Shown: piece after piece, positions 1 through 64,000 of the stretch
Numbering within the stretch: position 1 is the first letter of the stretch
How the letters are laid out: every line of letters begins with the position of its first letter
Assembly: GCA_964582475.1 (NCBI GenBank)
Contig: CAZOQS010000004.1
Span: 63,489-127,488, forward strand
Source: an uncultured Gammaproteobacteria bacterium
GTDB taxonomy: Bacteria; Patescibacteriota; Patescibacteriia; 2-12-FULL-60-25
Direction of reading: 5' to 3'
DNA: 64,000 nt
Made by a program: the position numbers and the translations under genes
The notes under the pieces: model-generated
What the model was told of the DNA's origin: nothing
Database searches by the model: none
What the model saw: only the letters and a program-made list of their open reading frames with translations

Positions 1-1377
1 ATAAAGCGCATCAATAATGGCAGTGAGGGTTATCGTAAAATGTTACGGATTTGGTTTAACGCCGTCATTGAGATCACGGTGAACCTGATCTTGATCAATG
101 TGATCATTGCGCGCTTCGACTATCTCGTTCTGGGGGCGATGGTCCTGTTTTTTATTTTGTATTTCGTCGTATCTGAGCGCATGCGAAAGGTGTCCGGAAC
201 CGCTTCCTATCGCGTGAACGAACAAGAGGAACAGGTCAACGGTGTTTTCTTTGAAGCGATCAATAACGTTCGGACGGTGAAAGTGATGGCCATGGCGGAT
301 GTGCTCTACGGGACTCTCACAAAGCACATGGATGAGCTGATGAAGCGTATCGGAATACGTATTTTTTGGAATCAATCGAGAGATAGTTTGCTCGTTTTCT
401 TGGCGCTTAGCTTCCGCTTGCTCATGACCGCATTGATTATCCGCGGCATCCTGAAAGGCCAATACGATATTGGATTCTTGGTTTTGTTCAGTACCTACTT
501 CTCGAACTTATCTGGATCGGTCGACCAACTCGCGAGCGCTTCCCAAGAGCTTGAGATGGCGCGTCTGAGCATCGCGCGTATGAAGCATATTCTGAATGAA
601 CCGGTTACCATCGATCAAGAAGAGGGGAAGAAAGCCTTTCCACGACAATGGGAAAAGGTTACGTTTTCAAACGTTTCCTTTGCGTATGAGGAGAATCAAG
701 TCTTAAAGAATATTTCGTTTGAGATCAAACGTGGAGAAAAAGTGGGGATCATCGGGCTGTCTGGAGCCGGAAAATCAACCCTGTTCAAGCTTTTGTTGAA
801 GGAGCGAGAAAACTTCACGGGGGACATTCTATTCGATGATCTTTCGATGAAAGACATCGGCGGAAAAGATTATTTCAAACATGTGTCTGTTGTGTTGCAG
901 GATACGGAAGTCTTCAACTTCTCGTTACAAGATAATATTACGATGACGAACAGTAAGCAGAAGAATAATCAAAAACTCTTGAAACAGGCGCTGGAAACCG
1001 CTCACATCTCAGACTTTGTCGGAAAACTTCCAAATGGAATTGATACGGTGATTGGTGAAAAGGGCGTGAAGCTGTCTGGAGGAGAACGCCAACGGTTAGG
1101 GATCGCCCGTGCTATTTTCAAAGAGCCGCAGATCCTCCTCTTGGATGAAGCAACCTCTCATTTAGACTTAGAATCAGAAGAAAAGATCCGTGATTCGTTA
1201 CACGCCTTCTTCGAAAACGTCACCGCGATTGTAATTGCGCATCGTCTGACGACGATCAAGGAAATGGACAAGATTATTGTGATCGAAGGTGGGGAAGTCG
1301 TGGAGTCGGGGAACTTTGAAGAGCTGCAAGCAAAGAAGGGGAGATTCTATCAGCTCTGGAAAAAGCAGAAGCTGTAA
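1..1377 (+). CDS. ABC exporter, fused permease + ATP-binding protein (5' end outside window)
   Basis: Frame 1 is open from nt 1. The C-terminal NBD has Walker A GLSGAGKST, ABC signature LSGGERQR, Walker B ILLLDEATS and H-loop IAHRL. The N-terminal part is hydrophobic. Confidence 0.9.
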   Translation: MKRINNGSEGYRKMLRIWFNAVIEITVNLILINVIIARFDYLVLGAMVLFFILYFVVSERMRKVSGTASYRVNEQEEQVNGVFFEAINNVRTVKVMAMADVLYGTLTKHMDELMKRIGIRIFWNQSRDSLLVFLALSFRLLMTALIIRGILKGQYDIGFLVLFSTYFSNLSGSVDQLASASQELEMARLSIARMKHILNEPVTIDQEEGKKAFPRQWEKVTFSNVSFAYEENQVLKNISFEIKRGEKVGIIGLSGAGKSTLFKLLLKERENFTGDILFDDLSMKDIGGKDYFKHVSVVLQDTEVFNFSLQDNITMTNSKQKNNQKLLKQALETAHISDFVGKLPNGIDTVIGEKGVKLSGGERQRLGIARAIFKEPQILLLDEATSHLDLESEEKIRDSLHAFFENVTAIVIAHRLTTIKEMDKIIVIEGGEVVESGNFEELQAKKGRFYQLWKKQKL

Positions 1378-1383
1378 GACGAG

Positions 1384-1430
1384 CAAACAAACACACCTCT
1401 CATTTGAGAGGTGTGTTTGTTTGATTTTTG
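1384..1430 (+). terminator. Rho-independent terminator after the ABC transporter gene
   Basis: Perfect 18-bp stem CAAACAAACACACCTCTC / GAGAGGTGTGTTTGTTTG with a 4-nt loop, followed by ATTTTTG. Confidence 0.8.
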
Positions 1431-1431
1431 G

Positions 1432-2007
1432 TTATTGTTGCGTCGAGCTCGCGGTCGCCATCAACCCTTTATCCTGATCGATACCCGTCGTATTCTTTAC
1501 CTCACTCTCAGGAGAGAAATCATTGAAGGTGAGAACGGTTTGGCCTTCTTTGTAGTTGGTGAAGAATGAATCTGGGAGGTCATCCACTTTGGTACTCCAA
1601 TCTTTCCCGTAGAGTTGTTCCGCCACTTCTTCTGTTTTGATCCAGCGAAGCACGCCACCACGAGTGATCGCATAGACTTTTGGATCCGTATCTACCTTGA
1701 TTAAGCGCACGCCAGGCTTATAGGTGACATTCCCCCCAAGCGGGGTTTTGATGAGCTCCGCATCCGCAATCTGTTTCACATAGGTAAATGTATCGAACCA
1801 AGAAAGGTAGGTTTTATCATTCGGAAAGACGTAGCGTTTTCCATCAGGTCCAAGATAGTAAACGGTGGTCCAGGAAGTGCCTTTGATGAGGCGCCCGTTT
1901 GTAGGGTCGGCTGGTTTGGTGGGGGATGGGGCGGGTGAATCTTTCGAACAGCCAGCGCCAGCGAGGGCGAGAAAGAAAATACTCGAGATGAGAAGGAGTT
2001 TTTTCAT
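1432..2007 (-). CDS. Hypothetical lipoprotein
   Basis: Signal peptide MKKLLLISSIFFLALAGAGC with lipobox L-A-G-A-G-C. Host-like GC and a pyrimidine-type start context. No recognisable catalytic motif. Confidence 0.6.
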   Translation of the reverse strand: MKKLLLISSIFFLALAGAGCSKDSPAPSPTKPADPTNGRLIKGTSWTTVYYLGPDGKRYVFPNDKTYLSWFDTFTYVKQIADAELIKTPLGGNVTYKPGVRLIKVDTDPKVYAITRGGVLRWIKTEEVAEQLYGKDWSTKVDDLPDSFFTNYKEGQTVLTFNDFSPESEVKNTTGIDQDKGLMATASSTQQ

Positions 2008-2064
2008 AGTAATCTTAGTCTACTACGGTTGGAGGAACAAAAGTATCATTTGTAAGGCTTCTGA

Positions 2065-2093
2065 TTGACAAAATGCCTATTTTATAGTATAGT
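2065..2093 (+). promoter_or_regulatory. Sigma70-like promoter reading toward the high-GC lipoprotein gene
   Basis: TTGACA (2065-2070), 17-nt spacer, TATAGT (2088-2093), in an AT-rich intergenic stretch. Confidence 0.45.
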
Positions 2094-2241
2094 TCTCCGT
2101 TAATTTACAATGCGAGATCGTACCAAAGTAGGCTAGAACACCGCCTTAATTCGTGGATAGAGCTTCAAGGAAGTGGCGCTTGAGGTCCTGTCCGCGATTC
2201 GCGGCTGGAGAGTCAATAGTGCATGAAGGAGGTCGACGACG

Positions 2242-3309
2242 ATGAGAAGCAAGAAGATTGGTTTGGGTCTCGGTGCGGTGCTGACGACGATCATGGGCTG
2301 TGCCCAGATCGAGATCGGTCCGCAGACGCGACTCCGGAGGGTCGAGGACACCGGCACGACGCTGCCGCCCTCGGCCAACAACACCTCGCCCCCCGTGGAC
2401 GAGCCCGACACCGGTACGCTCGTCTCCGACGACGTGCCCTACGTCGAACCGGCGGAGGACGGTGGCTCGATGGAGCTGCCGGTCGACGCGGGTGACCCCA
2501 TCGAGCCGGAGGACGTCCCGACCCCGGTCGAGCCCGACGCCGGTCCGATGCTCCCGCCCGGGGAGCTGACGGCTTCGCGCTTCGACCTCACCCTCAGCCC
2601 CGGACGCATCATCGGCGGGACGTACCAGGACCTCCTGGGGCTCGTCTTCCGTTCGACCGGTGCGCCGGTCGCGCTGAAGATGTTCCGTATCGGGTTCACG
2701 ATCGGCGGCGCCATGAACGGCGACCCGATTCCGAACTGGACGCTCAGCGACCTCGCCTTGCGCGGGACCGCGAACATCCCCGGGCTCCGGATGTCCATTC
2801 GCAGCGAGCGGATCCTGCCGAGCATGGGGTTCGAGGGTGGGTACACCAACACGGTGGTCACCTTCGTCTACGACCGCGAGCTCATCGTCACCCGGGACGG
2901 CGTGACGGCGACCTTCGGCGGCCGCTCCACGGGTGATCTCCGCCTCGGCGACCGCCTCTACACCAGCTTCGTCTTCGGTGAGGGGCGATACACCTACGCG
3001 GGTAGCTCGGAGGGCGCACTCCTCCCGGGCAACTACCTGTTCCCGAGCTACAGCGAGGTCACGGCGGACGGGCCCCACCTGTTCTACGGTACTGGCCGCT
3101 GCGACACCATCGTGCCGGCGGCCTACCACATGCCGGGCAACGCCACGCGCGGCATCATCCTGTGGTCGCCGCGCCTGCCGGGCCACAATGAGCTCGATTG
3201 CAGCAACGGCGGATCTGCCGACTGGCACAACGTGCTGGCTGCGCAGTACGACGGCCACGGCGGCGGCCCCATCAACTCGTACAGCACGGAGTACACCGCC
3301 GTCCCCTGA
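2242..3309 (+). CDS. High-GC hypothetical lipoprotein (compositionally foreign)
   Basis: ATG preceded by AAGGAGG (2226-2232). Signal peptide MRSKKIGLGLGAVLTTIMGC. GC3-rich codons (42/60 G+C in row 2401-2460). Acidic/Pro-rich linker followed by a globular domain. Confidence 0.65.
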   Translation: MRSKKIGLGLGAVLTTIMGCAQIEIGPQTRLRRVEDTGTTLPPSANNTSPPVDEPDTGTLVSDDVPYVEPAEDGGSMELPVDAGDPIEPEDVPTPVEPDAGPMLPPGELTASRFDLTLSPGRIIGGTYQDLLGLVFRSTGAPVALKMFRIGFTIGGAMNGDPIPNWTLSDLALRGTANIPGLRMSIRSERILPSMGFEGGYTNTVVTFVYDRELIVTRDGVTATFGGRSTGDLRLGDRLYTSFVFGEGRYTYAGSSEGALLPGNYLFPSYSEVTADGPHLFYGTGRCDTIVPAAYHMPGNATRGIILWSPRLPGHNELDCSNGGSADWHNVLAAQYDGHGGGPINSYSTEYTAVP

Positions 3310-3436
3310 ACCTTCCCACCCCGCTTGGTCCTGAGCTAACAGGACCGTCAGAGCAGCGCTCACCCGCTGCGGCTCCCCGGATGCCCTGACCATCCACTCC
3401 CTCCTTTGTCATTCTCTCTGAGGATGAAAGAGGTCG

Positions 3437-3472
3437 CACAAACACCGAGCTGAGCTCGGTGTTTGTGTTTTT
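3437..3472 (+). terminator. Rho-independent terminator
   Basis: Stem CACAAACACCGAGC / GCTCGGTGTTTGTG followed by TTTTT. Confidence 0.7.
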
Positions 3473-3839
3473 AGGAGAATGGGGTTTTAAGGAGCGCTCA
3501 AGAAACAACTCTCACCGCGCCCCGCGGACAGCAACACACTGCGTGCTGATCCCAGGGGTGCGTTGTTGTATTCAGGGGAATGTCTCACCAGTTTTTGAGG
3601 TTTTTATTGAGTACAATAGGCTATACTCCAGCATATGATTGATGGAAGAGCGCGTATAAGTAGCGAGGCGAACTCGTGGGCCGCTCCCTCTTGTAGGAGA
3701 AAGAGAGTAAAAGATATTGAGATAATATTTTAATACACATATTAGTTGTATTCTCTTTTCAGTACAAATAAAAACACCTCTCTTACGAGAAGTGTTTTTG
3801 TTTGTACCAATCTCAGCTTGTATATCGAGCTGAGCTCGA

Positions 3840-3914
3840 TGGAGCGGGTAGGGGGAGTCGAACCCCCATCTCGTCCTTGGCAAGGACGCATAATAGCCGC
3901 TATACGATACCCGC
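3840..3914 (-). tRNA. tRNA-Gly (anticodon GCC), CCA encoded
   Basis: The reverse complement reads GCGGGTATCGTATAGCGG...CGTCC-TTGCCAA-GGACG...GGGGGTTCGACTCCCCC-TACCCGC-T-CCA. It has a 7-bp acceptor stem, a T-loop GGTTCGA and discriminator U. Confidence 0.93.
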
Positions 3915-3973
3915 TTGGGCGCTATTTACGCGCCCAGGATAGTACCAGGGGTAAAGCCGGCTTGCAAGGCCGT

Positions 3974-6508
3974 TTAGGTGGTACTTGGAATAGGTTGTTT
4001 CGGAAGGAGCTGGGTGGCTTTTCGTTTTTCGAGCCAGCGACGGATGCCTTCGACGGCGCCAATGCTTCCGAGGGCAATGCCGATGGCGTTCCAGGGGAGG
4101 TTGGTGCTGCTTGGGCTGGTGGCGGCTGTCTTGGTGGTTGGCTCTGGATGACGAAGGATCACAATGTCAGCCGCTTTCGAGGGTTGGATTTTCCAGACGC
4201 CACTTCGCCCATCAAAGATGCCGCTGACTTCGATTGTATCGCCTGTTTTTACGCGTTGCGCGCGATAGCCAAGGATGGCTTTGATCGGGATCGTTACTTC
4301 TCCAATCTGTGCCTCAAGCGTGATGGCGGAAGCGCGACTGTCGGTAACGAGGCCTTCGAGTTTGGTGAAGCTCCATTGATCTTCGATGCCGGGAGCGGTC
4401 CATTCAACGAGGCGTGGACTTGAAGTTGTGGTGAGCGCTACCGATTTCCAGGTATCGCCTGCTTCCATCTGAAGTTGGACCCCTTCATCATTCGCAAACA
4501 GGAGTCCGGTGATTTCAATTGTTTCGCCGAGTTGAGGACTGGGTTGAGCGGTTGTGGCTTTGACAAGCAGGCCGCGTCCATCTGGGGCGAGGAGTACGAA
4601 GCGCTGCTTTCCAAAGACGCCAACCGTTGATCCGACCAAGCCTTGAAGCCGTACGCGAACACGTGGCGTGAGCTGTTCGGCAGGGATCTGTTCGAAGTGA
4701 GTCACAGAAGAGGGGAGAACAAGAGATTTCTTAGTGGATGTTGCGGGAGCTTTTTTAGCTGTGGGTTTGGCTGTGGCCCTTTTCTTCGCAGGCGTTTTCT
4801 TGGGGACTGCAGTCTTCTTTTCGGTGGTATTACTGGATGAATCGGTGGAGCTCTTCGCAGCCGTTCCGAGAGTCTTAACTTCGCCTGTACTCTTCGGTGC
4901 AGTAGACGGGGGTGCAGATTGCTTAGCTGAAGCGACAGACTTGGGTTGAGTACCCGTCTTCGCTGTGACGGTCTTTGGAACGGGGGTTGCTTTCACCGCT
5001 GGTGTGGCTACGGTAGCCGCTTCAAACACGTTTGGAGCGTTCTTAGTGGGACGACGAGTGAGCTTCCAGGTGGATGAGAGATCATCTCTCATCCAAGAAG
5101 TGCCTTTCAAGCTCGCTCCATAGCGTACTTCTTGCGCAATTGTTCCGTCGGCACGTCTTAATCGAACAAGCGCGCCAGCATTTTTCAGTTTCGCGGTTTT
5201 CCAAGCGGGAAGGAGATACGCTCCTTGAGGATTCAGGGCTTGGATCGTTGGAGCCGTCAACGAGAAGATGAGTTTTCCATCGGCTTCTAATTTCCAATCA
5301 ATATAGCGGAGGGGGCTCGCGTTCTCTGGGAGTCTGAGCTCGATCCACTCTTCTTCGCCGGGAGCAGGGGCAGCCATGATTTCCGTGATAACCAGATCGA
5401 AGGCGGCGGAATCGAGAGGAGTTAAAACAGGAGCAGAACTTGGTGGAGCACTGGGGGGTATTACAGCAGGAGAAGGTACGGCTACGGAGGAGATTGTAGA
5501 CGTAACGTGTTCAATGGTGCTGGTTACAGGGGGAGTTGAAGTTGGGGTGATGACGAGTGTGGAAGTCCCCGACTCGAACGGGAGGATCTCGTCCGTACTT
5601 GTGACAGAAATGATTTCGGGAAGCTCGGGAGTTTCTTGTATCTCTGGTAGAGCTGATGTGCTCGTTGGGAGAGGAGCGGGTTCATAGGGGGAAGGTGCGG
5701 GTAAGTCAGATTGTTCTTCGATCAGGTCGGCAGGAGTCACTCCGTAGAGCAACTCCTCCTCCGGGTCTAAGAGAGGTGGCTCGGGCGCAGGCACGGGCTC
5801 TTCGGTGGGAAGGGTGCGTACTTCTTCCACCTCTTCGGGCAAGGGAATAGATTCGGTGACGATAGGAGTGGTGCTGGTGGTTGCGGGAAGAGCGTTTTCA
5901 GCCCCTGGCTTTGGTATCGGCGTGCATTCATCACAGACGCCGGGAGTGCCAAGATCAGGAGCGCTCGGGTTGAAAACGCTTGTAGCCGACTTCCAAATCC
6001 ATCCAGTCGTTGAAGCGGTTCTGATCATGCTCGTATTGAGTGGAGTGGAAGCGCCAGCCGGAGGCTTTGTTCCCGTTCCCGCGCTATCTCTGAGCGCACC
6101 GGTTTGATCACGCAGCTCAATCAAGAGGCGATCATTTGTAAGCGATAAGGTGCTGGTTGAAAGAGCGATGGTTTGGGTTGTGAGCAGCGTCTTATCCGAT
6201 GTGTTCGTGTAGTTCGCGATGAGGAGCGTTTGTTGTGGAGCGATGCTGTCTGTCTGGGTGAAGAAGATAGGTGTATCGCTGACACCAGTGAGTGACCAGC
6301 CCGCAAGAGAGACGGGCTCGGTGCTAATGTTCCATAATTCGAGCCATTCATCTGCGGTCGAGCGGGAAGACCCAGACCACTGGATTTCACCGATGAGAAT
6401 CTGAGTGGATGGTTCAAAGGCCAAGGTGGCTTGAAGCGGAGTGAATAAGGTACACCAAACCAACAGAGACGAGAGCAGAGCTCGTCCCCTTGAGCTGGGG
6501 CGGGGCAT
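3974..6508 (-). CDS. Large secreted/anchored surface protein with two lamin-tail (LTD) domains and C-terminal OB-like domains
   Basis: N-terminal signal sequence. LTD-type motifs GEIQWSGS...DEWLELWN and ITEIMAAP...EEWIELRL. Long P/T/S/E linkers and a K/T/A-rich basic linker. C-terminal TM helix WNAIGIALGSIGAV followed by basic residues. Confidence 0.75.
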   Translation of the reverse strand: MPRPSSRGRALLSSLLVWCTLFTPLQATLAFEPSTQILIGEIQWSGSSRSTADEWLELWNISTEPVSLAGWSLTGVSDTPIFFTQTDSIAPQQTLLIANYTNTSDKTLLTTQTIALSTSTLSLTNDRLLIELRDQTGALRDSAGTGTKPPAGASTPLNTSMIRTASTTGWIWKSATSVFNPSAPDLGTPGVCDECTPIPKPGAENALPATTSTTPIVTESIPLPEEVEEVRTLPTEEPVPAPEPPLLDPEEELLYGVTPADLIEEQSDLPAPSPYEPAPLPTSTSALPEIQETPELPEIISVTSTDEILPFESGTSTLVITPTSTPPVTSTIEHVTSTISSVAVPSPAVIPPSAPPSSAPVLTPLDSAAFDLVITEIMAAPAPGEEEWIELRLPENASPLRYIDWKLEADGKLIFSLTAPTIQALNPQGAYLLPAWKTAKLKNAGALVRLRRADGTIAQEVRYGASLKGTSWMRDDLSSTWKLTRRPTKNAPNVFEAATVATPAVKATPVPKTVTAKTGTQPKSVASAKQSAPPSTAPKSTGEVKTLGTAAKSSTDSSSNTTEKKTAVPKKTPAKKRATAKPTAKKAPATSTKKSLVLPSSVTHFEQIPAEQLTPRVRVRLQGLVGSTVGVFGKQRFVLLAPDGRGLLVKATTAQPSPQLGETIEITGLLFANDEGVQLQMEAGDTWKSVALTTTSSPRLVEWTAPGIEDQWSFTKLEGLVTDSRASAITLEAQIGEVTIPIKAILGYRAQRVKTGDTIEVSGIFDGRSGVWKIQPSKAADIVILRHPEPTTKTAATSPSSTNLPWNAIGIALGSIGAVEGIRRWLEKRKATQLLPKQPIPSTT

Positions 6509-6868
6509 GTTGTGAGGCGACTGATCCGCCGACGGATCGGGTGAAGCGTCGTTGTTCTCAGGCCTTCTTCTCCATCATGTCATGGGTTTTTTCTTGCATG
6601 TGGAAAGGCTGTTTACGAGCAGAAAATAGATGTACGGAGGAACGAGTCTGTTTAGGTAAGACGAGAATGACTTCGTTAAAACTTCTGAGCGAGAAGAGCT
6701 ATCTCCAGGTTTTATCTTTGTTAGGTGTTAATCAAACGAATTACAAAACAATTTTGACGTTCCGTGTCTTGACGTAGGGGAGTTGAAGCTCGTTTTCGTA
6801 GAGGCGTTGTCCCCAGTTGAACAGTCTCTCTGTGGATAAGAAGAGGAAGTAGAGGAATAGTAGGCATC

Positions 6869-6902
6869 TTGACGGTGTTCTGTTTCTGTTCTACTTTTGT
6901 TC
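6869..6902 (+). promoter_or_regulatory. lexA promoter with candidate SOS operator (GTTC-N7-GTTC-N7-GTTC)
   Basis: TTGACG at 6869-6874. GTTC at 6877-6880, 6888-6891 and 6899-6902, each separated by exactly 7 nt. Weak -10 TACTTT at 6892-6897, 17 nt from the -35. Confidence 0.5.
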
Positions 6903-6905
6903 TAT

Positions 6906-7529
6906 ATGGCGCTCGCTCTTACCCCAAAACAGAAAGAGGTACTGGACTTCATTGTTCAGTACATCCACGACCGCGGCTTTGCCCCTTCCTATCGCGAAAT
7001 CGCGACTGGTCTGGAGTTGGCTTCGCCCTCGACGGTGCACGTGCATGTCCAAGCGCTTCGTCAGCGTGGGTATTTGCGTGATTCAGAGGGAGACTCGGGG
7101 AATCGTGAGCTTGAACCAACCGACCAAGCTGTTCGCTGGGGCCGAAGCGTTGTGCTGCCCCTGATTGGATTGATCACCGCTGGTCAGCCGATTGAAGCGA
7201 TCGAAGATCGTCGCGAGACACTAGCTGTTCCATCCGAGCTGGCCTCGGACCCATCTAATAGCTATATCCTGAGAGTAAAGGGCGAATCGATGATCGATGA
7301 GGGGATTCTTGATGGCGACTACGTCGTGATCGAACGGAACCCAGCTCCGCGTAATGGAGATGTGGTAGTTGCTCTTCTTGATAACGCCTACGCCACTCTT
7401 AAAAAGTTTTACCGTGAACGTGGACGCGTCCGACTGCAGCCTGCAAACAAAACAATGAAACCGATCTACTGTGATGATCCATTGATTCAAGGAGTAGTAA
7501 AAGGCGTGATTCGATCCTTTAGTCATTAA
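6906..7529 (+). CDS. lexA: LexA repressor (S24 peptidase)
   Basis: N-terminal winged HTH LTPKQKEVLDFIVQYIHDRGFAPSYREIA. Cleavage site ITAGQPI. Catalytic GESM and LKKF motifs. ATG at 6906 in a host-type context (ttctatATG). Confidence 0.92.
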   Translation: MALALTPKQKEVLDFIVQYIHDRGFAPSYREIATGLELASPSTVHVHVQALRQRGYLRDSEGDSGNRELEPTDQAVRWGRSVVLPLIGLITAGQPIEAIEDRRETLAVPSELASDPSNSYILRVKGESMIDEGILDGDYVVIERNPAPRNGDVVVALLDNAYATLKKFYRERGRVRLQPANKTMKPIYCDDPLIQGVVKGVIRSFSH

Positions 7530-7607
7530 ATCAAATTCTTTTCAACGCTCTTCTTTCCAAGGCTCGCTTGGCGCTTCTTTTTGCTCTCTTTGTTTACTTC
7601 CTCTTCT

Positions 7608-7895
7608 ATGATCTATCGAAAAGTGCAGGCTCCCATCGATGTGATGATGTGTTTTCGTGATGGGCACCCTGAACCGATGTTTTTCAAATGGAATGATCGT
7701 TTTCATCAAGTGAAGCGCGTCCTCTTTATGCACGCAGAACGGGTAGGGCAGAGACGTGTCTATTTTTTCTCCGTTTCAGATGGCTCTCAGGCCTTCCGCC
7801 TCCGTTTCTGCACCGAGTCCCTCAATTGGTCGCTCGAAGAGGTTTGTCGTATAGAGCGCAGTGTAACCCCTGTGCTTGAGGCGGTTTTGGCCTGA
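7608..7895 (+). CDS. Small hypothetical protein downstream of lexA
   Basis: ORF with ATG in the host-type context cctcttctATG. No recognisable motif. Confidence 0.45.
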   Translation: MIYRKVQAPIDVMMCFRDGHPEPMFFKWNDRFHQVKRVLFMHAERVGQRRVYFFSVSDGSQAFRLRFCTESLNWSLEEVCRIERSVTPVLEAVLA

Positions 7896-7918
7896 AAAGC
7901 AAAACATTGTGCGAAAAG

Positions 7919-7992
7919 TCGGGGTGACAGGACTTGAACCTGCGGCCTCCTGCTCCCAAAGCAGGCGCTCTAGCCAACTGAGCTACGCCCCG
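7919..7992 (-). tRNA. tRNA-Pro (anticodon TGG), CCA not encoded
   Basis: The reverse complement reads CGGGGCGTAGCTCAGTTGGCTAGAGCG-CCTGC-TTTGGGA-GCAGG...GCAGGTTCAAGTCCTGT-CACCCCG-A. One C-A mismatch in the acceptor stem. Confidence 0.88.
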
Positions 7993-8137
7993 ACTCTTTT
8001 CACAATGTGCGGGGATAATAGCGGGAAATGAGAAACTTGCCAAGCTCCTTTTGAAACGGTCCCGTAAATGATACACTATGGGCGATTGACGGATTCGTTT
8101 AGCCCTTCAATCGATTGATGATCCTTTGGGACATTTC

Positions 8138-10981
8138 ATGCGTGATCCTGCCTCCAGAGCGGACCAAGAACCGGACGCGCTTTCTCAAGATGAACAGATC
8201 TTTTTAGATGGATTGCTCTCTCGAGTAGGTGGACCGGTTCCCGCACAGCCAGCGAAGCGTCGAACAAGAAGAAAACTTCGACGGAGTGCTTCGCGTACAC
8301 AAAGTTTGCAGGACGCAGAATCGATTGAGCAGCCAACAATTCACCTCCGTACTTCACATAAGGGTCCAGTTCGAATCCCTGTTCAGCATCGTCCCCACAC
8401 GCAGAGTCCTTTTTTGGTCACCGTCCAGGGATTGGTCCAGCCAATTTACGAAGAAGAGCGGTCTCCACGCGAGCATTCCATTCATGAGTGGGAATTACCC
8501 GCTGAGCTATCCGTTTCTTCCGAGGCGTTGCTTGCCGAAGCGTTGGATTTACACCTTCCTGATGTTGATCCGTTTATTTTTCATCAGCAATTCACCCCAG
8601 GTGATGCGGATGTTGCGTATGCGCAGACCTATGGATTTTGGACACGTGTTCGTAGGCCCTTTATTCGCTGGGAAGTCTCGCGTGCGGAAAAGCGAGCGAA
8701 TGTCCCGGTAAGACCTGTTCAGGCTGTACGCGTTACAAGTGAAGAGCATCTTCTTCCGTCGGACTTCGATTATCAGTGGACTACACAGACAGGAGCGAAG
8801 CGCACAGCCTTGCGGCACCAGCTAGCGCTTGTACGGCATCGCGTTTCTGCATTTTTCTTGCGCACAACTGAGACGATTGAAGATACAGTTACTGAATTTG
8901 AAGAGCGTGAGGAGGGAGTCATTACAGAGACTGAGCAAGCTTGGGGCGTACCTGTTTTGGTCCCACGGTTGGACTTCATAAAGATTTTTGGTGGGTTAGC
9001 AGCCTTACTCCTTGTTGCGAGTTTGCCTGCAGGGGCAGTTTCCTTGTCTCGCTCCTTCCGAGGGACAGTCGAACAGAGCTTGGGTCAGAGTCGATCGGCT
9101 GTGGAAGAGGTGACGCGCATGACCGACTCAGCGAATCCATTGTTGATGGCGCCATCGGCGTTGGCGGCTGCCTCTGAGCAGTTCCGTTTGGCTGAAGACG
9201 GGCTTCGCCAGGTGAATGGTCTTACGACCCTGATCGTGCGTTCGTTGCCACAGACTCGCGAAGCCTATCGAACGAGCGTCGCGCTGTTAGATGCGGGTAC
9301 GCAGGCAACGAAGGCGGGTCGACTCGTAACGGAGGGCGTACAAGAAGCGCTCACCATGCAGGTCCGTCATCCTATTGAACGCATTACAACGCTTCAAACA
9401 TTCGTGGATGCTGCGATTCCAACGCTTCGCAAAGCAAGTGATCGCATGGGGGATGTGAATGAGGAGCTCCTGCCTGAGGGGGAGCGAGAGAAGGTGGTTC
9501 AGGCGCGAACAGCGATTGAAGGTGGGTCACGTGCGCTGGAAGATATTTCCAAAACGCTTAGCTTTGCCCGTTTGCTGATGGGGGAGGCGCGTGAACAGAC
9601 CTATCTCCTCGTGTTCCAAAACCAGGCAGAGCTTCGTCCAACGGGTGGATTCATGGGATCGGTCGCCGAGGTTATGATCGATCGTGGAGATATTGATCAG
9701 GTGTTTATCCCAGGAGGTGGCCCTTATGATTTGCGTAGCCAGCTGAAGAGTCGTGTGCTCGCGCCAAAGCCTCTCCACCTTGTAAATCCACGTTGGGAGT
9801 TCCAAGACGCGAACTGGTTTCCAGACTTCGCCGCTTCGGCCGAAAAGATTAGCTGGTTCTGGAGTCAGGGCGGACAGTCCACGCTGGATGGGGTGATTGC
9901 GGTGAATGCCTCTGTCCTTGAGCCGCTCCTGCGCTTCACGGGCCCAATTGACCTGCCAGACTATGGAAAGAGCTTCACGGCGGATAACATCCAGTTAGAG
10001 CTGCAAAAAGCGGTGGAACTTGAATACGACAAGACAGAAAACAAGCCAAAGAAGATCATTGGAGATCTCTTCCCAGTGTTGCTTGAGCGTCTCCGGAACG
10101 CCCCACCGGAGGAAACATTGAAGCTCATTTCTATTTTGGACGAGTCGCTCCGAAAGAAGGATATCCAGTTGTGGTTCCGTGATCAGGAATTGCAAACATA
10201 CACCGAACGCTTTGGTTGGGCGGGTCGCATCAAGCCCACAAAGGGTGATGCGTTGAGTCTGATCGAGGCAAACATCGGTGGCCAGAAGACGGATGCGGTT
10301 ATTCGAGAAGCGATGGATCAACGCGTTCAGATCCTGCCAAATGGTCAGATTGAAACGATTGTTACGCTGGATCGCACGCATGACGGAAAACAGGGGCAGC
10401 TGTTCCGTGGAGCAAATAACGTCGAGTACGTTCGTTTGTATGTTCCTCTCGGTTCCGAACTCCTTTCAGTTGAAGGGGTCCAGCCTCCGACGACCACGGC
10501 TTACAAGTTGCCAATCGCCCAAGATCTTCCAGATCCTGATTTAGCGAGATACGTGAATTTGCCACGTGTCGGTCCAGCAGGGGTAGATATTACGCAGGAA
10601 TTCGGCCGTACGGCCTTTGGTGCGTGGGTGCAGCTCCGACCGGGGGCAAGTTCTCGAACCGTGTTCCGCTATCGATTGCCGTTTACGGTTCAGGAGCTGT
10701 CCGAGCGAGCCATGTCTGACTACGGAGGAGCGACTCCAGAACGTGGAGGCGCCTATACGCTCTATCTCACCAGCCAATCAGGGAAGACGGATCGAAGTTT
10801 AAATCTCCACGTACATTATCCAGAAGCGTGGAACGTTCGTTGGTCGAATCGTGAAGACCTTATCCAGAAGCCAGGCGTCTTGACCTGGTCCGGTCCGATG
10901 GCCGAAGATCAGATTTTTGCCTTGTCCTTTGCCCTCCCTTCGTCCTATGAACAAACCACCGTCCGACAAGAAGGAGAGTAG
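8138..10981 (+). CDS. DUF4012-family large membrane-anchored protein
   Basis: Contains the DUF4012-type signature FQNQAELRPTGGFMGSVAEV and one TM helix (IFGGLAALLLVASLPAGAV). First ATG at 8138; the ORF track starts at a TTG at 8126. Confidence 0.75.
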   Translation: MRDPASRADQEPDALSQDEQIFLDGLLSRVGGPVPAQPAKRRTRRKLRRSASRTQSLQDAESIEQPTIHLRTSHKGPVRIPVQHRPHTQSPFLVTVQGLVQPIYEEERSPREHSIHEWELPAELSVSSEALLAEALDLHLPDVDPFIFHQQFTPGDADVAYAQTYGFWTRVRRPFIRWEVSRAEKRANVPVRPVQAVRVTSEEHLLPSDFDYQWTTQTGAKRTALRHQLALVRHRVSAFFLRTTETIEDTVTEFEEREEGVITETEQAWGVPVLVPRLDFIKIFGGLAALLLVASLPAGAVSLSRSFRGTVEQSLGQSRSAVEEVTRMTDSANPLLMAPSALAAASEQFRLAEDGLRQVNGLTTLIVRSLPQTREAYRTSVALLDAGTQATKAGRLVTEGVQEALTMQVRHPIERITTLQTFVDAAIPTLRKASDRMGDVNEELLPEGEREKVVQARTAIEGGSRALEDISKTLSFARLLMGEAREQTYLLVFQNQAELRPTGGFMGSVAEVMIDRGDIDQVFIPGGGPYDLRSQLKSRVLAPKPLHLVNPRWEFQDANWFPDFAASAEKISWFWSQGGQSTLDGVIAVNASVLEPLLRFTGPIDLPDYGKSFTADNIQLELQKAVELEYDKTENKPKKIIGDLFPVLLERLRNAPPEETLKLISILDESLRKKDIQLWFRDQELQTYTERFGWAGRIKPTKGDALSLIEANIGGQKTDAVIREAMDQRVQILPNGQIETIVTLDRTHDGKQGQLFRGANNVEYVRLYVPLGSELLSVEGVQPPTTTAYKLPIAQDLPDPDLARYVNLPRVGPAGVDITQEFGRTAFGAWVQLRPGASSRTVFRYRLPFTVQELSERAMSDYGGATPERGGAYTLYLTSQSGKTDRSLNLHVHYPEAWNVRWSNREDLIQKPGVLTWSGPMAEDQIFALSFALPSSYEQTTVRQEGE

Positions 10982-12914
10982 GCCGGTTACACGTAAGAAG
11001 GCGGCCTCCAAACCGATGAAGGCGGAGCTGGTTGAGATTGAGGAGGGTGGGCGCGAGGGTGAGTCTGTCGAAGAGCGATTATCGAATATCTATCGTGATG
11101 ATCAAGGAGATCTTCCCGATTTTAATCAATTCGACCGAAAGCGAAGCTTTTGGTGGCTACGTACGACCGCGTGGATTGTAGTGGTGACATCGATTGTGAG
11201 TGTTTGTGCGTGGGCGGGCTTTATGGCTTGGCGTCCGTGGCGTACGGATGGACCACCCGCGATCGCTTTACGGATTGAAGCTCCCGGTGAAATCAGTCCC
11301 GGAAAAGAAGAAGAGATCCGTATCTATTGGGAGAATACGGACTTGCGTCCAGTACGCGAAACGGATCTACGGGTTTTTTTACCGACCGACTTTGTTTTGC
11401 AGAAAGCAACGCCTGTTCCGACCAGTGCTTCGTCCACCCTGTGGTCCTTGGGGCTTCTCCCTCCGCAACAAAAGGGGATGATTACGCTACGAGGAGTGTT
11501 CTATGGAGCTACCGATCGCCAAGCGACGATTCAGGCGCTGGCTACCTATCGCTATGATTCGCTTGATCGAGAGCGCCAACTGGCGGAGACGCTCCGCTTG
11601 GCCTACACGACTTCAACGGTTAACGGTGTTCTCACGGCTCCAGAGCGTATGTTGCCCGGCGACCAGGTGACGCTTCGCTATCAGGTGACAAATCGCTCGG
11701 ACCAGGTCCTTGGGCCGCTCGTTGCTCGTTTTGTTTTGCCAGATGGGTTCGTGGTCTCGGCTTCGTCTTCACCTGGCTTGAATCAAGAGGGGCAGACACT
11801 GACCTTCCCAATTACGCGTTTGCCACCGGGATCGGTGACAACGCTTCAAGTTGGTGGAACGATGCTCTCGGGTCATCCGGGGGATGCGCTTATCACAGCA
11901 GCGGTTGGCCGAGCGGATGTACGTGGCGCCTTTGTTTCCTTGGCAATGTCAGAGGTTCGTTCTGTGGTCTTGGCGGGGGATCTGGCTTTGCGGCTCATCG
12001 TGAATGGAAGTCCAACAGAGTCTCCGATTGATCCAGGGACGCCACTTCGTATCACGTTAGGCTACGAAAATACGAGCGGAGAAGAATTGAAGAACGTTTC
12101 TTTGACGCTTTCAACGGAATCATTGATAAACGCCAAGCGGCAGGCGGGGACAGTTGGGCTGATCCAATGGAGTGCGCTCGAAGATCTTCAGCGCGCCGCT
12201 TCGAGCACCAAAGGGCAGACGCAGACCTTGAAGCTCACCTCAGCTCAGGTCCCAAGTCTCGCTTCGCTCCCAGCGGGGGCAAAGGGCTCATTTGATTGGA
12301 TCATCCCTATCCGAAGCGCTCCAACGGGCACGAGAGACGCCGTCATTCAGATTGCGGCTCTCGCACATATCGACCGCGTTGGAGCGACCGTGGGAGCACG
12401 AGATGTTCGTGTGATGCCTTTCAATTTACGTTACAAGACGGATGCAGATCTACGCGTAGAAGCGCAGTACGCAACCGAAGAAGGGGCGCCGATCGGTTTT
12501 GGTCCATTGCCGCCAGAAGTAGGGAAGACCACCGGCTATCGAGTGAACTGGCGTATTACAAAGAAAGTGCACGAATTGGATCGAATGACCGTTAAAGCAA
12601 AGTTACCAGCGATCGCAACCTGGACGAAAAATATTCAAGTCGAACGTGGGACGGTGACCTACGATGAAGCGACGCGCGAAGTTCGTTGGACGATCCCGAG
12701 TCTTCCACTCGATGTCGCGAGCATAGCAGCTTCCTTTGATGTGCAGGTGACGCCAGCGCGTGCAGACGTAGGACGGTTCGCGCCACTCATCGGAGAAGCG
12801 ACGTTCGAGGCGCAGGATAAACAATTAAATACACCGCTTTTACGAGTAAAACCAGCCCTTACGACGGACCTTCCGGGTGATGAGCTCGCGCGTGGTCGTG
12901 GGGTCGTACGCTAA
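10947..12914 (+). CDS. Large membrane-anchored protein with repeated beta-rich (DUF11/CARDB-like) domains
   Basis: ATG in the host context cgtcctATG, overlapping the upstream gene by 35 nt. Basic N-terminus, TM helix AWIVVVTSIVSVCAWAGFMAW, then repeated roughly 100-aa segments. Confidence 0.6.
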   Translation: MNKPPSDKKESRPVTRKKAASKPMKAELVEIEEGGREGESVEERLSNIYRDDQGDLPDFNQFDRKRSFWWLRTTAWIVVVTSIVSVCAWAGFMAWRPWRTDGPPAIALRIEAPGEISPGKEEEIRIYWENTDLRPVRETDLRVFLPTDFVLQKATPVPTSASSTLWSLGLLPPQQKGMITLRGVFYGATDRQATIQALATYRYDSLDRERQLAETLRLAYTTSTVNGVLTAPERMLPGDQVTLRYQVTNRSDQVLGPLVARFVLPDGFVVSASSSPGLNQEGQTLTFPITRLPPGSVTTLQVGGTMLSGHPGDALITAAVGRADVRGAFVSLAMSEVRSVVLAGDLALRLIVNGSPTESPIDPGTPLRITLGYENTSGEELKNVSLTLSTESLINAKRQAGTVGLIQWSALEDLQRAASSTKGQTQTLKLTSAQVPSLASLPAGAKGSFDWIIPIRSAPTGTRDAVIQIAALAHIDRVGATVGARDVRVMPFNLRYKTDADLRVEAQYATEEGAPIGFGPLPPEVGKTTGYRVNWRITKKVHELDRMTVKAKLPAIATWTKNIQVERGTVTYDEATREVRWTIPSLPLDVASIAASFDVQVTPARADVGRFAPLIGEATFEAQDKQLNTPLLRVKPALTTDLPGDELARGRGVVR

Positions 12915-12952
12915 TCAACACTGTGGATATCGAATCTGTGCTATGATTACCG

Positions 12953-14287
12953 ATGTTCTTTCCCTTTTGTATGCCTATCCGCGGATCCCGTCGTCCTAAC
13001 GTAGTCCCTATCACTGCTCCTTCGTTTTCCACCCCTCCCCGTTCCTACCTCTATCGTAAAATCGCATTTGGATTTATTGGACTGACTGTCTTGCTCGTTG
13101 CGGCGATTCTCTGGTTGTCTTCGGTGAAGGCGCAGGTCATTGTCCACGTAAAGAAAGAGCCAGTAGCGGTTGATACAGTGGTGGAATTGGCGAAGGTTCC
13201 AAAAACAGGACAGCTCCTTGGCCGTGTGGCTCAAGGAACATTTGAGAATCGCAAAGAATTTCCTATTCGTACAGCGGGTGACAGTGCAGTTACAACCACG
13301 CCCGTTGCTTTGATCCCTTCATCGACGACCGTTGCGGCTGCGCCTACCGCAACCACACCCGTGATTGCGCCAAACGCGCTTGCACGTGGCACCGTGAAAA
13401 TTGTAAACACCTATTCACGCGCACAACCACTTGTACGTACAACGCGGTTGTTGACGGCTGATAACAAATTATTCCGCATCGATAAAGCGGTGAATGTTCC
13501 AGCAGGTGGTTCGGTAGAAGTAGAGGTGTATGCTGATAAACCGGGTCCAGGATTCGAAATTGGTCCAACGAAATTCACCATTCCAGGCTTGTTCGTCGAT
13601 CTTCAGAAATTTATTTACGCAGAATCAACGACTGCCTTCAAACTCGAAACAGTTCCAGTCCCTGCGCCAACTCCTGCTCCGCGTACGCAGCCAACCCCAG
13701 CTCCACGGACGACGCCTCGTGCCGGCGCCCTCACTCCAACGCAAGAAGAGCTTGATGCAGCTGAACGCCAGGCGATCGATGAGACACTCGAGCGTGCAAA
13801 ACGTCAGTTAGCTTCGGAGGTGACTGAATCAGCTTCGTTGGAAGGAGTCTATTTCACCAAAGTCCGTAAAGAAATCCTTCCTGGATCAACCCCACAATCG
13901 TTTATTGTCTATATCCAGGCAGACGTAACAGCCGTTTACTACCCAAAGGATGACATGCTGGTCTTGGTCCGCAGCAAGCTGCGCGAAAAAGTACCTTCCG
14001 ATCGTGAGATTGTCCCATTCGATGGAAAATCGATCCGTTATCAGATCGAGTCGGTTGATCCACGCTCCGAAACGGCCACGGTCCGCGTCCAGACAGACGC
14101 GACCTCTCGCCTAACGCCCTCAAGTGATGGATTGAAGAAAGAAAATATGGTCGGCAAGTCAAAGCAAGAATTGGTCGATACGCTGAAGAAGATCGATGGA
14201 GTCGAATCGGTTGACGTCATCACCTCACCAGGTTGGTTACGCAAAATTCCAAGCATGCAAGAACGGATTGAGTTGAAGGTGGAATAA
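12953..14287 (+). CDS. Membrane-anchored hypothetical protein with a Pro/Thr linker
   Basis: TM helix IAFGFIGLTVLLVAAILWLSSV and linker PVPAPTPAPRTQPTPAPRTTP. Same strand and tightly spaced with the two upstream genes. Confidence 0.6.
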   Translation: MFFPFCMPIRGSRRPNVVPITAPSFSTPPRSYLYRKIAFGFIGLTVLLVAAILWLSSVKAQVIVHVKKEPVAVDTVVELAKVPKTGQLLGRVAQGTFENRKEFPIRTAGDSAVTTTPVALIPSSTTVAAAPTATTPVIAPNALARGTVKIVNTYSRAQPLVRTTRLLTADNKLFRIDKAVNVPAGGSVEVEVYADKPGPGFEIGPTKFTIPGLFVDLQKFIYAESTTAFKLETVPVPAPTPAPRTQPTPAPRTTPRAGALTPTQEELDAAERQAIDETLERAKRQLASEVTESASLEGVYFTKVRKEILPGSTPQSFIVYIQADVTAVYYPKDDMLVLVRSKLREKVPSDREIVPFDGKSIRYQIESVDPRSETATVRVQTDATSRLTPSSDGLKKENMVGKSKQELVDTLKKIDGVESVDVITSPGWLRKIPSMQERIELKVE

Positions 14288-14298
14288 CAACGCCAAAG

Positions 14299-14328
14299 AA
14301 AACCCCACGCAAATACGCGTGGGGTTTT
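14299..14328. terminator. Bidirectional intrinsic terminator
   Basis: A-tract, stem CCCCACGC / GCGTGGGG, T-tract. Lies between convergent genes. Confidence 0.7.
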
Positions 14329-14340
14329 CTGTTTAACGCA

Positions 14341-15009
14341 TTAAGGAGAAATGTTGTATCCAATTTTGACCACCCCTTGTTTCTGCTTGATATATCGAAT
14401 GTGCAGGCCGCCAATCTCACCCAAGGCTTGCACATGTGTTCCGCCACAAGGGACGGATTTGTCTCCTAATCGAACAATCCGCGTTGTTCCCTGAAGATCG
14501 ATGGTTGTGGGTGTGTTCGTTGCAATAAGTGCTGCGGCAGTCGCTTCGATACGAGCGGCTAACTCAGTGTCAGGAGTCTCTTGCGTCTGATACTCAACGT
14601 ACGGACCATCTGCAAAGTGATACCCTTTTCCGGGTTGCCACTGGATAGAAAGCTGATCCAGTACGACGTCGAGGAGATGTCCCGCCGAGTGGAGGCGACT
14701 GTGAAGTTGTCTCCAGGCGGTATCAATTTCACACAGAACCTCTTCACCAGGTTCGATCATTCCATCGGACATGGTTCCTATGTGCTCTATGGCTCCATCT
14801 TCACGTTTCCTTACCTGGGTGACCTTCAGGATCCCCTGAGATCCCAGTATTTCTCCACGGTCGGCTGGTTGGCCGCCGCCTTGTGGGTGGAAGATGGTGT
14901 CCGCGAGCGTGACGACCACGAGTCCATCACGTAGTTCAGAGCTGAGAGCTGTTGTCGAAAGCTGGGTGCACTGCATGTCGGCGTAATAGCGTGGGAGAGG
15001 ATTGCTCAT
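14341..15009 (-). CDS. alaX: Alanyl-tRNA editing protein (AlaX-type, threonyl/alanyl-tRNA synthetase SAD domain)
   Basis: Zinc-binding motifs HSRLHSAGHLL and CGGTHV. Size about 220 aa. Confidence 0.8.
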   Translation of the reverse strand: MSNPLPRYYADMQCTQLSTTALSSELRDGLVVVTLADTIFHPQGGGQPADRGEILGSQGILKVTQVRKREDGAIEHIGTMSDGMIEPGEEVLCEIDTAWRQLHSRLHSAGHLLDVVLDQLSIQWQPGKGYHFADGPYVEYQTQETPDTELAARIEATAAALIATNTPTTIDLQGTTRIVRLGDKSVPCGGTHVQALGEIGGLHIRYIKQKQGVVKIGYNISP

Positions 15010-15091
15010 AGTTCATGAAGATAGGTGGAATATGGACGCATCGTACGAGACCTTTGGTCAGGGTCAAAGAAAAACAGCAGATAGCACAAAA

Positions 15092-15120
15092 ATGACAGAT
15101 ATGTCATAAATATGACATAT
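15092..15120. promoter_or_regulatory. Candidate operator: alternating ATGACA / TGTCAT half-sites
   Basis: ATGACA (15092-15097), 4 nt, TGTCAT (15102-15107), 4 nt, ATGACAT (15112-15118). This gives two overlapping perfect inverted repeats that abut the ATG at 15119. Confidence 0.45.
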
Positions 15121-15823
15121 GCGTTTAATTGCGGAAGGGGTCCGGAAACAGGTCTTGCAAGATCCGATTGCCTACGACGCGTTGGTCGCCGGGATCCTTA
15201 ATTGCCGCGCCTATGCCAAATCCATCGTAAAACCCGTGGGTGACTGGTGCCGTAAGCCGGTCAAAGTCGATACCGTTATGGCGGTGCTTTTGCGTTTACG
15301 ACGCACGCTACAGCAAACACAACAAGAAACAGGGAGACTCCCGCTGATCCCTGATTTTTCCATCTCCTCGCTGACATTAAAAACGAGCCTGGCAGAAATC
15401 GCCTTCGATCTCACAAAGGATATCGATCAAGTCACACATTGGCTCGAAGCCTATCCTAAGCAAAAAGACGCAATGGTCATCACGATTCGCGGGAATCACG
15501 AACTGGCAATCATTGCTCCGCATCAAATCGTCCTCGACCTTCAAAAAACGTTTCCACGCCGTAAACCAAAAGGCGTTGCCCTCGGCTTAGCCGCGGTGAC
15601 CGTTACCTACCCCTCGGCGGACTACCTGTTTACTCCAGGGATTACGTACGCGTTGATTCGCCAGATTGCCTTGCAGCGCATTAACCTAGTCGAGAAATGT
15701 TCCACTTACTCAGAAGAAACATTCTTCGTTGCCGAGGAGGATGCGGCTGCTACCTTCGAATGTTTAAAGCCTTTCCTGAAAACAAAGAGTGATTCTGAAC
15801 TAAAACAAAAACGGCCACGCTAA
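15119..15823 (+). CDS. Hypothetical protein, possible ACT-domain protein
   Basis: 234-aa ORF. The C-terminal half has an ACT-like pattern (VTVTYPS...TPGITYALIRQIALQRINLVE). The assignment is weak. Confidence 0.5.
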   Translation: MRLIAEGVRKQVLQDPIAYDALVAGILNCRAYAKSIVKPVGDWCRKPVKVDTVMAVLLRLRRTLQQTQQETGRLPLIPDFSISSLTLKTSLAEIAFDLTKDIDQVTHWLEAYPKQKDAMVITIRGNHELAIIAPHQIVLDLQKTFPRRKPKGVALGLAAVTVTYPSADYLFTPGITYALIRQIALQRINLVEKCSTYSEETFFVAEEDAAATFECLKPFLKTKSDSELKQKRPR

Positions 15824-15836
15824 GTGGCCGTTTTTG
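15807..15836. terminator. Bidirectional intrinsic terminator
   Basis: AAAA-ACGGCCAC-gctaa-GTGGCCGT-TTTT. Overlaps the stop codon of the + strand gene and lies downstream of rplA. Confidence 0.75.
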
Positions 15837-15851
15837 TTATATTTTTTTGGA

Positions 15852-16559
15852 TTACGCGACGAGTGTGCTGCCGTCGACTTTGACGCCTGGACCCATCGAG
15901 GAAGTCACTGTGATTGACTTGATGAACACGCCTTTCGAGGAGGCTGGCTTTGCTTTGCGAATCGCTTCCACCAACATCGTGAGGTTCGCAAGAAGCGCGT
16001 TTACGTCCATCGAAGCTTTTCCGATCGCTTGGTGAATGTTTCCAGTCGTATCGTTCTTGAAGGATACTTTACCCTTCTTAATTTCTTCGACCATTTTCTT
16101 CACGTTTGGGCCAACCGTGTCTGTCTTTGGGTTAGGCATGAGACCGGCAGGACCAAGAATTTTCGCGAGCTTGGCGAGCTTAGGCATCATGTCTGGGGTC
16201 GCAACCGTGATGTCACAGTCGATCTTTCCGTTCTTGATGATTTCCGCAATCAATTCTTCGCCACCAACGACGTCAGCGCCAGCATCTTTTGCTTCTTTTT
16301 CGCGGTCAGCGGAAACGAAGGCGACGACTTTCTTCGACTTTCCAACAGAGTGGGGGAAGACGAAGGTCGTACGGACCTGTTGATCACCCTTTTTTACATC
16401 GATGCCCAAGTTCAAGTGGACTTCGACGCTAGAATCAAACTTCACGTTTGAGGTCTTTTTGACGAGCTCAAGTGCTTCGAGGCCAGAGTAAACCTTCTTG
16501 CTATCAATAAGCTTTGCGAGCTCGGTGTAGCGTTTTCCGTGTGCAGTGGCGTTAGCCAT
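15852..16559 (-). CDS. rplA: 50S ribosomal protein L1
   Basis: MANATAHGKRYTELAKLID... with typical L1 length and sequence. ATG at 16559 chosen over the upstream TTG of the ORF track. Confidence 0.95.
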   Translation of the reverse strand: MANATAHGKRYTELAKLIDSKKVYSGLEALELVKKTSNVKFDSSVEVHLNLGIDVKKGDQQVRTTFVFPHSVGKSKKVVAFVSADREKEAKDAGADVVGGEELIAEIIKNGKIDCDITVATPDMMPKLAKLAKILGPAGLMPNPKTDTVGPNVKKMVEEIKKGKVSFKNDTTGNIHQAIGKASMDVNALLANLTMLVEAIRKAKPASSKGVFIKSITVTSSMGPGVKVDGSTLVA

Positions 16560-16621
16560 AGACTGAATGTGGTGCAAACCTCCGTTTGAGCGGAGTCCCA
16601 CGAACAAGAGTAAGTGGCCTG

Positions 16622-16650
16622 ATAATAGCCATTTAAGCCAAAAATGTCAA
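16622..16650 (-). promoter_or_regulatory. Stand-alone sigma70-like promoter for rplA
   Basis: On the minus strand: TTGACA (16650-16645), 17-nt spacer, TATTAT (16627-16622). It is followed by a roughly 60-nt leader containing GGGACUCCG-cucaaa-CGGAGG. Confidence 0.6.
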
Positions 16651-16747
16651 AGGTTGCTCGGTTCTCTAAGCTCTGGCTTAATATGGGCGACTCGAATAGG
16701 AATGTTCGAGAAACGAGGACAAGTTCGCTCGAGAGGAGACGAGGACG

Positions 16748-17635
16748 ATGGCGCTGAACAATCTCGCACAGCGGTTCGTGGTGGCTAGTGTTGCTATCCC
16801 GGCGCTTCTGGGAGCGCTCTACTTCCGACAGGGGATCATCTGGTTCGTCCTCTGTCTGGTCTTCGCCCGTCTGGCGGCGAAAGAGTTCCTGGCGCTGGTC
16901 GCGCCAGACGAACCGGAGTCGACGGGCTACCACCCGCTGTTCTACCTCCTGTATGGAGGGGTGTTCGTCACACTCTTCCTGGCAGTGTCGCGGCACAGCC
17001 TGTTCGGCCTGCACTTCGAGGGGCTGCTCCCGCTGCTCTATGGCGGCCTGATCCTCGCGGTCGCAGTGCTCCTCTCCATCCTGATCTTCCCGCCCCTGCT
17101 CACACAGAAGCGGTTGAAGATCGGTGGCCTGGCGCTCGGGCCCTTCTACCTCGCGGGGCCCTTCGCTCTGCTCGCGCTCATTCGGCTGTACGGTACGTCG
17201 GCCGAGGGAGCGGGGCTCTGCATCTTCACGCTGTCAGTCGCCTGGCTCGGGGACTCGGTCGCCATGCTCTTCGGCAAGACGTTCGGCGGTCCGAAGCTCT
17301 ACCCGACCGTCTCGCCGGGGAAGACCTGGAGCGGCGCCGTGGGCGGGCTCATCGGCTCGGCCTCGGTCGTGCTCTTCGCCAAGCTGCTCTTCCTGCCCAG
17401 CCTCCCGGTCGGGAAGGGGATCGCGCTCGCGCTCTTCGCCGGCGCCTTCGGGCAGCTCGGTGACCTGTGCGAGTCAGTTCTCAAGCGTACGACCGGGGTC
17501 AAGGACTCGGGCAGCTCGCTGCCGGGCCATGGAGGCTTCCTCGACCGCGTCGATGCGCTCTTGTTCGTGACCCTGGTGGTCTTCGGCGCGCTCCAGTCGG
17601 GCTGGCTCGGTTTCTCGTTGCCGTCCACTCGTTAG
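16748..17635 (+). CDS. cdsA: Phosphatidate cytidylyltransferase (CDP-diglyceride synthase), high-GC
   Basis: CdsA signature SVLKRTTGVKDSGSSLPGHGGFLDRVD. Multi-TM protein. 42/60 G+C in row 17341-17400. AGGAG at 16734-16738 upstream of the ATG. Confidence 0.88.
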   Translation: MALNNLAQRFVVASVAIPALLGALYFRQGIIWFVLCLVFARLAAKEFLALVAPDEPESTGYHPLFYLLYGGVFVTLFLAVSRHSLFGLHFEGLLPLLYGGLILAVAVLLSILIFPPLLTQKRLKIGGLALGPFYLAGPFALLALIRLYGTSAEGAGLCIFTLSVAWLGDSVAMLFGKTFGGPKLYPTVSPGKTWSGAVGGLIGSASVVLFAKLLFLPSLPVGKGIALALFAGAFGQLGDLCESVLKRTTGVKDSGSSLPGHGGFLDRVDALLFVTLVVFGALQSGWLGFSLPSTR

Positions 17636-17741
17636 CGCTGATCGACTACCGGAACAATCAACCCACCTCTCCGGCCCTCGGCTGGAACGATGACGCACCT
17701 CTCGCTTCCGTTCCAACGAGGGCCGCGTCATATTCAAATAC

Positions 17742-17777
17742 AAAACTCCCAGCGAGGGTTGAGCTCGCTGGGAGTTT
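17742..17777. terminator. Bidirectional intrinsic terminator between cdsA and rplK
   Basis: 13-bp stem AACTCCCAGCGAG / CTCGCTGGGAGTT with a 7-nt loop, flanked by A- and T-runs. Confidence 0.75.
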
Positions 17778-17791
17778 GTTCGTTGTGATTC

Positions 17792-18214
17792 TTAGATCAC
17801 GTCGACGCCCATGTTCTTGGCTGTGCCTTCGATCTGGCGCATTGCCGCTTCGATCGTGGTGCAGTTCAAGTCAGGCATTTTCTTTTCGGCAATTTCCCGG
17901 ACCTGGGCTTTTGTGATCTTTCCAACCTTCTCCGTGAGCGGTTTAGCCGATCCCTTAGCGATCTTAGCCGCTTTTTTGACGAGCTCCGAAGCCGGAGGCG
18001 TCTTCAGGATGAAGGTGTAGGAACGATCTTCGTAGAGGGTGATAATCGCTGGAACAACTTCGCCGAGACGATCTTGCGTTGCCGCGTTGATCTTCTGACA
18101 AAATTCAGCGATGTTCATTCCGTGCTGACCAAGGGCCGGACCAAGTGGTGGAGCTGGAGTCGCCTTGCCACCCATGACCTGGACCTTGATAAGTGCTTTG
18201 ACTTTCTTGGCCAT
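17792..18214 (-). CDS. rplK: 50S ribosomal protein L11
   Basis: [35 protein letters not shown]... canonical L11. Confidence 0.97.
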
Positions 18215-18267
18215 AATGAGAGAAATAATCCGTTATAAGCGCCTGGATGGGGCGAGAAGCGTCCCTA

Positions 18268-18816
18268 TTAAATCTTTTTTACCTGGGTGAAGTCAAGTTC
18301 GAGCGGTGTCTCACGGCCGAACATGCTCACCAAGACCTTCACTTTGCCACGCGAACCGTCGATGCCGATCACCTTGCCTTCGAAGCCTTTGAACGGACCT
18401 TCGCCGATACGAACAGCCATTCCTTCCTGCAAATCGATCGTGATTTCTGGATCTTGGCTGGAGCCCATGCGCTTCAAGATGGAAGCGACCTCTTCGGCGG
18501 CGAGGGGGCTTGGTGTTGTTCCCATGCCGATGAACTGGGTGACGTTTGGCGTGTTGCGTACAACATACCAAGAGTCATCCGTCACAGTCATTTCGACCAA
18601 CACATACCCCGGCAAGATCTTTTCTTCGACGACGCGGCGCTTTCCGTTCTTGATTTTGATCTTCTTTTCCTTTGGAACAACCACATTGAAGATCTTTTCC
18701 TGCATCCCGAGCGCCTCGAGACGCTGCTTCAAGTTGTTCATCACATTCTCCTCGTAGCCCGAGTAGGTGTTGATGGCGTACCAGCGTCGCCCGTACTCCG
18801 CGGTTTGCTTAGGCAT
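18268..18816 (-). CDS. nusG: Transcription termination/antitermination factor NusG
   Basis: NGN domain (RWYAINTYSGYE) and C-terminal KOW motif (GEGPFKGFEGKV). Confidence 0.95.
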   Translation of the reverse strand: MPKQTAEYGRRWYAINTYSGYEENVMNNLKQRLEALGMQEKIFNVVVPKEKKIKIKNGKRRVVEEKILPGYVLVEMTVTDDSWYVVRNTPNVTQFIGMGTTPSPLAAEEVASILKRMGSSQDPEITIDLQEGMAVRIGEGPFKGFEGKVIGIDGSRGKVKVLVSMFGRETPLELDFTQVKKI

Positions 18817-18845
18817 AGAACCTTAGTAGATCAATGAAATGAGCA

Positions 18846-19214
18846 TTAGTTACCGGCGGGAGCCACTGGAGCGGGTGTGTTTGGGGCAACGGGAACCTGT
18901 TCCACTTGGATGTCGGCCGCACCCCCGTCTGGATTGGTGGCTTCGATTTCAATTGGGCTGACGTCCACGGCACCTGGAGCCTGCTGGATCGGCGTTGCAG
19001 CGTTTTGAGTCGTTCCGGTCTTTGAGGTGATGATCGCTTGGATCCCCGCATTGATGACGAAATCGAGGGCGCTGAAGAAGATTCCGAAAACGATGACGGT
19101 CGCGATGACGAGACCGGTGTAACGGATGATATCTTCACGGCTTGGCCACGCGACGGCGAGCAGTTCTTCTTTTGAGGCACGGAAATAGTTGCGGCTGCGA
19201 TCAATGAGGTTCAT
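18846..19214 (-). CDS. secE: Preprotein translocase subunit SecE with a C-terminal Pro/Ala-rich extension
   Basis: RNYFRASKEELLAVAWPSREDIIRYTGLVIATVIVFGIFF (SecE TM segment). Position upstream of nusG. Confidence 0.85.
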   Translation of the reverse strand: MNLIDRSRNYFRASKEELLAVAWPSREDIIRYTGLVIATVIVFGIFFSALDFVINAGIQAIITSKTGTTQNAATPIQQAPGAVDVSPIEIEATNPDGGAADIQVEQVPVAPNTPAPVAPAGN

Positions 19215-19314
19215 AGAGGGGCTAGATCTTTAAAAAGCCCTTTTGGGGCCGTTTGCGCCTATTATACAGGAAAAGTTGATTTTGGCAATGGCTTTGCGTT
19301 ATCCTTTTCTGCGC

Positions 19315-19391
19315 CGGGGTATAGCTCAGTTGGCCAGAGCGCCTGCATGGGGTGCAGGAGGCCGCAGGTTCAAGTCCTGTTACCCCGACCA
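19315..19391 (+). tRNA. tRNA-Pro (anticodon GGG), CCA encoded
   Basis: CGGGGTA-TA-GCTCAGTTGGCCAGAGC-G-CCTGC-ATGGGGT-GCAGG-AGGCC-GCAGGTTCAAGTCCTGT-TACCCCG-A-CCA. Perfect acceptor stem. Confidence 0.9.
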
Positions 19392-20944
19392 TCAAGGAAA
19401 TCTCCTTGCAAGAGGAAGTCGCTGAACGGCTGTAATAGGCTAATGTCAGCGACTTTTTCGTTATCCACGACGAAGTTCGAGAACATCAAACGGATCACTT
19501 GGTCGCGGTATGCTAAATCGTCCGTGTTTTGCAGCGTTTGCCCAATGTTTCCAAACAGTTCGAGAAAGGTCTCATACGTCATCGGCGCGTCCTTGGATTT
19601 GGCGATCAGCTCCTCTGTTTCTTTGATTGTTTTTTCAATGTCGGCTTTGTCCGCCTTCACTTTTTCCATGTCGCCCTTGAAATGCTCGGTGAGCATATCG
19701 TCGTTTTTGAGCATGATACCTTTGACGCGCTCCATGGTTTTCTCGTTTTCCGTATGTGCCCTATGAAGGGATTTGAGACGGCTTTCCAGCTCCTCACGGT
19801 GCTGAATGCTCTCGATGGCGACGGTACGGCAAAATCGGTCGTAGTTCGAGCGTGTAGCGAAGACATGGGTTTCGAGGAAGTCGAGGACGTAACGCATAAC
19901 GACACGGGCGCGCAGGTTCCGTTTTGGCCTCTCACACGTTTTTGTTTCGCAACGGTAGTAGTAGATGCCCGTCGTGCCGTTCGCCTTTTTCGGCTTGGTC
20001 GTGATACCTGATCCCATGGGTCGTTTGCAGTACGAACAAATAACCATGCCTCGTAGGAAGTCTGCTTTCGCGCCCTTTCGCTTTTTCGTCGGCTTCACCA
20101 TTTTGAACGCCGCCCCAATGTCGGAGAGAGCGTTGATTTTGAGAAACGCATCAACGGACACGGCTGGCACGAAGTCGTAGGCTTCGGTGAAATCAACGAT
20201 CGTGCCGCCATGCATAAGTACGCCCGCATAGATGGGATCATGAAGTATGTTGGCGACTTTGTTGATCGTCATGTGATATGGCTTGCGAACTTCTCCCTCG
20301 GTGGGAGCGCGGGTATAGCGAGACTTGTTCAAAAACTCGGCTACTTCTTCCTGCGTCTTTCCTTCGGCGCGAAGCTCAAACGCACGCTTCACCATGACCC
20401 AATACTCCCCATCAGGACGAAGGTGATCGTTTGGGTCTTTGTAGTAGCCATGTTTAGCGATGTGGATGTACTTGCCCTCCTCCAAGGCTCTACGTTGCCC
20501 GCGTTGCACAACTTCGCTCAAATGGTCGCTGTATTGCTTGGAGAGGACGAAACTGATGCCAAGAAGCATTTTGCCCATCGGGGTATCCTCGAAACTAAAC
20601 GTGGCAAAAGAAAGGTTTTTGATGATCTTTTTATCGAGTAAGTCGATGATCTTGCCCGCGTCGGCCATGTTGCGGGCGAGACGGTCAGGGTGCCATGTGA
20701 GAATGGCGTCGTACTTGCCGAGCTTGATGGCTTCGATCATCTTTTTGAACTTGTCGCGTATGTCAGGCTCTTTTGCACTTTCCTGTTCCTCGACCACTGT
20801 GATGTGACTTTCAGGGATACCAAGACGCTTCGCCGCATCAAAACAGTCGAGTTTTTGGTCGGGAATGGAGCGTTCTTGCCTCTCGTCCGAGGTCGTTGAC
20901 TTGCGCACGTACATGACAAAACGGAGCTTGGTGATGTCTATCAT
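19370..20944 (-). CDS. Large serine recombinase (resolvase/invertase N-domain + recombinase domain + zinc ribbon + coiled coil)
   Basis: Catalytic-Ser region FVMYVRKSTTSDERQERSIPDQ, followed by DRLARN. Cys cluster CSYCKRPMG...YYRCETKTC. Start set at the ATG at 20944, which is preceded by GAGGAGG with a 5-nt spacer; the ORF is open up to 21088. The stop lies inside the tRNA-Pro 3' end. Confidence 0.85.
   Translation of the reverse strand: MIDITKLRFVMYVRKSTTSDERQERSIPDQKLDCFDAAKRLGIPESHITVVEEQESAKEPDIRDKFKKMIEAIKLGKYDAILTWHPDRLARNMADAGKIIDLLDKKIIKNLSFATFSFEDTPMGKMLLGISFVLSKQYSDHLSEVVQRGQRRALEEGKYIHIAKHGYYKDPNDHLRPDGEYWVMVKRAFELRAEGKTQEEVAEFLNKSRYTRAPTEGEVRKPYHMTINKVANILHDPIYAGVLMHGGTIVDFTEAYDFVPAVSVDAFLKINALSDIGAAFKMVKPTKKRKGAKADFLRGMVICSYCKRPMGSGITTKPKKANGTTGIYYYRCETKTCERPKRNLRARVVMRYVLDFLETHVFATRSNYDRFCRTVAIESIQHREELESRLKSLHRAHTENEKTMERVKGIMLKNDDMLTEHFKGDMEKVKADKADIEKTIKETEELIAKSKDAPMTYETFLELFGNIGQTLQNTDDLAYRDQVIRLMFSNFVVDNEKVADISLLQPFSDFLLQGDFLDGRGNRT
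19416..19459 (+). terminator. Intrinsic terminator downstream of tRNA-Pro(GGG)
   Basis: Stem AAGTCGCTGA / TCAGCGACTT with a 20-nt loop, followed by TTTT. Lies inside the 3' end of the recombinase reading frame on the other strand. Confidence 0.6.
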
Positions 20945-21110
20945 TTTCGCCTCCTCGGGCTTATGGAAGGCTATGAGGGCTTCGTATAGGTCTTTTGAGG
21001 TGTGCATACGGGGCTCATTGTAGCGGAAAAGGCTGATTTTGTGAGTTGGCGGCTTTTGCTGTAACGTGGCTAATGGGTTGTCCTGCAAAGGTATTATCCA
21101 AAATCTACAT

Positions 21111-21761
21111 ATGAAGTCTTTTTCGAAAATAAACGCACCAGAGATCTATGCGGTTCCGATTCAAGAGAACGGGGAGCCTCTTGTAGACCTTTTGATAGAT
21201 TGTCCCGACATTTTCGTCGATCAAACGCGGCAATACGCACAAGACGTTTCAAAGTCCATTTCATGCGTTCGCAAGCAAGTTGCCGAGCGGTTGAAACAGG
21301 CGGCCGCTCAACTTCCTGCGGGGATTCGTTTCAAGATCGTTGAAGGTCATCGCTCATTAGGGGCGCAACGCCATATCTTCGCCGAAGTGATGGACGACGT
21401 TAGAAAAGACCATCCGAGCTGGAACGAACAAGAGATTTACGATGAAACATCGACTTTTGTTGCTCCACCCGATAACACGCCCCCACATTCAACAGGAGGA
21501 GCCGTTGATCTCACTTTGATGGCAGTGGATGGCACAGAACTCGACATGGGGGCAGATCTCAACGATGGATACTCGGGCATTTGTTATACGTTTTCGGAAT
21601 CAATCTCGGAAGAGGCGAAAAAGAACCGCCAGATCCTCATTCAGGCGATGCAAGGCGCGGGTTTTGCCAACTATCCTGCGGAATGGTGGCACTGGTCTTA
21701 CGGTGATCGCTACTGGGCATTCATGACGGGTGCATCCGTTGCTATTTACGGTTCAATGTGA
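21111..21761 (+). CDS. D-alanyl-D-alanine dipeptidase (VanX/DdpX-like, peptidase M15D)
   Basis: Motifs EGHRSLGAQ, PPHSTGGAVDLTL and AEWWHWSYGD match the VanX zinc/catalytic arrangement. ATG at 21111. Confidence 0.8.
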   Translation: MKSFSKINAPEIYAVPIQENGEPLVDLLIDCPDIFVDQTRQYAQDVSKSISCVRKQVAERLKQAAAQLPAGIRFKIVEGHRSLGAQRHIFAEVMDDVRKDHPSWNEQEIYDETSTFVAPPDNTPPHSTGGAVDLTLMAVDGTELDMGADLNDGYSGICYTFSESISEEAKKNRQILIQAMQGAGFANYPAEWWHWSYGDRYWAFMTGASVAIYGSM

Positions 21762-21787
21762 TAAGGAAGTCGCACAGGAGGTAGGTG

Positions 21788-22348
21788 ATGCAAGGTGTCT
21801 ATCGTCGTCCGTTTCCATTCACTCGGCGTGAGTTTCCGTTCTTCTTCTGGTCGCGCATCGAGCCCAACTCGGTCGCGCATGTGGGGCGTGACAAACACGC
21901 CGTCGACTTCCTCGTTCCCGAGGGGACGCCCGTCTGCGCTCCGCGTGATGGTGTCGTGACCGAGGTCAAGGACGGTTCAGATCGTGGAGGGGCTGATCGA
22001 GCCTTCGAACATGACGCCAACTACATCGTGATCGACCACACGAGCGCGACGTTCAAGGTGATGGGCTACTCGCGGCTCGCGTGGAGCGATGAAGAGCTGG
22101 GAGGAGGCCACAACCCCGTCATCGACGAGGACGAGGGTCAACGCTCGATCATCATCCACCTCGCCAAGGACAGTGCCCGCGTGAAGGTAGGCGACCACGT
22201 TCGAGCGGGTCAGATCATCGCCATGCAAGGGTCTACTGGCTGGACGTACGCGCCACACATCCACTTCGCCGTGTACCAGAACGGCACCAGCGTTCCGATT
22301 CACTTCCGTTCATCCGTGGAAGTGGTCGGGGATCTGCTGATCCAGTAA
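21788..22348 (+). CDS. M23-family metallopeptidase (high-GC)
   Basis: HxxxD motif (HAVDFLVPEGTPVCAPRDG) and HxH motif (APHIHFAVY). AGGAGG at 21776-21781, 6 nt before the ATG. 41/60 G+C in row 21901-21960. Confidence 0.8.
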   Translation: MQGVYRRPFPFTRREFPFFFWSRIEPNSVAHVGRDKHAVDFLVPEGTPVCAPRDGVVTEVKDGSDRGGADRAFEHDANYIVIDHTSATFKVMGYSRLAWSDEELGGGHNPVIDEDEGQRSIIIHLAKDSARVKVGDHVRAGQIIAMQGSTGWTYAPHIHFAVYQNGTSVPIHFRSSVEVVGDLLIQ

Positions 22349-22401
22349 TCAAATACACAGAAGCCCGCGTCACATGACGCCCCGCCTGCTTCTGTGCAAC
22401 T

Positions 22402-22440
22402 CCCCGCAACGCGAACTCGCTTGTGGGGTTCGTCGTTTTT
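22402..22440 (+). terminator. Possible terminator after the M23 gene
   Basis: CCCCGCAA ... TTGTGGGG stem followed by TTCGTCGTTTTT. Confidence 0.4.
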
Positions 22441-22556
22441 ATAAGGCTTATTGTAGCGGATAAAGAAACAAAGCAAGTTGAGGCTTATCAATCACAAGAC
22501 TGGGATAGAACTCGTGGATCGGTAAAGAAACGGAAAACAAAAGGTCAACTTTTTTT

Positions 22557-22961
22557 CTACACCTCGCACGTTCCCTGTACCGCGATGTCAAAATCCGCCA
22601 CGTCTCGCGTGTACTCGAACACAAGCGGTTTTCGTTCCCGTCGTACCTCCTCCAAAACCTTGAAGAGCAGTCCATAGAGCTTGTCAGTCGGTACATCGAA
22701 GATGGAGCGGCTTTCGAGTTCTTTTTCTATGGATTCAAGCCGTCGTGAAAGGATGTGAAGCTCATGTTCTTGGGTCAGGCGGTACTTCTCCCGTAGTGCC
22801 TCGTCGTGAATCGCGCGTAGGTTGCGTATCTGTTCAGCCAATTCTCGGCTCCATAGCATGAGAGTAGGCTTGGAGACGTTGATCTCTTCGCTGATACTCG
22901 AAAAGCTCTTGCCTTGGCTACGCAATTCAACGAACCGATCCTTGCAGGCAGCATCTTTCAT
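22557..22961 (-). CDS. Small helix-turn-helix protein (phage/element regulatory or terminase-small-like)
   Basis: N-terminal HTH RSQGKSFSSISEEINVSKPTLMLWSRE followed by a coiled-coil-like region. Confidence 0.55.
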   Translation of the reverse strand: MKDAACKDRFVELRSQGKSFSSISEEINVSKPTLMLWSRELAEQIRNLRAIHDEALREKYRLTQEHELHILSRRLESIEKELESRSIFDVPTDKLYGLLFKVLEEVRRERKPLVFEYTRDVADFDIAVQGTCEV

Positions 22962-23482
22962 AGGGGTACACGCTCACCGTTCAAGACCTTCTCTCATGGA
23001 GAGGGTTTTGTTTAGTTGCGCGGGTTTTTCTCGCCAAGTTCGATCCGTTCACCGCTTGGAAGACGGACGATCATGGGATCGCTCCCACCCGAAGAAGACT
23101 GGGGCGTTGAGGGCGGAGGCGTTGGCTTGCTCTGCAATGCGCCTGCGAGGTCGCTTTGATTGTCTTTGGTTGGCATAGGTTTGCCCTTATTCTACGCGCT
23201 CATAACGAAATAGCAAAGGCAGTAGCGACGGACTTCCATGCGGTCAAGGCTTGGAGCTTCTCATTCGTTTTGAGATACGTGTCGATGAGGGCGATGATGT
23301 CGTAGGTGAGTTCAAGAGAGGTCTTTGAACCCCGACCAGCGAGAACGCCGCCCATCTAGGGCGGTTTTTCGTTGACAGAGGGGGAGATTTGGAAGAGATT
23401 GAGAGGTCCATCTAAAGGGTGGCCCCGGTGACTAGGTTGGTCATGCGGTCCTACGGATCAGCGGAGAGGAGTTGAGTATCCA

Positions 23483-23947
23483 ATGAAGTACGTCGTCTTC
23501 GTTCGTCACGGGTCCTACAGCGAGAACACGGGGAGACTGAATGGGTGTGGGGTTGAACAGATGCGGCTGCTAGCCGAGAAGCTGAGACTTCTCTCGTCTG
23601 ATAGCGGACGATTCCGCCTGATCTGTTCGATTGCGCCTCGCGCGGTCGATAGCGCTCTCGAGCTCTTTGATGCCCTCAAGCTGGACGGGTTCGAGGCGCA
23701 CGGGCTCCTGTGGTCCGATAATCGGCACCAGCAGAGGGATGATGCGGCGCTCGAACTCATCAGGCACCGCGGTGAGGGGGCGGATTCACTGATCGTGGTA
23801 TCGCACCTTGATTACGTCCGCGATCTCCCGCCTAAGTTCGCCAAGCGCACGCTCGGCCAGACGATCGAGACGATCGAGCTCTCGAAGGGGCAGGCGCGGC
23901 TGATCGACTGTCGTGCCGCTCGCCCGACCGATCTGATCCTTTCCTGA
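23483..23947 (+). CDS. Histidine phosphatase family protein (SixA-like), high-GC
   Basis: RHG motif (VFVRHGSY) and a second His (VVSHLDYV). GGAGAGGAG at 23463-23471. 38/60 G+C in row 23641-23700. Confidence 0.7.
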   Translation: MKYVVFVRHGSYSENTGRLNGCGVEQMRLLAEKLRLLSSDSGRFRLICSIAPRAVDSALELFDALKLDGFEAHGLLWSDNRHQQRDDAALELIRHRGEGADSLIVVSHLDYVRDLPPKFAKRTLGQTIETIELSKGQARLIDCRAARPTDLILS

Positions 23948-24038
23948 AGGATGGGTGTTGCAGTCAACTGAACCGTGAGGCGGGAACTCCCGCCCCAAGT
24001 CCCCACGGGCAACCCTGCGTCCGTGGGGTTTGCTAGTT

Positions 24039-24104
24039 AAGTGGGGTATAATTTTTACGTTATCCCCATGTTTTCTTGTGCTTCTAGTGGGGTATACGTA
24101 TAAT
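24039..24104 (+). promoter_or_regulatory. Tandem candidate promoters upstream of hup
   Basis: Repeated AGTGGGGTATA (24040-24050 and 24086-24096). Perfect TATAAT boxes at 24047-24052 and 24099-24104. Confidence 0.45.
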
Positions 24105-24157
24105 TCCCTTGCATTTACTTATTCTTTTCGTGTTTTTTCGCACATCTCTGTATGAAA

Positions 24158-24430
24158 ATGACAAAATCGCAGCTCATGAAGGAATTGTCGGCCAAGACGG
24201 ATCTTCAGAAGAAGGACGTTGTTGCCTTCATGGAACAGCTCGTCAAAATCGCTTACACACAGGTCAAAAAGAACGGAGAATTTGTTCTTCCAGGTTTTGG
24301 CAAGTTGGTGAAGCTTGATCGCAAGGCACGCATGGGCCGCAACCCAGCTACAGGCGAATCGATCAAGATCCCAGCGAAAAAAGTTGTGAAATTCCGCGTT
24401 GCAAAAGTTGCGAAGGAAGCAATTTTGTAA
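24158..24430 (+). CDS. hup: DNA-binding protein HU/IHF family
   Basis: MTKSQLMKELSAKTDL...GFGKLVKLDRKARMGRNPATGESIKIPAKKVVKFR is the canonical HU fold sequence. An alternative ATG exists at 24152. Confidence 0.93.
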   Translation: MTKSQLMKELSAKTDLQKKDVVAFMEQLVKIAYTQVKKNGEFVLPGFGKLVKLDRKARMGRNPATGESIKIPAKKVVKFRVAKVAKEAIL

Positions 24431-24490
24431 TTAGTTATTTTGCTGAAAAAGGAGATGGGAAACCATCTCCTTTTGTTATATACTGAATAC

Positions 24491-25303
24491 ATGCCCAAGA
24501 AACGCTCTGTCGCTCCTTCTTCATCTGCCGTAACGCCTTCCAAACCCAATCCAAATGTCATCTTGGGTGGGCAGACGTGCGAGATCCAAAATCCGCATCA
24601 ACGCATCCAGCAATGGCTGGCACGCCCGCATGCGCCGACTACTGCCTCAACCTCTATTTTTGAAGGGATGGATGGAAGTATGAGCTGGCGCATTTTCCGC
24701 ATCTTATCCGAATTTGTGGAAGGGTTTGATTTTCTCTCAAAGCAATCTAAGACGGTGACGTTCTTTGGAAGCGCTCGCTGTTCCTTTGCGAGCTACGGTT
24801 ACCAACAAGCAAAAAAATTAGGGTATCTCTTGGGAAAAGAGGGTTTTACTATCATTACGGGAGGAGCGCCGGGGGTGATGGAGGCGGGGAACTGGGGTGC
24901 CTACGAGGCTGGCGCGCATTCCGTGGGACTGAACATTCAGTTACCGCATGAGGAGCGGAAGAACCAATACGTAAAAGAAAGTATTGCATTCCAACATTTC
25001 TTTACACGCAAGGTGATGTTGTCAGCGGCTGCTCAGGCCTACGTGTATTTTCCGGGAGGGTTTGGAACGCTCGATGAATTGTTCGAAATTGTAACCTTGA
25101 TTCAGACCGGAAAGATTGCGAATAGAGTACCTGTGGTGCTTGTTGGAAAAAAGTTTTGGACGCCAATGTTCGATTGGATCCGTAGCGAAATGTGGGATGA
25201 GAACTTGTTTATCGATAAGCACGATATGGACCTGATGTTTCTGGTGGACTCTGCCGAAGAGGCGTACGAAATTATTTTGGCGGTGAAGCACGAGATGGCG
25301 TAA
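24491..25303 (+). CDS. LOG-family (TIGR00730) nucleotide phosphoribohydrolase
   Basis: Motifs GGAPGVMEA and PGGFGTLDELFE. ATG at 24491. Confidence 0.85.
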   Translation: MPKKRSVAPSSSAVTPSKPNPNVILGGQTCEIQNPHQRIQQWLARPHAPTTASTSIFEGMDGSMSWRIFRILSEFVEGFDFLSKQSKTVTFFGSARCSFASYGYQQAKKLGYLLGKEGFTIITGGAPGVMEAGNWGAYEAGAHSVGLNIQLPHEERKNQYVKESIAFQHFFTRKVMLSAAAQAYVYFPGGFGTLDELFEIVTLIQTGKIANRVPVVLVGKKFWTPMFDWIRSEMWDENLFIDKHDMDLMFLVDSAEEAYEIILAVKHEMA

Positions 25304-25325
25304 TAAGAAAACAACTGCATCTGAG

Positions 25326-25367
25326 AATAAAGAAATACCTCCCCAAATGGGGAGGTATTTCTTTATT
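25326..25367. terminator. Bidirectional intrinsic terminator
   Basis: Perfect 19-bp stem AATAAAGAAATACCTCCCC / GGGGAGGTATTTCTTTATT with loop AAAT, between convergent genes. Confidence 0.8.
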
Positions 25368-25379
25368 CCTTTGATCGAT

Positions 25380-25577
25380 TTACGCCTTCTCTTCGTGCTG
25401 GGTACCGACGAACTTCTTGATCGTTCGGAGGGTGCGGGCGGCGACGCGCATACGCTTGCCGTTGATGCGAACAACCTGAAGGTTGACGTTCTGACGACGT
25501 CGGGAAGCGATGTTGGAGTGACTGCGGGAGTTGCCGAAGATGGCACTCTTTCCGCTCAGCTGACAAATTCGGGACAT
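25380..25577 (-). CDS. rpmB: 50S ribosomal protein L28
   Basis: MSRICQLSGKSAIFGNSRSHSNIASRRRQNVNLQ... canonical L28. Internal ATG at 25577. Confidence 0.93.
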   Translation of the reverse strand: MSRICQLSGKSAIFGNSRSHSNIASRRRQNVNLQVVRINGKRMRVAARTLRTIKKFVGTQHEEKA

Positions 25578-25682
25578 AAGAAGTAATGCAATAGACGGCA
25601 AAATAATGGCCGTAGGATAAGGGAAGTGGTCCGATTTGGCAAGCGCTCGTCCACACGGCATCATAGAGAGCATCCTCTCTTT

Positions 25683-26330
25683 ATGAATTTATCTCTGCTC
25701 TTTCAGGAGCCCTGGCTGTTCCTGGTCTTCATAATCGCCTTCCTTTTGACGCTTGCTGTGCATGAATTTTCCCATGCCTGGATGAGTACCATGCTGGGCG
25801 ACCAGACGGCTAAGCGGGAAGGGCGTTTGACCCTCAACCCCGTGTCCCATGTGGATATCTTGGGGTTTTTGGCGCTTGTGACCGTTGGTTTTGGCTGGGG
25901 AAAGCCCGTTCCGTTCAACCCATACAACCTGAAGTATCAGAAGTGGGGACCTACCTTTGTGGCAGTTGTTGGTCCTATCTCCAACTTATTATTTGGAACG
26001 CTCTGTATCTTGCTCGCAGGGGTATTTAGCCGCGCCTTTGGCTGGTCGCCTTCAAATCTGTTGATTACGGCCCTGTCCTTCATGGGATATCTCAACTTCT
26101 TACTACTTCTGTTCAACTTGATCCCATTACCCCCCTTGGATGGATCAAAGGTGCTTTTAGCCCTTCTGTCTTCAGAAGCGCATCGACCCGCGCGTCAGGC
26201 GCTTGAACAACATGGACCCGTGCTTTTGCTCGTCCTCATGATTCTGGATGCGGCGACGGGGATTGGATTCTTTGCTTGGATTGGATCGGTCGCTCGCTTT
26301 ATGGTCGAATTCATTGCTCGTCTCACGTAG
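25683..26330 (+). CDS. Site-2 protease family (M50) membrane metalloprotease
   Basis: HEFSHAW (HExxH) in the first TM region. Multiple TM helices. LIPLPPLDGSKV motif. Confidence 0.85.
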   Translation: MNLSLLFQEPWLFLVFIIAFLLTLAVHEFSHAWMSTMLGDQTAKREGRLTLNPVSHVDILGFLALVTVGFGWGKPVPFNPYNLKYQKWGPTFVAVVGPISNLLFGTLCILLAGVFSRAFGWSPSNLLITALSFMGYLNFLLLLFNLIPLPPLDGSKVLLALLSSEAHRPARQALEQHGPVLLLVLMILDAATGIGFFAWIGSVARFMVEFIARLT

Positions 26331-26348
26331 GGATAGCGAACCTCCAGT

Positions 26349-27968
26349 ATGTGGAAAAATGCTCCTGCAGCAGGAACGGTGCGCCTTTTCGGACGGGTCT
26401 TGGGTACGGCGTTGATACTCTCGATTGTATCGGCGTTGGTAGAGTCGATCGCGGGGGTCGCTGGAAGAACCCGCCTCATCGATCTCACGAGCGTGTTCAT
26501 CGAGCACCCCTTCTGGATTGTTGTATTTGGTAGCTGGGCCACCTGGATTGTGCGCCGCTTGCAGGGGGTGCCCTGGTCGTCCGCGATAGAGCGCGCACTA
26601 TCATTTGCCCCGCTCGTGCTCCTTATCCCCAGCGTAAACTGTGTTGTGGCTTGGCTAGGGCTAGAGTCGCTGGTACCTGCGTTTGTGAATGTATTGGAAG
26701 CCCCGGTGTCGATTTTGACTTTCGGTTGGTGGCCACGTTTTCTCGCCTCGCCTGGTGTATTGGTACTTCTCATCGTGGTTGCCGCGCTTTTTGTTTATCA
26801 ATCCTGGAAAGAAAAGCACCCACCCAAACGCATTCTGGGAGCGGTTCTGATGTGGCTCGCGGGAACATTGGGAGTCCTTTTGCTTCCCTCGCTCGTTTCC
26901 TGGGCCACGGTTTCAAATGAGGTCTCACCCTTGAACGCTGGTCCGAATGTATTAGCGCGCACCTGGGTTGCCTTGTCTCAAGAAGGGTATTGGTGGCGTT
27001 CGATGCTTGAGCGCTTCCCAGGGGTATTAGAGGGCGAAACGCAGGCCTCTGTGCGTTTCCTGCAGATAAGTGGCGCTTGGTTGATCGCGCTCGCACTTAG
27101 CGTCTTTGTCTTTTTCCGTCAGGTCTCCTCTTCGCCTCGCGAACTCCTTTCGTGGTTTAAGCCGGTTCGAGGCGTTTCTTTCCTAGGGGCGGCTTTTTTT
27201 GGCCTGTGGGTTGGGGTGCTGTTTGGGGGAAGATTTTTTGTGCGAGTCGTGGATGGAATCCCATTTTTGCTCTTTCTTGTGACGATTTTGGCTGTTTGGG
27301 GAGTGAGTGTCTGGAGAAACGACGTCCACGATCTAGAGCAGGATGTGGCTGCCGGACGGAACGATCGTCCTTTGGTGAAAGGGGAAGTACGACCAGCGGA
27401 TTTTGCTTGGGTGGGAAAGGCGTTATTATGTGTCGCTGGTATTGGTGGGTGGTTGCTTGGTTGGTCGATTTTCCTACCACTGGCAGGGTTTTTGGTACTA
27501 CAAGAAGGGCTGGGTGCTCCCGGTTTACGTTGGAAAGAGCGCTTGGTTGGGGGTCCTCTCCTCGCGCTATCCTTCGTGTGTGTAGCCGCTTCGGGGATCT
27601 TCTTCACTCTTCGAACAGCAGCCGTTCCTCTTCTCCCTGCAACTATTTGGCTGATGTTAGCGGCTTTTTATCTTTTTCAAGCAATTCCAAAGGCGATTCG
27701 TTGGTCTCCACGGCTGCTGCAAGTGTTCACAGGGTCTTTGCGTGTGCCACCGCGGATGTTGATCCCAGTCGCCTTAGCGTTGGGGTATCTCTCAGTCCCG
27801 CTCTTGTCTGGATGGACGGTCCTTTGGTGGCTCGCATTACCGTGCGCTGTTGTAGCTCTTTTACCGCTTCTGGGAAGTGGTCGCTGGGATGAGCGAAAAA
27901 TCGTAGGTTGGCAAACAGCCTTCCTCATTATTGCGTTTCTCTTACTGTCCGTGCGCCCATCCTCTTGA
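26349..27968 (+). CDS. Polytopic membrane protein with a C-terminal UbiA-type prenyltransferase domain
   Basis: NDVHDLEQDVAAGRNDRPLVKGEV matches the UbiA NDxxDxxxD...RPL motif. It is preceded by about 290 aa of extra TM helices. Confidence 0.65.
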   Translation: MWKNAPAAGTVRLFGRVLGTALILSIVSALVESIAGVAGRTRLIDLTSVFIEHPFWIVVFGSWATWIVRRLQGVPWSSAIERALSFAPLVLLIPSVNCVVAWLGLESLVPAFVNVLEAPVSILTFGWWPRFLASPGVLVLLIVVAALFVYQSWKEKHPPKRILGAVLMWLAGTLGVLLLPSLVSWATVSNEVSPLNAGPNVLARTWVALSQEGYWWRSMLERFPGVLEGETQASVRFLQISGAWLIALALSVFVFFRQVSSSPRELLSWFKPVRGVSFLGAAFFGLWVGVLFGGRFFVRVVDGIPFLLFLVTILAVWGVSVWRNDVHDLEQDVAAGRNDRPLVKGEVRPADFAWVGKALLCVAGIGGWLLGWSIFLPLAGFLVLQEGLGAPGLRWKERLVGGPLLALSFVCVAASGIFFTLRTAAVPLLPATIWLMLAAFYLFQAIPKAIRWSPRLLQVFTGSLRVPPRMLIPVALALGYLSVPLLSGWTVLWWLALPCAVVALLPLLGSGRWDERKIVGWQTAFLIIAFLLLSVRPSS

Positions 27969-28017
27969 CGCGGGGCAAAAAAAGCTGATAGATTAGCGCC
28001 CATCAACTTACTTTCCC

Positions 28018-28449
28018 ATGCCTACTATTAACCAGCTGGTTCGACGCGCCCGCAAGCCATTGGCCGTCAAATCAAAGAGCCCTGCGCTCCAATTCAAGAT
28101 GGACACGCTGCACCGCGTTCGCACGGAATACAAACGTGGATCCGGTTTGAAGCGTGGCGTATGTGTCAAAGTCACAACGATGACACCAAAAAAGCCAAAC
28201 TCTGCTATTCGTAAAATTGCGCGTGTGCGCTTGTCGAATGCACAGGAAGTAACAGCTTATATTCCTGGAGAAGGGCACAACCTTCAAGAGCACTCGATCG
28301 TCTTGATCCGTGGAGGTCGCGTAAAGGACTTGCCAGGTGTGCGCTATCACATCGTGCGTGGTGTCTACGATACGCAAGGTGTCCAAGGTCGTCGTGGCAG
28401 CCGTTCTCTGTACGGTGCTCGTCGTCCAAAGGAAGACAAGAAGAAATAA
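28018..28449 (+). CDS. rpsL: 30S ribosomal protein S12
   Basis: [13 protein letters not shown]...[10 protein letters not shown] canonical. Confidence 0.98.
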
Positions 28450-28472
28450 TTTTCAGTCTTTGATATTCAATT

Positions 28473-28940
28473 ATGCGCGGAAAGAAAGCCCCTCGTCGCA
28501 AGGTTGCGAACGACCCGAAGTACAACAACGCTGTTATCACCAAGTGTATTAACTACTTGATGATCGGTGGAAAGCGTCAGCTTGCTCAGAAGATTGTCTA
28601 CGGAGCATTGGCTATCGCTGAAGAAAAGCTTCAGAAGCCAGCCGCAGAAGTGTTCGAAGAAGCGATGAAGAACGTTTCCCCAATGCTCGAGGTCAAATCT
28701 CGCCGCGTGGGTGGAGCGAACTACCAAGTTCCTCTCCAGGTGCGCGCTGATCGCCGTGTGCAGCTCGCGTTGCGCTGGATGATTACCGCCGCTCGTTCTC
28801 GCAAGGGAAAGCCGATGATCGAGAAGCTCGCAACAGAATTCATCGACGCTGCTCAGAACCAAGGAGAAGCGGTTCGCAAGAAGACGGACGTACAGCGCAT
28901 GGCCGAAGCCAACCGCGCCTTCGCTCACTTCGCCAAGTAA
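28473..28940 (+). CDS. rpsG: 30S ribosomal protein S7
   Basis: Canonical S7 sequence (VEVKSRRVGGANYQVP) in str-operon position. Confidence 0.98.
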   Translation: MRGKKAPRRKVANDPKYNNAVITKCINYLMIGGKRQLAQKIVYGALAIAEEKLQKPAAEVFEEAMKNVSPMLEVKSRRVGGANYQVPLQVRADRRVQLALRWMITAARSRKGKPMIEKLATEFIDAAQNQGEAVRKKTDVQRMAEANRAFAHFAK

Positions 28941-28962
28941 CAGATTATTTAGTGAATACCGA

Positions 28963-29014
28963 GTAGCTAGTAGCGAGTAGCAACCGAAAGCGCTACACCT
29001 ACTAGCTACTTTTG
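28963..29014 (+). terminator. Hairpin/terminator between rpsG and fusA
   Basis: 11-bp stem GTAGCTAGTAG / CTACTAGCTAC with an inner hairpin, followed by TTTTG. Confidence 0.5.
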
Positions 29015-29061
29015 CTCTTAGCCAGTTCAGCTCATCTCTCATCTTCTCTCACTCCATTCGT

Positions 29062-31143
29062 ATGCCCCGTGAATATTCATTGAAAGACACTCGCAACTTC
29101 GGAATTATCGCTCACATCGATGCAGGAAAGACCACTGTGTCTGAGCGTATTTTGTTTTATACAGGAAAGAAGCACAAAATTGGAGAAGTGCACGAAGGTG
29201 AAGCGACGATGGACTGGATGGAGCAGGAACAAGAGCGCGGAATCACGATTACTGCCGCTGCGACAACCTGTTACTGGAAGGGCTCGCGCATGAACTTGAT
29301 CGATACTCCAGGACACATTGACTTCACGATTGAAGTGCAGCGTTCACTTCGTGTACTCGACGGAGCTGTAACCGTGTTCGACGGTGTAGCTGGTGTGGAA
29401 TCACAGTCCGAAACGGTGTGGCGCCAGGCGGACAAGCACAATGTGCCTCGTATTTGTTTCATCAACAAACTCGACCGCATGGGAGCGAACTTCTATAACG
29501 ACGTGAAATCGATTCACGATCGTTTGACGAAGAATGCACATCCAATTCAGTTGCCGATCGGTGCGGAAGAAAACTTCATCGGGATCATCGACCTCGTGCG
29601 CATGAAGGCCGAGATGTACAGCGATGAAATGGGTCAGAACATCGCAGAAGTTGAAATTCCAGAAGACATGATGGAGAAGGCGAAGGAATATCGCGCAAAG
29701 ATGATTGAAGCGATTTCTGAGACGGACGAAGACATGATGAACCGCTATCTCGCAGGCGAAGAATTCACGGTTGAAGAAATCAAAGCTGGGATCCGCCGCG
29801 CAACGATCGCGAACCAGATCAATCCAATTTTGTGTGGCTCAGCGTTGAAGAACAAGGGTGTACAGTTTTTGCTCGACGCGATCGTGGAGTATCTCCCATG
29901 TCCGTTAGACATCCCTCCAACAAAAGCAACGGAAGTCGATGACCTCGATGTCTCCTTAGCGATTACCCCACAAGACAGCGAGCCATTCGCAGCGTTGGCC
30001 TTCAAGGTCATGGCTGACCCATTCGTCGGAAAATTGATTTTCTTCCGCGTCTACTCCGGAATGTTGTCTGCTGGATCTTATGTGATCAATGCACGTACAG
30101 GGGAAAAAGAACGTATTGGTCGCATCGTCCGCATGCACGCGAACGATCGTGAAGAGGTCTCAGAGGTTTTCTCTGGTGACATCGCCGCTGCCGTTGGATT
30201 GAAAGGAACATTGACGGGGGACACGCTCTTCGATGAAAAGCGTCCTTTGAAACTTGAATCGATCATCATTCCAGAGCCAGTTATTTCGCTCGCTGTTGAA
30301 CCAAAGACAAAGGCTGACCAAGAAAAGATGGGTGTCGCGTTGCAGAAGTTGGGTGAAGAAGATCCTTCCTTCCGTGTACGTACCGACGAAGAAACGCTTC
30401 AGACCATTATCAGCGGGATGGGTGAATTGCACCTTGAAATCATCGTTGATCGCATGAAGCGCGAATTCAAAGTGGACGCGACGGTTGGTAAGCCACAGGT
30501 TGCCTATCGTGAAGCCTTGAAGGGATCTGCTGAAGGAGAAGGGAAATATATTCGTCAGTCTGGTGGTCGTGGTCAGTACGGTCACTGTGTGATCACGGTT
30601 GAACCAAACGAACGCGGCAAGGGCTACGAATTCGTTGATAGTATCAAGGGTGGTGTGATTCCTCGCGAATTCATCCAGCCAATTAACAAGGGTATTCAAG
30701 AAGCGATGCTGCGTGGCGTGTTGGCTGGTTATCCAATGCTCGATGTGAAGATCACGTTGACCGATGGAAGCTACCACGACGTTGACTCGTCCGAAGCATC
30801 TTTCAAGGTCGCTGGATCACTCGCCTTCCAGGATGGTTGTCGCAAGGGTGGTGTCGTCATTCTTGAGCCAGTCATGAAAGTCGAAGTCGTTACTCCAGAA
30901 GCCTTCATGGGAGACGTTATCGGTGACTTGAACGCCAAGCGTGGACAGATCGAGGATGTGGCAGACCGTTCGAGCGTGAAAGTCATTCGCGCCTTGGTCC
31001 CACTCGCTGAAATGTTCGGCTACTCGACCTCGCTTCGTTCTATGACCCAGGGTCGCGCCAGCTCCACTATGGAATTTGGCCAGTACGAAGAAGTTCCAAA
31101 CAACATCTCAAAGATCATCATCGAAGGTCGCACCAAGAAATAA
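29062..31143 (+). CDS. fusA: Elongation factor G
   Basis: G-domain motifs [14 protein letters not shown] and NKLD. Full-length EF-G. Confidence 0.98.
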
Positions 31144-31173
31144 GACGCGTAGAACCGATCGGCGGTTCAAACG

Positions 31174-31210
31174 AAACCCAGCCTCTGGCAGTATGCCTAG
31201 GCTGGGTTTT
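31174..31210 (+). terminator. Intrinsic terminator after fusA
   Basis: Stem AAACCCAGCCT / AGGCTGGGTTT followed by a T-run. Confidence 0.7.
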
Positions 31211-31241
31211 CGGTTCACGACGCGTAGGGTAGGCTGCTGCC

Positions 31242-31727
31242 ATGGCTATACCTGCACTGACCCGGCTGCTCGAACTCGTTCACCGTACCCGCTTACCGCT
31301 GATCGTTCAGTCTTCGGATGCCAGCGAGCCCTGCGTCGTCCTACCTTTGAGTGTCTATGAGAAACTGGTAGGGGGAGTATCTGAAGTTTTGGGAGGGGAT
31401 GAGTCCCAATCTCTCCCTATGGCTGAGCCTCAAGCGTCATTGGCAGACTTCTTGACCCCTGCATCAGATCGCTCATCTGCCGCGTCGAGTGGCGCACCTG
31501 ATCGTTCGGAGTTAGAATCTAGAAACAGCCTCCGACTTCAAGATCTCCTTCAGGTCCAGGCTGAAATACCAGCCAAATCGCCAGTATCCGCAGTTCTTCC
31601 CCAGGTGGGTTCGGTGGAAGACCACTTTGCTTTCGATGGGCTTGATGTGAGAATTTTGCCTAAGACAAGGCAAAAAATAGGTGACATGCAAGATGCTCTT
31701 GACGGAAGTGGGCAGACTCTTGCCTGA
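31242..31727 (+). CDS. Hypothetical protein between fusA and tuf (N-terminus resembles a Phd/YefM-type fold; disordered acidic/Ser tail)
   Basis: 161-aa ORF bracketed by the fusA terminator and the tuf promoter region. N-terminal pattern LTRLLELVHRTRLPLIVQSSDASEPCVVLPLSVYEKL. Confidence 0.45.
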   Translation: MAIPALTRLLELVHRTRLPLIVQSSDASEPCVVLPLSVYEKLVGGVSEVLGGDESQSLPMAEPQASLADFLTPASDRSSAASSGAPDRSELESRNSLRLQDLLQVQAEIPAKSPVSAVLPQVGSVEDHFAFDGLDVRILPKTRQKIGDMQDALDGSGQTLA

Positions 31728-31795
31728 AATCAACGTCTTTGTTATCATCATGCCACTCATAATTACGTATTTTTAGTCTTATTTGACCTGCTCCT

Positions 31796-32986
<1,191 letters not shown>

Positions 32987-32994
32987 GCTAAACC

Positions 32995-33055
32995 GGGGAG
33001 GTTCCCCGCCTCGTAAAGAGCATCTCGCATGTTCTACGAGGTGGGGAACCTCCCC
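32995..33055 (+). promoter_or_regulatory. Long stable hairpin between tuf and rpsJ (21-nt arms, no U-tract)
   Basis: GGGGAGGTTCCCCGCCTCGTA (32995-33015) pairs with TACGAGGTGGGGAACCTCCCC (33035-33055). It ends 10 nt before the rpsJ ATG. Confidence 0.6.
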
Positions 33056-33065
33056 TCCATTGCAC

Positions 33066-33416
33066 ATGTCCGATATCAAGACAAAGGCAGCCCCAGTAGT
33101 GAAAACAGCGGGAGCACAGCGCGTGCGGATTAAGATCCGTGCCTATGATCATAAGATCATTGACCAGGCGACTCGCATGATCATCGAAACGGCTGAACGG
33201 AATGGTGGGAAAGTGATCGGCCCGATCCCGTTGCCGACAGAAAAGAAGAAGTGGACCGTCAACCGTTCCACGTTCATCTACAAGGACGCTCGTGAGCAGT
33301 TTGAAATGCGCATTCATAAGCGCATTGTCGACATCTTGGATCCAAATCCAAAGACGATCGATTCGCTCACCTCTCTCAACCTCCCAGCGGGTGTTGATGT
33401 AGAGATCAAAATGTAA
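33066..33416 (+). CDS. rpsJ: 30S ribosomal protein S10
   Basis: [38 protein letters not shown] canonical S10. Confidence 0.97.
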
Positions 33417-33551
33417 GAGTGTGTGGTTCCCAAGGAGAAAGTTGTCTGAAGGCTTACTTCAAAACGTGCTCGTTTAACGAGTGCGTGACATAACCTCCCT
33501 GCAGTGAATCGTGAAGTTCCGAAACGTCGGTTCAGCCTCTTCTAGGTTGAG

Positions 33552-33602
33552 ACCGGGAGTTTGGAGACAAACGATTGTCTGCAGACTCCCGGTTTTGTTT
33601 TT
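33552..33602 (+). terminator. Strong intrinsic terminator/attenuator inside the rpsJ-rplC spacer
   Basis: ACCGGGAGTTTGGAGACAA-acga-TTGTCTGCAGACTCCCGGT (about 19 bp, one mismatch) followed by TTTTGTTTTT. Confidence 0.7.
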
Positions 33603-33629
33603 ATCCATCCGCGACCAATCCGATCGCAT

Positions 33630-34235
33630 ATGAAATTCATCCTCGGTAAGAAACTCGAGATGTCGCAAATTTACGGAGCAGATGGAAATCTGATTCCCGT
33701 AACTTTAGTGCAGGCGGGTCCATGTGTTATCACGCAGGTTAAGACGAAAGAGACGGACGGCTACGAAGCGGTGCAGGTTGGATTTGGCACTTCCCGTACG
33801 CTGACACGTCCAGAGGCTGGTCACTTGAAAGATCTTCCTCAAGCTCCTCACTTGTGCGAATTCCGGTTGTCAGATGTCGCGTCCTTCAAGCGTGGTGACG
33901 CGATTGAGGCAGCGGTCTTCCAGCCAGGTGATAAGGTAAACGTTCGTGGGACATCGAAGGGCAAGGGCTTTCAGGGTGTGGTGCGTCGTCATCACTTCCA
34001 TGGTCACCCAACGAGTCACGGTCACAAGGACCAAGAGCGTATGCCAGGTTCTATCGGTGCCGGTGGTGTTCAGCACGTGTTGAAAGGCCGCCGTATGGCC
34101 GGTCACATGGGCGACGAATCGGTCATGGTGAAGAACTTAGTTGTCGTCGAAGTGCGTGAAGGGGGAATCCTCGCTCTGAAAGGAGCCGTCCCAGGAGCCC
34201 GTCATTCTTTGATTGAAATCGTTTCCGCTTCCTAA
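33630..34235 (+). CDS. rplC: 50S ribosomal protein L3
   Basis: MKFILGKKLEMSQIY...GKGFQGVVRRH canonical L3. ATG at 33630. Confidence 0.95.
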   Translation: MKFILGKKLEMSQIYGADGNLIPVTLVQAGPCVITQVKTKETDGYEAVQVGFGTSRTLTRPEAGHLKDLPQAPHLCEFRLSDVASFKRGDAIEAAVFQPGDKVNVRGTSKGKGFQGVVRRHHFHGHPTSHGHKDQERMPGSIGAGGVQHVLKGRRMAGHMGDESVMVKNLVVVEVREGGILALKGAVPGARHSLIEIVSAS

Positions 34236-34237
34236 AT

Positions 34238-34864
34238 ATGGCTAAGACATCGATCTACAACTACCAGGGTCAATCAGTCGGCCAGATGGAACTTCCGGAC
34301 CGTCTGTTCGCTGTGACTCCAGATCCAGCTCTCGTGCACGAAGCCGTGATTGCTCAGCGCGCCAACGCACGTCATGCAATTGCTGCAACGCAAACCAAGG
34401 GAATGGTGCACGGAGGCGGAAAGAAGCCATGGAAGCAAAAGGGAACTGGTCGCGCCCGTCAGGGATCGATTCGTTCTCCTCAGTGGAAGGGTGGAGGTGT
34501 CGTGTTCGGTCCAAGTTCCGAACGCAACTTCTCGCTCAAGATGAACCGCAAAGCGAAGCGCAAGGCTTTGTCGATGGTACTCACCGACAAACTTATGCGT
34601 GAAAAACTCATTGTGCTCGAGACGATCATGAAAGAGCCAGTGAAGACCAAGACGTTCCTCGCGATGATGCAGAAACTTCCTGTTGATCGCACGACGCTCA
34701 TGGTGCTTGGTGGCTCGGATCCAGTCGCAGTTCGCATGGCTCGCAACCTTCCATCCGTGAAGGTCGTGACCGTCAACAGCTTGAACATGCTCGATCTCTT
34801 GACCTACCGTTCCGTAGTCTTTTTGAAAGACGCTATTTCGGCGTTGGAACAGATCTACGCCTAA
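34238..34864 (+). CDS. rplD: 50S ribosomal protein L4
   Basis: GGGKKPWKQKGTGRARQGSIRSPQWKGGGVVFGP canonical L4. Confidence 0.97.
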   Translation: MAKTSIYNYQGQSVGQMELPDRLFAVTPDPALVHEAVIAQRANARHAIAATQTKGMVHGGGKKPWKQKGTGRARQGSIRSPQWKGGGVVFGPSSERNFSLKMNRKAKRKALSMVLTDKLMREKLIVLETIMKEPVKTKTFLAMMQKLPVDRTTLMVLGGSDPVAVRMARNLPSVKVVTVNSLNMLDLLTYRSVVFLKDAISALEQIYA

Positions 34865-34873
34865 TATTCTCCT

Positions 34874-35290
34874 ATGGGAATTATTGACCGCATCCGCAAG
34901 CAGCCGGCTGACAAAGCCACGAAGGACGCTGCTGCTCCAAAGACAAAGAAGACGGCAAAGAAGCCAGAGGCTGATTTGTCCGTCAAAGCTCCTACAACCG
35001 TCCTTCCTTCTTGGATGTACTCCGTTGTTGGCGCGCCTCGCGTAAGCGAAAAGGCTTCCCGTTTAGTAACGGAAACCAACACCTACACCTTTAATGTGCC
35101 AATCGCTGCTGAAAAGGTTGCCATCCGCAAAGCAATTGAAGCTCGTTACGGCGTGAAGGTGGTCGCTGTTCGCACAATTCGTGGCGCTGGAAAAGTCGTC
35201 CGCCGTGGACGCATTGAAGGTCGCCGCAATGCCTGGAAGAAGGCTTTGGTTGAGCTTAAACCAGGATCATCGATTGATCTCTCCGCGTAA
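34874..35290 (+). CDS. rplW: 50S ribosomal protein L23 (Lys-rich N-terminal extension of about 45 aa)
   Basis: The C-terminal 90 aa match L23 (YTFNVPIAAEKVAIRKAIEARYGVKV). Operon position. Confidence 0.92.
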   Translation: MGIIDRIRKQPADKATKDAAAPKTKKTAKKPEADLSVKAPTTVLPSWMYSVVGAPRVSEKASRLVTETNTYTFNVPIAAEKVAIRKAIEARYGVKVVAVRTIRGAGKVVRRGRIEGRRNAWKKALVELKPGSSIDLSA

Positions 35291-35295
35291 TTGTT

Positions 35296-36135
35296 ATGCC
35301 TATTAAGCAATACAAGCCTGTTACCAAAGGCCGCCGTTTCTCCTCGGTTCAGGATTTCTCCGACATCACGACCAACGAGCCAGAGAAAACGCTTATCTCG
35401 TTCCGCAAGAGCCGAGCAGGTCGTTCGAATGGAAAGATCACCGTTCGTCACCAGGGTGGTGGCAACAAGCGTTATACGCGTGAAATTGACTTCGTCCGTT
35501 CTCGCTACGACATCCCAGCGAAAATCGTTTCGATTGAATACGATCCAAGCCGTGGTGCCCGTATCGGTCTCGTGAACTACGCCGATGGTGTGAAGAGCTA
35601 CATCCTTCTTCCATTCGGTTCAAAGGTAGGGGACACCATTGTGTCTTCGCGCACAGAAGCTGAAATCACGGTTGGAAACCGTTTGCCACTTGAAAAGATC
35701 CCTGTCGGTACGCAGGTCCACGGAGTTGAATTGAATCCAGAGCAGGGCGCGAAAATCGCTCGTGCCGCTGGAACGTTGATCAGCTTCATGGCGATTGAAG
35801 GCGACACAGCTATTTTGAAGATGCCATCCGGCGAAGTCCGCAAGGTTCCAAAATCTTGCTCGGCAACAATCGGAACAGTTTCGAACCCAGACTGGCACTT
35901 GGTGCGCTGGGGAAAAGCTGGTCGTATGCGTCATCGTGGGATCAAGCCTACCGTCCGCGGTAAGGTGATGAACCCGGTCGATCACCCACACGGTGGTGGT
36001 GAAGGTAAGCATCCAATCGGTATGAAGTACGCCAAGACGAAGTGGGGTAAGCATGCGCTTGGTGTGAAAACACGTCGCACGCACCGCTCCTCTGATCGCC
36101 ATATTCTTACCCGTCGTCGCGGGAATACGCTCTAA
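35296..36135 (+). CDS. rplB: 50S ribosomal protein L2
   Basis: Canonical L2 (MNPVDHPHGGGEGK). Confidence 0.98.
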   Translation: MPIKQYKPVTKGRRFSSVQDFSDITTNEPEKTLISFRKSRAGRSNGKITVRHQGGGNKRYTREIDFVRSRYDIPAKIVSIEYDPSRGARIGLVNYADGVKSYILLPFGSKVGDTIVSSRTEAEITVGNRLPLEKIPVGTQVHGVELNPEQGAKIARAAGTLISFMAIEGDTAILKMPSGEVRKVPKSCSATIGTVSNPDWHLVRWGKAGRMRHRGIKPTVRGKVMNPVDHPHGGGEGKHPIGMKYAKTKWGKHALGVKTRRTHRSSDRHILTRRRGNTL

Positions 36136-36141
36136 CCTCCT

Positions 36142-36453
36142 ATGTCACGTAGTCTTAAAAAAGGTGCTTTCACCGATGCCAAGCTTCTTGCAAAGGTCAT
36201 CGCTCAGAAGGCTGGGGATAAAACCCCCATCAAGACGTGGTCTCGTGCTTCGACGATCACTCCTGAGATGGTCGGTAAAACAATGGCAGTCCACAATGGT
36301 AAGATGCACATTGCGGTTGTTATCGTTGAGAACATGGTTGGACACAAGCTTGGAGAGTTCTCTCCAACGCGTAAGTTCGTTCGTCATGGTGGTAAATTAG
36401 CTAAGTCGGATGCTCCAGCGGCCAAGCCAGCTGCAGCTCCAGCTAAGAAATAA
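36142..36453 (+). CDS. rpsS: 30S ribosomal protein S19
   Basis: [10 protein letters not shown]...VHNGKMHI canonical, plus an Ala/Lys-rich tail. Confidence 0.97.
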
Positions 36454-36456
36454 TCT

Positions 36457-36882
36457 ATGGACGTTCACGCATTTCTCCGTTCCCTCCGTATCTCACCTCG
36501 CAAAGTGCGTTTAGTGATCGATGCGGTTCGTGGAAAGTCTGTGAAAGACGCGGATATCCGTTTGTCTCTCATGAACAAGGGTGCTGCCTTGCCAGTGCTC
36601 AAGCTTTTGCGTTCCGCGATTGCAAACGCAGAACATAACTTCAAAATGGAATCGAGCTCGTTGTACATCAAGTCGATTACAGCGGACGGCGGACCAACAT
36701 TGAAGCGCTCGCGCCCTCGCGCCTTTGGTCGAGCAGCGCCGATTCGCAAGCGAACCACGCATCTTTCGATTGTGTTGGCTGATCGTGCCGAACTTGCGGA
36801 CAAGAAGAGCACAAAGAGCAAGAAGGTTGAGAAAGTTGAAAAGACTGTCAGCCCTAAGAAGTCCTCTTCTTTGAAGGCCTAA
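36457..36882 (+). CDS. rplV: 50S ribosomal protein L22
   Basis: RISPRKVRLVIDAVRGKSV canonical, plus a Lys-rich C-terminal tail. Confidence 0.96.
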   Translation: MDVHAFLRSLRISPRKVRLVIDAVRGKSVKDADIRLSLMNKGAALPVLKLLRSAIANAEHNFKMESSSLYIKSITADGGPTLKRSRPRAFGRAAPIRKRTTHLSIVLADRAELADKKSTKSKKVEKVEKTVSPKKSSSLKA

Positions 36883-36887
36883 CCTCT

Positions 36888-37706
36888 ATGGCACACAAAG
36901 TTCATCCATTCGTTTTCCGTCTCGGAACCACGACCCAGTGGCCATCCCGTTGGTTTGCGCGCAAAGAAGTATTTAGCACGCACTTGCAACAGGATCACGA
37001 CATTCGTTCGTACTTCGTTACGCAGTTGAAAGACGCCGCCTTGAACCGTGTTGATATTGAACGCTCACGCGGAAATATCACGGTCACTCTTCACACGGCT
37101 AAGCCAGGTGTAGTGATCGGACGTTCAGGCGCCGGGATTGAAGAGCTTCGCAAGAAGGCGACTAAGCGCTTCTTCCCAATGCAGCGCGGAAAGATGCTCT
37201 TCACCATTGCTGTGCAAGAAGTTGCACGTCCAGGGATTGAAGCGCAGCTCGTCGCACAAGGAGTTGTCCAAGATCTCGAACGCCGCATGGCCTTCCGCCG
37301 TGTGTTGAAGATGACGCTTGAACGTATCCGCAAGGCGGGTGCGCTCGGTGCGCGTGTCGCGGTCGCTGGACGTTTGAACGGCGCAGAAATTGCCCGTACA
37401 GAAAAACTCGGTTGGGGAAAAATCCCTCTGACAAACTTGCGCGCAGATATTGACTACGCGTCCACGACAGCTCGTACGATCGCAGGAGCGATTGGGGTAA
37501 AGGTCTGGATTTACCGTGGAGATATCTTTGCTCAGGACCGTTTGTCCCAGTACCAGCCAAACACGCCTGCGCGTGGAGGTCGCTCGGATCGTTCCGGTGA
37601 TCGCCGCGACGGAGGTGCGCGTCGCCCAATGGGAGGCCCACGTTCCATGCCAGCTCAAGCTCCAGCGCCAGCCGTTGAATCCACTGAAGCGCCAGCAGCG
37701 GCTTAA
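36888..37706 (+). CDS. rpsC: 30S ribosomal protein S3
   Basis: MAHKVHPFVFRLG..., KH domain, C-terminal Arg/Gly/Pro-rich extension. Confidence 0.97.
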   Translation: MAHKVHPFVFRLGTTTQWPSRWFARKEVFSTHLQQDHDIRSYFVTQLKDAALNRVDIERSRGNITVTLHTAKPGVVIGRSGAGIEELRKKATKRFFPMQRGKMLFTIAVQEVARPGIEAQLVAQGVVQDLERRMAFRRVLKMTLERIRKAGALGARVAVAGRLNGAEIARTEKLGWGKIPLTNLRADIDYASTTARTIAGAIGVKVWIYRGDIFAQDRLSQYQPNTPARGGRSDRSGDRRDGGARRPMGGPRSMPAQAPAPAVESTEAPAAA

Positions 37707-37721
37707 TCGAACCCACGCATT

Positions 37722-38132
37722 ATGTTAATTCCAAGCAAAGTTAAGCACCGCAAGTGGCACAAAGGACGTGCGCGTAATATCCGCACGGCCTCCGACAAGG
37801 TCGGAATCGCCTTTGGATCACATGGTTTGAAAGCGATCACCCCATCCTGGGTCTCGAGCCAGCAGATCGAAGCGGCTCGTCGTGTTCTCACGCGCTACAT
37901 CAAAAAGGGAGGCAAAGTCTGGATCCGTATCTTCCCAGATCACCCTGTCACAAAGAAGGGAAACGAAGTTCCGATGGGATCCGGTAAAGGAGCGGTTGAC
38001 CACTACGTGGCCGTCGTTCGCCCAGGAACCGTGCTCTTCGAGATGGATGGTGTCACTCCTGAAGCAGCGAAAGAGGCTCTGGAAAGTGCTGCGTTTAAAC
38101 TCTCGAGTGTCTGTAAGTACATCGCGAAATAA
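37722..38132 (+). CDS. rplP: 50S ribosomal protein L16
   Basis: MLIPSKVKHRKWHKGR canonical. Confidence 0.98.
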   Translation: MLIPSKVKHRKWHKGRARNIRTASDKVGIAFGSHGLKAITPSWVSSQQIEAARRVLTRYIKKGGKVWIRIFPDHPVTKKGNEVPMGSGKGAVDHYVAVVRPGTVLFEMDGVTPEAAKEALESAAFKLSSVCKYIAK

Positions 38133-38134
38133 GT

Positions 38135-38335
38135 ATGGACATGAAAGAACTCCTCACCCAGACGACCGAAGAACTCTCGCGCATGCTCGGAGAAGCGGAG
38201 CGTGACGAGCAGGCCCTTCGTCGGAAGCTCGCCTTGCGCACGTATGCCAAGACAGCGGAATCGACAACGATTCGTCGGCAGGTCGCCCGTTTAAAAACGG
38301 TGATTGCCCAACAGAAGCGTTCCACTACCGTATGA
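38135..38335 (+). CDS. rpmC: 50S ribosomal protein L29
   Basis: Size, position and a helical KELLTQTTEELSRML pattern. Confidence 0.93.
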   Translation: MDMKELLTQTTEELSRMLGEAERDEQALRRKLALRTYAKTAESTTIRRQVARLKTVIAQQKRSTTV

Positions 38336-38601
38336 TGACCACTCCTCCAACCACCACTCCTCACCGCCGTCTGCAGGGAGTCGTTGTATCTAACAAGATG
38401 CAAGCGACAACTGTTGTGCGTGTGGACCGTCGTGTTGCTCACCCGAAATACGGAAAGTATTTTACGGTTTCGAAGCGTTTCAAGATTCACTCCCCAGGAG
38501 TGACGCTCGATCTCGGAGATATCGTCCAGTTCGAAGAGTGCCGACCTATTAGCCGCGACAAGCGCTGGCGCTATATTGCAACCTTGAAGAAGGTTGCGTA
38601 A
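38332..38601 (+). CDS. rpsQ: 30S ribosomal protein S17
   Basis: [30 protein letters not shown] canonical. ATGA overlap with the rpmC stop. Confidence 0.95.
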
Positions 38602-38608
38602 TCCCTTT

Positions 38609-38980
38609 ATGATTCAACACCGATCGATGATCGCCGTCGCGGATAACACCGGAGCAAAGTTGCTTCAGTGTATCGGCGTACAGGGCGGCTACAAGATGCG
38701 CTATGCGGGTCTTGGAGACGTGGTGACCTGCGTCGTGAAGGAAGCAGCCCCACGCGGTATGGTAAAGAAGTCCGATATCGTTCACGCCGTGCTCGTGCGT
38801 ATCCGCAAGGAAACACGCCGACCAGATGGAACGTATATCCGTTTTGATGAAAATGCAGCGGCGATTATTGACCCGAAATCTCTTGATCCAAAAGGCACAC
38901 GTATCTTCGGCCCAGTTGCACGCGAATTGCGTGGACGTGGCTTCTCGAAGATCGTGTCCTTAGCTCCAGAAGTGCTCTAA
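38609..38980 (+). CDS. rplN: 50S ribosomal protein L14
   Basis: [17 protein letters not shown] canonical start. Confidence 0.97.
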
Positions 38981-38982
38981 CT

Positions 38983-39291
38983 ATGGCGACTCATCCAGTA
39001 AAGACCGGCGACACTATCGAAGTGATCGCGGGAAAAGATCGTGGGAAAACTGGGAAAGTGCTGCAAGTGTTTCCTCGCTTGGCGCGCGTTTCCGTACAGG
39101 GGATTAATCTCATGAAGCGTCACATGCGCAGCCGACGCTCAGGAGACAAGGGACAGATCGTCCAGTTCCCAATGCCCATCCATCTTTCAAACGTTCGTGT
39201 AAGCTCCGCAACGGAAAGCGCTTCTGAAAAAGCTCCGGAGAAAGAAGCTCCTGCTAAAAAGAAGGCGACGACACGTAAGACGAAGACCTAA
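38983..39291 (+). CDS. rplX: 50S ribosomal protein L24
   Basis: KOW motif GDTIEVIAGKDRGKTGKV plus a Lys-rich tail. Confidence 0.96.
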   Translation: MATHPVKTGDTIEVIAGKDRGKTGKVLQVFPRLARVSVQGINLMKRHMRSRRSGDKGQIVQFPMPIHLSNVRVSSATESASEKAPEKEAPAKKKATTRKTKT

Positions 39292-39294
39292 CCT

Positions 39295-39834
39295 ATGACC
39301 ACCCTTAAGGAACAATATCAGGCCCAAGTCGTTCCGGCCCTCCGCGAACAATTTGGCATCAAGAACGCCATGGCCCTTCCGAAAGTCACGAAGGTCGTGG
39401 TTTCTGTTGGCTTGTCACAGGCGATCAAGGATCCAAAGGTAATGGAAATGGTTGAACAGACACTCACGCGCATTACGGGTCAAAAGCCAGTGCGTACCAA
39501 GGCGAAGAAGTCCATCGCCAGTTTCAAAATTCGTGAAGGAATGATTGTTGGAATGATGGTGACGCTTCGTGGTCCACGTATGTGGGACTTTTTGACGAAG
39601 TTGACACGCATCACCTTCCCTCGTATTCGTGACTTCCGTGGGATCAGTGCCAAATCCATCGATGCGCAAGGAAATGCCTCGATCGGGTTCCGCGAGAACT
39701 TGGCGTTCCCTGAAATCCGCCCAGACGAAATCGAGCGTACTCATGGTCTTCAGATCACGATTACGACAACCGCCGGAGCCAAAGACCGCGGTCTCGCGCT
39801 TCTTAAAGGGCTTGGCTTTCCTTTCCAGAACTAA
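39295..39834 (+). CDS. rplE: 50S ribosomal protein L5
   Basis: Canonical L5 sequence and position. Confidence 0.97.
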   Translation: MTTLKEQYQAQVVPALREQFGIKNAMALPKVTKVVVSVGLSQAIKDPKVMEMVEQTLTRITGQKPVRTKAKKSIASFKIREGMIVGMMVTLRGPRMWDFLTKLTRITFPRIRDFRGISAKSIDAQGNASIGFRENLAFPEIRPDEIERTHGLQITITTTAGAKDRGLALLKGLGFPFQN

Positions 39835-39846
39835 TCCAACGATCCT

Positions 39847-40032
39847 ATGGCTACTGAAGCTCAAATTGCCAAGTCCCGTCGCAAGCCGAAGTTTTCTTCG
39901 CGCCTTGTTCGACGCTGCTGGCGCTGCGGCCGCACCCACGGATTCATGCGTATCTTCGGACTCTGTCGCATCTGCTTCCGCGAGATGGCGAACCGCGGTG
40001 AAGTCCCAGGTGTGACCAAATCCAGCTGGTAA
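39847..40032 (+). CDS. rpsN: 30S ribosomal protein S14, short zinc-binding (type Z) form
   Basis: 61 aa with CWRCGRTHG...CRIC. Confidence 0.96.
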
Positions 40033-40043
40033 TATCCCACGTT

Positions 40044-40436
40044 ATGTCTACTGACCCGATCAGCGATTTCCTCACCCGTATCCGTAACGCACATCTCGTG
40101 CGCCACGACGTGGTGACCGCCCCAAGTTCTCGCATCAAGCGAGCGATTGCCGATATCCTTCAGCGTGAAGGCTATATCGAATCCGTCGAAGAGAAGTCTG
40201 AAGGTGCGAAGCGTACGATCTCCGTTCGCTTAAAGTATGTCGGAAAGCTGCCAGCGATTCACCAGCTCACGCGTATTTCGAAGCCTGGCCGCCGCGTGTA
40301 TCGCAAGAATGATGAACTTCCTCGTGTCCTGTCTGGACAGGGGATGGCGATCATCTCCACTTCCGTTGGTCTCATGACGGATCGTGAAGCGCGTGCTCGT
40401 AAGCTGGGGGGAGAAATCTTGTGTGAAATTTCCTAA
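40044..40436 (+). CDS. rpsH: 30S ribosomal protein S8
   Basis: DPISDFLTRIRNA canonical. Confidence 0.97.
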   Translation: MSTDPISDFLTRIRNAHLVRHDVVTAPSSRIKRAIADILQREGYIESVEEKSEGAKRTISVRLKYVGKLPAIHQLTRISKPGRRVYRKNDELPRVLSGQGMAIISTSVGLMTDREARARKLGGEILCEIS

Positions 40437-40445
40437 CCTCCGCTT

Positions 40446-40997
40446 ATGTCACGTATTGGAAAAAAACCAGTCCTCCTCCCTGCCGGCGTCGATGCCACCA
40501 TCGAAGCAAAGCAGGTGACGATCAAAGGACCGAAAGGGACGCTGCACGTTGGTCTTCCAGCGGCGGCTAAGATTGAGATGCAAGCCGATCCTCGTGCGTT
40601 GCTTGTGACGGTTACCCGTCCAGAGCACGTCGATGACCGCGCCATCTGGGGTCTTGTTCGTCAATTGCTCTCGAACGCCGTAGACGGTGTTCAGAAGCCA
40701 TTCGAAAAGGCGCTCGAATTCGTCGGAGTTGGATTCAAGGTCGCGCTCGAAGGTCGCAAGCTCATGATGGATCTTGGATTCTCGCACCGCGTTCCGTTTG
40801 AACTCCCAGAAGGAATCGATGGGAAGGTCGAGAAGCAGGTTTTGACGCTCTCCGGCATCGACAAAGCTCTTGTTGGAGAAACGGCTGCTCGCATTCGTCG
40901 CAATCGTCCACCAGAGCCTTATAAGGGCAAGGGTGTGAAGTATGTTGATGAAGTAATTCGTCGCAAGGCTGGTAAGACAGCTAAGTCTGCTGGCTAA
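40446..40997 (+). CDS. rplF: 50S ribosomal protein L6
   Basis: MSRIGKKPV canonical. Confidence 0.97.
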   Translation: MSRIGKKPVLLPAGVDATIEAKQVTIKGPKGTLHVGLPAAAKIEMQADPRALLVTVTRPEHVDDRAIWGLVRQLLSNAVDGVQKPFEKALEFVGVGFKVALEGRKLMMDLGFSHRVPFELPEGIDGKVEKQVLTLSGIDKALVGETAARIRRNRPPEPYKGKGVKYVDEVIRRKAGKTAKSAG

Positions 40998-41003
40998 CCC
41001 CTT

Positions 41004-41366
41004 ATGAAGATCTCCCTAGCAAACCAACAAAAGGCGCGTCGTATCGCACGTGTTCGCGCGACTATTTCCGGAACAGCTGAGCGTCCACGTCTCGCTGTCT
41101 TCCGCAGCCTCGCGCATATTTCTGCGCAGGTGATTGATGATACCTCCGGCAAAACTCTTGCCGCGGTCCGTGATGTCGAATTGTCCGAAGCAGAGCGCAA
41201 AGGCAAGAAGAAGCTTGAAATTGCGAAGGCTGTCGGAATGCTTCTCGGAACGCGCGCCATGGAAAAGGGTGTGAAAGCGGTCGTCTTCGATCGTCGCGAT
41301 AAGAAATACCACGGTCGTGTTCGTGCTCTCGCTGAGGGCGCGCGCGAAGCGGGTCTCACATTTTAA
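41004..41366 (+). CDS. rplR: 50S ribosomal protein L18
   Basis: Canonical L18 (RPRLAVFRSLAHISAQVIDD). Confidence 0.96.
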   Translation: MKISLANQQKARRIARVRATISGTAERPRLAVFRSLAHISAQVIDDTSGKTLAAVRDVELSEAERKGKKKLEIAKAVGMLLGTRAMEKGVKAVVFDRRDKKYHGRVRALAEGAREAGLTF

Positions 41367-41369
41367 TCT

Positions 41370-42179
41370 ATGATGAACGAAGAACAGCAACCAACCTCCG
41401 CGCCAGAGGCGCCAGAAGCAGCAGCTGCTCCAGCTGCTGAAAACACAGCCGCTCCAGCGGCAGCGGCGGCAACGCCAGCTGCAGCTCCTGCGTCTGCTTC
41501 GGCTGCAGCACGTCCATATGGTGGAGGTGCCCGTGGTCCAGGCGGTGGCTTCCGTGGCGGAAGCCGCGGTCCAAGCGGAGGTGCTCGTGGCGGCCAGGGT
41601 GGTCGCGGCGGTGCTGCCGGTGGTCGTGGAGGTCGAGGTCCAGGCGGCCCAGGTGGTCGCGGTGGACGTCGCGATGGTCAGTCTGGAGATGTTCCAGCCG
41701 AAGCCGACTACGACGAAAAGAACTTGGAAGTCTCACGTGTTACACGTGTGACCCAGGGTGGAAAGCGCATGCGCTTCCGCGTGTTGAGCGTGATCGGAAA
41801 CCGCAAGGGACGTGTTGGATATGGCTTGGCAAAAGGATTGGATGTCGCAGCTGCTTCCACCAAGGCCGCAACCAAAGCACGCAAAGCCCTTCTGACAGTT
41901 CCACTCATCAACGAAACAATTCCTCACATGGTGCGTGCAAAGGCGGGTGCCGCTGTCGTCTTGTTGAAGCCAGCGCCAAAAGGAGCTGGAATCAAAGCCG
42001 GTGGTGCAACGCGTGCCGTACTTGAAATCGCTGGTGTACCAAACGTTGTTTCGAAGCTCCTCGGATCTTCCAACAAGGTGAACGTCGTGCGCGCAACTTT
42101 TGCCGCCCTGCGCATGCTCCGCATGCCAATCAGCAAGACGGACGATAAACAGCCTAAGGAAGACGCTCCAAAGGCCTAA
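41370..42179 (+). CDS. rpsE: 30S ribosomal protein S5 with an N-terminal Ala/Pro then RGG-repeat extension of about 110 aa
   Basis: The S5 core starts near LEVSRVTRVTQGGKRMRF. The preceding residues are AAAPAA... and GGARGPGGGFRGGSRGPSGGARGGQGGRGG... Confidence 0.93.
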   Translation: MMNEEQQPTSAPEAPEAAAAPAAENTAAPAAAAATPAAAPASASAAARPYGGGARGPGGGFRGGSRGPSGGARGGQGGRGGAAGGRGGRGPGGPGGRGGRRDGQSGDVPAEADYDEKNLEVSRVTRVTQGGKRMRFRVLSVIGNRKGRVGYGLAKGLDVAAASTKAATKARKALLTVPLINETIPHMVRAKAGAAVVLLKPAPKGAGIKAGGATRAVLEIAGVPNVVSKLLGSSNKVNVVRATFAALRMLRMPISKTDDKQPKEDAPKA

Positions 42180-42190
42180 TCTCACCTGCT

Positions 42191-42658
42191 ATGTCATTAA
42201 GTCTTCACACAATTGCCCCGAACGTAGGCTCACATGAGCGCTCGTTCCGTATCGGTCGTGGTCACGGCTCCGGTCGTGGCAAAACGGCAGGTAAGGGAAC
42301 AAAGGGTCAGAAGTCCCGTTCCGGTGGAAAGGGTGGCTTGAAAATGCACGGCATGAAGCAGATGCTTCTCTCCTTCCCAAAGGTCCGTGGGTTTAAGAGC
42401 TTTGCGTCGAAGTTGGTCTCGATTCCTGTTCAGCGCTTGGATGTATTTCCAGAAGGAACGACGATTGACTTGAAAGCCATGCATGCAGCCGGTCTCTTGC
42501 ATCGCGGAGAACATACCGTCAAAATTATTGGGGGAACAGCTCCAACGCACAAACTGACAGTTGTCGGCTTGCGTATGACTGCTTCTGCGAAGGAATTGAT
42601 CGAGAAAGCTGGTGGATCGGTCGTTGCTGGTGACAGAAAGAAAAAGAAGACTGCCTAA
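42191..42658 (+). CDS. rplO: 50S ribosomal protein L15
   Basis: GRGHGSGRGKTAGKGTKGQKSRSG canonical. Follows rpsE directly, with no rpmD between them. Confidence 0.96.
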   Translation: MSLSLHTIAPNVGSHERSFRIGRGHGSGRGKTAGKGTKGQKSRSGGKGGLKMHGMKQMLLSFPKVRGFKSFASKLVSIPVQRLDVFPEGTTIDLKAMHAAGLLHRGEHTVKIIGGTAPTHKLTVVGLRMTASAKELIEKAGGSVVAGDRKKKKTA

Positions 42659-42697
42659 TTCCGTGTCTTTCCCTCGAAGCTGAGGGAAGATTCCTCT

Positions 42698-43975
42698 ATG
42701 TGGGACAAACTCCTTCGTGCGTGGCAGGTCAAAGAGGTTCGACATGGGTTGCTGTTCGTGATCGCCATGATGGTGATCTTCCGAGTAGTCGCTCATATTC
42801 CGTTGCCTGGTGTTGATCTTGCAGCGCTCCAACAGTTTTTTGACGCGAACCAAGTCTTGGGTGTCTTGAACTTGTTCTCAGGTGGAACGATCCGAACATT
42901 CAGCATTGTGGCGTTGGGTGTCGCTCCATACATCACCGCTTCGATTATCTTGCAGCTCTTGGCAGTCATCATCCCTCGTTTGGAAGAGATCCAGAAAGAA
43001 GGAGAAAGCGGCCAGCGTAAGATCAATCAGTGGACACGTCTTCTGACGGTTCCGCTTGCGCTGATTCAAGGAGTAGGGCTTCTGACGCTTATGCGTCAGT
43101 CGCAGGTGCCTATCTTGACCAGAACGGATCCGGTTCACATCGCTGCCATCTTGATCGCCGTCACAGCAGGAACCTTGTTCCTCATGTGGATTGGCGAATT
43201 GATCAGCGAAAAGAAAGTCGGAAATGGTGTTTCCTTGTTGATCTTCGCGGGTATTTTGGCGGATCTTCCAAGTTCGCTTGGACAGTTCATCACAACCTTC
43301 GATTCGTCACAGTGGATCATCGTCTTCATCTACGCAGCGATTGCGATTTTGATGGTTGCGGGTGTAGTCTTCGTTACAGAAGGTCAGCGCAACATTCCAA
43401 TCCAACACGCGCGCAGTGTTCGTGGGCAGGCTGGGTCAACAGGTGGAGTAGCCTCGAGCTTGCCACTTCGTGTGAATATGGTGGGTGTGATGCCGATTAT
43501 CTTCGGTATTTCATTCCTCACGTTCCCAACAATGTTGGCGCAGCTCTTCGCTCAGGCGAATAATCCAAGTCTGCGCAGTGCAGCTGCTTGGATCCTGACG
43601 ACGATGCAAAACCAAACGATTTACGCCATTCTGTATCTGGCATTGGTTGTTGGCTTTACCTACTTCTACACGGCGGTTGTGTTCCATCCAGAACGGGTGG
43701 CAGAGAATCTCCAGAAGCAAGGAGCCTTCATCCCGGGTATCCGCCCAGGGCCACCAACGGCAAGCTATTTGGAAGGAATCGTTGGTCGTATGACGTTAGC
43801 CGGAGCCATCTTCTTGGGTCTTATCGCGGTGCTGCCAATTGTCGCTCAAGGGCTGACAGGGACGCAGACATTGGCGATTGGAGGAACCTCTATGCTGATC
43901 GTCGTGTCGGTGGTGATCGAGTCTGTAAAACAGATTCAGTCGCAAACAACGATGCGTGAATACGATACGTACTAA
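42698..43975 (+). CDS. secY: Preprotein translocase subunit SecY
   Basis: 10-TM protein with canonical SecY motifs (LGVAPYITASIILQLL, GISLLIF-like). Confidence 0.97.
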   Translation: MWDKLLRAWQVKEVRHGLLFVIAMMVIFRVVAHIPLPGVDLAALQQFFDANQVLGVLNLFSGGTIRTFSIVALGVAPYITASIILQLLAVIIPRLEEIQKEGESGQRKINQWTRLLTVPLALIQGVGLLTLMRQSQVPILTRTDPVHIAAILIAVTAGTLFLMWIGELISEKKVGNGVSLLIFAGILADLPSSLGQFITTFDSSQWIIVFIYAAIAILMVAGVVFVTEGQRNIPIQHARSVRGQAGSTGGVASSLPLRVNMVGVMPIIFGISFLTFPTMLAQLFAQANNPSLRSAAAWILTTMQNQTIYAILYLALVVGFTYFYTAVVFHPERVAENLQKQGAFIPGIRPGPPTASYLEGIVGRMTLAGAIFLGLIAVLPIVAQGLTGTQTLAIGGTSMLIVVSVVIESVKQIQSQTTMREYDTY

Positions 43976-43994
43976 CCGAAAAAAGCATAACCGG

Positions 43995-44030
43995 TACACA
44001 ATGAGAACCCACCAGGGTTCTCATTGTGTA
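43995..44030 (+). terminator. Strong hairpin after secY (weak U-tract)
   Basis: Perfect 16-bp stem TACACAATGAGAACCC / GGGTTCTCATTGTGTA with loop ACCA, followed by TTCT. Confidence 0.5.
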
Positions 44031-44054
44031 TTCTGGGTGGTAGGCTTCCACTAT

Positions 44055-44411
44055 ATGACCCCTGAATACACCGATGCGGCTCATTATCTTGGAAAGAGTG
44101 TTACGGTTCTGATTGATCGCCCCCTAGGGACTAAGCACCCAAAGTATGGCTACAGATACCCGATTAATTACGGGTTTGTTGAAGGGACGATTTCTCCCGA
44201 TGGGCGAGAATTGGATGCATATGTTCTCGGGGTAGATGAGCCGGTGGGAGAGTATACGGGGCGCTGTATCGCCATTATCCGTCGAATTACTGCTCCAGAT
44301 GATAAATTGATTATTGTCCCTGAGGGAAAAACCTTTTCGCAAGAAGAGATTCGTGAAGCGACGCACTTTCAGGAGCAGTTTTTTCAGATTGAAATGATCT
44401 TCCCCTCGTAG
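44055..44411 (+). CDS. Small inorganic-pyrophosphatase-like protein (tentative)
   Basis: 118 aa. YPINYGFVEGTISPDGRELDAYVLG resembles the PPase YPxNYGFxPxT...DGDPxDxxV core. ATG at 44055 in the host context (ctatATG). Confidence 0.45.
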   Translation: MTPEYTDAAHYLGKSVTVLIDRPLGTKHPKYGYRYPINYGFVEGTISPDGRELDAYVLGVDEPVGEYTGRCIAIIRRITAPDDKLIIVPEGKTFSQEEIREATHFQEQFFQIEMIFPS

Positions 44412-44555
44412 GAGAGGGCCTCGATCGTTTGTTGTCGGATAGGCTCATTTTGGCTATTCTTACGGGTATATGCAACGTGAAGATGGACATCGGTTCAAGC
44501 TACTCTCGCCGTCAGCAGAGGGACTACTGTCTCCACCGGTCGTGTAGCGGTTTCT

Positions 44556-45227
44556 ATGCCACGTAAGCGTGTTCGGGCCGTGTTATTCGGCCCTCAAGGA
44601 GCGGGAAAGACGACTCAGGCACAATTGCTGTCTGAGTGGTTTGGAGCAGCTTCCCTGAGCTCGGGGCAGCTTCTGCGTGGGGAGATGGAAGAAGGAACAC
44701 CGCTTGGACAATTAGTGAAGCGCTACGTCGAGCATGGGGTGTTGGCGCCAGACGAGGTAGTGAATGCCATTTTGCGGAAACGGCTACTGTTGGAGGTGGA
44801 ATCAAAACAAGGATTCTTCCTAGACGGATTTCCTCGAAACGTAGAACAGGCGGGGGATTTAGATAAATATACAAATATTAATCTAGCGATTCATCTGAAG
44901 GTGTCCGATGCAGTTGCGGAATCTCGTATGCTAGGACGACTCTTCTGTGAATCCTGTCAGGCGGTTTATCATGAGACATACGTTCCCGTCTTGAAGGCGG
45001 GAATCTGTACTATTTGCGGAGGTCCTGTAAAACGACGTCCAGATGATGCCGATGATGGGTCGGTGCGCGACCGGCTGCTCGCATATCACTTCATGACCGA
45101 GCCGCTTGTGACCTATTATCGGCAGCAGGGAGTGCTTCTTTCGGTGAATGCGGATCAGCCGATCCCATTCTTATTCCAGGAGCTGGTAAAGAAGCTTACG
45201 AAGTTAGGATTTGTGCCGGGACAATAA
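44556..45227 (+). CDS. adk: Adenylate kinase (zinc-lid type)
   Basis: P-loop GPQGAGKTT. Lid CESC...CTICGG. Confidence 0.95.
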   Translation: MPRKRVRAVLFGPQGAGKTTQAQLLSEWFGAASLSSGQLLRGEMEEGTPLGQLVKRYVEHGVLAPDEVVNAILRKRLLLEVESKQGFFLDGFPRNVEQAGDLDKYTNINLAIHLKVSDAVAESRMLGRLFCESCQAVYHETYVPVLKAGICTICGGPVKRRPDDADDGSVRDRLLAYHFMTEPLVTYYRQQGVLLSVNADQPIPFLFQELVKKLTKLGFVPGQ

Positions 45228-45247
45228 TTCCGTTACGCTCACTGCCC

Positions 45248-46027
45248 ATGTCACTTATCAAAACCCCCCTAGAAATAGAGAAGCTGAAAGCTGGCGGAAT
45301 CATCCTCTCAGCTATTTTGCGTGAGCTCAAAGCAAAGTGTATTGCTGGCGCTGAAACAGCTGAATTAGATGCATTGGCGCAGAAGCGTATGGCAGAGCAT
45401 GGAGGAAAGCCCTCATTCTTAGGCTATACTGCCGCAAAAGACGTAGCCCCCTTTCCCGGAGCTGTCTGCATTTCAATCAACGAAGAAGTTGTGCATGGAT
45501 TGCCAACCCCTACGCGCACGATAAAAGAAGGCGATATCGTTGGTCTTGATATTGGCATGTGGTACGAGGGGCTCGCGACAGATATGGCGACGACTGTTGT
45601 TGTCGGAAAGATTTCTGATTCGGTACAGGCCTTAGTTACAGAAACACGCGCCTCACTTGAAGTGGCGTTGATGCAGGTAAAAGCAGGAAAGTGGATTCAC
45701 GATATTGGGAATGCGATTGATGATTATCTCACGCCGAAAGGCTATGGAATCGTTCGTGATCTTGTCGGCCACGGCGTAGGGCATGCGGTTCATGAAGATC
45801 CACAGATCCCACACTTTCGTGATCGTTATACGCCACGCGTAAAAATGCAGGAGGGGATGGTGCTTGCGATTGAGCCGATGGTAACACTTGGAACTTGGAA
45901 GGTGCGTGTGAAGCGCGATGGCTGGACAATTGTTACGACCGATGGAAAGCCGGCAGCGCATTTCGAGCTTTCGGTTGTCGTCACGAAGACGGGGTACGAG
46001 CTCGTTACTCCTTGGCCAGACGTTTAA
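45248..46027 (+). CDS. map: Methionine aminopeptidase, type I
   Basis: Metal ligand pattern (DIGMWYEGLATD, HGVGHAVHE, LAIEPM). Confidence 0.96.
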   Translation: MSLIKTPLEIEKLKAGGIILSAILRELKAKCIAGAETAELDALAQKRMAEHGGKPSFLGYTAAKDVAPFPGAVCISINEEVVHGLPTPTRTIKEGDIVGLDIGMWYEGLATDMATTVVVGKISDSVQALVTETRASLEVALMQVKAGKWIHDIGNAIDDYLTPKGYGIVRDLVGHGVGHAVHEDPQIPHFRDRYTPRVKMQEGMVLAIEPMVTLGTWKVRVKRDGWTIVTTDGKPAAHFELSVVVTKTGYELVTPWPDV

Positions 46028-46048
46028 ACACAGGATCGAAGCTTCTCT

Positions 46049-46873
46049 ATGCCAGAGCTTCCAGAGGTGGAAACCATCCGCCGCCAACTCGATCGACACT
46101 TGCGTGGGGCGATCATTAAAAAGATTGAATTATTTCGCACGGGTCGTGAACGTCCTGCGGGGAAGGTATTTGTTGATGCACTCACCGGCCAGGCGATTCG
46201 TTCTATCGATCGACGCGCGAAGCTTTTAATTTGGCGGCTTAAGAGCGATCAAGCGGTCCTCGCGCATCTGAAGATGACGGGGAAGTTCCTGTTTGTAGAT
46301 CAGGAGTATGAGATAACTAAGCATGATGCGATTCGGTTCACGTGTGAGGACGTGCAAGGAAAAGAGCTTTTTCTCGTCTGGAACGATGTACGTAAATTTG
46401 GGTTTATGGAGCTCGTATCGGCGGAGGAGCTAAAAGCGAAGCTTGAAACATATGGTCCAGAACCGCTCGAAGCTACAACGCAGATGTTGGCTGACTGTTT
46501 GCGAACGCCAAAAACGCGCCTCCTGAAAGCGGCGCTCCTCAATCAAGCCTGTATCGCGGGGATCGGGAATATCTACGCCGATGAAGTCTGTCATCGCGTA
46601 GGAATTCATCCTCGTCGTACGTTAAGGGCGTTATCTGAGGCAGAACGACTTCGCTTAGCGGAAGCGATTCAGGCGGTTCTGTTAGAGTCGCTTAATCAAC
46701 GTGGAACGAGCGCGCATACGTATATGGATACGTCCGGTTCAAAAGGAGGCTTTCTGTCATTCCTTCGGGTCTATGGTCGAGAAGGGGACCCGTGTCGTAC
46801 GTGTGGCACCCCGATTGAAAAATTCCGCTTAGTTCAGCGAGGAACGCACGTCTGCCCTACGTGCCAATCTTAG
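46049..46873 (+). CDS. mutM: Formamidopyrimidine-DNA glycosylase
   Basis: MPELPEVE N-terminus, H2TH region, C-terminal zinc finger CRTCGTP...CPTC. Confidence 0.94.
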   Translation: MPELPEVETIRRQLDRHLRGAIIKKIELFRTGRERPAGKVFVDALTGQAIRSIDRRAKLLIWRLKSDQAVLAHLKMTGKFLFVDQEYEITKHDAIRFTCEDVQGKELFLVWNDVRKFGFMELVSAEELKAKLETYGPEPLEATTQMLADCLRTPKTRLLKAALLNQACIAGIGNIYADEVCHRVGIHPRRTLRALSEAERLRLAEAIQAVLLESLNQRGTSAHTYMDTSGSKGGFLSFLRVYGREGDPCRTCGTPIEKFRLVQRGTHVCPTCQS

Positions 46874-46915
46874 GCAGATCAAAAAAACACGCTGAGCTGC
46901 TATACTTGATTAGCT

Positions 46916-47857
46916 ATGTTAGGTCGTACCCTCGTCCCTCTTTTTTCTGCGCTCCTGCTTCTAGGATCTGTACAAAGCGTGTCAGCCGCTTTATACGATG
47001 CTTCCATTGGTTCGAATGATGTTTCTTTTTCGCCCGAAGAATTGATTTTGGGAGACGCGACCCGTATTTATGCAACGATTTCAAATGCGGGTGAACGAGA
47101 TGTAGAGGGGACCGTTCGTTTTTATGACAATGATACCTTGATTGGTGCGAAGCCTTTTTCCATTCGTGCGAACCTTCGACCGGAAGACGCTTGGGTTCGT
47201 TGGTCGCCGCAAGCGTATGGATCTCATACGATTCGAGTGGTTGTGGACAATGATCCTGTCTATACAGATGGAACTCCTGCAAATAACACCGTAACCGTGA
47301 CCGCTTTCGTTGATCGAGATACGGATCGGGATGGGGTTCCGGATCAGCAGGATGAAGATCGCGATAATGACACGATCTTGAATCGTGATGAGGTGACGCG
47401 TGGAACGGATCCGTTTAATCGAGATACAGACGGGGACGGCGTGGATGACGCGAAGGATGTCTTTCCGCTGGATTCGAAGCGATCAGTGACGCCGCCTCCA
47501 GTCCCGACATCAACGGCAAGGGTGGTGGCGCCTGTTCCCACGCGTCCTCGTGTTGCCGCACCTACCCCAACGGTTACTCAGGCACCTACGGTACGGAATG
47601 TGGTGCCTGCACCGAGTTCGTTAACGATACCCGCCACAAGCTCACCTCTGATCCTTGAACCAACCTCTACTGTGGTGATGGTTGAGGTTACATCGACGCC
47701 TGCGCTCCCCGTGATGGAGCCAGTCGCGCCTCTTGCCGTTTCTTCGACACCGACAAGTTCTGCGTCATCAAATCCCTGGAATGCTATTTTAGCTGCAGCG
47801 GCTGTTCTTTCTGCTGGTGCGGCGGGAATGTTTGTCTGGCTTGGCCGCAGGTCCTAG
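46916..47857 (+). CDS. Secreted, C-terminally anchored surface protein: CARDB-like domain + thrombospondin type-3 Ca-binding repeats + Pro/Thr stalk
   Basis: Signal peptide. DRDTDRDGVPDQQDEDRDNDT...DTDGDGVDDAKD repeats. C-terminal TM AILAAAAVLSAGAAGMFVWLGRR. Confidence 0.7.
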   Translation: MLGRTLVPLFSALLLLGSVQSVSAALYDASIGSNDVSFSPEELILGDATRIYATISNAGERDVEGTVRFYDNDTLIGAKPFSIRANLRPEDAWVRWSPQAYGSHTIRVVVDNDPVYTDGTPANNTVTVTAFVDRDTDRDGVPDQQDEDRDNDTILNRDEVTRGTDPFNRDTDGDGVDDAKDVFPLDSKRSVTPPPVPTSTARVVAPVPTRPRVAAPTPTVTQAPTVRNVVPAPSSLTIPATSSPLILEPTSTVVMVEVTSTPALPVMEPVAPLAVSSTPTSSASSNPWNAILAAAAVLSAGAAGMFVWLGRRS

Positions 47858-47862
47858 CTGCT

Positions 47863-48693
47863 ATGGATCGATCGTTGGGCCGCCTGCTTGTGTTAGCGTC
47901 ATGCATCGTGTTGTTTGGTGTTGGTTGCGAAAAGCTAGTCCCAGTTACCTTGCCGGTCGTATTGCAGCGCTCAGCGACAACGACGGCGACGGGCGCACCG
48001 CCGAGTGCGGTGATTGGCTGGAGTGCGCGTGGGCCGGGGGTTGATCGGACAGCTTTTCGTTTTTCGACTTCAACAGCCAGTGAGGTGGTTATCTATCGTT
48101 TCTCCCGTACGAAGCATACCTTTGGTTTTCGTCATTCAACCTCAAGTGCCGCCGTCTCTGAATGGATGGGTCGGGAGTCGGAGGCACTGTTTGCTGCGAA
48201 TGGCGTATATTTTCATGAAGACGAACTTCCAAGCGGATGGTTTCGAACCGAAGGGAAGGTCATAGGGGCACGCTCGTTTGATGCAGATAAGAGTGCGCTC
48301 CTTGTCTTGGAGCCAAATCCAACGATTCTCGTAAACACCTCAGAGCAAAAAGCGGCGAAGCAAAAAGCTCGGGACGCGGCCCAAAGTTTCCCCCTTCTCA
48401 TTTCAGGCGGAGTCGCGGCGGTTAAAGAAGACTCGGGAAAGGTCGCGCGTCGGACCTTCGTGGGGACGGATAAAACGCAAGAATATCTCTATGTTGGGAT
48501 TGTTCCGTACACGGGCATCTCTTTGTATGAACTAAGTCAGGCGCTGACACGTCTTCCTGTCCGCTGGGAAGCGGTCTTGAACTTGGATGGGGGGCCTTCG
48601 TCGGGTATAGTTTTCAGGGCGCCAGACCAGTCGGAAACGATCGATAGTTATGTGACCGTTCCGAACGTTCTGGTCATCCATCCAAAAAACTAG
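47863..48693 (+). CDS. Phosphodiester glycosidase family protein (DUF2233/NAGPA-like), lipoprotein
   Basis: Lipobox LFGVGC. Motifs LLISGG, RTFVGTD and NLDGGPSS. Confidence 0.7.
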   Translation: MDRSLGRLLVLASCIVLFGVGCEKLVPVTLPVVLQRSATTTATGAPPSAVIGWSARGPGVDRTAFRFSTSTASEVVIYRFSRTKHTFGFRHSTSSAAVSEWMGRESEALFAANGVYFHEDELPSGWFRTEGKVIGARSFDADKSALLVLEPNPTILVNTSEQKAAKQKARDAAQSFPLLISGGVAAVKEDSGKVARRTFVGTDKTQEYLYVGIVPYTGISLYELSQALTRLPVRWEAVLNLDGGPSSGIVFRAPDQSETIDSYVTVPNVLVIHPKN

Positions 48694-48696
48694 CGC

Positions 48697-49341
48697 ATGT
48701 TTTCTACGCTGACACACCATCTGTTGGCTCTGAGTCAACAAGTTCCGTTGCCCGTTTTTACAGCGGTCGGCTCTTTTATTGAAGAAGTTATTTCGCCCCT
48801 CCCGAGTCAGGCGATCATGGTCTTTGGCGGATCATTGGCGCGAGCAGCGCGAACGGGTCAGGTTATGCTGGCATTTATGGCCGTGACGGGCGCGATTGGA
48901 AAAACGCTGGGTTCGCTCCTCTACTATGTGTTCGCGGATAAGATCGAAGACATCATCGTGCCCCGCTACGGAAAATACGTTGGGATCAGCCATGAGCAAC
49001 TTGAACAGGTGGGAAAGAAATTAGGTCGGGGATGGGGGGATGATGTCGCGTTGTTTCTTCTCCGTCTTATTCCGGCTGTTCCGAGTAGCCCGGTTTCGGT
49101 GGCGTGTGGGTTGATCAAGATTGATCTCCGAACATTTATCGTAACCGCACTTCTCGGGTCTTTCTTCCGCAACTGGATGTATCTCTTGATTGGATTTTAT
49201 GGATGGGAAGCGTACCATCGCTTTCTGCGGCCTTTTTTGCCGTACCAACGATACGCTATTCCCGCTCTGTTGCTCGGCTGTATGGGGCTCGCGATCTGGG
49301 GATACCGTTACTGGCAACGAAAGAAGCGATTGTCGGTTTAG
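48697..49341 (+). CDS. DedA/VTT-domain membrane protein
   Basis: Four to five TM helices with a DedA-like pattern (LLRLIPAVPSSPVSVACGL). Confidence 0.7.
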   Translation: MFSTLTHHLLALSQQVPLPVFTAVGSFIEEVISPLPSQAIMVFGGSLARAARTGQVMLAFMAVTGAIGKTLGSLLYYVFADKIEDIIVPRYGKYVGISHEQLEQVGKKLGRGWGDDVALFLLRLIPAVPSSPVSVACGLIKIDLRTFIVTALLGSFFRNWMYLLIGFYGWEAYHRFLRPFLPYQRYAIPALLLGCMGLAIWGYRYWQRKKRLSV

Positions 49342-49357
49342 TTCCGGATAGTTTATC

Positions 49358-50923
49358 ATGGTCCTATCTATGGACGCGTCCTTTGCAGCTACCCCCGTCT
49401 CACTTACGCCATCAGATCTTCGCGCATTGATGGAGAAGTTGTCTCAAGGATCGCTGACGCCCTTTCAGGCATCTGAACAAGCCTTGGGTGGTGAGGTATT
49501 GCTGACGCGAGATGCGGAATTATTTTTTGGAGAGGCACTGAAACACGGAGGTGCTCAAGTAGCGAATTTAATCGTCGACCATCTTTCCGTCTTGCGTGTT
49601 GGACATACGTCAGCATCAACCGCGAAATATTTAGGGAATCTCCTGCTCGATTATTCAACGGATCCAGATGTGAGTCGGAAGATTCTGGCTTGGTATCCTG
49701 ATTTTATCGATGTGCCAGCAATCCTTGAGCATCTTTCGATTCAGGATGAACGGGACCTCTCATTTTATCAGGAGTTATTTCGTCGACTCATTCGTGAGGG
49801 TGATAGCTATTCGGCGGGGGATCGTATTTCCAAACTGCTTGTTGCTGTCTTGAAACTTGCACCAGCCTGGATCGGTCGTCTACTGTCCGCGCTTGATCAA
49901 GTTCAGACGGAGATTGATTTAGAGCCATTTTTAAAGATGGCGGCCGAAATTGGTACCGCAAAAGAGGAGATTTATGAGCAGCTTCCGCTTATTGGACGGG
50001 TTGCGACTCAGCGAATGCGTTTGATGGATTGGGTCTTCCGTGTCTACCCGGAGCGGCGTATAGAGGCGCTCGGTAGAATCCTTGAACAAGCTCGCTTCAC
50101 TTCCATGAATGCGGAAGATGCCTTTGTTTCGCTTGCGCGTGGATTAAATACAAAGGATCTGCCTGCATTTACTCAGCTGCTTGAACGCTATCGAAAGCAG
50201 GAGGACTGGCCGCGGAAAGTGGTGATTGAGCTGCTCTACAATCCAAATATCCCAATGGAAGAGCTCGTTGACTCACAGCGTTCTTTTTCGCTGTATCGAA
50301 ATGTCATCAACTGTCTTTCCGACCTCTTGGATCGTACATCAGACGGAGATCGGTCACTCGATATCAAGCGCCTCCTCACGCGAATTGTCGATGATACAAA
50401 TTTCGGGACCTTGGACGTGACAACCTACAGTGCGCTCCTGTATGAAGTTTCACGTCGCAAGGGACAAGGAGATTTAAACCCGTTACGTATCTTGCTTCTG
50501 GAACGGATCGATTTCAAACACGCGACAATTTTTCATTCAGCCTTTTTTGAAGCGCTTCGAGGGTACTTTATTGAACCGATGCATGCGCAGCGTATCTTAG
50601 AAAAAATCGTCCGATATGGAAAATATCCGTTTCATGAGACGGATTTCCTCCTCCAACTTCTGGAGTGTGTAGACCAAGAAGTCTTTGCGAACTTTACGTT
50701 ACGGTATAGCCAAGCCCTTTTTGATACGGCCTACACGGCAGAGCGTTTCTACTTAGCTCTTGCGGGTACGCTCCCTGAGCGTTTTGCGCCGGTATATATG
50801 TTCCATCGAAAGATCTTTAAGCGTTCCTTCGCCAAGTATTCTGATACCGACAAGACGATTTACAAACTGTGTTGGCCGTATCTCTCGTTCGGTCAACGAT
50901 TCAAGGCGTTTATCTTTGGTTAG
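49358..50923 (+). CDS. Large all-helical cytoplasmic hypothetical protein
   Basis: 521-aa uninterrupted ORF with host-like composition. No recognisable motif. Confidence 0.6.
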   Translation: MVLSMDASFAATPVSLTPSDLRALMEKLSQGSLTPFQASEQALGGEVLLTRDAELFFGEALKHGGAQVANLIVDHLSVLRVGHTSASTAKYLGNLLLDYSTDPDVSRKILAWYPDFIDVPAILEHLSIQDERDLSFYQELFRRLIREGDSYSAGDRISKLLVAVLKLAPAWIGRLLSALDQVQTEIDLEPFLKMAAEIGTAKEEIYEQLPLIGRVATQRMRLMDWVFRVYPERRIEALGRILEQARFTSMNAEDAFVSLARGLNTKDLPAFTQLLERYRKQEDWPRKVVIELLYNPNIPMEELVDSQRSFSLYRNVINCLSDLLDRTSDGDRSLDIKRLLTRIVDDTNFGTLDVTTYSALLYEVSRRKGQGDLNPLRILLLERIDFKHATIFHSAFFEALRGYFIEPMHAQRILEKIVRYGKYPFHETDFLLQLLECVDQEVFANFTLRYSQALFDTAYTAERFYLALAGTLPERFAPVYMFHRKIFKRSFAKYSDTDKTIYKLCWPYLSFGQRFKAFIFG

Positions 50924-50926
50924 GAT

Positions 50927-52669
50927 TTAGTAGTTTGGAATGCAGGCCTCCAATTGTTCGAGTGTAGGTGGAGCGACGCTGTCTGTACGCGAAACGTTTC
51001 TGAGTTCCTGGCGAATGGAATCGGCTCGTCGTCTGGCGCCTGGGACCCCTCCACGACACCCAAGCTCAACGAATTTTTCAAGGAAGCAGTCGATGCGCTC
51101 GCTTTCGCTCGCACCTGAATGAGAGCGACAAGCCTCGAGCACGATTCCAAATCCGGCACCGCATCTTCCCGGGTTATTTGCGACGGTTGCCCACATGGCT
51201 TGGCCATAGGACGAACGAAAACCATGACTTGCGGCGGCTCTCACTCGCTGAGAGTATTTTTCGTACGAGTCTTGGAGCTGGGCGAGTGCGAACGCTCTCG
51301 TTGGGAGTGCAGTCTGAAGCATGTTTCGATAGTCCGCATTGCAAATAAACCCACGATCCGTCTGATTGGATGCGCAGAGTGCAGAGGCGGACGTGTCACG
51401 ATTGTTTCCGGCGGTCACGACGCGATTGTAAACAGCCGCATCTTTTTGTTGAAGTTTCCGCATTAATTGAGGGAGGTTTTGCTGCATATACCCTAAAATT
51501 CCGTAGGTACCTCCATCGAGCCCTTCAAGCGATCGGAACGTCTTTCCGGTACAGTTCCCAGTAACGGAAGCGAGGAATTGTCCATAAGAACCACCACATC
51601 TGCCAATTAGCGCTGGACAGGCGGGATCTGGACCTCCAACGATTGTGGTACCGCAGGAGACTTGGCTTTGGCAGGCAGCACACCAGACGGTGCTGTTGTT
51701 TGGTCGTGGTCGAGCGGCAAGTGTTTGCCGGCAAAAGCGTGCGGGCCCGGCTCCTGTCGCAGTCCCGGTCGCGCCTTCTTCGGCTGAGCGATCTGGGTCC
51801 GCATCTCTAGCGATGCTGTCATAGGCACTGTCGTCGGATGGTGGTATCGCTTGAACATGCTGGACGCGAACCGGATTCATTTCGACCAGCTTCGGATTGA
51901 TCGTCTTCAAGATCAAGAAGCTACTAAGAAGAACTACCAGCCCAATAAAGGCATCTTGGATAATCGTTTTCCCATCAGACACACCCGGAGCAGAAGCCGA
52001 CAGCATGTAGCGGAACCCTCCATAAACAATCATGATGGCTGCCAAAATCGCACCTAATCCAACGGATAGGCGATAAATACCCGAGATGTATTGCGCGAGA
52101 TAGGGGACGCTAATAATGCCACCCTCCTCGGTTGCGGGGGTGAAACGAACACCCGGGATTGGTACGGCGGGGTTTGGTGGGATGGGGGTGAATGGGCGTT
52201 GGGCGGCAGGCTCTGTTCCGCCCGCAATCGCCTCATCTGCCGGACTTTGGACCGTTGTTGTTGGAGGAGTGGTTGGGGGTGTTGCAGGAGGTGTGGTTGT
52301 GCCGGCTGCAGCGGCCCTTGTCGCACAGCTCGCCCGAACGGGATTGCTTCCGATCGCTCGATTGAGGCTTTCTGCAAACGACGGTTCACAGGCTCTGGAG
52401 ATCGTACAGCTAAAGACACTAGGATCAAATCGACCACTTAAAGGAGCGTTTTCGCAGCCTGAGCGTGCTTCTGATCGCTGGTCGCTGGTCGCTAAACTAG
52501 CAAGTTCGCTTGGAGACCTGCCTGAAACTATACCCGTCCCGGTGATGGTACAGAGACAGCTCGACGCTTGCGCGAACGCGAGACCAGGTATGGTCAGGCC
52601 GATAATCAAAAATGAGAGGGTCGAGACGGCGAGAAGATCCCTCAGACGCTTACTCCAATGAAGAGGCAT
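50927..52669 (-). CDS. Secreted Cys-rich protein with a central VirB2/TrbC-like (CPR 'T4SS pilin'-type) two-TM module and a large C-terminal domain
   Basis: Signal/TM at the N-terminus. PATPPTTPPTT linker. YLAQYISGIYRLSVGLGAILAAIMIVYGGFRYMLSA...AFIGLVVLLSSFLILKTINPKLV. C-terminal region of about 290 aa with LEGLDGGTYGILGY. ATG at 52669. Confidence 0.6.
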   Translation of the reverse strand: MPLHWSKRLRDLLAVSTLSFLIIGLTIPGLAFAQASSCLCTITGTGIVSGRSPSELASLATSDQRSEARSGCENAPLSGRFDPSVFSCTISRACEPSFAESLNRAIGSNPVRASCATRAAAAGTTTPPATPPTTPPTTTVQSPADEAIAGGTEPAAQRPFTPIPPNPAVPIPGVRFTPATEEGGIISVPYLAQYISGIYRLSVGLGAILAAIMIVYGGFRYMLSASAPGVSDGKTIIQDAFIGLVVLLSSFLILKTINPKLVEMNPVRVQHVQAIPPSDDSAYDSIARDADPDRSAEEGATGTATGAGPARFCRQTLAARPRPNNSTVWCAACQSQVSCGTTIVGGPDPACPALIGRCGGSYGQFLASVTGNCTGKTFRSLEGLDGGTYGILGYMQQNLPQLMRKLQQKDAAVYNRVVTAGNNRDTSASALCASNQTDRGFICNADYRNMLQTALPTRAFALAQLQDSYEKYSQRVRAAASHGFRSSYGQAMWATVANNPGRCGAGFGIVLEACRSHSGASESERIDCFLEKFVELGCRGGVPGARRRADSIRQELRNVSRTDSVAPPTLEQLEACIPNY

Positions 52670-52676
52670 ACGCGTA

Positions 52677-53933
52677 TTACAAACGCATCTTAATGAGCTG
52701 ACCGCTATTTCCATCTGTTACAAAGGCGGATTGCCCATCGCCTGAAACGCGCACTGCACGCACGGCTACGTTAGGGCCTGGATCGCCAAGTGGAGTGACT
52801 TGTCCATTTGCAAGATCGAGTTTGAAGAGTGTATCTGGGCCGACATCGAACAATGTTCGTTGTAAACCAGCTCCATTTGGCATTTCCTTTGGAACGCCAC
52901 AGATAACCGTTGTTCCATTTGCCCATGTGCATTTGTCTGCCCAGGTTTCGATACTCATACGTCGACGATTCGCGTTCACTTCATCGCCCGAGGCGCCACT
53001 CAACCAGAGAGAGGGGCGATAGCCTTCGTCACCGCTCCATACGCTGTACAGGAGCTGGGATCCATCCGGGGACCAATTTGGAGTAAAGCCACGTCCTTCC
53101 ACGATGAGACCTTTAAAATTCTCCTGATTTTTTCCGACGAGTAAAATCTGTTCACGATTTGCGCCCATGGCTTCGCCTGTTCGAGAAAAAGCGACGGTTT
53201 GGTTGTTCGGTGCCCAGCTTACCAATACCTTGTCCTGGTTATTCCCAAGTTCCTCAATTGGACGAGGTTCGGATCCGTCGCTGCCGGCAACGATTAAGAA
53301 GCGGTTGGTTGGGTTGCTCCCTAAGCTTTTGGCTACAATTTGATCATCGTCAGGGGAGAATTGAAGCTCTTGCCAATAGCGGGGGATGGTCGTTTGTTTG
53401 TCTTGGGAGAAGTCGTAGATCACCTGATTTCCATCTGGGAAGCCTAATACAGCTTTCTCGCTCTTGTTTCCCCAAGTGATGCGATCAACGTTTGGGAAAA
53501 CAGTTTCAGACAACGGAACCTTTGTTCCATCATCGAGGATAGAGTAAAAACGTCCATCATTTGGATCATAAAAACGAATCGCGTTTCCACCGCCTTTCGT
53601 TGTTGCGATAGGGAGGCGTACGTCTTGAGCGATTACCGACACGCGTGGCGCATCTGGTAGAAGCGAGTTATCCGGAAGCGTTGGAATTTCTCCTAGATCC
53701 ACCGATCCCGTATTCTGGGCCGGTTGGAGGCTTCCATCGCCCAAATTTCCAATCGTACCAGGCGTGCCATCCTGTGCACGTGGAAGGGAATTCCCTGTTC
53801 CAGGTAGTTGTGTTCCGGGAGTCTCCGTTGGTCGGATCGCTCGGAAAAAGAGCAGATACAACACCGTCGCGATCCCTACGACCGCGAGTATGAAGAGGAA
53901 CACAAAGAGCAGCTTCTTGCGACGTTCGTCCAT
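52677..53933 (-). CDS. Membrane-anchored TolB-like beta-propeller (PD40 repeats) protein
   Basis: N-terminal TM LLFVFLFILAVVGIATVLYLLFF. Repeats of the type SPDDDQIVAKS, WAPNNQTVAFS and WSPDGSQLLYS. Confidence 0.7.
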   Translation of the reverse strand: MDERRKKLLFVFLFILAVVGIATVLYLLFFRAIRPTETPGTQLPGTGNSLPRAQDGTPGTIGNLGDGSLQPAQNTGSVDLGEIPTLPDNSLLPDAPRVSVIAQDVRLPIATTKGGGNAIRFYDPNDGRFYSILDDGTKVPLSETVFPNVDRITWGNKSEKAVLGFPDGNQVIYDFSQDKQTTIPRYWQELQFSPDDDQIVAKSLGSNPTNRFLIVAGSDGSEPRPIEELGNNQDKVLVSWAPNNQTVAFSRTGEAMGANREQILLVGKNQENFKGLIVEGRGFTPNWSPDGSQLLYSVWSGDEGYRPSLWLSGASGDEVNANRRRMSIETWADKCTWANGTTVICGVPKEMPNGAGLQRTLFDVGPDTLFKLDLANGQVTPLGDPGPNVAVRAVRVSGDGQSAFVTDGNSGQLIKMRL

Positions 53934-54006
53934 AGATACCCGAAGTATAGCACGGTTACGCGTGCTTCAATATGCCTCGGAAGTGAATTGTGGTTTTGTT
54001 TTCTTT

Positions 54007-55416
54007 TTAGATACTCAAGTCGCCTGTTGAGGGACGAGTTCCACGATAGCCGCCACTACTTCCACCGCTGCGGCGACCTCCAAAGCGAGAGGAAGATGGT
54101 CGTGAAGATGATGAGCCTCCTTGGCTTGAGCCATACGAAGAGGAAGAACGGGATCCGTATGAACGGCCAGAAGATGGGCGTCCGTTACTACCGCCTCGAC
54201 TTCCTCCGTAACTTGAACCGCCTCCACGTTGTGGATAGCTTGGACGATCGTCGTAACTTGTGTCAGACATCGAAGGCATTGGAGGCAATACGGGCAAGGT
54301 GGGTAGAGGACTGACAGGGAGTGGAAGACGAATCAAGCGCTCAATCATGCGGACATCGCGTAATTGATCAGGTGTTGCAAATGAAATAGCTTTTCCAACG
54401 GCACCAGCACGGCCTGTGCGACCGATGCGGTGGACGTAGTCTTCGGCTTGGTCTGGTAAATCAAAGTTGATGACAAGCTCGATGCCCTTCACGTCAATTC
54501 CACGAGCAGCGATGTCGGTTGCAACAAGGACGCGGTAGCTGCCAGTGCGGAAACCCTGAAGAGCTGTCTGACGTTGAGCTTGTGTACGATCGGAGTGAAT
54601 TTCAGCGGCCGTGTGACCAAGAACGCGAATCGAGCGGGTCAGCTTGCGGGCTCCGTGCTTCGTACGAGAAAAAATCAGGGTTGAGCCGCGGTGCTCCTGA
54701 AGAATTTTGGAAATGAGGCGCAACTTTTCTTCTTTGCGTACAATGAAGAGCTCTTGGGTCACGCCTTCGGCGGTTGTGCCTTGGCGCGCAATTTCAACCT
54801 GAGTTGGCTGCTTCATGTACTTGCGGGCGATCTGAATGATGTCCGTAGGCATCGTCGCTGAGAACAGCATGGTCTGGCGATCGGCAGGGATCGATTCAAA
54901 AATGCGCTTCAACTGAGGAGCGAAGCCCATATCAAGCATGCGGTCCGCTTCGTCCAGTACAAGAATTTTGAGATCACTCATACGGAGCGAGCCTTGTTCC
55001 ATGTGGTCAAGAAGACGACCTGGGGTCGCGATGATCACGTGTGGAGCGTTGCGAAGCGAGTGCAGCTGACCTCCCATTGGGACGCCACCGATCAATACGG
55101 CTGTGCGCAAGCCAATCGATGCACCTACTTTTTTGATGGATTCATCCACCTGAACAGCGAGTTCACGGGTTGGAAGAAGCACGAGGCCGCGTCCTTTGTG
55201 CTGCGCGAGACGCTGCAACATTGGTAAGCCGAAGGCGAGTGTTTTACCTGTTCCTGTTTGGGCGATCCCAACAATATCGTTGCCTTCCATGGCAACCGGA
55301 ATCGCTTGGCGCTGGATCGGGGTAGGTTCTTGCATCCCAAGCTTGCTGATGATCTCGAGCAAGGCGGGGGCGATTCCAAGGCCATGGAATCCGGTGGACG
55401 ATGAAGGGGTCGGCAT
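54007..55416 (-). CDS. DEAD-box ATP-dependent RNA helicase with an RGG/Ser-rich C-terminal tail
   Basis: Q motif, AQTGTGKT, DEAD, SAT and HRIGRTGR. Tail GGGSSYGGSRGGSNGRPSSGRSYGSRSSSSYG... Confidence 0.95.
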   Translation of the reverse strand: MPTPSSSTGFHGLGIAPALLEIISKLGMQEPTPIQRQAIPVAMEGNDIVGIAQTGTGKTLAFGLPMLQRLAQHKGRGLVLLPTRELAVQVDESIKKVGASIGLRTAVLIGGVPMGGQLHSLRNAPHVIIATPGRLLDHMEQGSLRMSDLKILVLDEADRMLDMGFAPQLKRIFESIPADRQTMLFSATMPTDIIQIARKYMKQPTQVEIARQGTTAEGVTQELFIVRKEEKLRLISKILQEHRGSTLIFSRTKHGARKLTRSIRVLGHTAAEIHSDRTQAQRQTALQGFRTGSYRVLVATDIAARGIDVKGIELVINFDLPDQAEDYVHRIGRTGRAGAVGKAISFATPDQLRDVRMIERLIRLPLPVSPLPTLPVLPPMPSMSDTSYDDRPSYPQRGGGSSYGGSRGGSNGRPSSGRSYGSRSSSSYGSSQGGSSSSRPSSSRFGGRRSGGSSGGYRGTRPSTGDLSI

Positions 55417-55558
55417 ATATTGGGGGAGTCTATCAGAAAACGCGAATTTTGTCTAGTTTTAGCCAACAGTTCGCTTTTAAAGACGATTATCCCCAAGGCA
55501 TTTTGCCTTGGGGATAAGTCGTCCTTGATCGAGAATGTTTTATTTTAGCTAGTTCTGG

Positions 55559-56121
55559 CTATTTTTGCTCGTCAGGGATGAACGCGAGCGCGTCACCGTT
55601 CATACAATAGCGGAGACTTGTGGGTTCTGGCCCGTCAGAAAAGACATGGCCGAGATGGTCTCCGCATTTCGAGCGAATCTCTGTTCGTTCCATAAATAGA
55701 CCTTCGTCCTTTTGTTCGATGACCGCGTCGGGTTTGATCGGAGCCTAAAAACTGGGCCAGCCCGTGCAAGAATCGTATTTCTGTTCAGAGCGGAAGACAG
55801 GCCCGCACAATCTGCGGTTACGTAGGTACCAGGCCGTTTTTCATCCAAGAGCAGGCTGGTGAAGGGTGTTTCCGTCCCGGCTTCACGCAGGATGTGGCAC
55901 TGCTCAGGCGATAAAATACTCTTCCAGTATTCCTCGGTGCGAGTAGCTTTCACAGGGTGATTCACCCGCTGTCTGGAGATTCGTACCCCAAATCCACCCA
56001 CCATAAGAAGAGTGGCGAGTGCCGTGATACCCGTGTATCGGGTGTGGGTTTCGTTGGGATTGGCAGCGTAGAGTGAAAATGATTTTAGGTTGTGGCAGGA
56101 GTTTCTTCTACGGTGGTACAC
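55559..56121 (-). pseudogene. msrB: Membrane-anchored methionine-R-sulfoxide reductase MsrB, disrupted (1-nt frameshift + in-frame TAG)
   Basis: The upstream frame gives ...EEYWKSILSPEQCHILREAGTETPFT...PGTYVTADCAG. From about 55803 the MsrB sequence continues in another frame as PVFRSEQKYDSCTGWPSF-TAG(55745-55747)[57 protein letters not shown], ending at 55559. Confidence 0.75.
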
Positions 56122-56816
56122 ACCTGTATCAGGGTTTCAACGAGGTCAAAGAGCAAGTCAGCTGCTTCACGATCTTTTAATGTAACCAGCTTGCATTGTT
56201 TGCGTGTTTCTTCGTACTGAGGCGCGGATAAAAAAGAAAGAAACTTGCGTAGATACTCAGGTGAACGAATGTACATGTTACAGAGCTCAACCGTATCTTC
56301 TATGACCTGCATATCCACTCCTTGAGCTGCGTAGACTCGAAGAGATCCAAGGGTAGAAAAACCCTTCCCTGTACTTATTCTTGCTGCCTTTATTTTTTGA
56401 ACAAGCAGGCTATGAAGTTCTTTGGCATCAGGAATTTTCTGTGCTAAGTCCTCAACAAGGTGATGCGTTAGTTCATGAGAGAAACGATACGCGACTTCAG
56501 CTTCAGGAGTGAAACTTGCTTCATCAAATAAGATAAGACTTCGTTCTTGAGGTGATAATAGCTTGAGTCCAACCTGCAATATTCTGAAACGATCAGTTTC
56601 AATGGTCGTACCACTATGCCAATTATTTGGATCCACCTGGACTCGGTCTGGGAAGCATCCATTACGATCGAGAGCTAGAGTGACAGCTTCTCCATGTTGC
56701 GTTTGAGTTCCTAACAAATCAAAAAGCTGACCTGCCGCCTCCTCTGGTCTTTGTCGAGCGGTTTCAATCAACTTCGTATGCCAACTTTTCGGACCAGCCA
56801 TCTCGTAATGATTCAT
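56085..56816 (-). CDS. Hypothetical protein with an HExxH motif (possible metallopeptidase)
   Basis: 243-aa ORF with FSHELTHHLVED. Confidence 0.5.
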   Translation of the reverse strand: MNHYEMAGPKSWHTKLIETARQRPEEAAGQLFDLLGTQTQHGEAVTLALDRNGCFPDRVQVDPNNWHSGTTIETDRFRILQVGLKLLSPQERSLILFDEASFTPEAEVAYRFSHELTHHLVEDLAQKIPDAKELHSLLVQKIKAARISTGKGFSTLGSLRVYAAQGVDMQVIEDTVELCNMYIRSPEYLRKFLSFLSAPQYEETRKQCKLVTLKDREAADLLFDLVETLIQVCTTVEETPATT

Positions 56817-56824
56817 ACTCAGTG

Positions 56825-57457
56825 TTACAAGGAATGAAGTGCCGTCTCCAATACTCGTGCAAACACTTCATCCTGCGTCCCTTGTCCGTCTACGCGCTTC
56901 CAGCGAGCTTTGAGTAGGTCGTGATCAGCGAGAGCGCGATAGCCTTCAACGCAGGAACGGAAGAAGGCGATTGGCAGGGTTTCGAATTTATCGCCACGGG
57001 CATCGAAGGTGCGTTTCAATCCGATCTCAGGGTCGAGATCCATTTCGATGATGAGGTCGGGGAGAAAATCTTTCACCGACGTTTTGTTCACCTCAAGAAT
57101 GGTTTCGAAGCCCAAGCCGCGTCCGAAGCCTTGCCAGGCGATACTTGTACAGAAGCTACGATCAGAGACGACGATTCCTCCTTTTGCGAGCACAGGAAGA
57201 ACGACGGTTCGTAACGATTGCGCGCGGGCCGAAGCATACAGATAGGCTTCGCACATTGGATCCATCGGTTCGTTGAACGGAGTCGCTTGAACCAGTGTGC
57301 GGATCGCTTCTGCGATTTCACTGCCGCCTGGTTCACGTGTCCAGATGATTTCTTTTTCGGGAAAGCGTTTCTTTAATTCTTCGACTAAGCGTTTTGATTG
57401 AGTGGTTTTTCCCGTCCCAACAACTCCTTCGAAGACAAGGTAGCGGCCAGTGGTCAT
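56825..57457 (-). CDS. tmk: Thymidylate (dTMP) kinase
   Basis: P-loop FEGVVGTGKTTQ, DR(S/Y) motif VVSDRS, lid region. Confidence 0.92.
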   Translation of the reverse strand: MTTGRYLVFEGVVGTGKTTQSKRLVEELKKRFPEKEIIWTREPGGSEIAEAIRTLVQATPFNEPMDPMCEAYLYASARAQSLRTVVLPVLAKGGIVVSDRSFCTSIAWQGFGRGLGFETILEVNKTSVKDFLPDLIIEMDLDPEIGLKRTFDARGDKFETLPIAFFRSCVEGYRALADHDLLKARWKRVDGQGTQDEVFARVLETALHSL

Positions 57458-57491
57458 ATGCCGTTATCGTGCCAGGTCGATATCGTGTCGT

Positions 57492-59243
57492 CTAGCCGAA
57501 GGTGAAGGTGTAGGCTTCCAGTCCGCTCGCTTCCGCTTCAAGTTCGAGTAGGTGTTGGCCAGCACCGGCTGTGTCGTTGATGAGATGGTAGAGCTGCTCA
57601 TCCTTAATCAAGGCATAGCTTTGGTCACCTTCAAAAAAGATGTCTGATCCGGCGGTCTCGCGTGTCAGTGGTTTTCCATCGCGGGTGACCTTGAGCTTCA
57701 CGGGCTTGATAGCGCTCGCAACAAAGAAGACATTGCGTGCCGTATAGCGATAGATGATCTGAGCGTTTCGTGTTTTATTCTCCGCGCGTTCCCCATCGAA
57801 ATTCCAAGTTCCTGCGAGGTATAGCGCATTTTGAGCAATATCGGTTGGACGTTCTAATTGTTGTTCGCCACGTGTACCGAACCGACCGTTTGCGAGCGTG
57901 CTGTTTCGGTCCGAGCCGAAGTAGACTTCAGGGCTTTGATCGCGTGTTGGACTACTCGTCTCTTGCGGTTTGACTGCTCCTGTTGGTACCGATAGCACGG
58001 CTTGATTGTCGCGCGCCATCTTTTCACGCAGGAGTTCTTGAATCTTCTTTTCTGTTTCTTCGTAGCCACCTTCTCCAATATGATCGTAGACCACTTTGCC
58101 GTCGATATTAATTAAGTATTTACGTGGCCAGTAGTTATTCCCCCAGGCATTCCAGGTGCCATAGTCATTATCCAGAACGACAGGAAATGTGATCCCATAT
58201 TTTGTCATCGCTTTTTTGACGTTTTCAAGATTCTTTTCAAATGCGAATTCTGGCGTGTGGATGCCGACGACCTCGAGGCCTTGGTCCTTGTACTTATCGT
58301 ACCAAGCGTTGAGATAGGGGAAGGTGCGAATACAATTGATGCAGGTGTAGGTCATGAAGTCGACCAGAATCACTTTCTTTCCCACAAGGCCACCGAGCGT
58401 CACGCTTGAGGTGTTTACGAAGCCAGAGGGATTTGTAATTTCACGATACTGCGGAAACATCGTGTCGGCAGTTGCTGTCGGAGAAAGGGTGCCTGAGTTC
58501 AGTGCAGGCGTATCCATCTTTTCTGTCGATTGAAGAATCGTTTGTTCGAAGTTCGTAATATTAAAGTAACCTTTTTCTAACAAGAATGTTTGTACGCGCT
58601 TGTCCGCTCCCGTCAGGATGAAGATTCCGACCAGGATGAACAAAATACCTAAGCTACGTTTGAACCATCCATTCGGATTTGCTGCCCAGCGCGCTTTTTG
58701 AATAAAGCGCTGTCCAAGCAAGCTGATCAAGAGCAAGACGAGGGCGAGTCCAAGGGCATAGGCGATTAAATACACGATCCCCGTCGCGAGGCTGCGAGGG
58801 AGAACCGTTGCGAGAATGAGGAAATACGTAGGTGAACAGCTTGAGAAGACTGGTCCGAGGGATAGACCGATCAACACATCACCTAGACGAGTTTTCTGTT
58901 CACGGGATGAGTTCAGGAGTTGTTCCGACCGGTTGGCGAGACCGAGCTTCACGCTGATGGCGTCCCAGGCTCTTGGGAAGAGGCTGATTAGTCCGAAGAT
59001 AATAAGGATGCCTCCTGAAATCGCGCTCCAGACACCCTGAGGAATGTTGATGAAGGCGGTGCTGAACTTGAGGGCGAGTGTAAATAATACGATCGCGACG
59101 GCGAGTGATCCGGTGATGATGTACGGATTACGCTTTTGTCCGCCTTGAACGGAGCCACCGATAATGATCGGCAGAACCGGCAAAATGCAGGGCGCGAGCA
59201 CCGTAAGCGCGCCCGACAAGAAAGAAATGAGGAGCAGCAGCAT
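57492..59243 (-). CDS. DipZ-like protein: CcdA/DsbD-type thiol-disulfide transporter fused to an extracytoplasmic thioredoxin-like (TlpA/ResA) domain and a C-terminal beta domain
   Basis: CcdA Cys motifs LAPCILP and SSCSPTY. CxxC TYTCINCIRT in a redoxin-like domain. About 6 TM helices. Confidence 0.85.
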   Translation of the reverse strand: MLLLLISFLSGALTVLAPCILPVLPIIIGGSVQGGQKRNPYIITGSLAVAIVLFTLALKFSTAFINIPQGVWSAISGGILIIFGLISLFPRAWDAISVKLGLANRSEQLLNSSREQKTRLGDVLIGLSLGPVFSSCSPTYFLILATVLPRSLATGIVYLIAYALGLALVLLLISLLGQRFIQKARWAANPNGWFKRSLGILFILVGIFILTGADKRVQTFLLEKGYFNITNFEQTILQSTEKMDTPALNSGTLSPTATADTMFPQYREITNPSGFVNTSSVTLGGLVGKKVILVDFMTYTCINCIRTFPYLNAWYDKYKDQGLEVVGIHTPEFAFEKNLENVKKAMTKYGITFPVVLDNDYGTWNAWGNNYWPRKYLINIDGKVVYDHIGEGGYEETEKKIQELLREKMARDNQAVLSVPTGAVKPQETSSPTRDQSPEVYFGSDRNSTLANGRFGTRGEQQLERPTDIAQNALYLAGTWNFDGERAENKTRNAQIIYRYTARNVFFVASAIKPVKLKVTRDGKPLTRETAGSDIFFEGDQSYALIKDEQLYHLINDTAGAGQHLLELEAEASGLEAYTFTFG

Positions 59244-59247
59244 ACGA

Positions 59248-59790
59248 TTAGATTATTTGGGCGACGATGGATTGAAGCGTCGAGCCGCCACTCCACTTTT
59301 TTAGCAGCGTTCCTTGGGCATCAACTTGCACAAATGTGTGCTGGTAGGTGACGCCATACTTCTTTTTCAGTTCTGTCGAGGAGTCGTAATCCACAATGAG
59401 TAACGAGAGATCATTCGGAAGGCCTTTAAGATGGTTCTTTATATCCGTGTTAACCGTTTTGCATGTTGGGCACCACGGTGCATAAAAGAATAAAACAACA
59501 TTCCCTGTTTCTGCCCGGCTAAGTTTTGATGCTTCATAGGCTTCGTAGCTCCCCTCGGTGTTCACGAGTATGTTCGTTGCAATCATGGCACTGGTTGATG
59601 TCATGGAATTTGAGGCTTCCATTCGTCCCCCAGAAGCAGGTTCCATAACAGGTTCCATTTTTTGCATTGCAGCCGGTTGTGCGGCTGGCTGCATAGGTTG
59701 AGAATTTAGTTTGGATGGACCTTCGCAGCCAGCACCAACAAGGATCAAGACGGAAAAGGCTGAGAGAAGGAGGGTGGGGAGTTTGAACAT
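59248..59790 (-). CDS. Thioredoxin-like lipoprotein
   Basis: Lipobox LVGAGC. Active site FYAPWCPTCK. Confidence 0.85.
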   Translation of the reverse strand: MFKLPTLLLSAFSVLILVGAGCEGPSKLNSQPMQPAAQPAAMQKMEPVMEPASGGRMEASNSMTSTSAMIATNILVNTEGSYEAYEASKLSRAETGNVVLFFYAPWCPTCKTVNTDIKNHLKGLPNDLSLLIVDYDSSTELKKKYGVTYQHTFVQVDAQGTLLKKWSGGSTLQSIVAQII

Positions 59791-59837
59791 AGAATGTGAG
59801 AGAGGAGCAATGGACCTATCATAGAACAGACAAAAAA

Positions 59838-59861
59838 CTATGTAAAGTTAACTTTACATAG
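59838..59861 (-). terminator. 24-bp perfect palindrome: weak terminator for the XRE operon and/or operator over the trx-dipZ promoter
   Basis: CTATGTAAAGTTAACTTTACATAG, followed on the minus strand by TTTTTTG. On the minus strand its half-site supplies TTTACA (59846-59841), 17 nt from TATGAT (59823-59818). Confidence 0.5.
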
Positions 59862-59880
59862 TCCCTTGAAGCTCTGCATT

Positions 59881-60252
59881 TTAGTTCGTGGAATCTTTGT
59901 ACAAACGTGCAATCAGTTTTGTGATCACCATGCCGCACAATACAATCAGGAGCCATGGGTCGAGTTGATGCTGAAGTGTTTGAACGATGATCCCTGTCAC
60001 AAGGAGCCCCGTTCCTACAAGAAAGCTGATGCGGCCCGCAACTTGGCGATGAAGCTGTTCGCGCTCGTCGCCGGTCGTTTCTTTCCAGATAATACCAGCC
60101 AGCAAAAGGAAAGCTACGATAAAGGCGAGTAAAACCATGCTCATGAACATGGTCGGCATCCAGAGTTTTTGAAAGGGATTCAGAAACAAGAGGGTGAGTC
60201 CAACGAGGATGAGGGACAGAACGAGCTCGCTACGTAAAATACTATTTTTCAT
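59881..60252 (-). CDS. Small four-TM membrane protein (DUF2178-like partner of the XRE regulator)
   Basis: Hydrophobic 123-aa ORF overlapping the XRE gene stop. ATG at 60252. Confidence 0.6.
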   Translation of the reverse strand: MKNSILRSELVLSLILVGLTLLFLNPFQKLWMPTMFMSMVLLAFIVAFLLLAGIIWKETTGDEREQLHRQVAGRISFLVGTGLLVTGIIVQTLQHQLDPWLLIVLCGMVITKLIARLYKDSTN

Positions 60253-60454
60253 AGGCAATAGAGAAGATATCTTCTACGGGTTTCTTGAAAAATTTGGCGA
60301 TCTTGAGTGCCAAGAGTACGGAGGGCGTATAATTCCCTTTTTCAATCGCAATCACCGTTTGACGACTGACGCCGAGGGCATCCGCAAACGTTTGCTGAGT
60401 AATGTCGGCCTTGGTTCGGAGAGGCGCGACACGATTGTGTGTCACTTCTGGCAT
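60242..60454 (-). CDS. XRE-family helix-turn-helix transcriptional regulator (short, YozG-like)
   Basis: ITQQTFADALGVSRQTVIAIEKGNYTPSVLLALKIAKFF. ATG at 60454. Confidence 0.85.
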   Translation of the reverse strand: MPEVTHNRVAPLRTKADITQQTFADALGVSRQTVIAIEKGNYTPSVLLALKIAKFFKKPVEDIFSIAYEK

Positions 60455-60479
60455 GGGGGCATCAAACCACAGAAAGCGT

Positions 60480-60499
60480 ATGTCAAGCAAGCTTTACAT
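60480..60499. promoter_or_regulatory. Candidate XRE operator in the divergent XRE / VIT1 intergenic region
   Basis: ATGTCAAGCAAGCTTTACAT shares 16/20 positions and both 8-nt half-sites with the palindrome at 59840-59859. Confidence 0.45.
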
Positions 60500-60540
60500 G
60501 AAGGAAGCGCACACATCTGCTAGTATCTAGCGGATCTCCT

Positions 60541-61482
60541 ATGAACCATTTTTCTCCGTCAACCTTAGTTTTGGATGAGATGGCTGATTTAGCGCTCTAT
60601 CAGAACTTTCGTAAAAATCTGCAGCAACCAGAATTGATTCGCTTGTTTGATACCTTAATTATCGAGGAGAAAAAGCATGTTGCGTTTTGGCAGAAGAAAA
60701 CGGAAGTAGTTCCAGAATCACTCGGTATCGTGCGGACACTCAAGGTGGGAGCATTGACGCAATTTGGTCGTCTATTCGGGATCCCAGGAATCTTATTGGT
60801 GTTAGAGGCGATTGAAGTCCATGGAATCCGAAAATATTTAGACCTCTGGAGCTCAACTTCTGAAGTCTCGCTAAAAGCAGACGTAATGTCGATTCTGAAG
60901 GATGAACTGCAGCACGAAGATCACATGATTACGAATGTTGCAGGACGAAGCGTTCGACCAGAAGTGATCCGCAACGCCTTTCTGGGTTTTAACGATGGCT
61001 CGGTTGAAATCTTGGGGGCAGTAAGTGGGTTCTCCGCCGCCTTCGGAAATGTCTGGCATGTCTTGATCGCTGGCTCGACCGTCGCAGTTGCGGGAGCGCT
61101 TTCCATGGCGGTTGGGGCTTTCATGGCCACAAGCGCAGAACACGAAGTCGCAGCGCTCGATAAACTTCGTCGTCAGGCCCTCAGCATCGAGGGTGAGAAA
61201 CGAGAATCGGATGCACTTGCGTCGCCACTGAAGGCTGCACTGCTTGTAGGAATTACCTATCTCGTCGGAGCATTTGTACCAATCTTGCCATTTCTATTCG
61301 GTGCACAAAATGCCATTCCATCTATTTTGGTATCGGGTGTGTTGATTCTGCTCGTCTCTGCAACGCTCGCTTTCCTCTCTGGAATGCGCATTCGTCGTCG
61401 GTTACTGATGAATGGGGGATTGATTGCGTTCGCGGTCATCGTTTCAACGTTGTTTGGAATGCTGCTAGAACGGTGGAGCTGA
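60541..61482 (+). CDS. VIT1/CCC1-family iron/manganese transporter with an N-terminal ferritin-like domain
   Basis: The N-terminal EEKKHVAFW...ELQHEDH pattern suggests a di-iron site. FLGFNDGSVEILGAVSG and C-terminal TM helices are typical of VIT1. Confidence 0.8.
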   Translation: MNHFSPSTLVLDEMADLALYQNFRKNLQQPELIRLFDTLIIEEKKHVAFWQKKTEVVPESLGIVRTLKVGALTQFGRLFGIPGILLVLEAIEVHGIRKYLDLWSSTSEVSLKADVMSILKDELQHEDHMITNVAGRSVRPEVIRNAFLGFNDGSVEILGAVSGFSAAFGNVWHVLIAGSTVAVAGALSMAVGAFMATSAEHEVAALDKLRRQALSIEGEKRESDALASPLKAALLVGITYLVGAFVPILPFLFGAQNAIPSILVSGVLILLVSATLAFLSGMRIRRRLLMNGGLIAFAVIVSTLFGMLLERWS

Positions 61483-61502
61483 TTTTTTTGCACCGAAACG
61501 CA

Positions 61503-61556
61503 TACACCCGTCGAACCCAAGGGCGCGGATGTCTGCGCGGGGGTCCGACGGGTGTG
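61503..61556. terminator. GC-rich compound hairpin between convergent genes
   Basis: ACACCCGTCG ... CGACGGGTGT outer stem enclosing GCGCGG/CGCGGG pairing. Confidence 0.5.
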
Positions 61557-61564
61557 ATTGAGGA

Positions 61565-62302
61565 CTATTCGTCCAGGAGGCCCAGGTACTTGGCGAGGCG
61601 CCAGAGACCGTAGCCTTCCAGAACGAACGGGAAGAGGATGAGGAGTCCTCCGATGTAGGGGCCCACCTGCTTGAACAGGTAGACGAGCGCGAGTGCGTCA
61701 CTGATGATTGCGGCCATGAAGAGAAAACCCATGCCGACGAATTTCCCAGTGTACCTCCACGCATCGCGCTTCTGTTCGTCGGTCACCGCGTTGAGGAGTC
61801 GAGTCCCCGGCCCACCGTGCGCCTTGAGAATGACCACCATCGGTTCGACCGTCTCATGCCGAGGAGGCGCTCGCTTCACGCCCTGGGTCGGCGCAGTCGG
61901 AGATGTCAGGACGAACGGCGCCTCCTGCGGGGGCATGGGGATGGCGGCCGGGGTTGCGACGGGCGGCAGGCCACCGATCGTCCGCTTGCGCGAGGTCGCG
62001 TTCGTACGACGAAAGAGTTCTTTTGCGACAGACGCTGCCGCGAAGAACACCAGCCTCGTTCGAGGATCACCCGTGGCGGGCATCTCAGTTGCCAGCTCGT
62101 GGAGCAGGTCGCTCTCGAACGCGCGCATGATGCCCTGGAGGTCCTCATCGCTCTTCTCGGCGAGGAGCAGCTCGATCGTCTCGTGATGTCTCTGCCAGAG
62201 TCCCTGGAGAGAGCTGCTTTCGATCCGATCCAGGCCGCCTACACGGTCCACGATCAGATCAGTAGTGTCAGTTACGATTCGAATGTACCGGGCGTCGTCC
62301 AT
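61565..62302 (-). CDS. High-GC hypothetical protein with a C-terminal double-TM anchor (compositionally foreign)
   Basis: ATG preceded by AAGGAGGG (GGAGG = 62315-62311) with an 8-nt spacer. 47/60 G+C in row 61921-61980. C-terminal TM helices FVGMGFLFMAAIISDALALVYLF and IGGLLILFPFVLEGYGLW. Confidence 0.6.
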   Translation of the reverse strand: MDDARYIRIVTDTTDLIVDRVGGLDRIESSSLQGLWQRHHETIELLLAEKSDEDLQGIMRAFESDLLHELATEMPATGDPRTRLVFFAAASVAKELFRRTNATSRKRTIGGLPPVATPAAIPMPPQEAPFVLTSPTAPTQGVKRAPPRHETVEPMVVILKAHGGPGTRLLNAVTDEQKRDAWRYTGKFVGMGFLFMAAIISDALALVYLFKQVGPYIGGLLILFPFVLEGYGLWRLAKYLGLLDE

Positions 62303-62408
62303 GGGAAAACCCTCCTTGTGGGTACCTGTGTCTTAGGCGAGACGTACGTTAAACCAGGAAAAATAAGCCGTCAATGTAATAAAATACAGTTTCAATCAGG
62401 GGAAGGAG

Positions 62409-62855
62409 CTATTCGCAGGGGATTACTCGATGGATTTCTGCAAGATAGCGCGGAAAACGGACCGTTTCTTCGTGTAACTCCTTGAACTTTTGGCGAACTT
62501 TCCATTCTGCAACCAGTTGTTTTCTCGCTTGGGCGGTCTCGACCGAGCAGGCGAAGGTTAGTATCTCGACTTGATAGTCATAGGCTTCCGCTACTGCGAC
62601 GTACGGAGCAAATTCGGCCATAAGAATGTTCGTATTGTCCACCACGATCCAGGGTTCTTTTCTGAATACAGCCTCCATAAAATCACGAAATGCGCGTCGA
62701 TGAAAGTCTTTGAGCTTCGAGCCGTCAAATAGGAAGCTTCCATCCGGTTGTATGAAATAGGTGTCGGTTGAAACAACGTAGGCTTGAGGTGCTTGTGTCT
62801 TTGCCCAGGTGCTTTTTCCTGAGCCTGAGATACCTCGAAGAATCGTTACCCGCAT
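62409..62855 (-). CDS. P-loop kinase/ATPase (AAA_33 / polynucleotide-kinase-like)
   Basis: Walker A GISGSGKST. Walker-B-like IVVDNTN. 148 aa. Confidence 0.65.
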   Translation of the reverse strand: MRVTILRGISGSGKSTWAKTQAPQAYVVSTDTYFIQPDGSFLFDGSKLKDFHRRAFRDFMEAVFRKEPWIVVDNTNILMAEFAPYVAVAEAYDYQVEILTFACSVETAQARKQLVAEWKVRQKFKELHEETVRFPRYLAEIHRVIPCE

Positions 62856-63000
62856 ATAAAAAGAGTATGCGGTAAAAGAGCGAAAGGGTCAGTAGGTCAT
62901 TGTGTATAGATTGATTGACGTCGTAGGTGATCAGGACTACGCTTTTTAGGAAGGGATGTAAAAGAACGAAAAACTATCCTTATTCCTAAAGCTGCTTAAT

Positions 63001-63228
63001 ATGAATACGATGAACATTCAAGGCCAGCCCTCGGGATTTAACGTACAGTCAAATGAAATACAGACCCGTGGACGTGGGTTAGCGGCTGCCGATCCACAGA
63101 CGCGTGCACGCGTGGCGAGCGCAGGTGGACTCGCCGTGAGTCAGGATAGAAAACACATGAGTGAGATCGGGCGCTTAGGGGGCAAGCATAGTCGTCCGAA
63201 GGATCGACAAGAAGCGAGTGGCTTATAG
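63001..63228 (+). CDS. KGG-repeat general stress protein (YciG-like)
   Basis: GGLAVSQDRKHMSEIGRLGGKHS repeat pattern. 75 aa. Confidence 0.7.
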   Translation: MNTMNIQGQPSGFNVQSNEIQTRGRGLAAADPQTRARVASAGGLAVSQDRKHMSEIGRLGGKHSRPKDRQEASGL

Positions 63229-63576
63229 GTCCTTTCCGTTGAACTCCGTGACAGGCAGTCCGCTCAGATCCGTATTGTCGAGACAGCGCGCGTTTACAGC
63301 GATCATTTCTTGTCCGTCTGGGCCGGCACCGCGTGAGAAGGAGCGGACTCCGCAGTGCTTGCAGAAAAGATGGTGCAATTGTTTCTTTCCAAATTGATAA
63401 TCGGTCAGAGCATCTTGGCCTGATTCAAGTGTGAATTGAGATGCAGGAACAAATGCGAGTAACCAACCACCTTTGGAACAAATGGAGCAGTTGCAGGACA
63501 TGAGTTCTTTTAGCTCCACGTTGACCGTATAACGTACGGCGCCACAGTGACAGCCGCCGGTGTAGGATTGGTTCAT
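63223..63576 (-). CDS. GFA-family (glutathione-dependent formaldehyde-activating / CENP-V-like) zinc protein
   Basis: GGCHCGAVRY ... CNCSICSK ... CKHCG cysteine pattern. ATG at 63576. Confidence 0.8.
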   Translation of the reverse strand: MNQSYTGGCHCGAVRYTVNVELKELMSCNCSICSKGGWLLAFVPASQFTLESGQDALTDYQFGKKQLHHLFCKHCGVRSFSRGAGPDGQEMIAVNARCLDNTDLSGLPVTEFNGKDL

Positions 63577-63649
63577 AGATAGAAAGTAAAGCACACCCGC
63601 CGAATTTATTCGACGGGTGTGTCCTCGTCCTGTGCTTCTGTTCGATTCA

Positions 63650-64000
63650 TTATCTTCCTCCACGCATCATCATGCCACGACCTCCAGGACCTTTTGCTCC
63701 GTTTGAACCACCTGGGCCCCGTCCACTGCCATGGCCACCCATTGGACCAATGTGCGCAAACTGTTCAGGGATTCCATTGGTTGTCGCCCATTGCTTGAGT
63801 TCATCCATTTTTGTTTTCATGGCAGCTTGGCGCTCGGTTTCGGTTTTGTCTTTCAAACTTTCCATAAACGTCTTGAACTCCGCCTGCTTCGTGGTGATGA
63901 GGTCAGCCTGTGCTTGTGTGAGTTTGCCGTTTGTTACCGCTTGAGCAAGGCGCGTCTTGAGCGCTTCTGTATGCTTTGCGCCTTTCTCTTGCTGCATTTG
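63650..64000 (-). CDS. Hypothetical helical protein with a Gly-rich C-terminus (may continue beyond the window)
   Basis: The ORF is open to the window edge. An ATG at 63997 is possible. It has repeated Q/A/K-rich helices and a GGHGSGRGPGGSNGAKGPGGRG tail. A hairpin terminator lies at about 63590-63625. Confidence 0.5.
   Translation of the reverse strand, partial: QMQQEKGAKHTEALKTRLAQAVTNGKLTQAQADLITTKQAEFKTFMESLKDKTETERQAAMKTKMDELKQWATTNGIPEQFAHIGPMGGHGSGRGPGGSNGAKGPGGRGMMMRGGR

Follow-up and report, generated by a model that had tools for sequence, protein, structure and literature searches.

The precursor of a bacterial lipoprotein, a substrate of Lgt and LspA, carries a positively charged n-region, a hydrophobic core and a lipobox ending in an invariant cysteine, followed by a linker of low complexity and then by a globular domain. 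The gene analysed here, located in a window of 64,000 nucleotides (by which we mean the whole stretch of DNA that was analysed), encodes a protein with the same arrangement, but departs from known bacterial lipoproteins in the Met at position -2 and in a mature domain with no match in Pfam, NCBIfam, PHROG, PADLOC or PDB. For recent horizontal transfer, no cue is used more widely than atypical G+C, and horizontally acquired genomic islands are reportedly the subject of the amelioration model of Lawrence and Ochman. The locus is like such islands in its sharp compositional step, atypical codons, adjacent tRNA gene and surface-protein cargo; unlike them, it consists of a single gene with neither mobility functions nor att repeats nor a donor, and no amelioration is seen in two related loci, L001 and L006.

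An enrichment of recombining genes in non-optimal GC-ending codons is a published signature of GC-biased gene conversion (gBGC) (PMC4450053), and the present gene resembles those described by Lassalle et al. (2015, PMC4450053) both in its raised divergence and in a GC3 excess that lies in non-optimal GC-ending codons. Hypervariable surface-protein genes are known from CPR bacteria, e.g., the PTD-repeat gene of Gracilibacteria (PMC6851277), with which our gene has in common a fast-evolving extracellular product and a reduced-genome, symbiont-type bacterium as its bearer; unlike that gene and DGR targets, it has no repeat array, and its variation is ordinary substitution. DGR-like mutagenesis was rejected, since self-BLAST of 2101-3480 against the window revealed no template repeat and there is no A-specific bias (AT skew near 0). 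Structured cis-regulatory leaders offer a further parallel, with a hairpin carrying compensatory changes between the promoter and the Shine-Dalgarno (SD) sequence and a structured 3' UTR. Unlike the leader and 3' UTR families of Rfam, however, neither 2094-2241 nor 3310-3435 had a match in Rfam 15 at E<=10, and the leader hairpin is known from 5 distinct copies. In the literature, we found neither the lipoprotein family nor persistently GC-rich genes in CPR described.

The transcription unit and its lipoprotein product

The features of the locus, in window coordinates, are the following.

1432-2007, minus strand: divergent gene for a 191-aa lipoprotein, the synteny partner, of normal composition (GC3 0.54)
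2065-2093, plus strand: sigma-70-type promoter, TTGACA-17-TATAGT (11/12 matches)
2094-2241, plus strand: 5' leader of about 140 nt, with a putative start site near 2100
2150-2197, plus strand: leader hairpin of 48 nt, TTCGTGGATAGAG - inner hairpin - TCCTGTCCGCGA, occurring once in the window
2226-2232, plus strand: SD sequence AAGGAGG, 9 nt upstream of the ATG at 2242, conserved in L001 and L002
2242-3309, plus strand: lipoprotein CDS, 355 aa, orphan family (GC 68.4%, GC3 90%)
2242-2301, plus strand: signal peptide with lipobox I-M-G-C and Cys20, the Cys column of the family alignment being conserved to at least 90%
2302-2553, plus strand: tether, disordered (pLDDT below 50), acidic and rich in Pro, spanning residues 21 to about 104 (about 85 aa)
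2554-3306, plus strand: beta-sandwich domain at the C-terminus, about 250 aa long, from the domain model (pLDDT 84, pTM 0.85) and the family alignment
3310-3435, plus strand: structured 3' UTR (fold z=-6.8) with hairpins at 3327-3346, 3347-3390 and 3403-3433
3436-3473, plus strand: intrinsic terminator, a hairpin at 3436-3468 with a 15-bp perfect stem (3437-3467), followed by a T-run (TTTTT)
3840-3914, minus strand: tRNA-Gly(GCC), just downstream of the unit
2146-3393, minus strand: antisense ORF of 415 aa, not a gene but a by-product of GC3 near 0.9

Positions 2065 to 3473 would thus be read as one self-contained monocistronic transcription unit. Most of its parts had been named in the original prediction and were recovered on re-examination: the 355-aa ORF, with 42 of 60 G+C at 2401-2460, the SD sequence and its spacing, the lipoprotein signal peptide, the promoter (also conserved in L001 and L006), the GC-rich hairpin at 3327-3346, the terminator downstream, the compositional deviation, the antisense frame and the lack of a recognizable domain, sequence-profile and structure searches with the ORF having come back empty.

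As judged from sequence comparison, the CDS is a real plus-strand lipoprotein gene; this rests on an excess of substitutions relative to L001 at third positions of the plus frame, on a dN/dS of 0.18 in the beta-sandwich domain, on the conserved lipobox cysteine and on a confident beta-rich model with a disordered N-terminus. The signal peptide reads MRSKKIGLGLGAVLTTIMG and then C, with cleavage before the Cys, and the N-terminus, MRSKK followed by IGLGLGAVLTTIM, comprises a basic n-region and a hydrophobic h-region that have counterparts in all 11 family members. The lipobox conforms to [LVI][ASTVI][GAS]C with its conserved +1 Cys, apart from the atypical Met at -2, and those of relatives read VAGC, VAAC, VSGC, LIGC, LAGC and LVAC. 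In the beta-sandwich domain, C287 and C320 are invariant and the motifs GPH.Y.G.G.C and WS.R..HN..DC..GGS.DW are conserved. Relative to L001, dN/dS of the whole CDS is 0.27-0.30, against 0.03 in the adjacent gene, and rises to 0.32-0.47 in the tether (residues 23-105), and identity over the first 100 residues, counting the signal peptide, is 58%; dS is 0.50-0.56, against 0.31 in the adjacent gene. The protein would be anchored by lipid on Cys20, with the tether of about 85 residues keeping the disulfide-containing domain off the membrane. From this architecture, and from fast evolution concentrated in exposed parts, we infer that the beta-sandwich domain may be a contact or binding module for a host cell or the environment. 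An orphan surface-lipoprotein family is thereby defined, with a possible part in host contact in episymbiotic Patescibacteria.

Among 1.84 billion representatives, the family comprises 10 credible relatives plus the cluster of the query itself, and so far it is found mostly in small-genome, Patescibacteria-type contexts, none of the relatives coming from a recognizable GC-rich donor phylum. A match to a 1433-aa repeat protein (P0005) was treated as spurious or motif-level and excluded from alignments. The whole ORF had zero matches in Pfam, NCBIfam, PHROGs and PADLOC (in Pfam, the same was true of all 11 family members), and the sequence-profile search of PDB gave none. Foldseek searches with full-length and domain-only models had no match at E<1e-3 in PDB or BFVD; weak structural similarity was limited to beta-sandwich modules (TM up to about 0.4). 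A word-indexed protein search with the ORF alone returned itself and P0002, and the family profile added only P0009. When the same profile was run against six-frame ORFs, no paralogue was found within the window, and among the loci scanned with it a tandem second copy was seen in L013 only.

The untranslated regions are held more firmly than the gene between them, the leader hairpin and the 3' UTR being better conserved than the CDS. A TTGACAAAA-type promoter stands at the equivalent place in L001, in L006 and in a second L006 unit, and 2008-2241, which takes in the intergenic region, the promoter and the leader, shares 88% identity with L001, the signal-peptide coding region right after it having diverged. 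Each of the 5 hairpin copies is exactly 48 nt long, and from these 5 sequences RNAalifold gave 19 pairs, with compensatory changes in 4; a covariance model of the leader located a further copy in L006 (8579-8662) with the inner hairpin replaced. The leader as a whole is not unusually stable (fold z=-0.5). The 3' UTR is 93% identical to L001, and L001, L006 and L007 all retain its blocks CGTCAGAGCAGCG, CCTGACC and TCCTTTGTCATTCTCTCTGAGGATGAAAGAGG. Downstream of the second L006 unit, too, there is a 3' UTR homologous to it. The terminator has the GC-rich stem-loop and U-run expected at a gene end, and a simple scanner did not list it; in L006 and L007 its stem has another sequence with pairing kept. 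Promoter, leader hairpin, 3' UTR and terminator, here called the UTR frame, are conserved jointly with the CDS, as a single unit. In L006, a second CDS, unrelated but likewise GC-rich, lies inside the same frame, which suggests that the frame may be a shared post-transcriptional control element. Scans for the leader motif in the JGI metagenome and viral collections gave 0 matches. The two conserved UTR elements form an undescribed pair and could mark a small regulon.

Composition and its persistence among relatives

The CDS has a G+C content of 0.684 (0.63, 0.52 and 0.90 at the three codon positions) in a window of 0.523, which places it at z=4.8 against the mean across all 1068-bp windows of the stretch; the highest-GC 1068-bp stretch is 2321-3388 (0.693), and the composition steps sharply at about 2290 and 3400. 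Across the 72 putative genes of the window, GC3 averages 0.55 with an SD of 0.08, and the other lipoprotein genes are of normal composition. The codons run opposite to those of the ribosomal protein and elongation factor (RP/EF) genes, with Pro CCA at 0% (66% in RP/EF) and Glu GAA at 6% (75% in RP/EF), and this comparison rules out translational optimization as the cause of the high GC3. At the start of the CDS, about 11 codons are poorer in G+C than those that follow.

A second GC-rich gene in the window encodes CdsA (16748-17635, GC3 0.87), and there are three milder ones. Looked at as a second case of possible persistence, the CdsA anomaly is common to one 94%-identical relative only, the remaining homologues (<=54% identity) matching their own flanks.

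In the orthologues, at amino acid identities of 78% (L001), 41% (L006) and 42% (L007) to the window protein, GC3 is practically the same, 0.908 in L001, 0.901 in L006 and 0.894 in L005 and L007, with flanks at 0.45-0.53 GC. The form with GC3 of 0.9 is known from four distinct lineages only. Distant family members have GC3 of 0.71-0.83, still above their own flanks, whereas L012 has an ordinary GC3 of 0.43, so high G+C is not obligatory for the protein. Two members, L013 and L014, lie on contigs that are GC-rich throughout (0.62-0.65).

The neighbourhood is partly shared. The divergent 191-aa lipoprotein gene adjoins the family gene in the window, L001 and L006 (3 of 4), with 98% amino acid identity in L001 and 68-72%, at the equivalent position, in L006, and a MetRS-CvpA-TatD-DUF1653-HhH_GPD-NUDIX block is common to L001 and L006. 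The neighbourhood in L007 is different, and the MAG labels of carriers disagree (Patescibacteria, 'Gammaproteobacteria', 'Verrucomicrobiae'), so that transfer of the cassette between genomes is possible. tRNA-Gly(GCC) is found downstream of a distant family member in L009 as well, and the independent contigs L003 and L044 diverge or stop exactly at its 3' end.

At fourfold sites, divergence has reached saturation (0.54-0.62 was observed, and full randomization would give 0.59-0.63), and at saturation neutral amelioration should have lowered GC3 to the 0.57-0.72 that the model predicts. Since relatives at the same locus have the same composition, the high G+C is probably an inherited trait that this gene lineage has long maintained, rather than a trace left by recent capture. 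An ancient foreign origin of the ancestral gene is possible, yet it is not needed. Overall, we consider that the locus is probably best described as a self-contained lipoprotein unit with a surface role, an inherited and long-maintained G+C content and a conserved UTR frame. As such, it provides a clean counter-example to the compositional cue, its foreign-looking composition being stable across orthologues with saturated synonymous sites, in reduced-genome bacteria and in codons that the host's highly expressed genes avoid.

Explanations for the high GC3

Several lines of reasoning can be offered for what holds GC3 near 0.9. Recombination-associated gBGC at a diversifying surface-protein locus is the cause that we place first, tentatively. 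Raised divergence is expected for recombining surface-protein genes, and the signs for gBGC are indirect: dS in the CDS is about double the flank value, and the GC-ending codons are non-optimal. Effects of gBGC reported in bacteria appear modest (PMC4450053), and the GC3 excess here amounts to 0.35.

Direct selection on the mRNA ranks next, although we regard it as somewhat doubtful. High G+C, non-optimal codons and structured UTRs would be selected jointly, the composition being a functional trait of the transcript, e.g., of an mRNA that persists for long or is translated slowly and that codes for an exported protein in cells whose ribosomes are few. Such selection would account for a GC3 that stays at 0.9 despite synonymous saturation, for the structure and purifying selection in both UTRs, for the two unrelated CDSs that are each GC-rich in the same frame, and for the less GC-rich beginning of the CDS, expected if initiation needs unstructured RNA. 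It fits poorly with the ordinary GC3 of L012, with the normal composition of the remaining lipoprotein genes of the window and with GC1 and GC2, which are raised too and indicate a pervasive pressure, not codon choice alone. If either gBGC or selection on the mRNA holds the gene 35 GC3 points above its genome, island-calling and amelioration dating could be badly misled for surface-protein genes.

A third explanation, which we consider unlikely, is old acquisition with re-seeding: a cassette of UTR frame and CDS is passed around among small-genome relatives and a GC-rich reservoir that has escaped sampling, and homologous recombination in the conserved UTRs repeatedly replaces alleles, so that each resident copy is 'young'. 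A fast-diverging CDS between conserved UTRs, its dS about double the value in the adjacent gene, would be in keeping with it, as would the different neighbourhood of the L007 cassette, the second cassette with the same frame in L006 and the uniformly GC-rich L013 and L014 contigs. However, the members on those contigs are distant (24-31% identity) and have a GC3 of 0.78-0.83, below the window clade, the leader motif was not found in the JGI metagenome and viral collections, and there are neither conserved terminal repeats nor mobility genes. A mobile cassette with terminal inverted repeats was rejected because the pair found in the window (2181-2204/3515-3538) is conserved in neither L006 nor L007.

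Improbable too is a process tied to the locus itself, in which the conserved RNA frame (TTGACA promoter, 48-nt hairpin, 3' UTR and terminator) marks a few unrelated CDSs in one Patescibacteria clade and GC3 is actively held at about 0.9 in genomes of about 50% GC. Candidate processes would be recombination or gene conversion guided by the frame, or RNA-mediated rewriting. If true, a frame-linked process would be an undescribed way to maintain, and perhaps diversify, the composition of bacterial surface-protein genes.

Recent horizontal capture, in which a gene from a GC-rich donor (e.g., Actinobacteria or Myxococcota) was inserted downstream of a promoter already in place and still awaits amelioration, is very unlikely, and the interpretation given in the original prediction, a captured foreign gene under host signals, is not supported: orthologues of like composition, which that prediction had itself named as refuting it, do occur in related genomes. 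What would speak for capture is the strongly foreign-looking composition and codon usage, the neighbouring tRNA gene with contigs that diverge or stop at its 3' end, further GC-rich genes scattered through the window, and D/A/G/P-rich linkers, which may resemble those in proteins of GC-rich phyla. Against it, L001 and L006, in the same neighbourhood, and L007, elsewhere, have the same GC3 at 41-78% identity with saturated synonymous sites, the CDS is co-conserved with promoter, leader and 3' UTR, and the check for homologues in recognizable GC-rich donors found none among the 1.84 billion representatives. The unit contains no integrase, no att-like repeats flank it, and no phage or plasmid homologues were found; a 16-nt repeat (3446-3461/3826-3841) encloses only non-coding spacer, and att-type repeats were therefore rejected as a candidate. 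No empty site was seen in the few genomes available, the gene being present in L001, L006 and all 8 same-population contigs. The 'AT-rich host' signals that had been proposed stood in part, as the promoter stretch is 33% GC, but the host, at 52% GC, is not AT-rich.

An assembly chimera, i.e., a GC-rich fragment of another organism mis-joined into the contig, would explain the sharp GC steps but can practically be dismissed, given that the sequence across the junctions is 99.5-100% identical in eight contigs, which come from as many samples and assemblers, that L003, L043 and L044 span both junctions plus flanks, and that the divergent loci L001, L006 and L007 share the architecture. Carriers of the exact allele include SRR12762274, SRR26425201, ERR8482633, SRR29748399, SRR13076572, SRR13076511 and GCA_020050275.1. 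It is equally implausible that the 415-aa antisense ORF is the real gene or that the locus is dual-coding: the frame is long, and open in L006 and L007 too, but it is interrupted in L001, has no Pfam match and runs counter to a substitution pattern that matches the plus frame, and dS of the CDS is raised, not lowered. The CDS is without TTA, CTA and TCA codons, which leaves the antisense frame open, as it was in 1000 of 1000 synonymous shuffles; its G+C by codon position is 0.87, 0.53 and 0.62.

Composition and coding status of the ORF

The ORF at 2242-3309 (+) is a genuine gene: it is monocistronic, evolves fast and encodes a lipoprotein that belongs to an orphan family. The product has 355 aa. 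The signals that the original prediction placed around it are present; together with a conserved leader hairpin, they lie as follows.

2065-2093, promoter TTGACA-17-TATAGT
2150-2197, 48-nt leader hairpin
2242-3309 (+), the ORF, with AAGGAGG 9 nt 5' of the ATG
3327-3346, hairpin
3' of the ORF, terminator with a perfect 15-bp stem followed by a T-run

The promoter had been described as host-type and AT-rich; the promoter stretch is indeed AT-rich (33% GC), but the host itself is not. The strong local deviation in composition stands: row 2401-2460 holds 42 G+C in 60 positions, and the ORF has a G+C content of 0.684 (GC1/2/3 = 0.63/0.52/0.90) against 0.523 for the window, which places it 4.8 SD above the mean of all 1068-bp windows (0.523, SD 0.033; maximum 0.693, at 2321-3388). 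In a rough gene call of 72 genes, with a gene-wise GC3 of 0.55 +/- 0.08, it is the top outlier (0.90); CdsA at 16748-17635 comes next (0.87), ahead of three milder cases (0.73-0.76).

Relative to L001, the locus of the closest relative, the + frame has diverged by 0.15/0.12/0.30 substitutions at codon positions 1/2/3, and dN/dS is 0.27-0.30 for the whole ORF and 0.18 for the C-terminal domain, the pattern left by translation of the + strand. The 415-aa antisense ORF behaves as the compositional by-product it was taken for, being open in 1000 of 1000 synonymous shuffles and interrupted in L001; the CDS has no TTA, CTA or TCA codons, so that a stop is impossible in the in-register antisense frame. 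An assembly chimera is excluded: eight contigs, from as many samples, encode exactly this protein and share 99.5-100% identity with the window, and the flank-bearing contigs L003, L043 and L044 span both GC junctions.

The protein family and the composition of its members

Searches of Pfam, NCBIfam, PHROG, PADLOC and PDB sequences gave no match to the ORF product or its relatives; the first reading, too, had recognised no domain in the mature protein. A word-indexed search of 5.8 billion proteins returned two matches only, the query itself and one 78% relative, and HMMER, run exhaustively over 1.84 billion representatives, returned 11 hits: the query's own cluster, nine credible relatives (27-44% identity) and P0005, a repeat protein regarded as spurious. 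With P0002, the 78% relative, the credible relatives number ten. Throughout the family the signal peptide closes with a conserved Cys, in keeping with the predicted lipoprotein nature, and is followed by an acidic, Pro-rich linker and a shared domain of ~230-250 aa, in which the family alignment shows invariant G220, G258, P262, G277, C287, W308, D319 and C320 and the motifs GPH.Y.G.G.C and WS.R..HN..DC..GGS.DW. AlphaFold models leave the N-terminal 100 residues disordered and give a confident beta-rich domain (domain alone, pLDDT 84 and pTM 0.85). Foldseek against PDB and viral structures found nothing at E<1e-3; the best similarities are weak (TM up to ~0.4) and fall on beta-sandwich modules, e.g., toxin receptor-binding domains, CBM3 and AvmM. 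From the conserved Cys, the linker, the models and the fold matches, we read the product as a putative lipid-anchored, tethered, disulfide-stabilised beta-sandwich exposed at the cell surface, which might serve binding or surface contact. The window also encodes a DsbD/thioredoxin-type fusion (57492-59243), so the organism handles extracytoplasmic disulfides.

The divergently transcribed 191-aa lipoprotein gene next to the ORF (1432-2007, -) has 68-72% identity to a gene on a 181-kb contig of Patescibacteria group bacterium Gw_Eff_bin_431, which also bears an orthologue of the ORF. In the ribosomal operon of the window (41370-42658), L15 comes 12 nt after S5 and L30 is missing. The Candidate Phyla Radiation characteristically lacks L30, and this arrangement is consistent with a CPR/Patescibacteria genome. 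The S5 protein carries an Ala/Pro-rich N-terminal extension of ~110 aa. Two other family loci are labelled 'Gammaproteobacteria' and 'Verrucomicrobiae'; these are MAG labels, to be treated with caution, and given such discordance the family may not be restricted to Patescibacteria.

Family loci, with aa identity, neighbourhood, GC3 of the family gene and flank composition
L001: 78% to the window protein; same 191-aa neighbour; GC3 0.908; flank gene GC 0.42-0.55 (GC3 0.33-0.63)
L006: 41%; same 191-aa neighbour; GC3 0.901; flank gene GC 0.45-0.54 (GC3 0.34-0.64)
L005/L007: 42-44%; different neighbourhood; GC3 0.894; flanks ~0.44 G+C
L004: 23%, more distant member; GC3 0.71; flanks ~0.43 G+C
L009: 25%, more distant member; GC3 0.77; flank GC3 0.37-0.47
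L010: 26%; in a six-gene cluster of secreted or lipoprotein-like proteins; GC3 0.76
L015: 24%, more distant member; GC3 0.79; flanks 0.46 G+C
L012: 25%; exception, GC3 0.43; flanks ordinary
L013, L014: 24%; GC3 0.78-0.83; contigs GC-rich throughout, 0.62-0.65 G+C

The compositional anomaly is inherited and persistent in the few loci compared: orthologues share it, the kind of result that the first reading had named as refuting its foreign-gene view, and it is a conserved trait of the gene lineage. L001 and L006 also have a MetRS-CvpA-TatD-DUF1653-HhH_GPD-NUDIX block in common. At identical amino acids only, fourfold-degenerate sites differ by 0.54 between the window and L006 (full randomisation 0.59) and by 0.62 between the window and L007 (0.63), and are therefore saturated; the G/C share at these sites is still 88-90% in every copy compared. 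The adjacent normal gene has likewise almost reached saturation in the window-L006 comparison (0.59 vs 0.69 for full randomisation). A simple, rough amelioration model that lets GC3 decay from 0.95 towards an equilibrium of 0.53, over no fewer than 0.67 substitutions per site in each lineage, would predict a GC3 of about 0.57-0.72, against the observed 0.90.

The L013 contig, GC-rich throughout (0.62) and with the Verrucomicrobiae label, carries a tandem pair of family paralogues (3862-5244 and 5391-6273), whose signal peptides are almost identical, and shares PfkB synteny with L010.

The RNA frame and the persistence of high GC3

Identity to L001 is 88% over 2008-2241, which takes in the intergenic region with promoter and leader, and 93% over the 3' UTR; both are less diverged than silent sites. 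The leader hairpin retains 77-79% identity in L006 and L007, where the CDS has ~56% at the nucleotide level, and RNAalifold gives it 19 pairs, 4 with compensatory changes. Blocks of the 3' UTR are conserved, TCCTTTGTCATTCTCTCTGAGGATGAAAGAGG being identical in L007, and the terminator stems differ in sequence among copies with pairing kept. By these comparisons the UTR elements are under purifying selection, and control may be exerted through leader and 3' UTR structures. Rfam families gave no match to the leader or 3' UTR. An 8-codon uORF in the leader (2109-2135, +; MRDRTKVG*) is kept in L001 and is conserved in neither L006 nor L007, and is thus probably not functional.

One more copy, at 8579-8662 in L006, was detected with a covariance model built on the hairpin (E ~7e-7); its outer stem is the same and its inner hairpin different. 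It belongs to a second unit (8530-9050, +) with the same type of promoter (TTGACAAAA) in front of the hairpin, and is followed by an uncalled GC-rich CDS (8669-8902) for a Cys/Pro-rich 77-aa protein with a C-terminal TM helix. The 3' UTR and terminator that close this unit are homologous to those of the ORF, so that one promoter/leader/3' UTR frame serves two unrelated GC-rich CDSs. The motif has no second copy within the window, and scans of the JGI metagenome and viral collections gave no hit. More distant family members have TTGACA promoters and 130-190-nt leaders of different sequence. L007 holds an unrelated 330-aa lipoprotein-like ORF (3012-4004, +) in an isolated GC-rich island (~0.65 GC; flanks 0.44 GC), with its own TTGACA promoter, a ~140-nt leader, again of different sequence, and a structured 3' UTR. 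In L004, L009, L010 and L013, GC-rich genes lie adjacent to the family gene, several with signal-peptide or lipobox-like N-termini; Pfam gave no hit for any of the six such genes scanned, which came from loci other than L013.

Between the window and L001, the 191-aa neighbour has a dN of 0.009, a dS of 0.31 and a dN/dS of 0.03, against a dN of 0.15 and a dS of 0.50-0.56 for the ORF; the ORF protein thus evolves ~10x faster and its silent sites are ~2x as diverged. Its dN/dS rises from the domain to the linker (0.32-0.47) and the signal peptide (~0.7). Codon use is opposite to that of the host ribosomal-protein and EF genes (Pro CCA, 0% vs 66%; Glu GAA, 6% vs 75%; Arg CGG, 19% vs 1%), and translational optimisation does not account for the high GC3.

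We infer that an active process holds GC3 at 0.9, and rank the explanations in falling order of likelihood: (i) recombination-linked GC-biased gene conversion (gBGC) is possible, though tentative; in recombining bacterial genes, raised divergence combined with a surplus of GC-ending non-optimal codons has been read as its signature (PMC4450053), and the effect in the ORF appears to go well beyond the modest mean differences of that study; (ii) selection on the mRNA, acting on a transcript with conserved leader and 3' UTR, would be an unlikely cause; (iii) re-seeding of the cassette from an unsampled GC-rich reservoir is more doubtful still; (iv) recent capture of a foreign gene, as first proposed, is very improbable, with orthologues of the same composition at saturated fourfold sites and, among the hits of the HMMER scan, no homologue from a GC-rich phylum recognisable as donor. 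Nor was any plasmid or phage homologue of the ORF, att-like repeat pair bracketing the unit or DGR-type template repeat in the window found, and the pair of terminal inverted repeats in the window is not conserved in relatives.

That a lipoprotein gene should have a promoter of its own is nothing out of the ordinary, and the account of a foreign island does not hold. What is unusual is a GC3 of 0.9 that does not ameliorate across saturated orthologues, three of them in the same neighbourhood, in genomes of ~50% GC, together with non-optimal codons, an RNA frame common to unrelated GC-rich CDSs and an orphan family without a fold relative. Literature searches turned up no account of such a combination.

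The tRNA-Gly boundary and other regions of the window

A tRNA-Gly(GCC) lies 3' of the family gene both in the window and in the distant L009, an arrangement for which deep synteny is no worse an explanation than tRNA-targeted integration. The independent contig L003 (2019-2772) is identical to the window up to 3845, the exact 3' end of this tRNA, and then continues into unrelated AT-rich sequence with no tRNA; L044 ends at the same base (tRNA-Gly 3' end, 3840-3845). These breakpoints suggest that strains vary structurally at tRNA-Gly, or that this tRNA is a hot spot for integration. A 16-nt direct repeat (3446-3461, CGAGCTGAGCTCGGTG, and 3826-3841, CGAGCTGAGCTCGATG) links the loop of the ORF terminator with sequence abutting the tRNA-Gly 3' end, and brackets only a ~370-nt non-coding spacer, partly very AT-rich (3701-3800, 26% GC). 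Directly beyond the tRNA, 3974-6508 (-) encodes an 844-aa secreted protein that matches the Lamin Tail Domain twice and has long low-complexity regions rich in Pro/Thr/Ser; it is probably another surface protein.

The second sharp outlier, CdsA (+; phosphatidate cytidylyltransferase, Pfam E=2e-50), has a GC of 0.66; its relative in L016 (94% identity) shows the same anomaly in flanks of 0.52 GC, and the other homologues found (<=54% identity) match their flanks in composition. Another compositional outlier, a 245-aa ORF at 61565-62302 (-; GC3 0.76, GC 0.62), lacks both a Pfam hit and any obvious signal peptide. A large serine recombinase (19370-21088, -; Resolvase, Recombinase and Zn_ribbon_recom) abuts tRNA-Pro(GGG) at 19315-19391, and just past it lie moderately GC-rich genes, an M23 peptidase (21785-22348, GC3 0.73) and a weak His_Phos_1-like ORF (23483-23947, GC3 0.74); the region comprising 19315-21088 and 21785-23947 may be an integrated element.

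Follow-up and report, generated by a model that had tools for sequence, protein, structure and literature searches.

Five GC-rich genes in a Candidatus Uhrbacteria genome probably have several, mostly old origins

The window analyzed here, a 64,000-nucleotide stretch of a Candidatus Uhrbacteria (Patescibacteria/CPR) genome, contains five GC-rich genes. They are genuine chromosomal genes, which probably belong to a flexible and rapidly evolving part of the Uhrbacteria gene set and arrived by different routes and at different, mostly old, times. They are ordinary flexible-genome genes, of a kind already described for Patescibacteria. Their sources would be diverse and mostly ancient, and they therefore give no support to the single GC-rich host that an initial annotation of this DNA had proposed.

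That the genome belongs to the CPR, on which the annotation had made its proposal conditional, was confirmed: wherever a related locus has a usable lineage name, it is labeled Candidatus Uhrbacteria or Patescibacteria, and in the window the gene for S5 is followed directly by that for L15, with no L30 gene between them. The source samples of the organism include activated sludge.

The GC content of the whole window is 0.523, and the remaining ORFs, approximately 70 in number, have GC3 values of about 0.35–0.68. Measured against this background the five genes are atypically GC-rich, with GC of 0.60–0.68 and GC3 of 0.73–0.90. They are a lipoprotein gene (2242–3309, + strand; GC 0.68, GC3 0.90), cdsA (16748–17635, +; 0.66, 0.87), an M23 peptidase gene (21788–22348, +; 0.60, 0.73), a SixA-like gene (23483–23947, +; 0.61, 0.74) and a membrane-protein gene (61565–62302, −; 0.62, 0.76), and they fall into two GC3 tiers, at about 0.9 and about 0.75. 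A Shine-Dalgarno motif 5′ of all five and GC-rich hairpins 3′ can be read directly in the sequence, as previously noted. The density of such genes had been called high. We defined a GC-rich stretch as at least +0.10 GC across at least 400 bp, and surveyed 34 moderate-GC loci, mainly Uhrbacteria species representatives and including the window. The survey gave approximately 0.5 stretches per 10 kb, compared with 0.78 per 10 kb in the window (counting the S5 artefact described next), which is unexceptional for the clade. A sixth GC peak, at 41276–41850 (+), was rejected as an island: it is an Ala/Gly/Arg low-complexity N-terminal extension of rpsE (S5), with high GC1 and GC2, a GC3 of just 0.46, and the S5 domains at residues 115–253 of the product.

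The five had also been described as equivalent single-gene insertions, which does not hold for M23. This 186-residue metallopeptidase, whose identity is supported by Pfam (Peptidase_M23, PF01551, 8e-19), is cargo of a large-serine-recombinase element of approximately 3.9 kb (19392–23338), inserted next to the 3′ terminus of tRNA-Pro(ggg) (19315–19391, +). The end of the tRNA gene, ACCCCGACCA at 19382–19391, forms an attL-like core, and the same 10-bp repeat recurs as an attR-like site at the far boundary of the element (23329–23338); the att sites are putative, being placed from this repeat only. The 572-residue recombinase (19370–21088, −) has Resolvase, Recombinase and Zn_ribbon_recom domains and matches the phrog_95 integrase (2e-67). 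It is followed by an M15 peptidase gene (21111–21761), of which M23 is the downstream partner, and by a 134-residue ORF (22557–22961, −). The cargo is a GC mosaic, in which integrase and M15 are host-like and M23 is GC-rich. The element is missing from strains L001, L002 and L006, whose flanks match at 97–99% and whose homology to the window ends at 19389. No relative of it was found in IMG/VR. Homologues of M23 form a graded series of 97, 84, 76, 57 and 48% identity, and all those with names are from Patescibacteria, Uhrbacteria or Minisyncoccia (CPR). The element would have arrived by site-specific integration at the tRNA-Pro 3′ end.

Just outside the element, between the attR-like site and hupA (24152–24430), lies the SixA-like gene, which encodes 154 residues. 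Its identity remains tentative: there is a match to His_Phos_1, but at 19.5 bits it is below the 21.7-bit cut-off, and no sequence match was found in the PDB. A homologue of 34–36% identity occupies the same slot in L038, and in L001 and L002 the slot holds a different GC-rich gene of 126 residues. The 126-residue cassette, compared between L001 and L038, has a fourfold-site identity of 0.74; host genes compared between L038 and the window have diverged further, which fits exchange within the genus. The slot between tRNA-Pro and hupA that contains the SixA-like gene is a variable one.

The membrane-protein gene encodes an orphan of 245 residues with no family match in Pfam or NCBIfam and two C-terminal hydrophobic segments that we read as transmembrane; a hairpin lies downstream at 61504–61556. 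Across seven contigs, the gene adjoins a VIT1 gene wherever the contig reaches far enough, and on its other side it has AAA_33 in all except L032. Its homologue in L125 is 76% identical, has a GC3 of 0.78 and occupies the same position. The nucleotide identity to L125 is 0.81, compared with 0.81–0.91 for most aligned neighbors, so that the gene has diverged about as far as its flanks. This is consistent with a lineage-specific gene inherited together with its neighbors.

The lipoprotein gene encodes 355 residues, with a lipobox (..IMGC), an acidic Pro-rich linker and a β-rich domain from about residue 105 to 355. A sigma-70-like promoter (TTGACA-17-TATAGT, 11/12 matches; 2065–2093, +) lies upstream in DNA of host composition, followed by a 5′ leader hairpin motif, TCAAGGAAGTGGCGCTTGAGGTCCTGTCCGCGATTCG (2165–2201, +), which is 92% identical in L118 and present in L119. 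Downstream is a GC-rich 3′ UTR (3310–3467, +), which is kept between alleles and ends in a terminator hairpin at 3437–3467, and beyond it tRNA-Gly(gcc) (3840–3914, −), with its 3′ end toward the unit. The protein has no Pfam or NCBIfam match, and its AlphaFold2 model (mean pLDDT 72.9) has no fold match in the PDB. An exhaustive search of 1.84 billion proteins gave just 11 representatives of the family; the one close member with a confident name comes from Patescibacteria, and a distant partial match (27%) carries the label Verrucomicrobiae. L119 is syntenic at this locus, with a neighboring gene 72% identical and a similar promoter, and the lipoprotein gene again stands as an isolated island, its GC3 being 0.90. 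In L118 the 3′ UTR is 83% identical over 119 nt, whereas the coding sequence is only about 40% identical at the protein level; coding alleles overall are 40–52% identical. The lipoprotein therefore seems to belong to a rare family, almost confined to Patescibacteria. Its locus is conserved, the promoter and leader are native, and the alleles are deeply divergent.

Among the alleles of three lineages, fourfold-site identity is 0.40–0.46 compared with 0.37–0.41 expected, and is thus saturated, and yet all have a GC3 of 0.89–0.90. Simple amelioration should have wiped out such a composition, and a relic of the donor is therefore an incomplete account of this gene. The very high GC of the family despite saturated synonymous divergence is the remaining puzzle. 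It is an argument for a maintained equilibrium, in which GC-biased gene conversion at loci with frequent recombination between deeply divergent alleles, or selection on GC-rich mRNA or codons, would keep these genes GC-rich. The recurrence of GC-rich genes in the same variable slots across strains (the 126-residue, 176/184-residue and SixA-like genes) fits such a process, as does the way in which conserved flanks of normal GC adjoin hyper-divergent GC-rich coding regions; recombination is moreover evident in the strains, where tracts of 100% identity alternate with tracts of 81–93%. We nevertheless consider a maintained equilibrium unlikely. The GC3 of cdsA alleles, 0.77–0.87, resembles partial neutral amelioration from about 0.94 (our estimate), and the same M15–M23 pair in the Uhrbacteria locus L127 has a host-like GC3 of 0.37, so that GC-richness is not intrinsic to the M23 family. 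The effects of biased gene conversion in bacteria are reportedly small (Lassalle et al. 2015), and recurrent import from unsampled GC-rich CPR accounts for the same facts.

A foreign origin is supported at least for cdsA. It encodes a phosphatidate cytidylyltransferase of 295 residues, as the Pfam match confirms (CTP_transf_1, PF01148, 2.4e-50), within a 1,077-bp cassette (16658–17734, +) that separates the rplA promoter from the rplK terminator and runs on the strand opposite to both. The slot is anchored on the left by rplA (ribosomal protein L1, 15852–16607, −; Ribosomal_L1, 7e-58), with a promoter TTGACA-17-TATTAT at 16622–16650 (−), and on the right by rplK (L11, 17792–18214, −; Ribosomal_L11 and L11_N) with its terminator hairpin at 17743–17777 (−). 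A GC-rich hairpin, CCGGCCCTCGG...CGAGGGCCG, can be read at the 3′ end of the cassette (17671–17725, +). No consensus promoter was detected in the unit, and it has no associated target-site duplication or recombinase. The close relative L024 has a precise empty site at this position, L038 has a cassette whose ends are homologous to those in the window and whose 3′ hairpin is conserved, L039 and L040 retain remnants of the hairpin, and in L122 rplK adjoins a third allele, whose 3′ hairpin is similar. Other Uhrbacteria have diverged alleles (43–50%) at the same site, and the acquisition is therefore old. Among the other 79 loci from the scan, none has a further cdsA within 10 kb of its nusG gene.

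The best matches to cdsA outside the lineage are of Myxococcota type, with 47–48% identity over 97% of the length; the nearest are named Myxococcaceae, Myxococcales, Deltaproteobacteria or Polyangiaceae, and one lies on a contig with a GC of 0.715 and uppS-cdsA synteny. A neighbor-joining tree places the alleles of the window and L038 in a small clade together with P0009 (the L122 allele); bootstrap support for uniting the Uhrbacteria alleles is modest (85/200). Between the window and L038, cdsA has 45% amino-acid identity, where most host proteins have 84–95% and SecE has 65%; the excess identity at fourfold sites is 0.21, inside the host-gene range of 0.14–0.54. The matches outside the lineage indicate that cdsA was horizontally acquired and is of high-GC, non-CPR ancestry. 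The unit is monocistronic and brings its own Shine-Dalgarno motif and 3′ hairpin. Entry would predate the split of the window lineage from the species representative L038 and, to judge from the third allele at the same site, that of the L122 lineage too. The protein would since have evolved very fast, and several relatives would have lost the gene or exchanged it for another.

The apparent affinity to Myxococcota derives from best hits and the neighbor-joining tree, and compositional attraction between GC-rich sequences may contribute to it. If it were wholly an artefact of this kind, all five genes could have come from higher-GC Patescibacteria only. Uhrbacteria loci do span GC values of 0.39–0.64, and the relatives of M23 and the lipoprotein are almost exclusively CPR; genomic islands have been described from Patescibacteria, and 83% of the inferred transfers into these bacteria have a source within the group (PMC12455944, mSystems 2025). 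Against this stand the 97% coverage of the Myxococcota-type CdsA matches, the absence of any Patescibacteria-named protein among the best 120 matches to cdsA, and the absence of cdsA from the high-GC Uhrbacteria loci. In addition, the GC3 of the lipoprotein gene and cdsA (0.87–0.90) exceeds the value of about 0.74 in the highest-GC Uhrbacteria loci sampled. We judge a purely Patescibacterial source for all five to be improbable.

Our preferred reading is therefore one of several routes. For the genes outside the element, the mosaic identity patterns suggest that cassettes would move among related Uhrbacteria when DNA is taken up and a double crossover occurs in the ultra-conserved genes on either side (ribosomal protein and tRNA genes and hupA). 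Their high GC would reflect origin in higher-GC donors with incomplete amelioration, rather than one recent host. No higher-GC CPR donor carrying any of the five genes was found.

The proposal of the initial annotation was that all five had been captured recently and independently from one GC-rich physical host, for example an actinobacterium, so that the donor would reveal the host. The five genes do have codon usage in common, with pairwise RSCU correlations of 0.55–0.82, cdsA does have high-GC relatives outside the CPR, and the window and some of the Myxococcota-type matches come from wastewater or activated-sludge-type samples (for the matches with MBK-series accessions, this is the habitat that we take them to have). 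However, the codon usage is generic for high GC and uninformative on the donor. The composition-normalized dinucleotide signature is fully reproduced when core proteins are recoded with island codon usage, and therefore carries no donor information; the two GC3 tiers also speak against a single source. Nor do the relatives agree, cdsA being of Myxococcota type and M23 and the lipoprotein having CPR relatives only, and no match to any of the genes points to actinobacteria. Among 5.8 billion proteins, including those from the same samples and runs, nothing outside the lineage exceeds 48% identity to cdsA or 78% to the lipoprotein, and there is no near-identical donor protein among them. The genes also stand at orthologous positions in diverged relatives, which argues against recent capture. 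Unrelated donors and a lineage-wide distribution are thus largely what we find, although the composition has not ameliorated. The single-host proposal is already largely refuted, and we regard it as very unlikely.

The initial annotation asked that chimeric junctions be ruled out first, and the assemblies allow this. The exact cdsA protein is found on 17 contigs; those listed, 10 in number, come from 10 different samples, with L1 and/or L11 adjoining the gene wherever the contig reaches. The same neighbors recur on 8 contigs for the lipoprotein (all with its exact sequence), 4 for M23, 13 for the SixA-like gene and 7 for the membrane protein, and strain-level contigs are 99.5–100% identical in nucleotide sequence across the junctions. 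Several short-read assemblies do break near the lipoprotein gene, with contig ends at window positions 3376–3466, but these breaks fall at strain-variable sites, the flanks of every island are host-like and continuous, and the same arrangement is present in relatives at 81–93% identity; because all junctions recur identically in independently built assemblies from many SRA, ENA, JGI and NCBI data sets, misjoining of pieces from another high-GC organism during assembly or binning is practically excluded.

Several known systems resemble parts of this picture. Integron gene cassettes likewise contain one ORF each, with an imperfect inverted repeat behind it. They were rejected as a model because an IntI-type integrase and attI are both absent, the hairpins have no common sequence when compared across all five units, and the units are dispersed rather than arrayed. 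Like phage morons and chromosomal islets, cdsA is a single gene of deviant GC with its own Shine-Dalgarno motif and terminator-like hairpin, placed between two adjacent genes on the opposite strand; unlike morons it stands in a cellular chromosome, with no consensus promoter detected and no associated target-site duplication or recombinase.

The M23 element is similar to tRNA-targeting serine-recombinase elements and cryptic prophages in having its Resolvase/Recombinase/Zn-ribbon protein directly at the tRNA 3′ end, a short tRNA-end repeat at the far boundary, lysin-like cargo (M15 and M23 peptidases) and presence or absence among strains. It differs in being only approximately 3.9 kb long with no structural phage genes, in having no IMG/VR relative, and in its putative att sites and the GC mosaic of its cargo. 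Hypervariable surface-protein loci, such as the capsule and antigen loci of naturally competent bacteria, are maintained by recombination in conserved flanks. The lipoprotein locus is comparable, with its conserved promoter, leader and 3′ UTR and its divergent, synonymously saturated coding alleles, except that these alleles are all extremely GC-rich relative to the genome, unlike those of the classical examples.

A further parallel is with the transferred genes and islands described for Patescibacteria (PMC12455944). These too are accessory genes of atypical composition in streamlined CPR genomes. They are exchanged mainly between Patescibacteria, other phyla being occasional donors; functions in the envelope and membrane are frequent among them, and most of the transfers are not recent. 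The genes described here differ in that their GC exceeds that of the genome and that most of them stand as single monocistronic units in slots between ultra-conserved genes, in one case splitting the rplK–rplA pair; their empty, filled and swapped states are here resolved at the nucleotide level.

The GC content of the whole window is 0.523, and a 400-nt sliding profile has sharp peaks at five genes, encoding a lipoprotein (2242–3309, + strand; GC 0.68, GC3 0.90), CdsA (16748–17635, +; GC 0.66, GC3 0.87), an M23 peptidase (21788–22348, +; GC 0.60, GC3 0.73), a SixA-like protein (23483–23947, +; GC 0.61, GC3 0.74) and a membrane protein (61565–62302, −; GC 0.62, GC3 0.76). The initial annotation had described these genes as compositionally deviant, and they are: the remaining ORFs of the window have GC3 values of approximately 0.35–0.68, around a background of about 0.45–0.65, compared with 0.73–0.90 in the five, and the RSCU correlation of the five with the core genes is 0.21–0.46, compared with 0.58 ± 0.21 for core genes. 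All five have a Shine-Dalgarno motif upstream and a GC-rich hairpin downstream. We also asked whether the whole genome might have a high-GC mutational equilibrium, with selection keeping the core lower; this was rejected, since GC in the intergenic sequence around the islands is similar to that of the host or lower.

A sixth GC peak (41.3–41.9 kb) is not an island, being the low-complexity N-terminus of S5. This N-terminal extension of approximately 110 residues (41370–41700), rich in Ala, Gly and Arg, mimics an island by virtue of high GC1 and GC2, its GC3 being 0.46. We also note an AT-rich gene at 56085–56816 (GC 0.44, GC3 0.35), essentially missing in the related locus L125, which is a low-GC accessory gene; low GC is the more usual compositional direction for horizontally transferred genes. 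GC-rich stretches of the kind described here occur approximately 0.5 times per 10 kb in moderate-GC Uhrbacteria loci, so that the density in the window (0.78 per 10 kb, with the S5 artefact counted), which had been thought unusual, is unremarkable within the clade. Multi-gene GC-rich blocks exist as well, since in the CPR-like contig L120 a homologue of the lipoprotein lies within a 5-kb run (10001–15246) of six genes with GC3 of around 0.76, against a background of around 0.55.

A NusG scan of GTDB species representatives produced 80 loci, among which every usable lineage name is either Candidatus Uhrbacteria or Patescibacteria. The nearest loci (93–95% NusG identity) carry placeholder "uncultured Gammaproteobacteria" names from co-assembly projects. 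Many public MAGs that clearly belong to Patescibacteria (for example among L038–L043) are labelled "uncultured Gammaproteobacteria bacterium" in the same way, a placeholder that misleads title-based taxonomy. In the window, L15 comes immediately after S5, without an intervening L30 gene (42180–42190), consistent with a CPR genome; this arrangement is typical of CPR.

The islands could in principle be products of chimeric assembly or binning. The identical CdsA protein is present on 17 contigs, and the 10 shown each derive from a different sample; in all 10, cdsA is adjoined by L1 and/or L11, as far as each contig reaches. The same neighbours are kept on 8 contigs for the lipoprotein, 4 for M23, 13 for the SixA-like gene and 7 for the membrane protein, and nucleotide identity across the junctions is 99.5–100% in strain-level contigs. 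Chimerism is therefore excluded. One of the source samples is a wastewater nutrient-removal pilot plant.

Flanked by rplA and rplK, cdsA is encoded on the opposite strand. The locus of a close relative (L024), whose flanks are 90–94% identical, is a clean empty site, which defines a cassette of 1,077 bp (16658–17734) with the rplK terminator on one side and the rplA promoter on the other; comparison of the window with this empty site found no target duplication at the cassette ends. The protein scores 172.3 bits against the Pfam family CTP_transf_1 (PF01148; cut-off 24 bits) over residues 8–281. The PROSITE signature of phosphatidate cytidylyltransferases is S-x-[LIVMF]-K-R-x4-K-D-x-[GSA]-x2-[LIF]-[PGS]-x-H-G-G-[LIVMF]-x-D-R-[LIVMFT]-D, and a 27-residue stretch of the translation matches this pattern. 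Against the NCBIfam equivalog for E. coli-type CdsA the score is 113.5 bits, below the cut-off of 385 bits. The window CdsA is a member of the family, though a divergent one.

The rplK–rplA spacer (16608–17791 in the window) ranges from approximately 30 bp to 8.2 kb across loci L038–L117, which are mostly Uhrbacteria species representatives. It is a hypervariable slot, occupied by numerous unrelated gene families that frequently encode small membrane proteins. The species representative L038 has cdsA at the same site, 43–45% identical and with GC3 0.77, in a cassette whose ends are homologous to those in the window, including the 3′ hairpin. At this site L039 retains a hairpin remnant only, and L040 has a degenerate hairpin and a different ORF (GC3 0.88). 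A third cdsA allele in L122 (48–49% identical, GC3 0.80) has a similar 3′ hairpin, and in a neighbour-joining tree with bootstrap the window and L038 alleles cluster with it. The gene that precedes cdsA in L122 (GC3 0.92) resembles the L040 ORF by inspection; these genes of GC3 0.88–0.92, beside or instead of cdsA, are at 679–1209 in L122 (176 residues) and 5913–6467 in L040 (184 residues). Adjoining the slot is a further indel of host composition (14336–15803), consisting of an AlaX-like editing-domain gene and a gene for a 234-residue hypothetical protein; it is absent in L024 and present in L041 and L042, and no match to either gene was found in L038–L040.

Acquisition of the cdsA cassette is not recent. 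Between the window and L038, the excess identity of cdsA at 4-fold sites is 0.21, within the range of host genes (0.14–0.54), but protein identity is 45%, compared with 84–95% for most host proteins and 65% for SecE; cdsA has therefore diverged together with the genomes that carry it, with fast protein evolution. Outside the lineage the best CdsA matches are 47–48% identical, on contigs of up to 598 kb; those with names are from Myxococcaceae, Myxococcales, Deltaproteobacteria and Polyangiaceae, and one relative lies in a contig of GC 0.715 with the canonical uppS–cdsA synteny. No Patescibacteria-named protein occurs among the best 120 matches. The gene would thus have come originally from a Myxococcota-like bacterium. 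As a rough estimate, neutral amelioration from a GC3 of around 0.94 over the observed cdsA divergence predicts around 0.7–0.8, near the observed 0.77–0.87. A search of the literature for CdsA in CPR, or for a link between Uhrbacteria and Myxococcota, found nothing relevant. This xenologous cdsA places a gene of phospholipid synthesis in a lineage commonly regarded as dependent on other organisms for its lipids, and merits further attention in the context of CPR membrane biology.

The M23 gene has a different setting. Three relatives (L001, L002 and L006) are 97–99% identical to the window as far as 19389, where tRNA-Pro(ggg) ends; at this point L006 diverges, and its contig stops before 24057. 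In L001 and L002 homology resumes at 24057, and the intervening 19390–24056 is replaced by approximately 600 bp with a different GC-rich gene, encoding 126 residues. The first gene past the tRNA in the window encodes a large serine recombinase of 572 residues, followed by M15, M23 and a 134-residue ORF. The recombinase has Resolvase, Recombinase and zinc-ribbon Pfam domains, all above their cut-offs, and matches the PHROGs integrase family phrog_95 (2e-67); the PHROGs search otherwise gave only generic M23 lysin domains. Since the 10-bp 3′ end of the tRNA gene, ACCCCGACCA (19382–19391), is repeated at 23329–23338, the sequence suggests an element spanning 19392–23338 with the SixA-like gene just outside; these ends are putative, and the alternative state carries a different gene. 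Such an element would move by site-specific recombination catalysed by the serine integrase. A phage origin was rejected, as no relatives of the serine recombinase, cdsA or the lipoprotein were found in scans of IMG/VR. In L053, a distant Uhrbacterium (NusG 77%), a fragment of 28 residues with 89% identity to the recombinase is found close to SecE at the contig end (43–126), a hint of mobility of the element between species. We note that tRNA-Pro(ggg) (19315–19391, +) and tRNA-Pro(tgg) (7918–7992, −) form an inverted pair, 91% identical and 11 kb apart.

The M23 domain scores 68 bits in Pfam (cut-off 28.7 bits) and has the metal-binding HxH motif as PHIHF, with an atypical N-terminal HxxxD motif (HAVD). 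Homologues within CPR grade in identity from 97 through 84, 76 and 57 to 48%, those named being from Patescibacteria, Uhrbacteria and Minisyncoccia. The M15–M23 pair of L127, also from Uhrbacteria, has a host-like GC3 of 0.32–0.37. For the SixA-like protein, the match to His_Phos_1 (19.5 bits) is below the cut-off of 21.7 bits and covers the N-terminal 67 residues only; an RHG motif is present (VRHGS), and there was no NCBIfam match and no sequence match in the PDB. The label is accordingly tentative. In L038 the slot from tRNA-Pro to hupA contains a SixA-like gene (34–36%) and a homologue of the gene for the 126-residue protein, which is acidic; this gene has its own promoter (GC3 0.72–0.79; L001 8806–9186, L002 6885–7259, L038 8162–8566). 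Between L001 and L038 the 4-fold identity of this gene is 0.74, a lower divergence than that of the host genes in the comparison of the window with L038, which indicates that the cassette was exchanged recently within the genus.

The lipoprotein gene encodes an N-terminal signal sequence with a lipobox cysteine, MRSKKIGLGLGAVLTTIMGC, and this cysteine (C20) is nearly invariant in the family alignment. A word-indexed search of 5.8 billion proteins found the protein itself and one relative (78%) only, and an exhaustive HMMER search of 1.84 billion representatives found 11 proteins of the family, the closest named being Patescibacterial; one distant partial match (27%) is labelled Verrucomicrobiae. 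There was no match to any Pfam or NCBIfam family. AlphaFold2 predicted a confident β-rich domain, for which no fold match in the PDB was found at E ≤ 1e-3. The region is syntenic in L119, another Patescibacteria genome (background GC 0.50), where the upstream neighbour gene is 72% identical, the TTGACA promoter and leader hairpin are shared, and the homologue (41%) is again a lone island (GC 0.68, GC3 0.90). An allele from the same sample as the window (L118, GC3 0.89) is 44% identical over the matched core and 40% over the whole alignment, with 92% conservation in the non-coding leader and 83% in the 3′ UTR. Synonymous 4-fold sites are saturated between the alleles. We conclude that the lipoprotein belongs to a long-resident, hyper-variable surface family that is known almost exclusively from CPR, and is not a recent capture.

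The leader hairpin occurs in all three lineages (window 2165–2201, L118 32–68, L119 about 9865–9900), with a stem TTCAAG/CTTGAA and a loop GAAKTGGCG, followed by TCCTGTCYGYGAT, and is possibly a regulatory RNA. The search of Rfam gave no match to it, detecting only the three tRNAs. Genes for an 844-residue lamin-tail-domain protein (3974–6508), a LexA-like repressor (6897–7529) and a 951-residue DUF4012 protein (8126–10981) flank the region, and may form a surface or competence-related neighbourhood.

The membrane protein, which has no match to any Pfam or NCBIfam family, is present in every relative sampled, with no empty site among these. The JGI contig L125 is syntenic and 82–90% identical to the window, and has a homologue in the same place (76% identical, GC3 0.78). 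The nucleotide identity of the gene (0.81) is like that of most of its neighbours (0.81–0.91), and the gene was therefore inherited with its surroundings.

The initial annotation proposed one donor for all five genes, possibly a GC-rich host such as an actinobacterium. Presence/absence with a definable empty site is seen for cdsA (L024), and the M23 element is absent in L001, L002 and L006. Best-match taxonomy gave Myxococcota-type nearest outside relatives for cdsA, and CPR relatives for M23 and the lipoprotein; these differing taxa, together with two tiers of GC3, argue against a shared donor, and an actinobacterial signal was seen for none of the genes. Nor are the five equivalent single-gene insertions, M23 lying within a multi-gene integrase element. 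On clustering by codon usage the five genes appear as generic high-GC genes in two tiers with no donor signal: their correlation with a Myxococcota-like contig is as good as that with high-GC Uhrbacteria, and codon usage cannot separate these as donors. The dinucleotide distance δ* between islands and core is 0.147 (null maximum 0.072), and that between islands and the Myxococcota-like contig is 0.078 for whole sequences and 0.063 for coding sequence only. This signature was rejected as evidence of a donor because core proteins recoded with island codon usage reproduce the composition-normalised signature (0.047), so that codon usage alone explains it. Composition therefore says nothing about the donor. 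The origins are mixed and, for the most part, within CPR and old, and the suggestion that the donor would reveal the host is not supported. Compositional islands are tempting as clues to CPR hosts; here such inference fails on checking.

Identity between strains is a mosaic of tracts at 100% and at 81–93%, which indicates that homologous recombination is frequent in the population. In a comparison of the window (15804–31950) with L023, L024, L025 and L001, the SixA-like gene, hupA, LOG and L28 are 100% identical and M15 99%, compared with 81% for the serine recombinase and 85–86% for SecE and UbiA. Recombination within ultra-conserved flanks would be the means by which cassettes pass between related Uhrbacteria.

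The single true anomaly is that the lipoprotein family keeps a GC3 of around 0.9 despite saturated synonymous divergence. This persistence in three lineages is the clearest case for a gene-local process that keeps accessory cassettes at very high GC across the Uhrbacteria clade, an explanation that we consider improbable overall; the leading candidate for such a process is GC-biased gene conversion where divergent alleles recombine through conserved flanks. If this were true, GC islands would mark hotspots of recombination or diversifying selection rather than foreign DNA. In a weaker form of this reading, the Myxococcota-type cdsA would be the trace of a long-past physical association of Uhrbacteria with Myxococcota. 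That the lipoprotein family has not ameliorated is an anomaly open to testing.

The window illustrates, at nucleotide resolution, how a flexible gene pool is maintained in streamlined CPR genomes, as single-gene cassettes in slots bounded by ultra-conserved genes (the rplK–rplA spacer, the interval from tRNA-Pro to hupA, and the region of tRNA-Gly), to which the small serine-integrase element adds. We rejected an interpretation as integron-like cassettes, as the five units have no shared end motif, attC, repeat or inverted repeat; integron cassettes have an attC-type site and depend on IntI/attI, whereas the sole recombinase in the window is the serine integrase. Islands derived from horizontal transfer are known in Patescibacteria, where exchange is mostly within the phylum and mostly not recent (PMC12455944), and those described here are a well-resolved new example.

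Follow-up and report, generated by a model that had tools for sequence, protein, structure and literature searches.

This locus of a Patescibacteria (CPR) genome raises two questions: what sits at the final bases of a proline tRNA gene, and how a recombinase reading frame comes to end within that tRNA. The occupant is a 4-kb mobile element. The tRNA-Pro(GGG) gene, delineated by ARAGORN at 19315–19391 (plus strand) of the window, as the whole 64-kb stretch of DNA under analysis is called here, remains intact after integration, and the same tRNA adjoins secE in relatives with an empty site.

Insertion polymorphism next to tRNA-Pro(GGG)

Among contigs encoding an identical HU protein, the order secE–tRNA-Pro–hup without the insert is found in L002, L003, and L007–L010. 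The element is present in L001, L004–L006, and L091–L097. The flanks of the occupied and unoccupied contigs are 77–97% identical to the window, and presence or absence varies among genomes with flanks 93–97% identical, i.e., the element is polymorphic at a defined site among close relatives, as an integrative element should be. Homology to the empty-site contigs ends at ca. 19389–19395 and restarts at ca. 24049–24057, and the region between secE/tRNA-Pro and hup is a real insertion. In the closest relatives, L007 and L009, the interval from tRNA-Pro to hup is occupied by unrelated sequence containing other small ORFs. The preliminary description, made from the sequence alone, had located, at the tRNA-Pro(GGG) 3′ end, an element driven by a large serine recombinase (LSR) and had suggested a comparison with element-free relatives, in which the lack of any empty site would speak against it; the empty sites found in the relatives bear this part of it out.

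The element very probably comprises positions 19392–23338 (ca. 3.95 kb), inserted in the 3′ end of tRNA-Pro(GGG) with the common core CGACCA and with its attP located inside the integrase ORF. The attP and attB junctions predicted for it had no exact match in the JGI metagenome contigs, and no contig-level trace of its excision was found, circular forms coming only from distant family members; the window copy presumably still excises.

The integrase gene and its attachment site

The ORF at 19370–21088 (minus strand) codes for a protein with the Resolvase, Recombinase, and Zn_ribbon_recom domains (Pfam PF00239 at 7.7e-22, PF07508, and PF13408) and matches the phrog_95 integrase at 2e-67. Because of the conserved N-terminus of its homologues, the start of the LSR gene was placed at 21007, which gives 545 amino acids for the integrated, truncated form (19370–21007); the recombinase had been recognised correctly before, but the length of ca. 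525 amino acids then given corresponds to a downstream ATG. The catalytic region, recombinase domain, Cys4 zinc ribbon, and coiled coil named at that time were all recovered, through the three Pfam matches, the four cysteines invariant in alignment A1, and a model of the family member P0112, in which long helices (395–482) lie between the zinc-ribbon strands. In Foldseek this model matched the full-length SPbeta and phiC31 integrases (1e-22 to 1e-12) as well as the LI integrase; in sequence, only a remote relationship links the family to the solved structures. The LSR ORF is intact, and its catalytic residues and the Y-x-R-K-S and D-R-L-x-R-N motifs are invariant (alignments A1 and A2). The gene ends with codons for RGNRT and a stop (19370–19372) located 22 nt inside the tRNA, which supplies at least GNRT and the stop; residues 1–539 are encoded by the element, and the G-R preceding GNRT fall in the core shared by the two junctions. 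As had been proposed, the frame continues past the attachment junction and through host DNA up to the first stop, its last codons being tRNA-encoded.

The sequence CCCCGACCA, occurring three times in the window against 0.36 expected, is present at both proposed junctions. On the attL side, the identity block spans 19383–19391, and the common core CGACCA (19386–19391) comprises the final two bases of the acceptor stem together with the discriminator and CCA; on the attR side, the block at 23330–23338 is the second CCCCGACCA copy and the right end of the element, with the core at 23333–23338. Variant v2 keeps both direct copies, including the attR core, and not the third, inverted one. The crossover dinucleotide falls within CGACCA. 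In the 26 delineated relatives, the two junctions agree over the hexamer TGGTCG or a tRNA-specific counterpart of it, the family core being 6–9 bp long; in tRNA-less copies divergence begins directly after TGGTCG, and the 97%-identical relative L007 diverges following CCCCGAC. The position of the second junction sets the size of the element at ca. 3.95 kb and leaves the histidine phosphatase gene outside it. The right edge earlier drawn at ca. 24035, by the hairpins preceding hup (23979–24030), has to be given up; these hairpins lie beyond attR.

Next to the attL core lies the P′ arm (19392–19467, plus strand), with two hairpins (19393–19408 and 19412–19459) followed by a T run; its minus strand encodes the conserved C-terminus of the LSR. 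Folding of the RNA of 19392–19471 gave −31.7 kcal/mol (z = −5.9), and over 65 loci the median z of the P′-arm fold was −2.9 versus −0.28 in a control segment within the LSR gene. Judging from sequence, these hairpins are the replacement terminator of tRNA-Pro. The preliminary description had the frame stop 22 nt inside the tRNA, which holds, but it took the hairpin at 19416–19459 for the terminator of the host tRNA, the ca. 25 C-terminal LSR residues for host filler, and the region beyond the hairpin for the junction. The hairpin consists instead of element-borne LSR codons whose residues are conserved in homologues of 36–50% identity, the supposed filler is conserved family-wide, and the crossover lies in the CGACCA of the tRNA. 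On the B′ side, a hairpin with a T run after it (23347–23370, plus strand; 6 of its 7 pairs are G-C) ranks among the strongest terminator-like sites scanned and is probably the original tRNA-Pro terminator, displaced by the insertion; in L106, a hairpin with A and T runs on its sides lies directly outside the P arm. No empty site keeping the histidine-phosphatase side (tRNA-Pro, CAGCGAGAAC..., the terminator, the phosphatase gene, and hup) was found, and for this reason B′ is deduced and not observed.

The T arm and acceptor end of tRNA-Pro(GGG) form the B arm of attL. The P arm contains a T-loop-like motif, CTTGAAC, whose distance from the core exceeds that in the tRNA by 5 bp (offset of 18 in the tRNA versus 23 in the P arm, in 24/24 scored loci and in the window). 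In serine integrases, the motif recognised by the zinc ribbon domain is displaced by 5 bp between attP and attB, with the attB motif the nearer to the centre, and the offset in the family loci equals this published geometry (PMC3783163). The shift is clear in the B and P arms only, and inspection by eye revealed no clear mirror-image motif in the P′ and B′ arms. Going by these sequences, the family appears to use the tRNA T-loop as its zinc-ribbon-domain motif and to obey the 5-bp attP/attB rule at many tRNA targets.

At least two unannotated small ORFs had been counted as cargo. Small ORFs are indeed present, but one of them, 'orf51' (23200–23355), is the LSR gene's 3′ end, separated from the rest. 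The detached part (23200–23337, minus strand) consists of 45 codons and a stop (GRGSKTSLELTYDIIALIDTYLKTNEKLQALTAWKSVATAFAISL) in the same phase as the LSR gene at the junction, its first ca. 10 codons being the P arm; since the LSR end and 'orf51' are in one phase at GGT CGG GGT, a circular form would encode 584 amino acids. As the attachment site lies inside the integrase gene, integration removes its last 45 codons. A search for a duplicate of the tRNA end with an in-phase tail of 35–75 amino acids behind it returned 34 hits, versus 1 and 5 in the control phases, and the in-phase tails delineate 26 loci. The tail length is constant (45 codons), and substitutions are distributed 189/83/273 over the codon positions; in a tail devoid of a conserved start, such coding-type substitutions imply selection acting through the fused, excised form. 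AlphaFold gave no confident placement for the tail, and no unsplit LSR gene was found among the close relatives (72–100% identity).

We propose that the insertion arose via large-serine-recombinase recombination at the extreme 3′ end of tRNA-Pro(GGG), with the acceptor end and T arm of the tRNA acting as the B half-site and the same T-loop-like motif, 5 bp further out, marking the P half-site of the element. In the circular form, the gene would read through the core into 45 more codons, giving the 584-aa protein; integration would carry these codons to the opposite side of the element (23200–23337), the integrated gene would finish in a few tRNA-encoded residues (545 aa), and the P′ arm would provide the tRNA with CCA-proximal bases and a new terminator hairpin. 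A tentative suggestion, somewhat likelier to be wrong than right, is that the split may serve as a state switch, only the excised circle being able to make the 584-aa integrase and the integrated copy making a tail-less one with a tRNA-encoded end, and that the tail sets directionality, activity, or stability; for example, it could be needed for attP × attB integration, the tail-less form being excision-competent or inert. If this were true, the directionality of a serine integrase would be partly independent of a separate directionality factor, with the corollary of ready-made integration vectors with tRNA attB sites for hard-to-manipulate CPR bacteria.

Element content, family members, and alternative readings

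The conserved core of the element comprises the LSR gene, the tail, a small ORF, and a gene for a 134-aa HTH-like protein. The small ORF (23012–23176, minus strand; 54 aa) lies between the tail and the 134-aa gene and has no family match; in L106 its position is taken by a 62-aa ORF visibly alike in sequence, and in variant v2 by a 101-aa ORF. The conserved 134-aa partner protein (22557–22961, minus strand) has a weak N-terminal HTH (Pfam HTH_Tnp_1 and HTH_23, sub-threshold only) and a helical remainder. Its homologues were found in 17 loci and share the strand of the LSR gene in all of them. Eight delineated loci have one, and in seven of these the gene follows the P arm/tail by ca. 300–400 nt (ca. 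1.5 kb in L024); the protein is a candidate regulator or recombination directionality factor. The cargo earlier listed stands with respect to two peptidases, an M15 (VanX-like) D-Ala-D-Ala dipeptidase (21111–21761, plus strand; Pfam PF01427, 2e-20, with the NCBIfam match below cut-off) and an M23 peptidoglycan metallopeptidase (21785–22348, plus strand; PF01551, 8e-19). The M23 gene is absent from the related elements, and the M15 gene from the related elements L011–L016 and L106. The histidine-phosphatase-like gene (23483–23947, plus strand; weak His_Phos_1 match) does not belong to the cargo, being located past attR in the strain-variable spacer between tRNA-Pro and hup.

The LSR belongs to a large family, apparently undescribed before; no earlier description was found. 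Of the 76 related loci, which come from many CPR lineages, 65 have an LSR ORF that reaches into the 3′ end of a convergent tRNA, with 15 tRNA species involved; the window's clade is found at all three tRNA-Pro isoacceptors, in different hosts, and a family element is present in human oral Saccharibacteria (L055). Circular molecules of ca. 4.6 and ca. 4.9 kb (n = 2) carry unsplit LSR genes: L102 and L103, from two samples, are circular permutations of one molecule of ca. 4.63 kb, and L107 has a terminal repeat of 30 nt. No tRNA is present on these circles, which carry genes for an Ltp-like lipoprotein and an AAA ATPase. A prophage was considered and rejected: the element is ca. 4 kb in size, only its peptidase domains match PHROGs, and no LSR relatives were found in IMG/VR.

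The anatomy originally drawn, with an element running from just right of the P′-arm hairpin to ca. 24035, the phosphatase included and the last ca. 30 LSR residues being host filler, is improbable. It would account for homology to the empty-site relatives returning only at ca. 24050, for all informative contigs with the exact histidine phosphatase protein also having the element, and for the hairpin homologue located directly after the tRNA in L002, which lacks the LSR. However, the 'filler' is conserved, always at the same distance from the tRNA end, in homologues of 36–50% identity from many CPR lineages, the related elements L011–L016 and L106 stop at the tail/P arm and are free of the phosphatase, and L002 is better read as a deletion scar retaining the element's terminator. 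The same contig, resembling a product of recombination between repeats, could speak for a crossover at the direct repeat TTTTT(A)CGTTATCC (19455–19467 and 24053–24066), whose copies of 13 and 14 nt differ by one indel and lie roughly at both edges of the variable region. attL would then be inside the LSR gene, ca. 95 nt from its stop, and the in-phase tail and the 5-bp shift of the motif would both be left unpredicted; moreover, CGTTATCC(A/T)C is LSR coding sequence in relatives from other hosts, and ACGTTATCCCCATG belongs to the host, being conserved upstream of hup in element-free genomes. Such a crossover is very hard to believe, and the repeat more likely provided the microhomology for the L002 deletion.

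The locus might also be a fixed, non-mobile remnant, the LSR gene or only its 3′ end being kept as a tRNA terminator or for a host function. Only integrated copies were found for the window's clade, L002 retains the terminator part alone, and the mosaic identity of the two variants found at the same site suggests homologous exchange and not re-integration. We nevertheless consider a remnant unlikely: some genomes with 93–97% identical flanks have the element and others lack it, the integrase ORF and its catalytic residues are preserved, the start-less tail has coding-type substitutions, circular unsplit relatives are known, and the clade occupies three isoacceptor genes in different hosts.

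Significance and comparison with known systems

Serine integrases are major tools of genome engineering, with active structural work on how they recognise sites and control directionality, and the family offers dozens of natural attP/attB pairs on which recognition rules can be tested. Its self-splitting integrase gene is the bacterial serine-recombinase counterpart of the archaeal 'suicidal' integrases and makes gene splitting as a regulatory switch directly testable. The elements are small, widespread, and integrative in CPR/Patescibacteria, with variable cargo (cell-wall hydrolases in the window), and are candidate genetic tools for a group having almost none.

The typical targets of serine integrases are protein-coding genes or intergenic sites, whereas the family targets the tRNA 3′ end, with the T-loop apparently being the recognition motif. 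In other respects it resembles the LSRs of phages and ICEs (A118/LI, phiC31, Bxb1, SPbeta), sharing their catalytic and recombinase domains and the Cys4 zinc ribbon with an embedded coiled coil, the short att sites whose common core measures a few bp, and the 5-bp inward displacement of the zinc-ribbon-type motif in attB relative to attP (PMC3783163). It differs from them in the location of attP inside the integrase ORF, in its CPR/Patescibacteria hosts, and in the size of the elements, only ca. 3–10 kb, with no recognisable phage or conjugation genes.

The closest analogue is found in the archaeal SSV-type tyrosine integrases, for which (e.g., SSV1) a tRNA gene is the usual target. Their recombination site lies within the integrase ORF, and integration leaves two parts of the gene flanking the element (PMC7253208); the family shares this partition, seen in the window and 26 relatives, with the circles unsplit. 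SSV-type enzymes, however, are tyrosine recombinases of archaea that use long identity segments and are destroyed by the split, whereas here a bacterial serine recombinase acts on a 6–9-bp core, and the resemblance is therefore one of mechanism, not of family membership. The integrated gene may stay functional, since what it loses is only its last 45 codons, located past the zinc ribbon domain. In the mycobacteriophages BPs, Brujita, and Charlie, attP also lies in a coding region, and the different C-termini of the integrated and excised forms constitute a state-dependent switch; there, a tyrosine recombinase serves as the integrase and it is the repressor gene that is split, while in the family the integrase itself is split and no repressor was identified. 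Finally, as in the classical tRNA islands of tyrosine integrases, the 3′ part of a tRNA is used, the tRNA end is restored, and the integrase gene adjoins the tRNA; but those islands depend on identity over tens of bp, which duplicates the tRNA 3′ part, whereas in the family the identity is 6–9 bp and the P arm is merely tRNA-like, with its motif shifted by 5 bp.

Gene content and tRNA targets

The recombinase ORF of the window is situated at 19370-21088 on the minus strand and codes for a protein with Resolvase, Recombinase, and Zn_ribbon_recom domains, with a match of 2e-67 to phrog_95, a PHROG integrase family. Its stop codon lies 22 nt within the tRNA-Pro(GGG) gene (19315-19391, plus strand, found by ARAGORN); the large serine recombinase (LSR) with a recombinase domain and a zinc ribbon, ending 22 nt inside tRNA-Pro, which the preliminary description had reported, is thus borne out by both the domains and the stop position. 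As the LSR homologues conserve ca. 21 residues upstream of the ATG chosen in some gene calls, the start is placed at 21007, which gives a protein of 545 aa. The genes for an M15 dipeptidase (21111-21761) and an M23 peptidase (21785-22348), both on the plus strand, are followed by a minus-strand gene for a 134-aa protein (22557-22961). Two further minus-strand ORFs (54 aa and 51 aa, the latter called orf51) separate it from a plus-strand gene with a weak match to histidine phosphatases (23483-23947), next to which lies hup. A search for families of the 134-aa and 54-aa proteins gave only sub-threshold HTH matches. Homologues of the 134-aa protein are present in 17 loci, always on the LSR strand; in seven of the eight delineated loci having one it lies ca. 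300-400 nt past the tail (the detached 3' end of the LSR gene), and in L024 ca. 1.5 kb past it. The protein may be a regulator or a directionality factor. In L106, a complete relative of 3.3 kb, a terminator is followed by the core, the tail, a 62-aa ORF, the gene for a 135-aa protein, one gene on the reverse strand, the LSR gene, and tRNA-Pro(CGG); since the M15 and M23 genes are absent from it, they are cargo specific to the lineage of the window.

A scan of GTDB species representatives yielded 80 loci with LSR relatives of 36-84% identity; no relatives were found in the scan of IMG/VR. Most of the loci are labelled Patescibacteria/CPR, including Saccharibacteria, Uhr-, Ames-, Davies-, Magasanik-, Nomura-, Berkel-, Gracili-, Pacei-, Wirth-, and Peribacteria, and a minority of records is labelled otherwise. 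In several GTDB records, among them L012, L014, L015, L017, and L022, a CPR-type recombinase is combined with a title of 'uncultured Gammaproteobacteria', 'Pseudomonadales', or 'Oceanicoccus', and such titles may be mislabels or reflect mis-binned contigs. In 76 loci the LSR ORF reaches a stop codon, and in 65 of these it overlaps with a convergent tRNA gene at the 3' end of the latter, the targets being tRNA genes for Pro (43), Leu (6), Asp, Val, and Ala (4 each), Gly (2), Arg, and Glu (1 each). The sequences of four tRNA-less copies (L017, L025, L051, and L057) agree with those of their relatives next to a tRNA as far as TGGTCG and diverge after it, and L007, an element-less counterpart of the window, diverges from the latter directly after CCCCGAC, which places the junction in the last bases of the tRNA.

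The last LSR codons, read antisense, make up the 80 nt that follow the tRNA gene. In the window this segment folds with -31.7 kcal/mol (z = -5.9), and the median z over 65 loci is -2.9 versus -0.28 for a control segment within the LSR gene. Owing to this strong structure the segment is considered a replacement terminator, supplied by the element to the tRNA gene it has entered.

Insertion polymorphism around hup

Comparison with relatives lacking the element, proposed in the preliminary description, proved feasible among contigs encoding an identical HU protein: the site is occupied in L001 and L004-L006, and a secE-tRNA-Pro-hup arrangement with no recombinase is found in L002, L003, and L007-L010. 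Homology to the recombinase-less sites ends at 19389-19395 and restarts at 24049-24057; in L007 the left flank is 97% identical to that of the window and the element is absent. The site is also occupied by another variant of the element, v2, of which four contigs carry identical copies. This variant forms a mosaic with the window's element, with 64-75% identity over the DNA-binding half of the LSR and 99-100% on both sides. The stretches of 99-100% identity between the window and L001, a v2 carrier, comprise the LSR N-terminus (the LSR being compared over 19400-21000), the M15 gene, and again 23400-25600. The mosaic suggests either the swap of a recombinase module or recombination between elements.

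Among genomes of 93-97% identity, the spacer that separates tRNA-Pro from hup (23339-24057 in the window, L007:9311-9906, L009:9539-9898) is hypervariable: the window has the histidine-phosphatase-like gene there, L007 an acidic ORF of 126 aa, and L009 an ORF of 55 aa. This spacer may be the debris of earlier elements at the same site. Directly upstream of hup AGTGGGGTATA occurs twice (24040-24050 and 24086-24096), the second copy overlapping a -10-like TATAAT; at the position of that copy the element-less relatives have GGTGTGTACTT or GGTGGGGGCTT. Extra tRNA fragments are present at the ends of other elements, namely a disrupted pseudo-tRNA between the LSR gene and an intact tRNA-Pro(TGG) in L011 (6890-7080), and displaced 3' halves of tRNA-Pro immediately beyond the P arm (the element side) in L015 (~3700-3800) and L016 (~2340-2490); they suggest serial or tandem integrations. 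Another indel polymorphism, in a ribosomal gene cluster, involves a 1.08-kb segment with a CTP_transf_1 (cdsA-like) gene (16658-17734; G+C 0.65-0.69 versus ~0.50 nearby) that is flanked by the L1 and L11 genes; L001, L004, L006, and L007 have the segment, L005 and L009 do not.

The split LSR gene and its att sites

In an initial model the hairpin downstream of the tRNA (19392-19460) was host DNA and the crossover took place at the repeat TTTTT(A)CGTTATCC, found at 19455-19467 and 24053-24066; this was based on the repeat and on the recombinase-less L002, in which a homologue of the hairpin directly follows the tRNA. The preliminary description, too, took the passage of the LSR frame through the hairpin for a run into host sequence. 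However, in an alignment of 24 homologues the last ~30 LSR residues (L..PFSDF..QGDFLDGRG..T), among them those encoded in the hairpin, are conserved down to 42% identity, and the spacing of this C-terminus to 'GRG' is fixed. 'GRG' is the reverse-translated ACCA with the acceptor stem of the tRNA, and several homologues continue into 'ETRTHDLFVPNEARYQLRYSP', also reverse-translated tRNA. The model was abandoned because of this family-wide conservation and the existence of a real second junction. In L002 ca. 70 nt homologous to the LSR 3' end (L002:9830-9900) adjoin tRNA-Pro, with compensatory changes keeping both hairpins, and this locus appears to be a deletion scar retaining the LSR-derived terminator for the tRNA. 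The histidine phosphatase gene, counted earlier among the cargo, is located outside attR and is missing from related elements, from which, together with the att logic, we infer that it does not belong to the element; a search for an empty site carrying this gene found none. At the 3' end of the gene, CCCGACCGATC (23926-23936) loosely resembles the tRNA end joined to the first bases of the P' arm (CCCGACCATC), which may be a coincidence or an old junction.

The second junction is marked by another copy of CCCCGACCA at 23330-23338, the window containing three copies versus 0.36 expected. The third copy is inverted (22323-22331, minus strand) and lies in the M23 gene, at its 3' end; as v2 lacks this copy, it is probably due to chance. 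Directly outside the second copy lies a hairpin with a T run (23347-23370, plus strand), one of the strongest terminator-like sites of the region, which we take to be the original terminator of tRNA-Pro. Directly inside the second copy lies orf51 (minus strand; its tail portion at 23200-23337), whose homologues in the related elements L011-L016 have no start codon and in L012-L014 and L106 begin exactly at GGTCGGG(A/G)TTCAAAGACC. The LSR end (GAT GGT CGG GGT) and orf51 (GCT GGT CGG GGT TCA AAG) are in the same phase, and joined at the core they form a single ORF of 584 aa ending in ...QGDFLDGRGSKTSLELTYDIIALIDTYLKTNEKLQALTAWKSVATAFAISL.

Such a tail was searched for in the GTDB loci as a 6-nt copy of the tRNA end upstream of each LSR, followed by an in-phase open stretch of 35-75 aa with an LLEL-type motif. 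The correct phase gave 34 hits, representing 23 loci, versus 1 and 5 in the control phases; three further loci were found through longer repeats. The tail has 45 codons in all six close relatives compared, its substitutions are distributed over the codon positions as 189/83/273, and the gene-called 'starts' of the small tail ORFs are not conserved. The tail is therefore a translated sequence, the sole conserved route of its translation leading through the LSR, whose end it forms in the unrecombined (attP) configuration. A protein search using just the tail returned only small 'ORFs' with non-conserved, fortuitous N-termini and no unsplit close relative.

Identity between the two junctions is usually limited to a hexamer, TGGTCG (Pro), TGGTGG (Ala, Val), TGGTGC (Arg), or TGGTAG (Glu), corresponding in the tRNA sense to two acceptor-stem bases, the discriminator, and CCA. 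The offset of the T-loop motif T(C/T)GAAC from TGG is 18 in the tRNA and 23 in the P arm; all 24 loci scored conform to this, and the same 5-bp shift is present in the window. Rutherford et al. (PMC3783163) described an identical shift of the zinc-ribbon-domain motif when attB and attP are compared. The conserved 'LEL' of the tail is the T-loop-like DNA motif read as CTC GAA CTN. By-eye inspection of the P' arm and the host B' arm revealed no convincing mirror-image zinc-ribbon-domain motif. As to the CCA end, it is not encoded in the other tRNA-Pro (TGG) of the window (7918-7992; CCCCGAC, then TTTTCGC), nor in tRNA-Pro(GGG) of L003 and L007, two relatives with an empty site. In the occupied gene the sequence is CCCCGACCA, and integration may therefore provide the tRNA gene with an encoded CCA.

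Unsplit LSR genes are found in circular molecules. L102 (4689 nt) and L103 (4678 nt), from two samples, are circular permutations of one ~4.63-kb molecule with no tRNA, encoding a 594-aa LSR with the tail (...TGGDEGTLLELYKAICNN...). L107 (4929 nt) has an exact 30-nt terminal repeat, no tRNA, and an unsplit LSR of 577 aa (...GGRKHTTLELFETATF...). More unsplit copies are present in L057, L101, and L105. The circles carry genes for a zinc-ribbon and Lipoprotein_Ltp protein (L103:345-917) and an AAA_15/AAA_21 ATPase (L107:118-1821), cargo of a kind typical of exclusion or defence. In the AlphaFold model of P0112, an unsplit LSR encoded on a circle, the body is confident and structurally matches the SPbeta, phiC31, and LI integrases; the tail is predicted to be helical with low confidence (pLDDT 31-48). 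The closest integrated relative of P0112, sought for a matched attP/attL/attR/attB set, is 59% identical.

Excision of the window's element would produce the attP junction ...GAGAGGTCTTTGAACCCCGACCATCAAGGAAATCTCCTTGC... with the fused 584-aa LSR and restore the host attB junction ...CAAGTCCTGTTACCCCGACCAGCGAGAACGCCGCCC...; the 545-aa LSR would be the integrated form. The element occurs in samples ERZ27249654, ERZ27249658, ERZ27249659, SRR13208906, SRR26425201, and JGI 3300055001. Exact-match metagenome scans for the predicted attP and attB found nothing, and a search for excised or unsplit forms among its close relatives found all of them integrated.

Comparison with known systems

The recombinase of the window is a large serine recombinase by its domains, fold, and att geometry. 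Unlike the described LSRs, the CPR family targets tRNA 3' ends, has attP within its own ORF, and resides on very small elements in CPR bacteria. A full-text literature search of partial coverage found no described serine integrases from CPR bacteria, no LSRs that target tRNA genes, and no LSR whose own ORF contains attP, and an earlier description is possible. The closest mechanistic analogue are the archaeal SSV-type 'suicidal' tyrosine integrases (PMC7253208); the likeness is one of mechanism, the CPR LSR family not being a member of that group.
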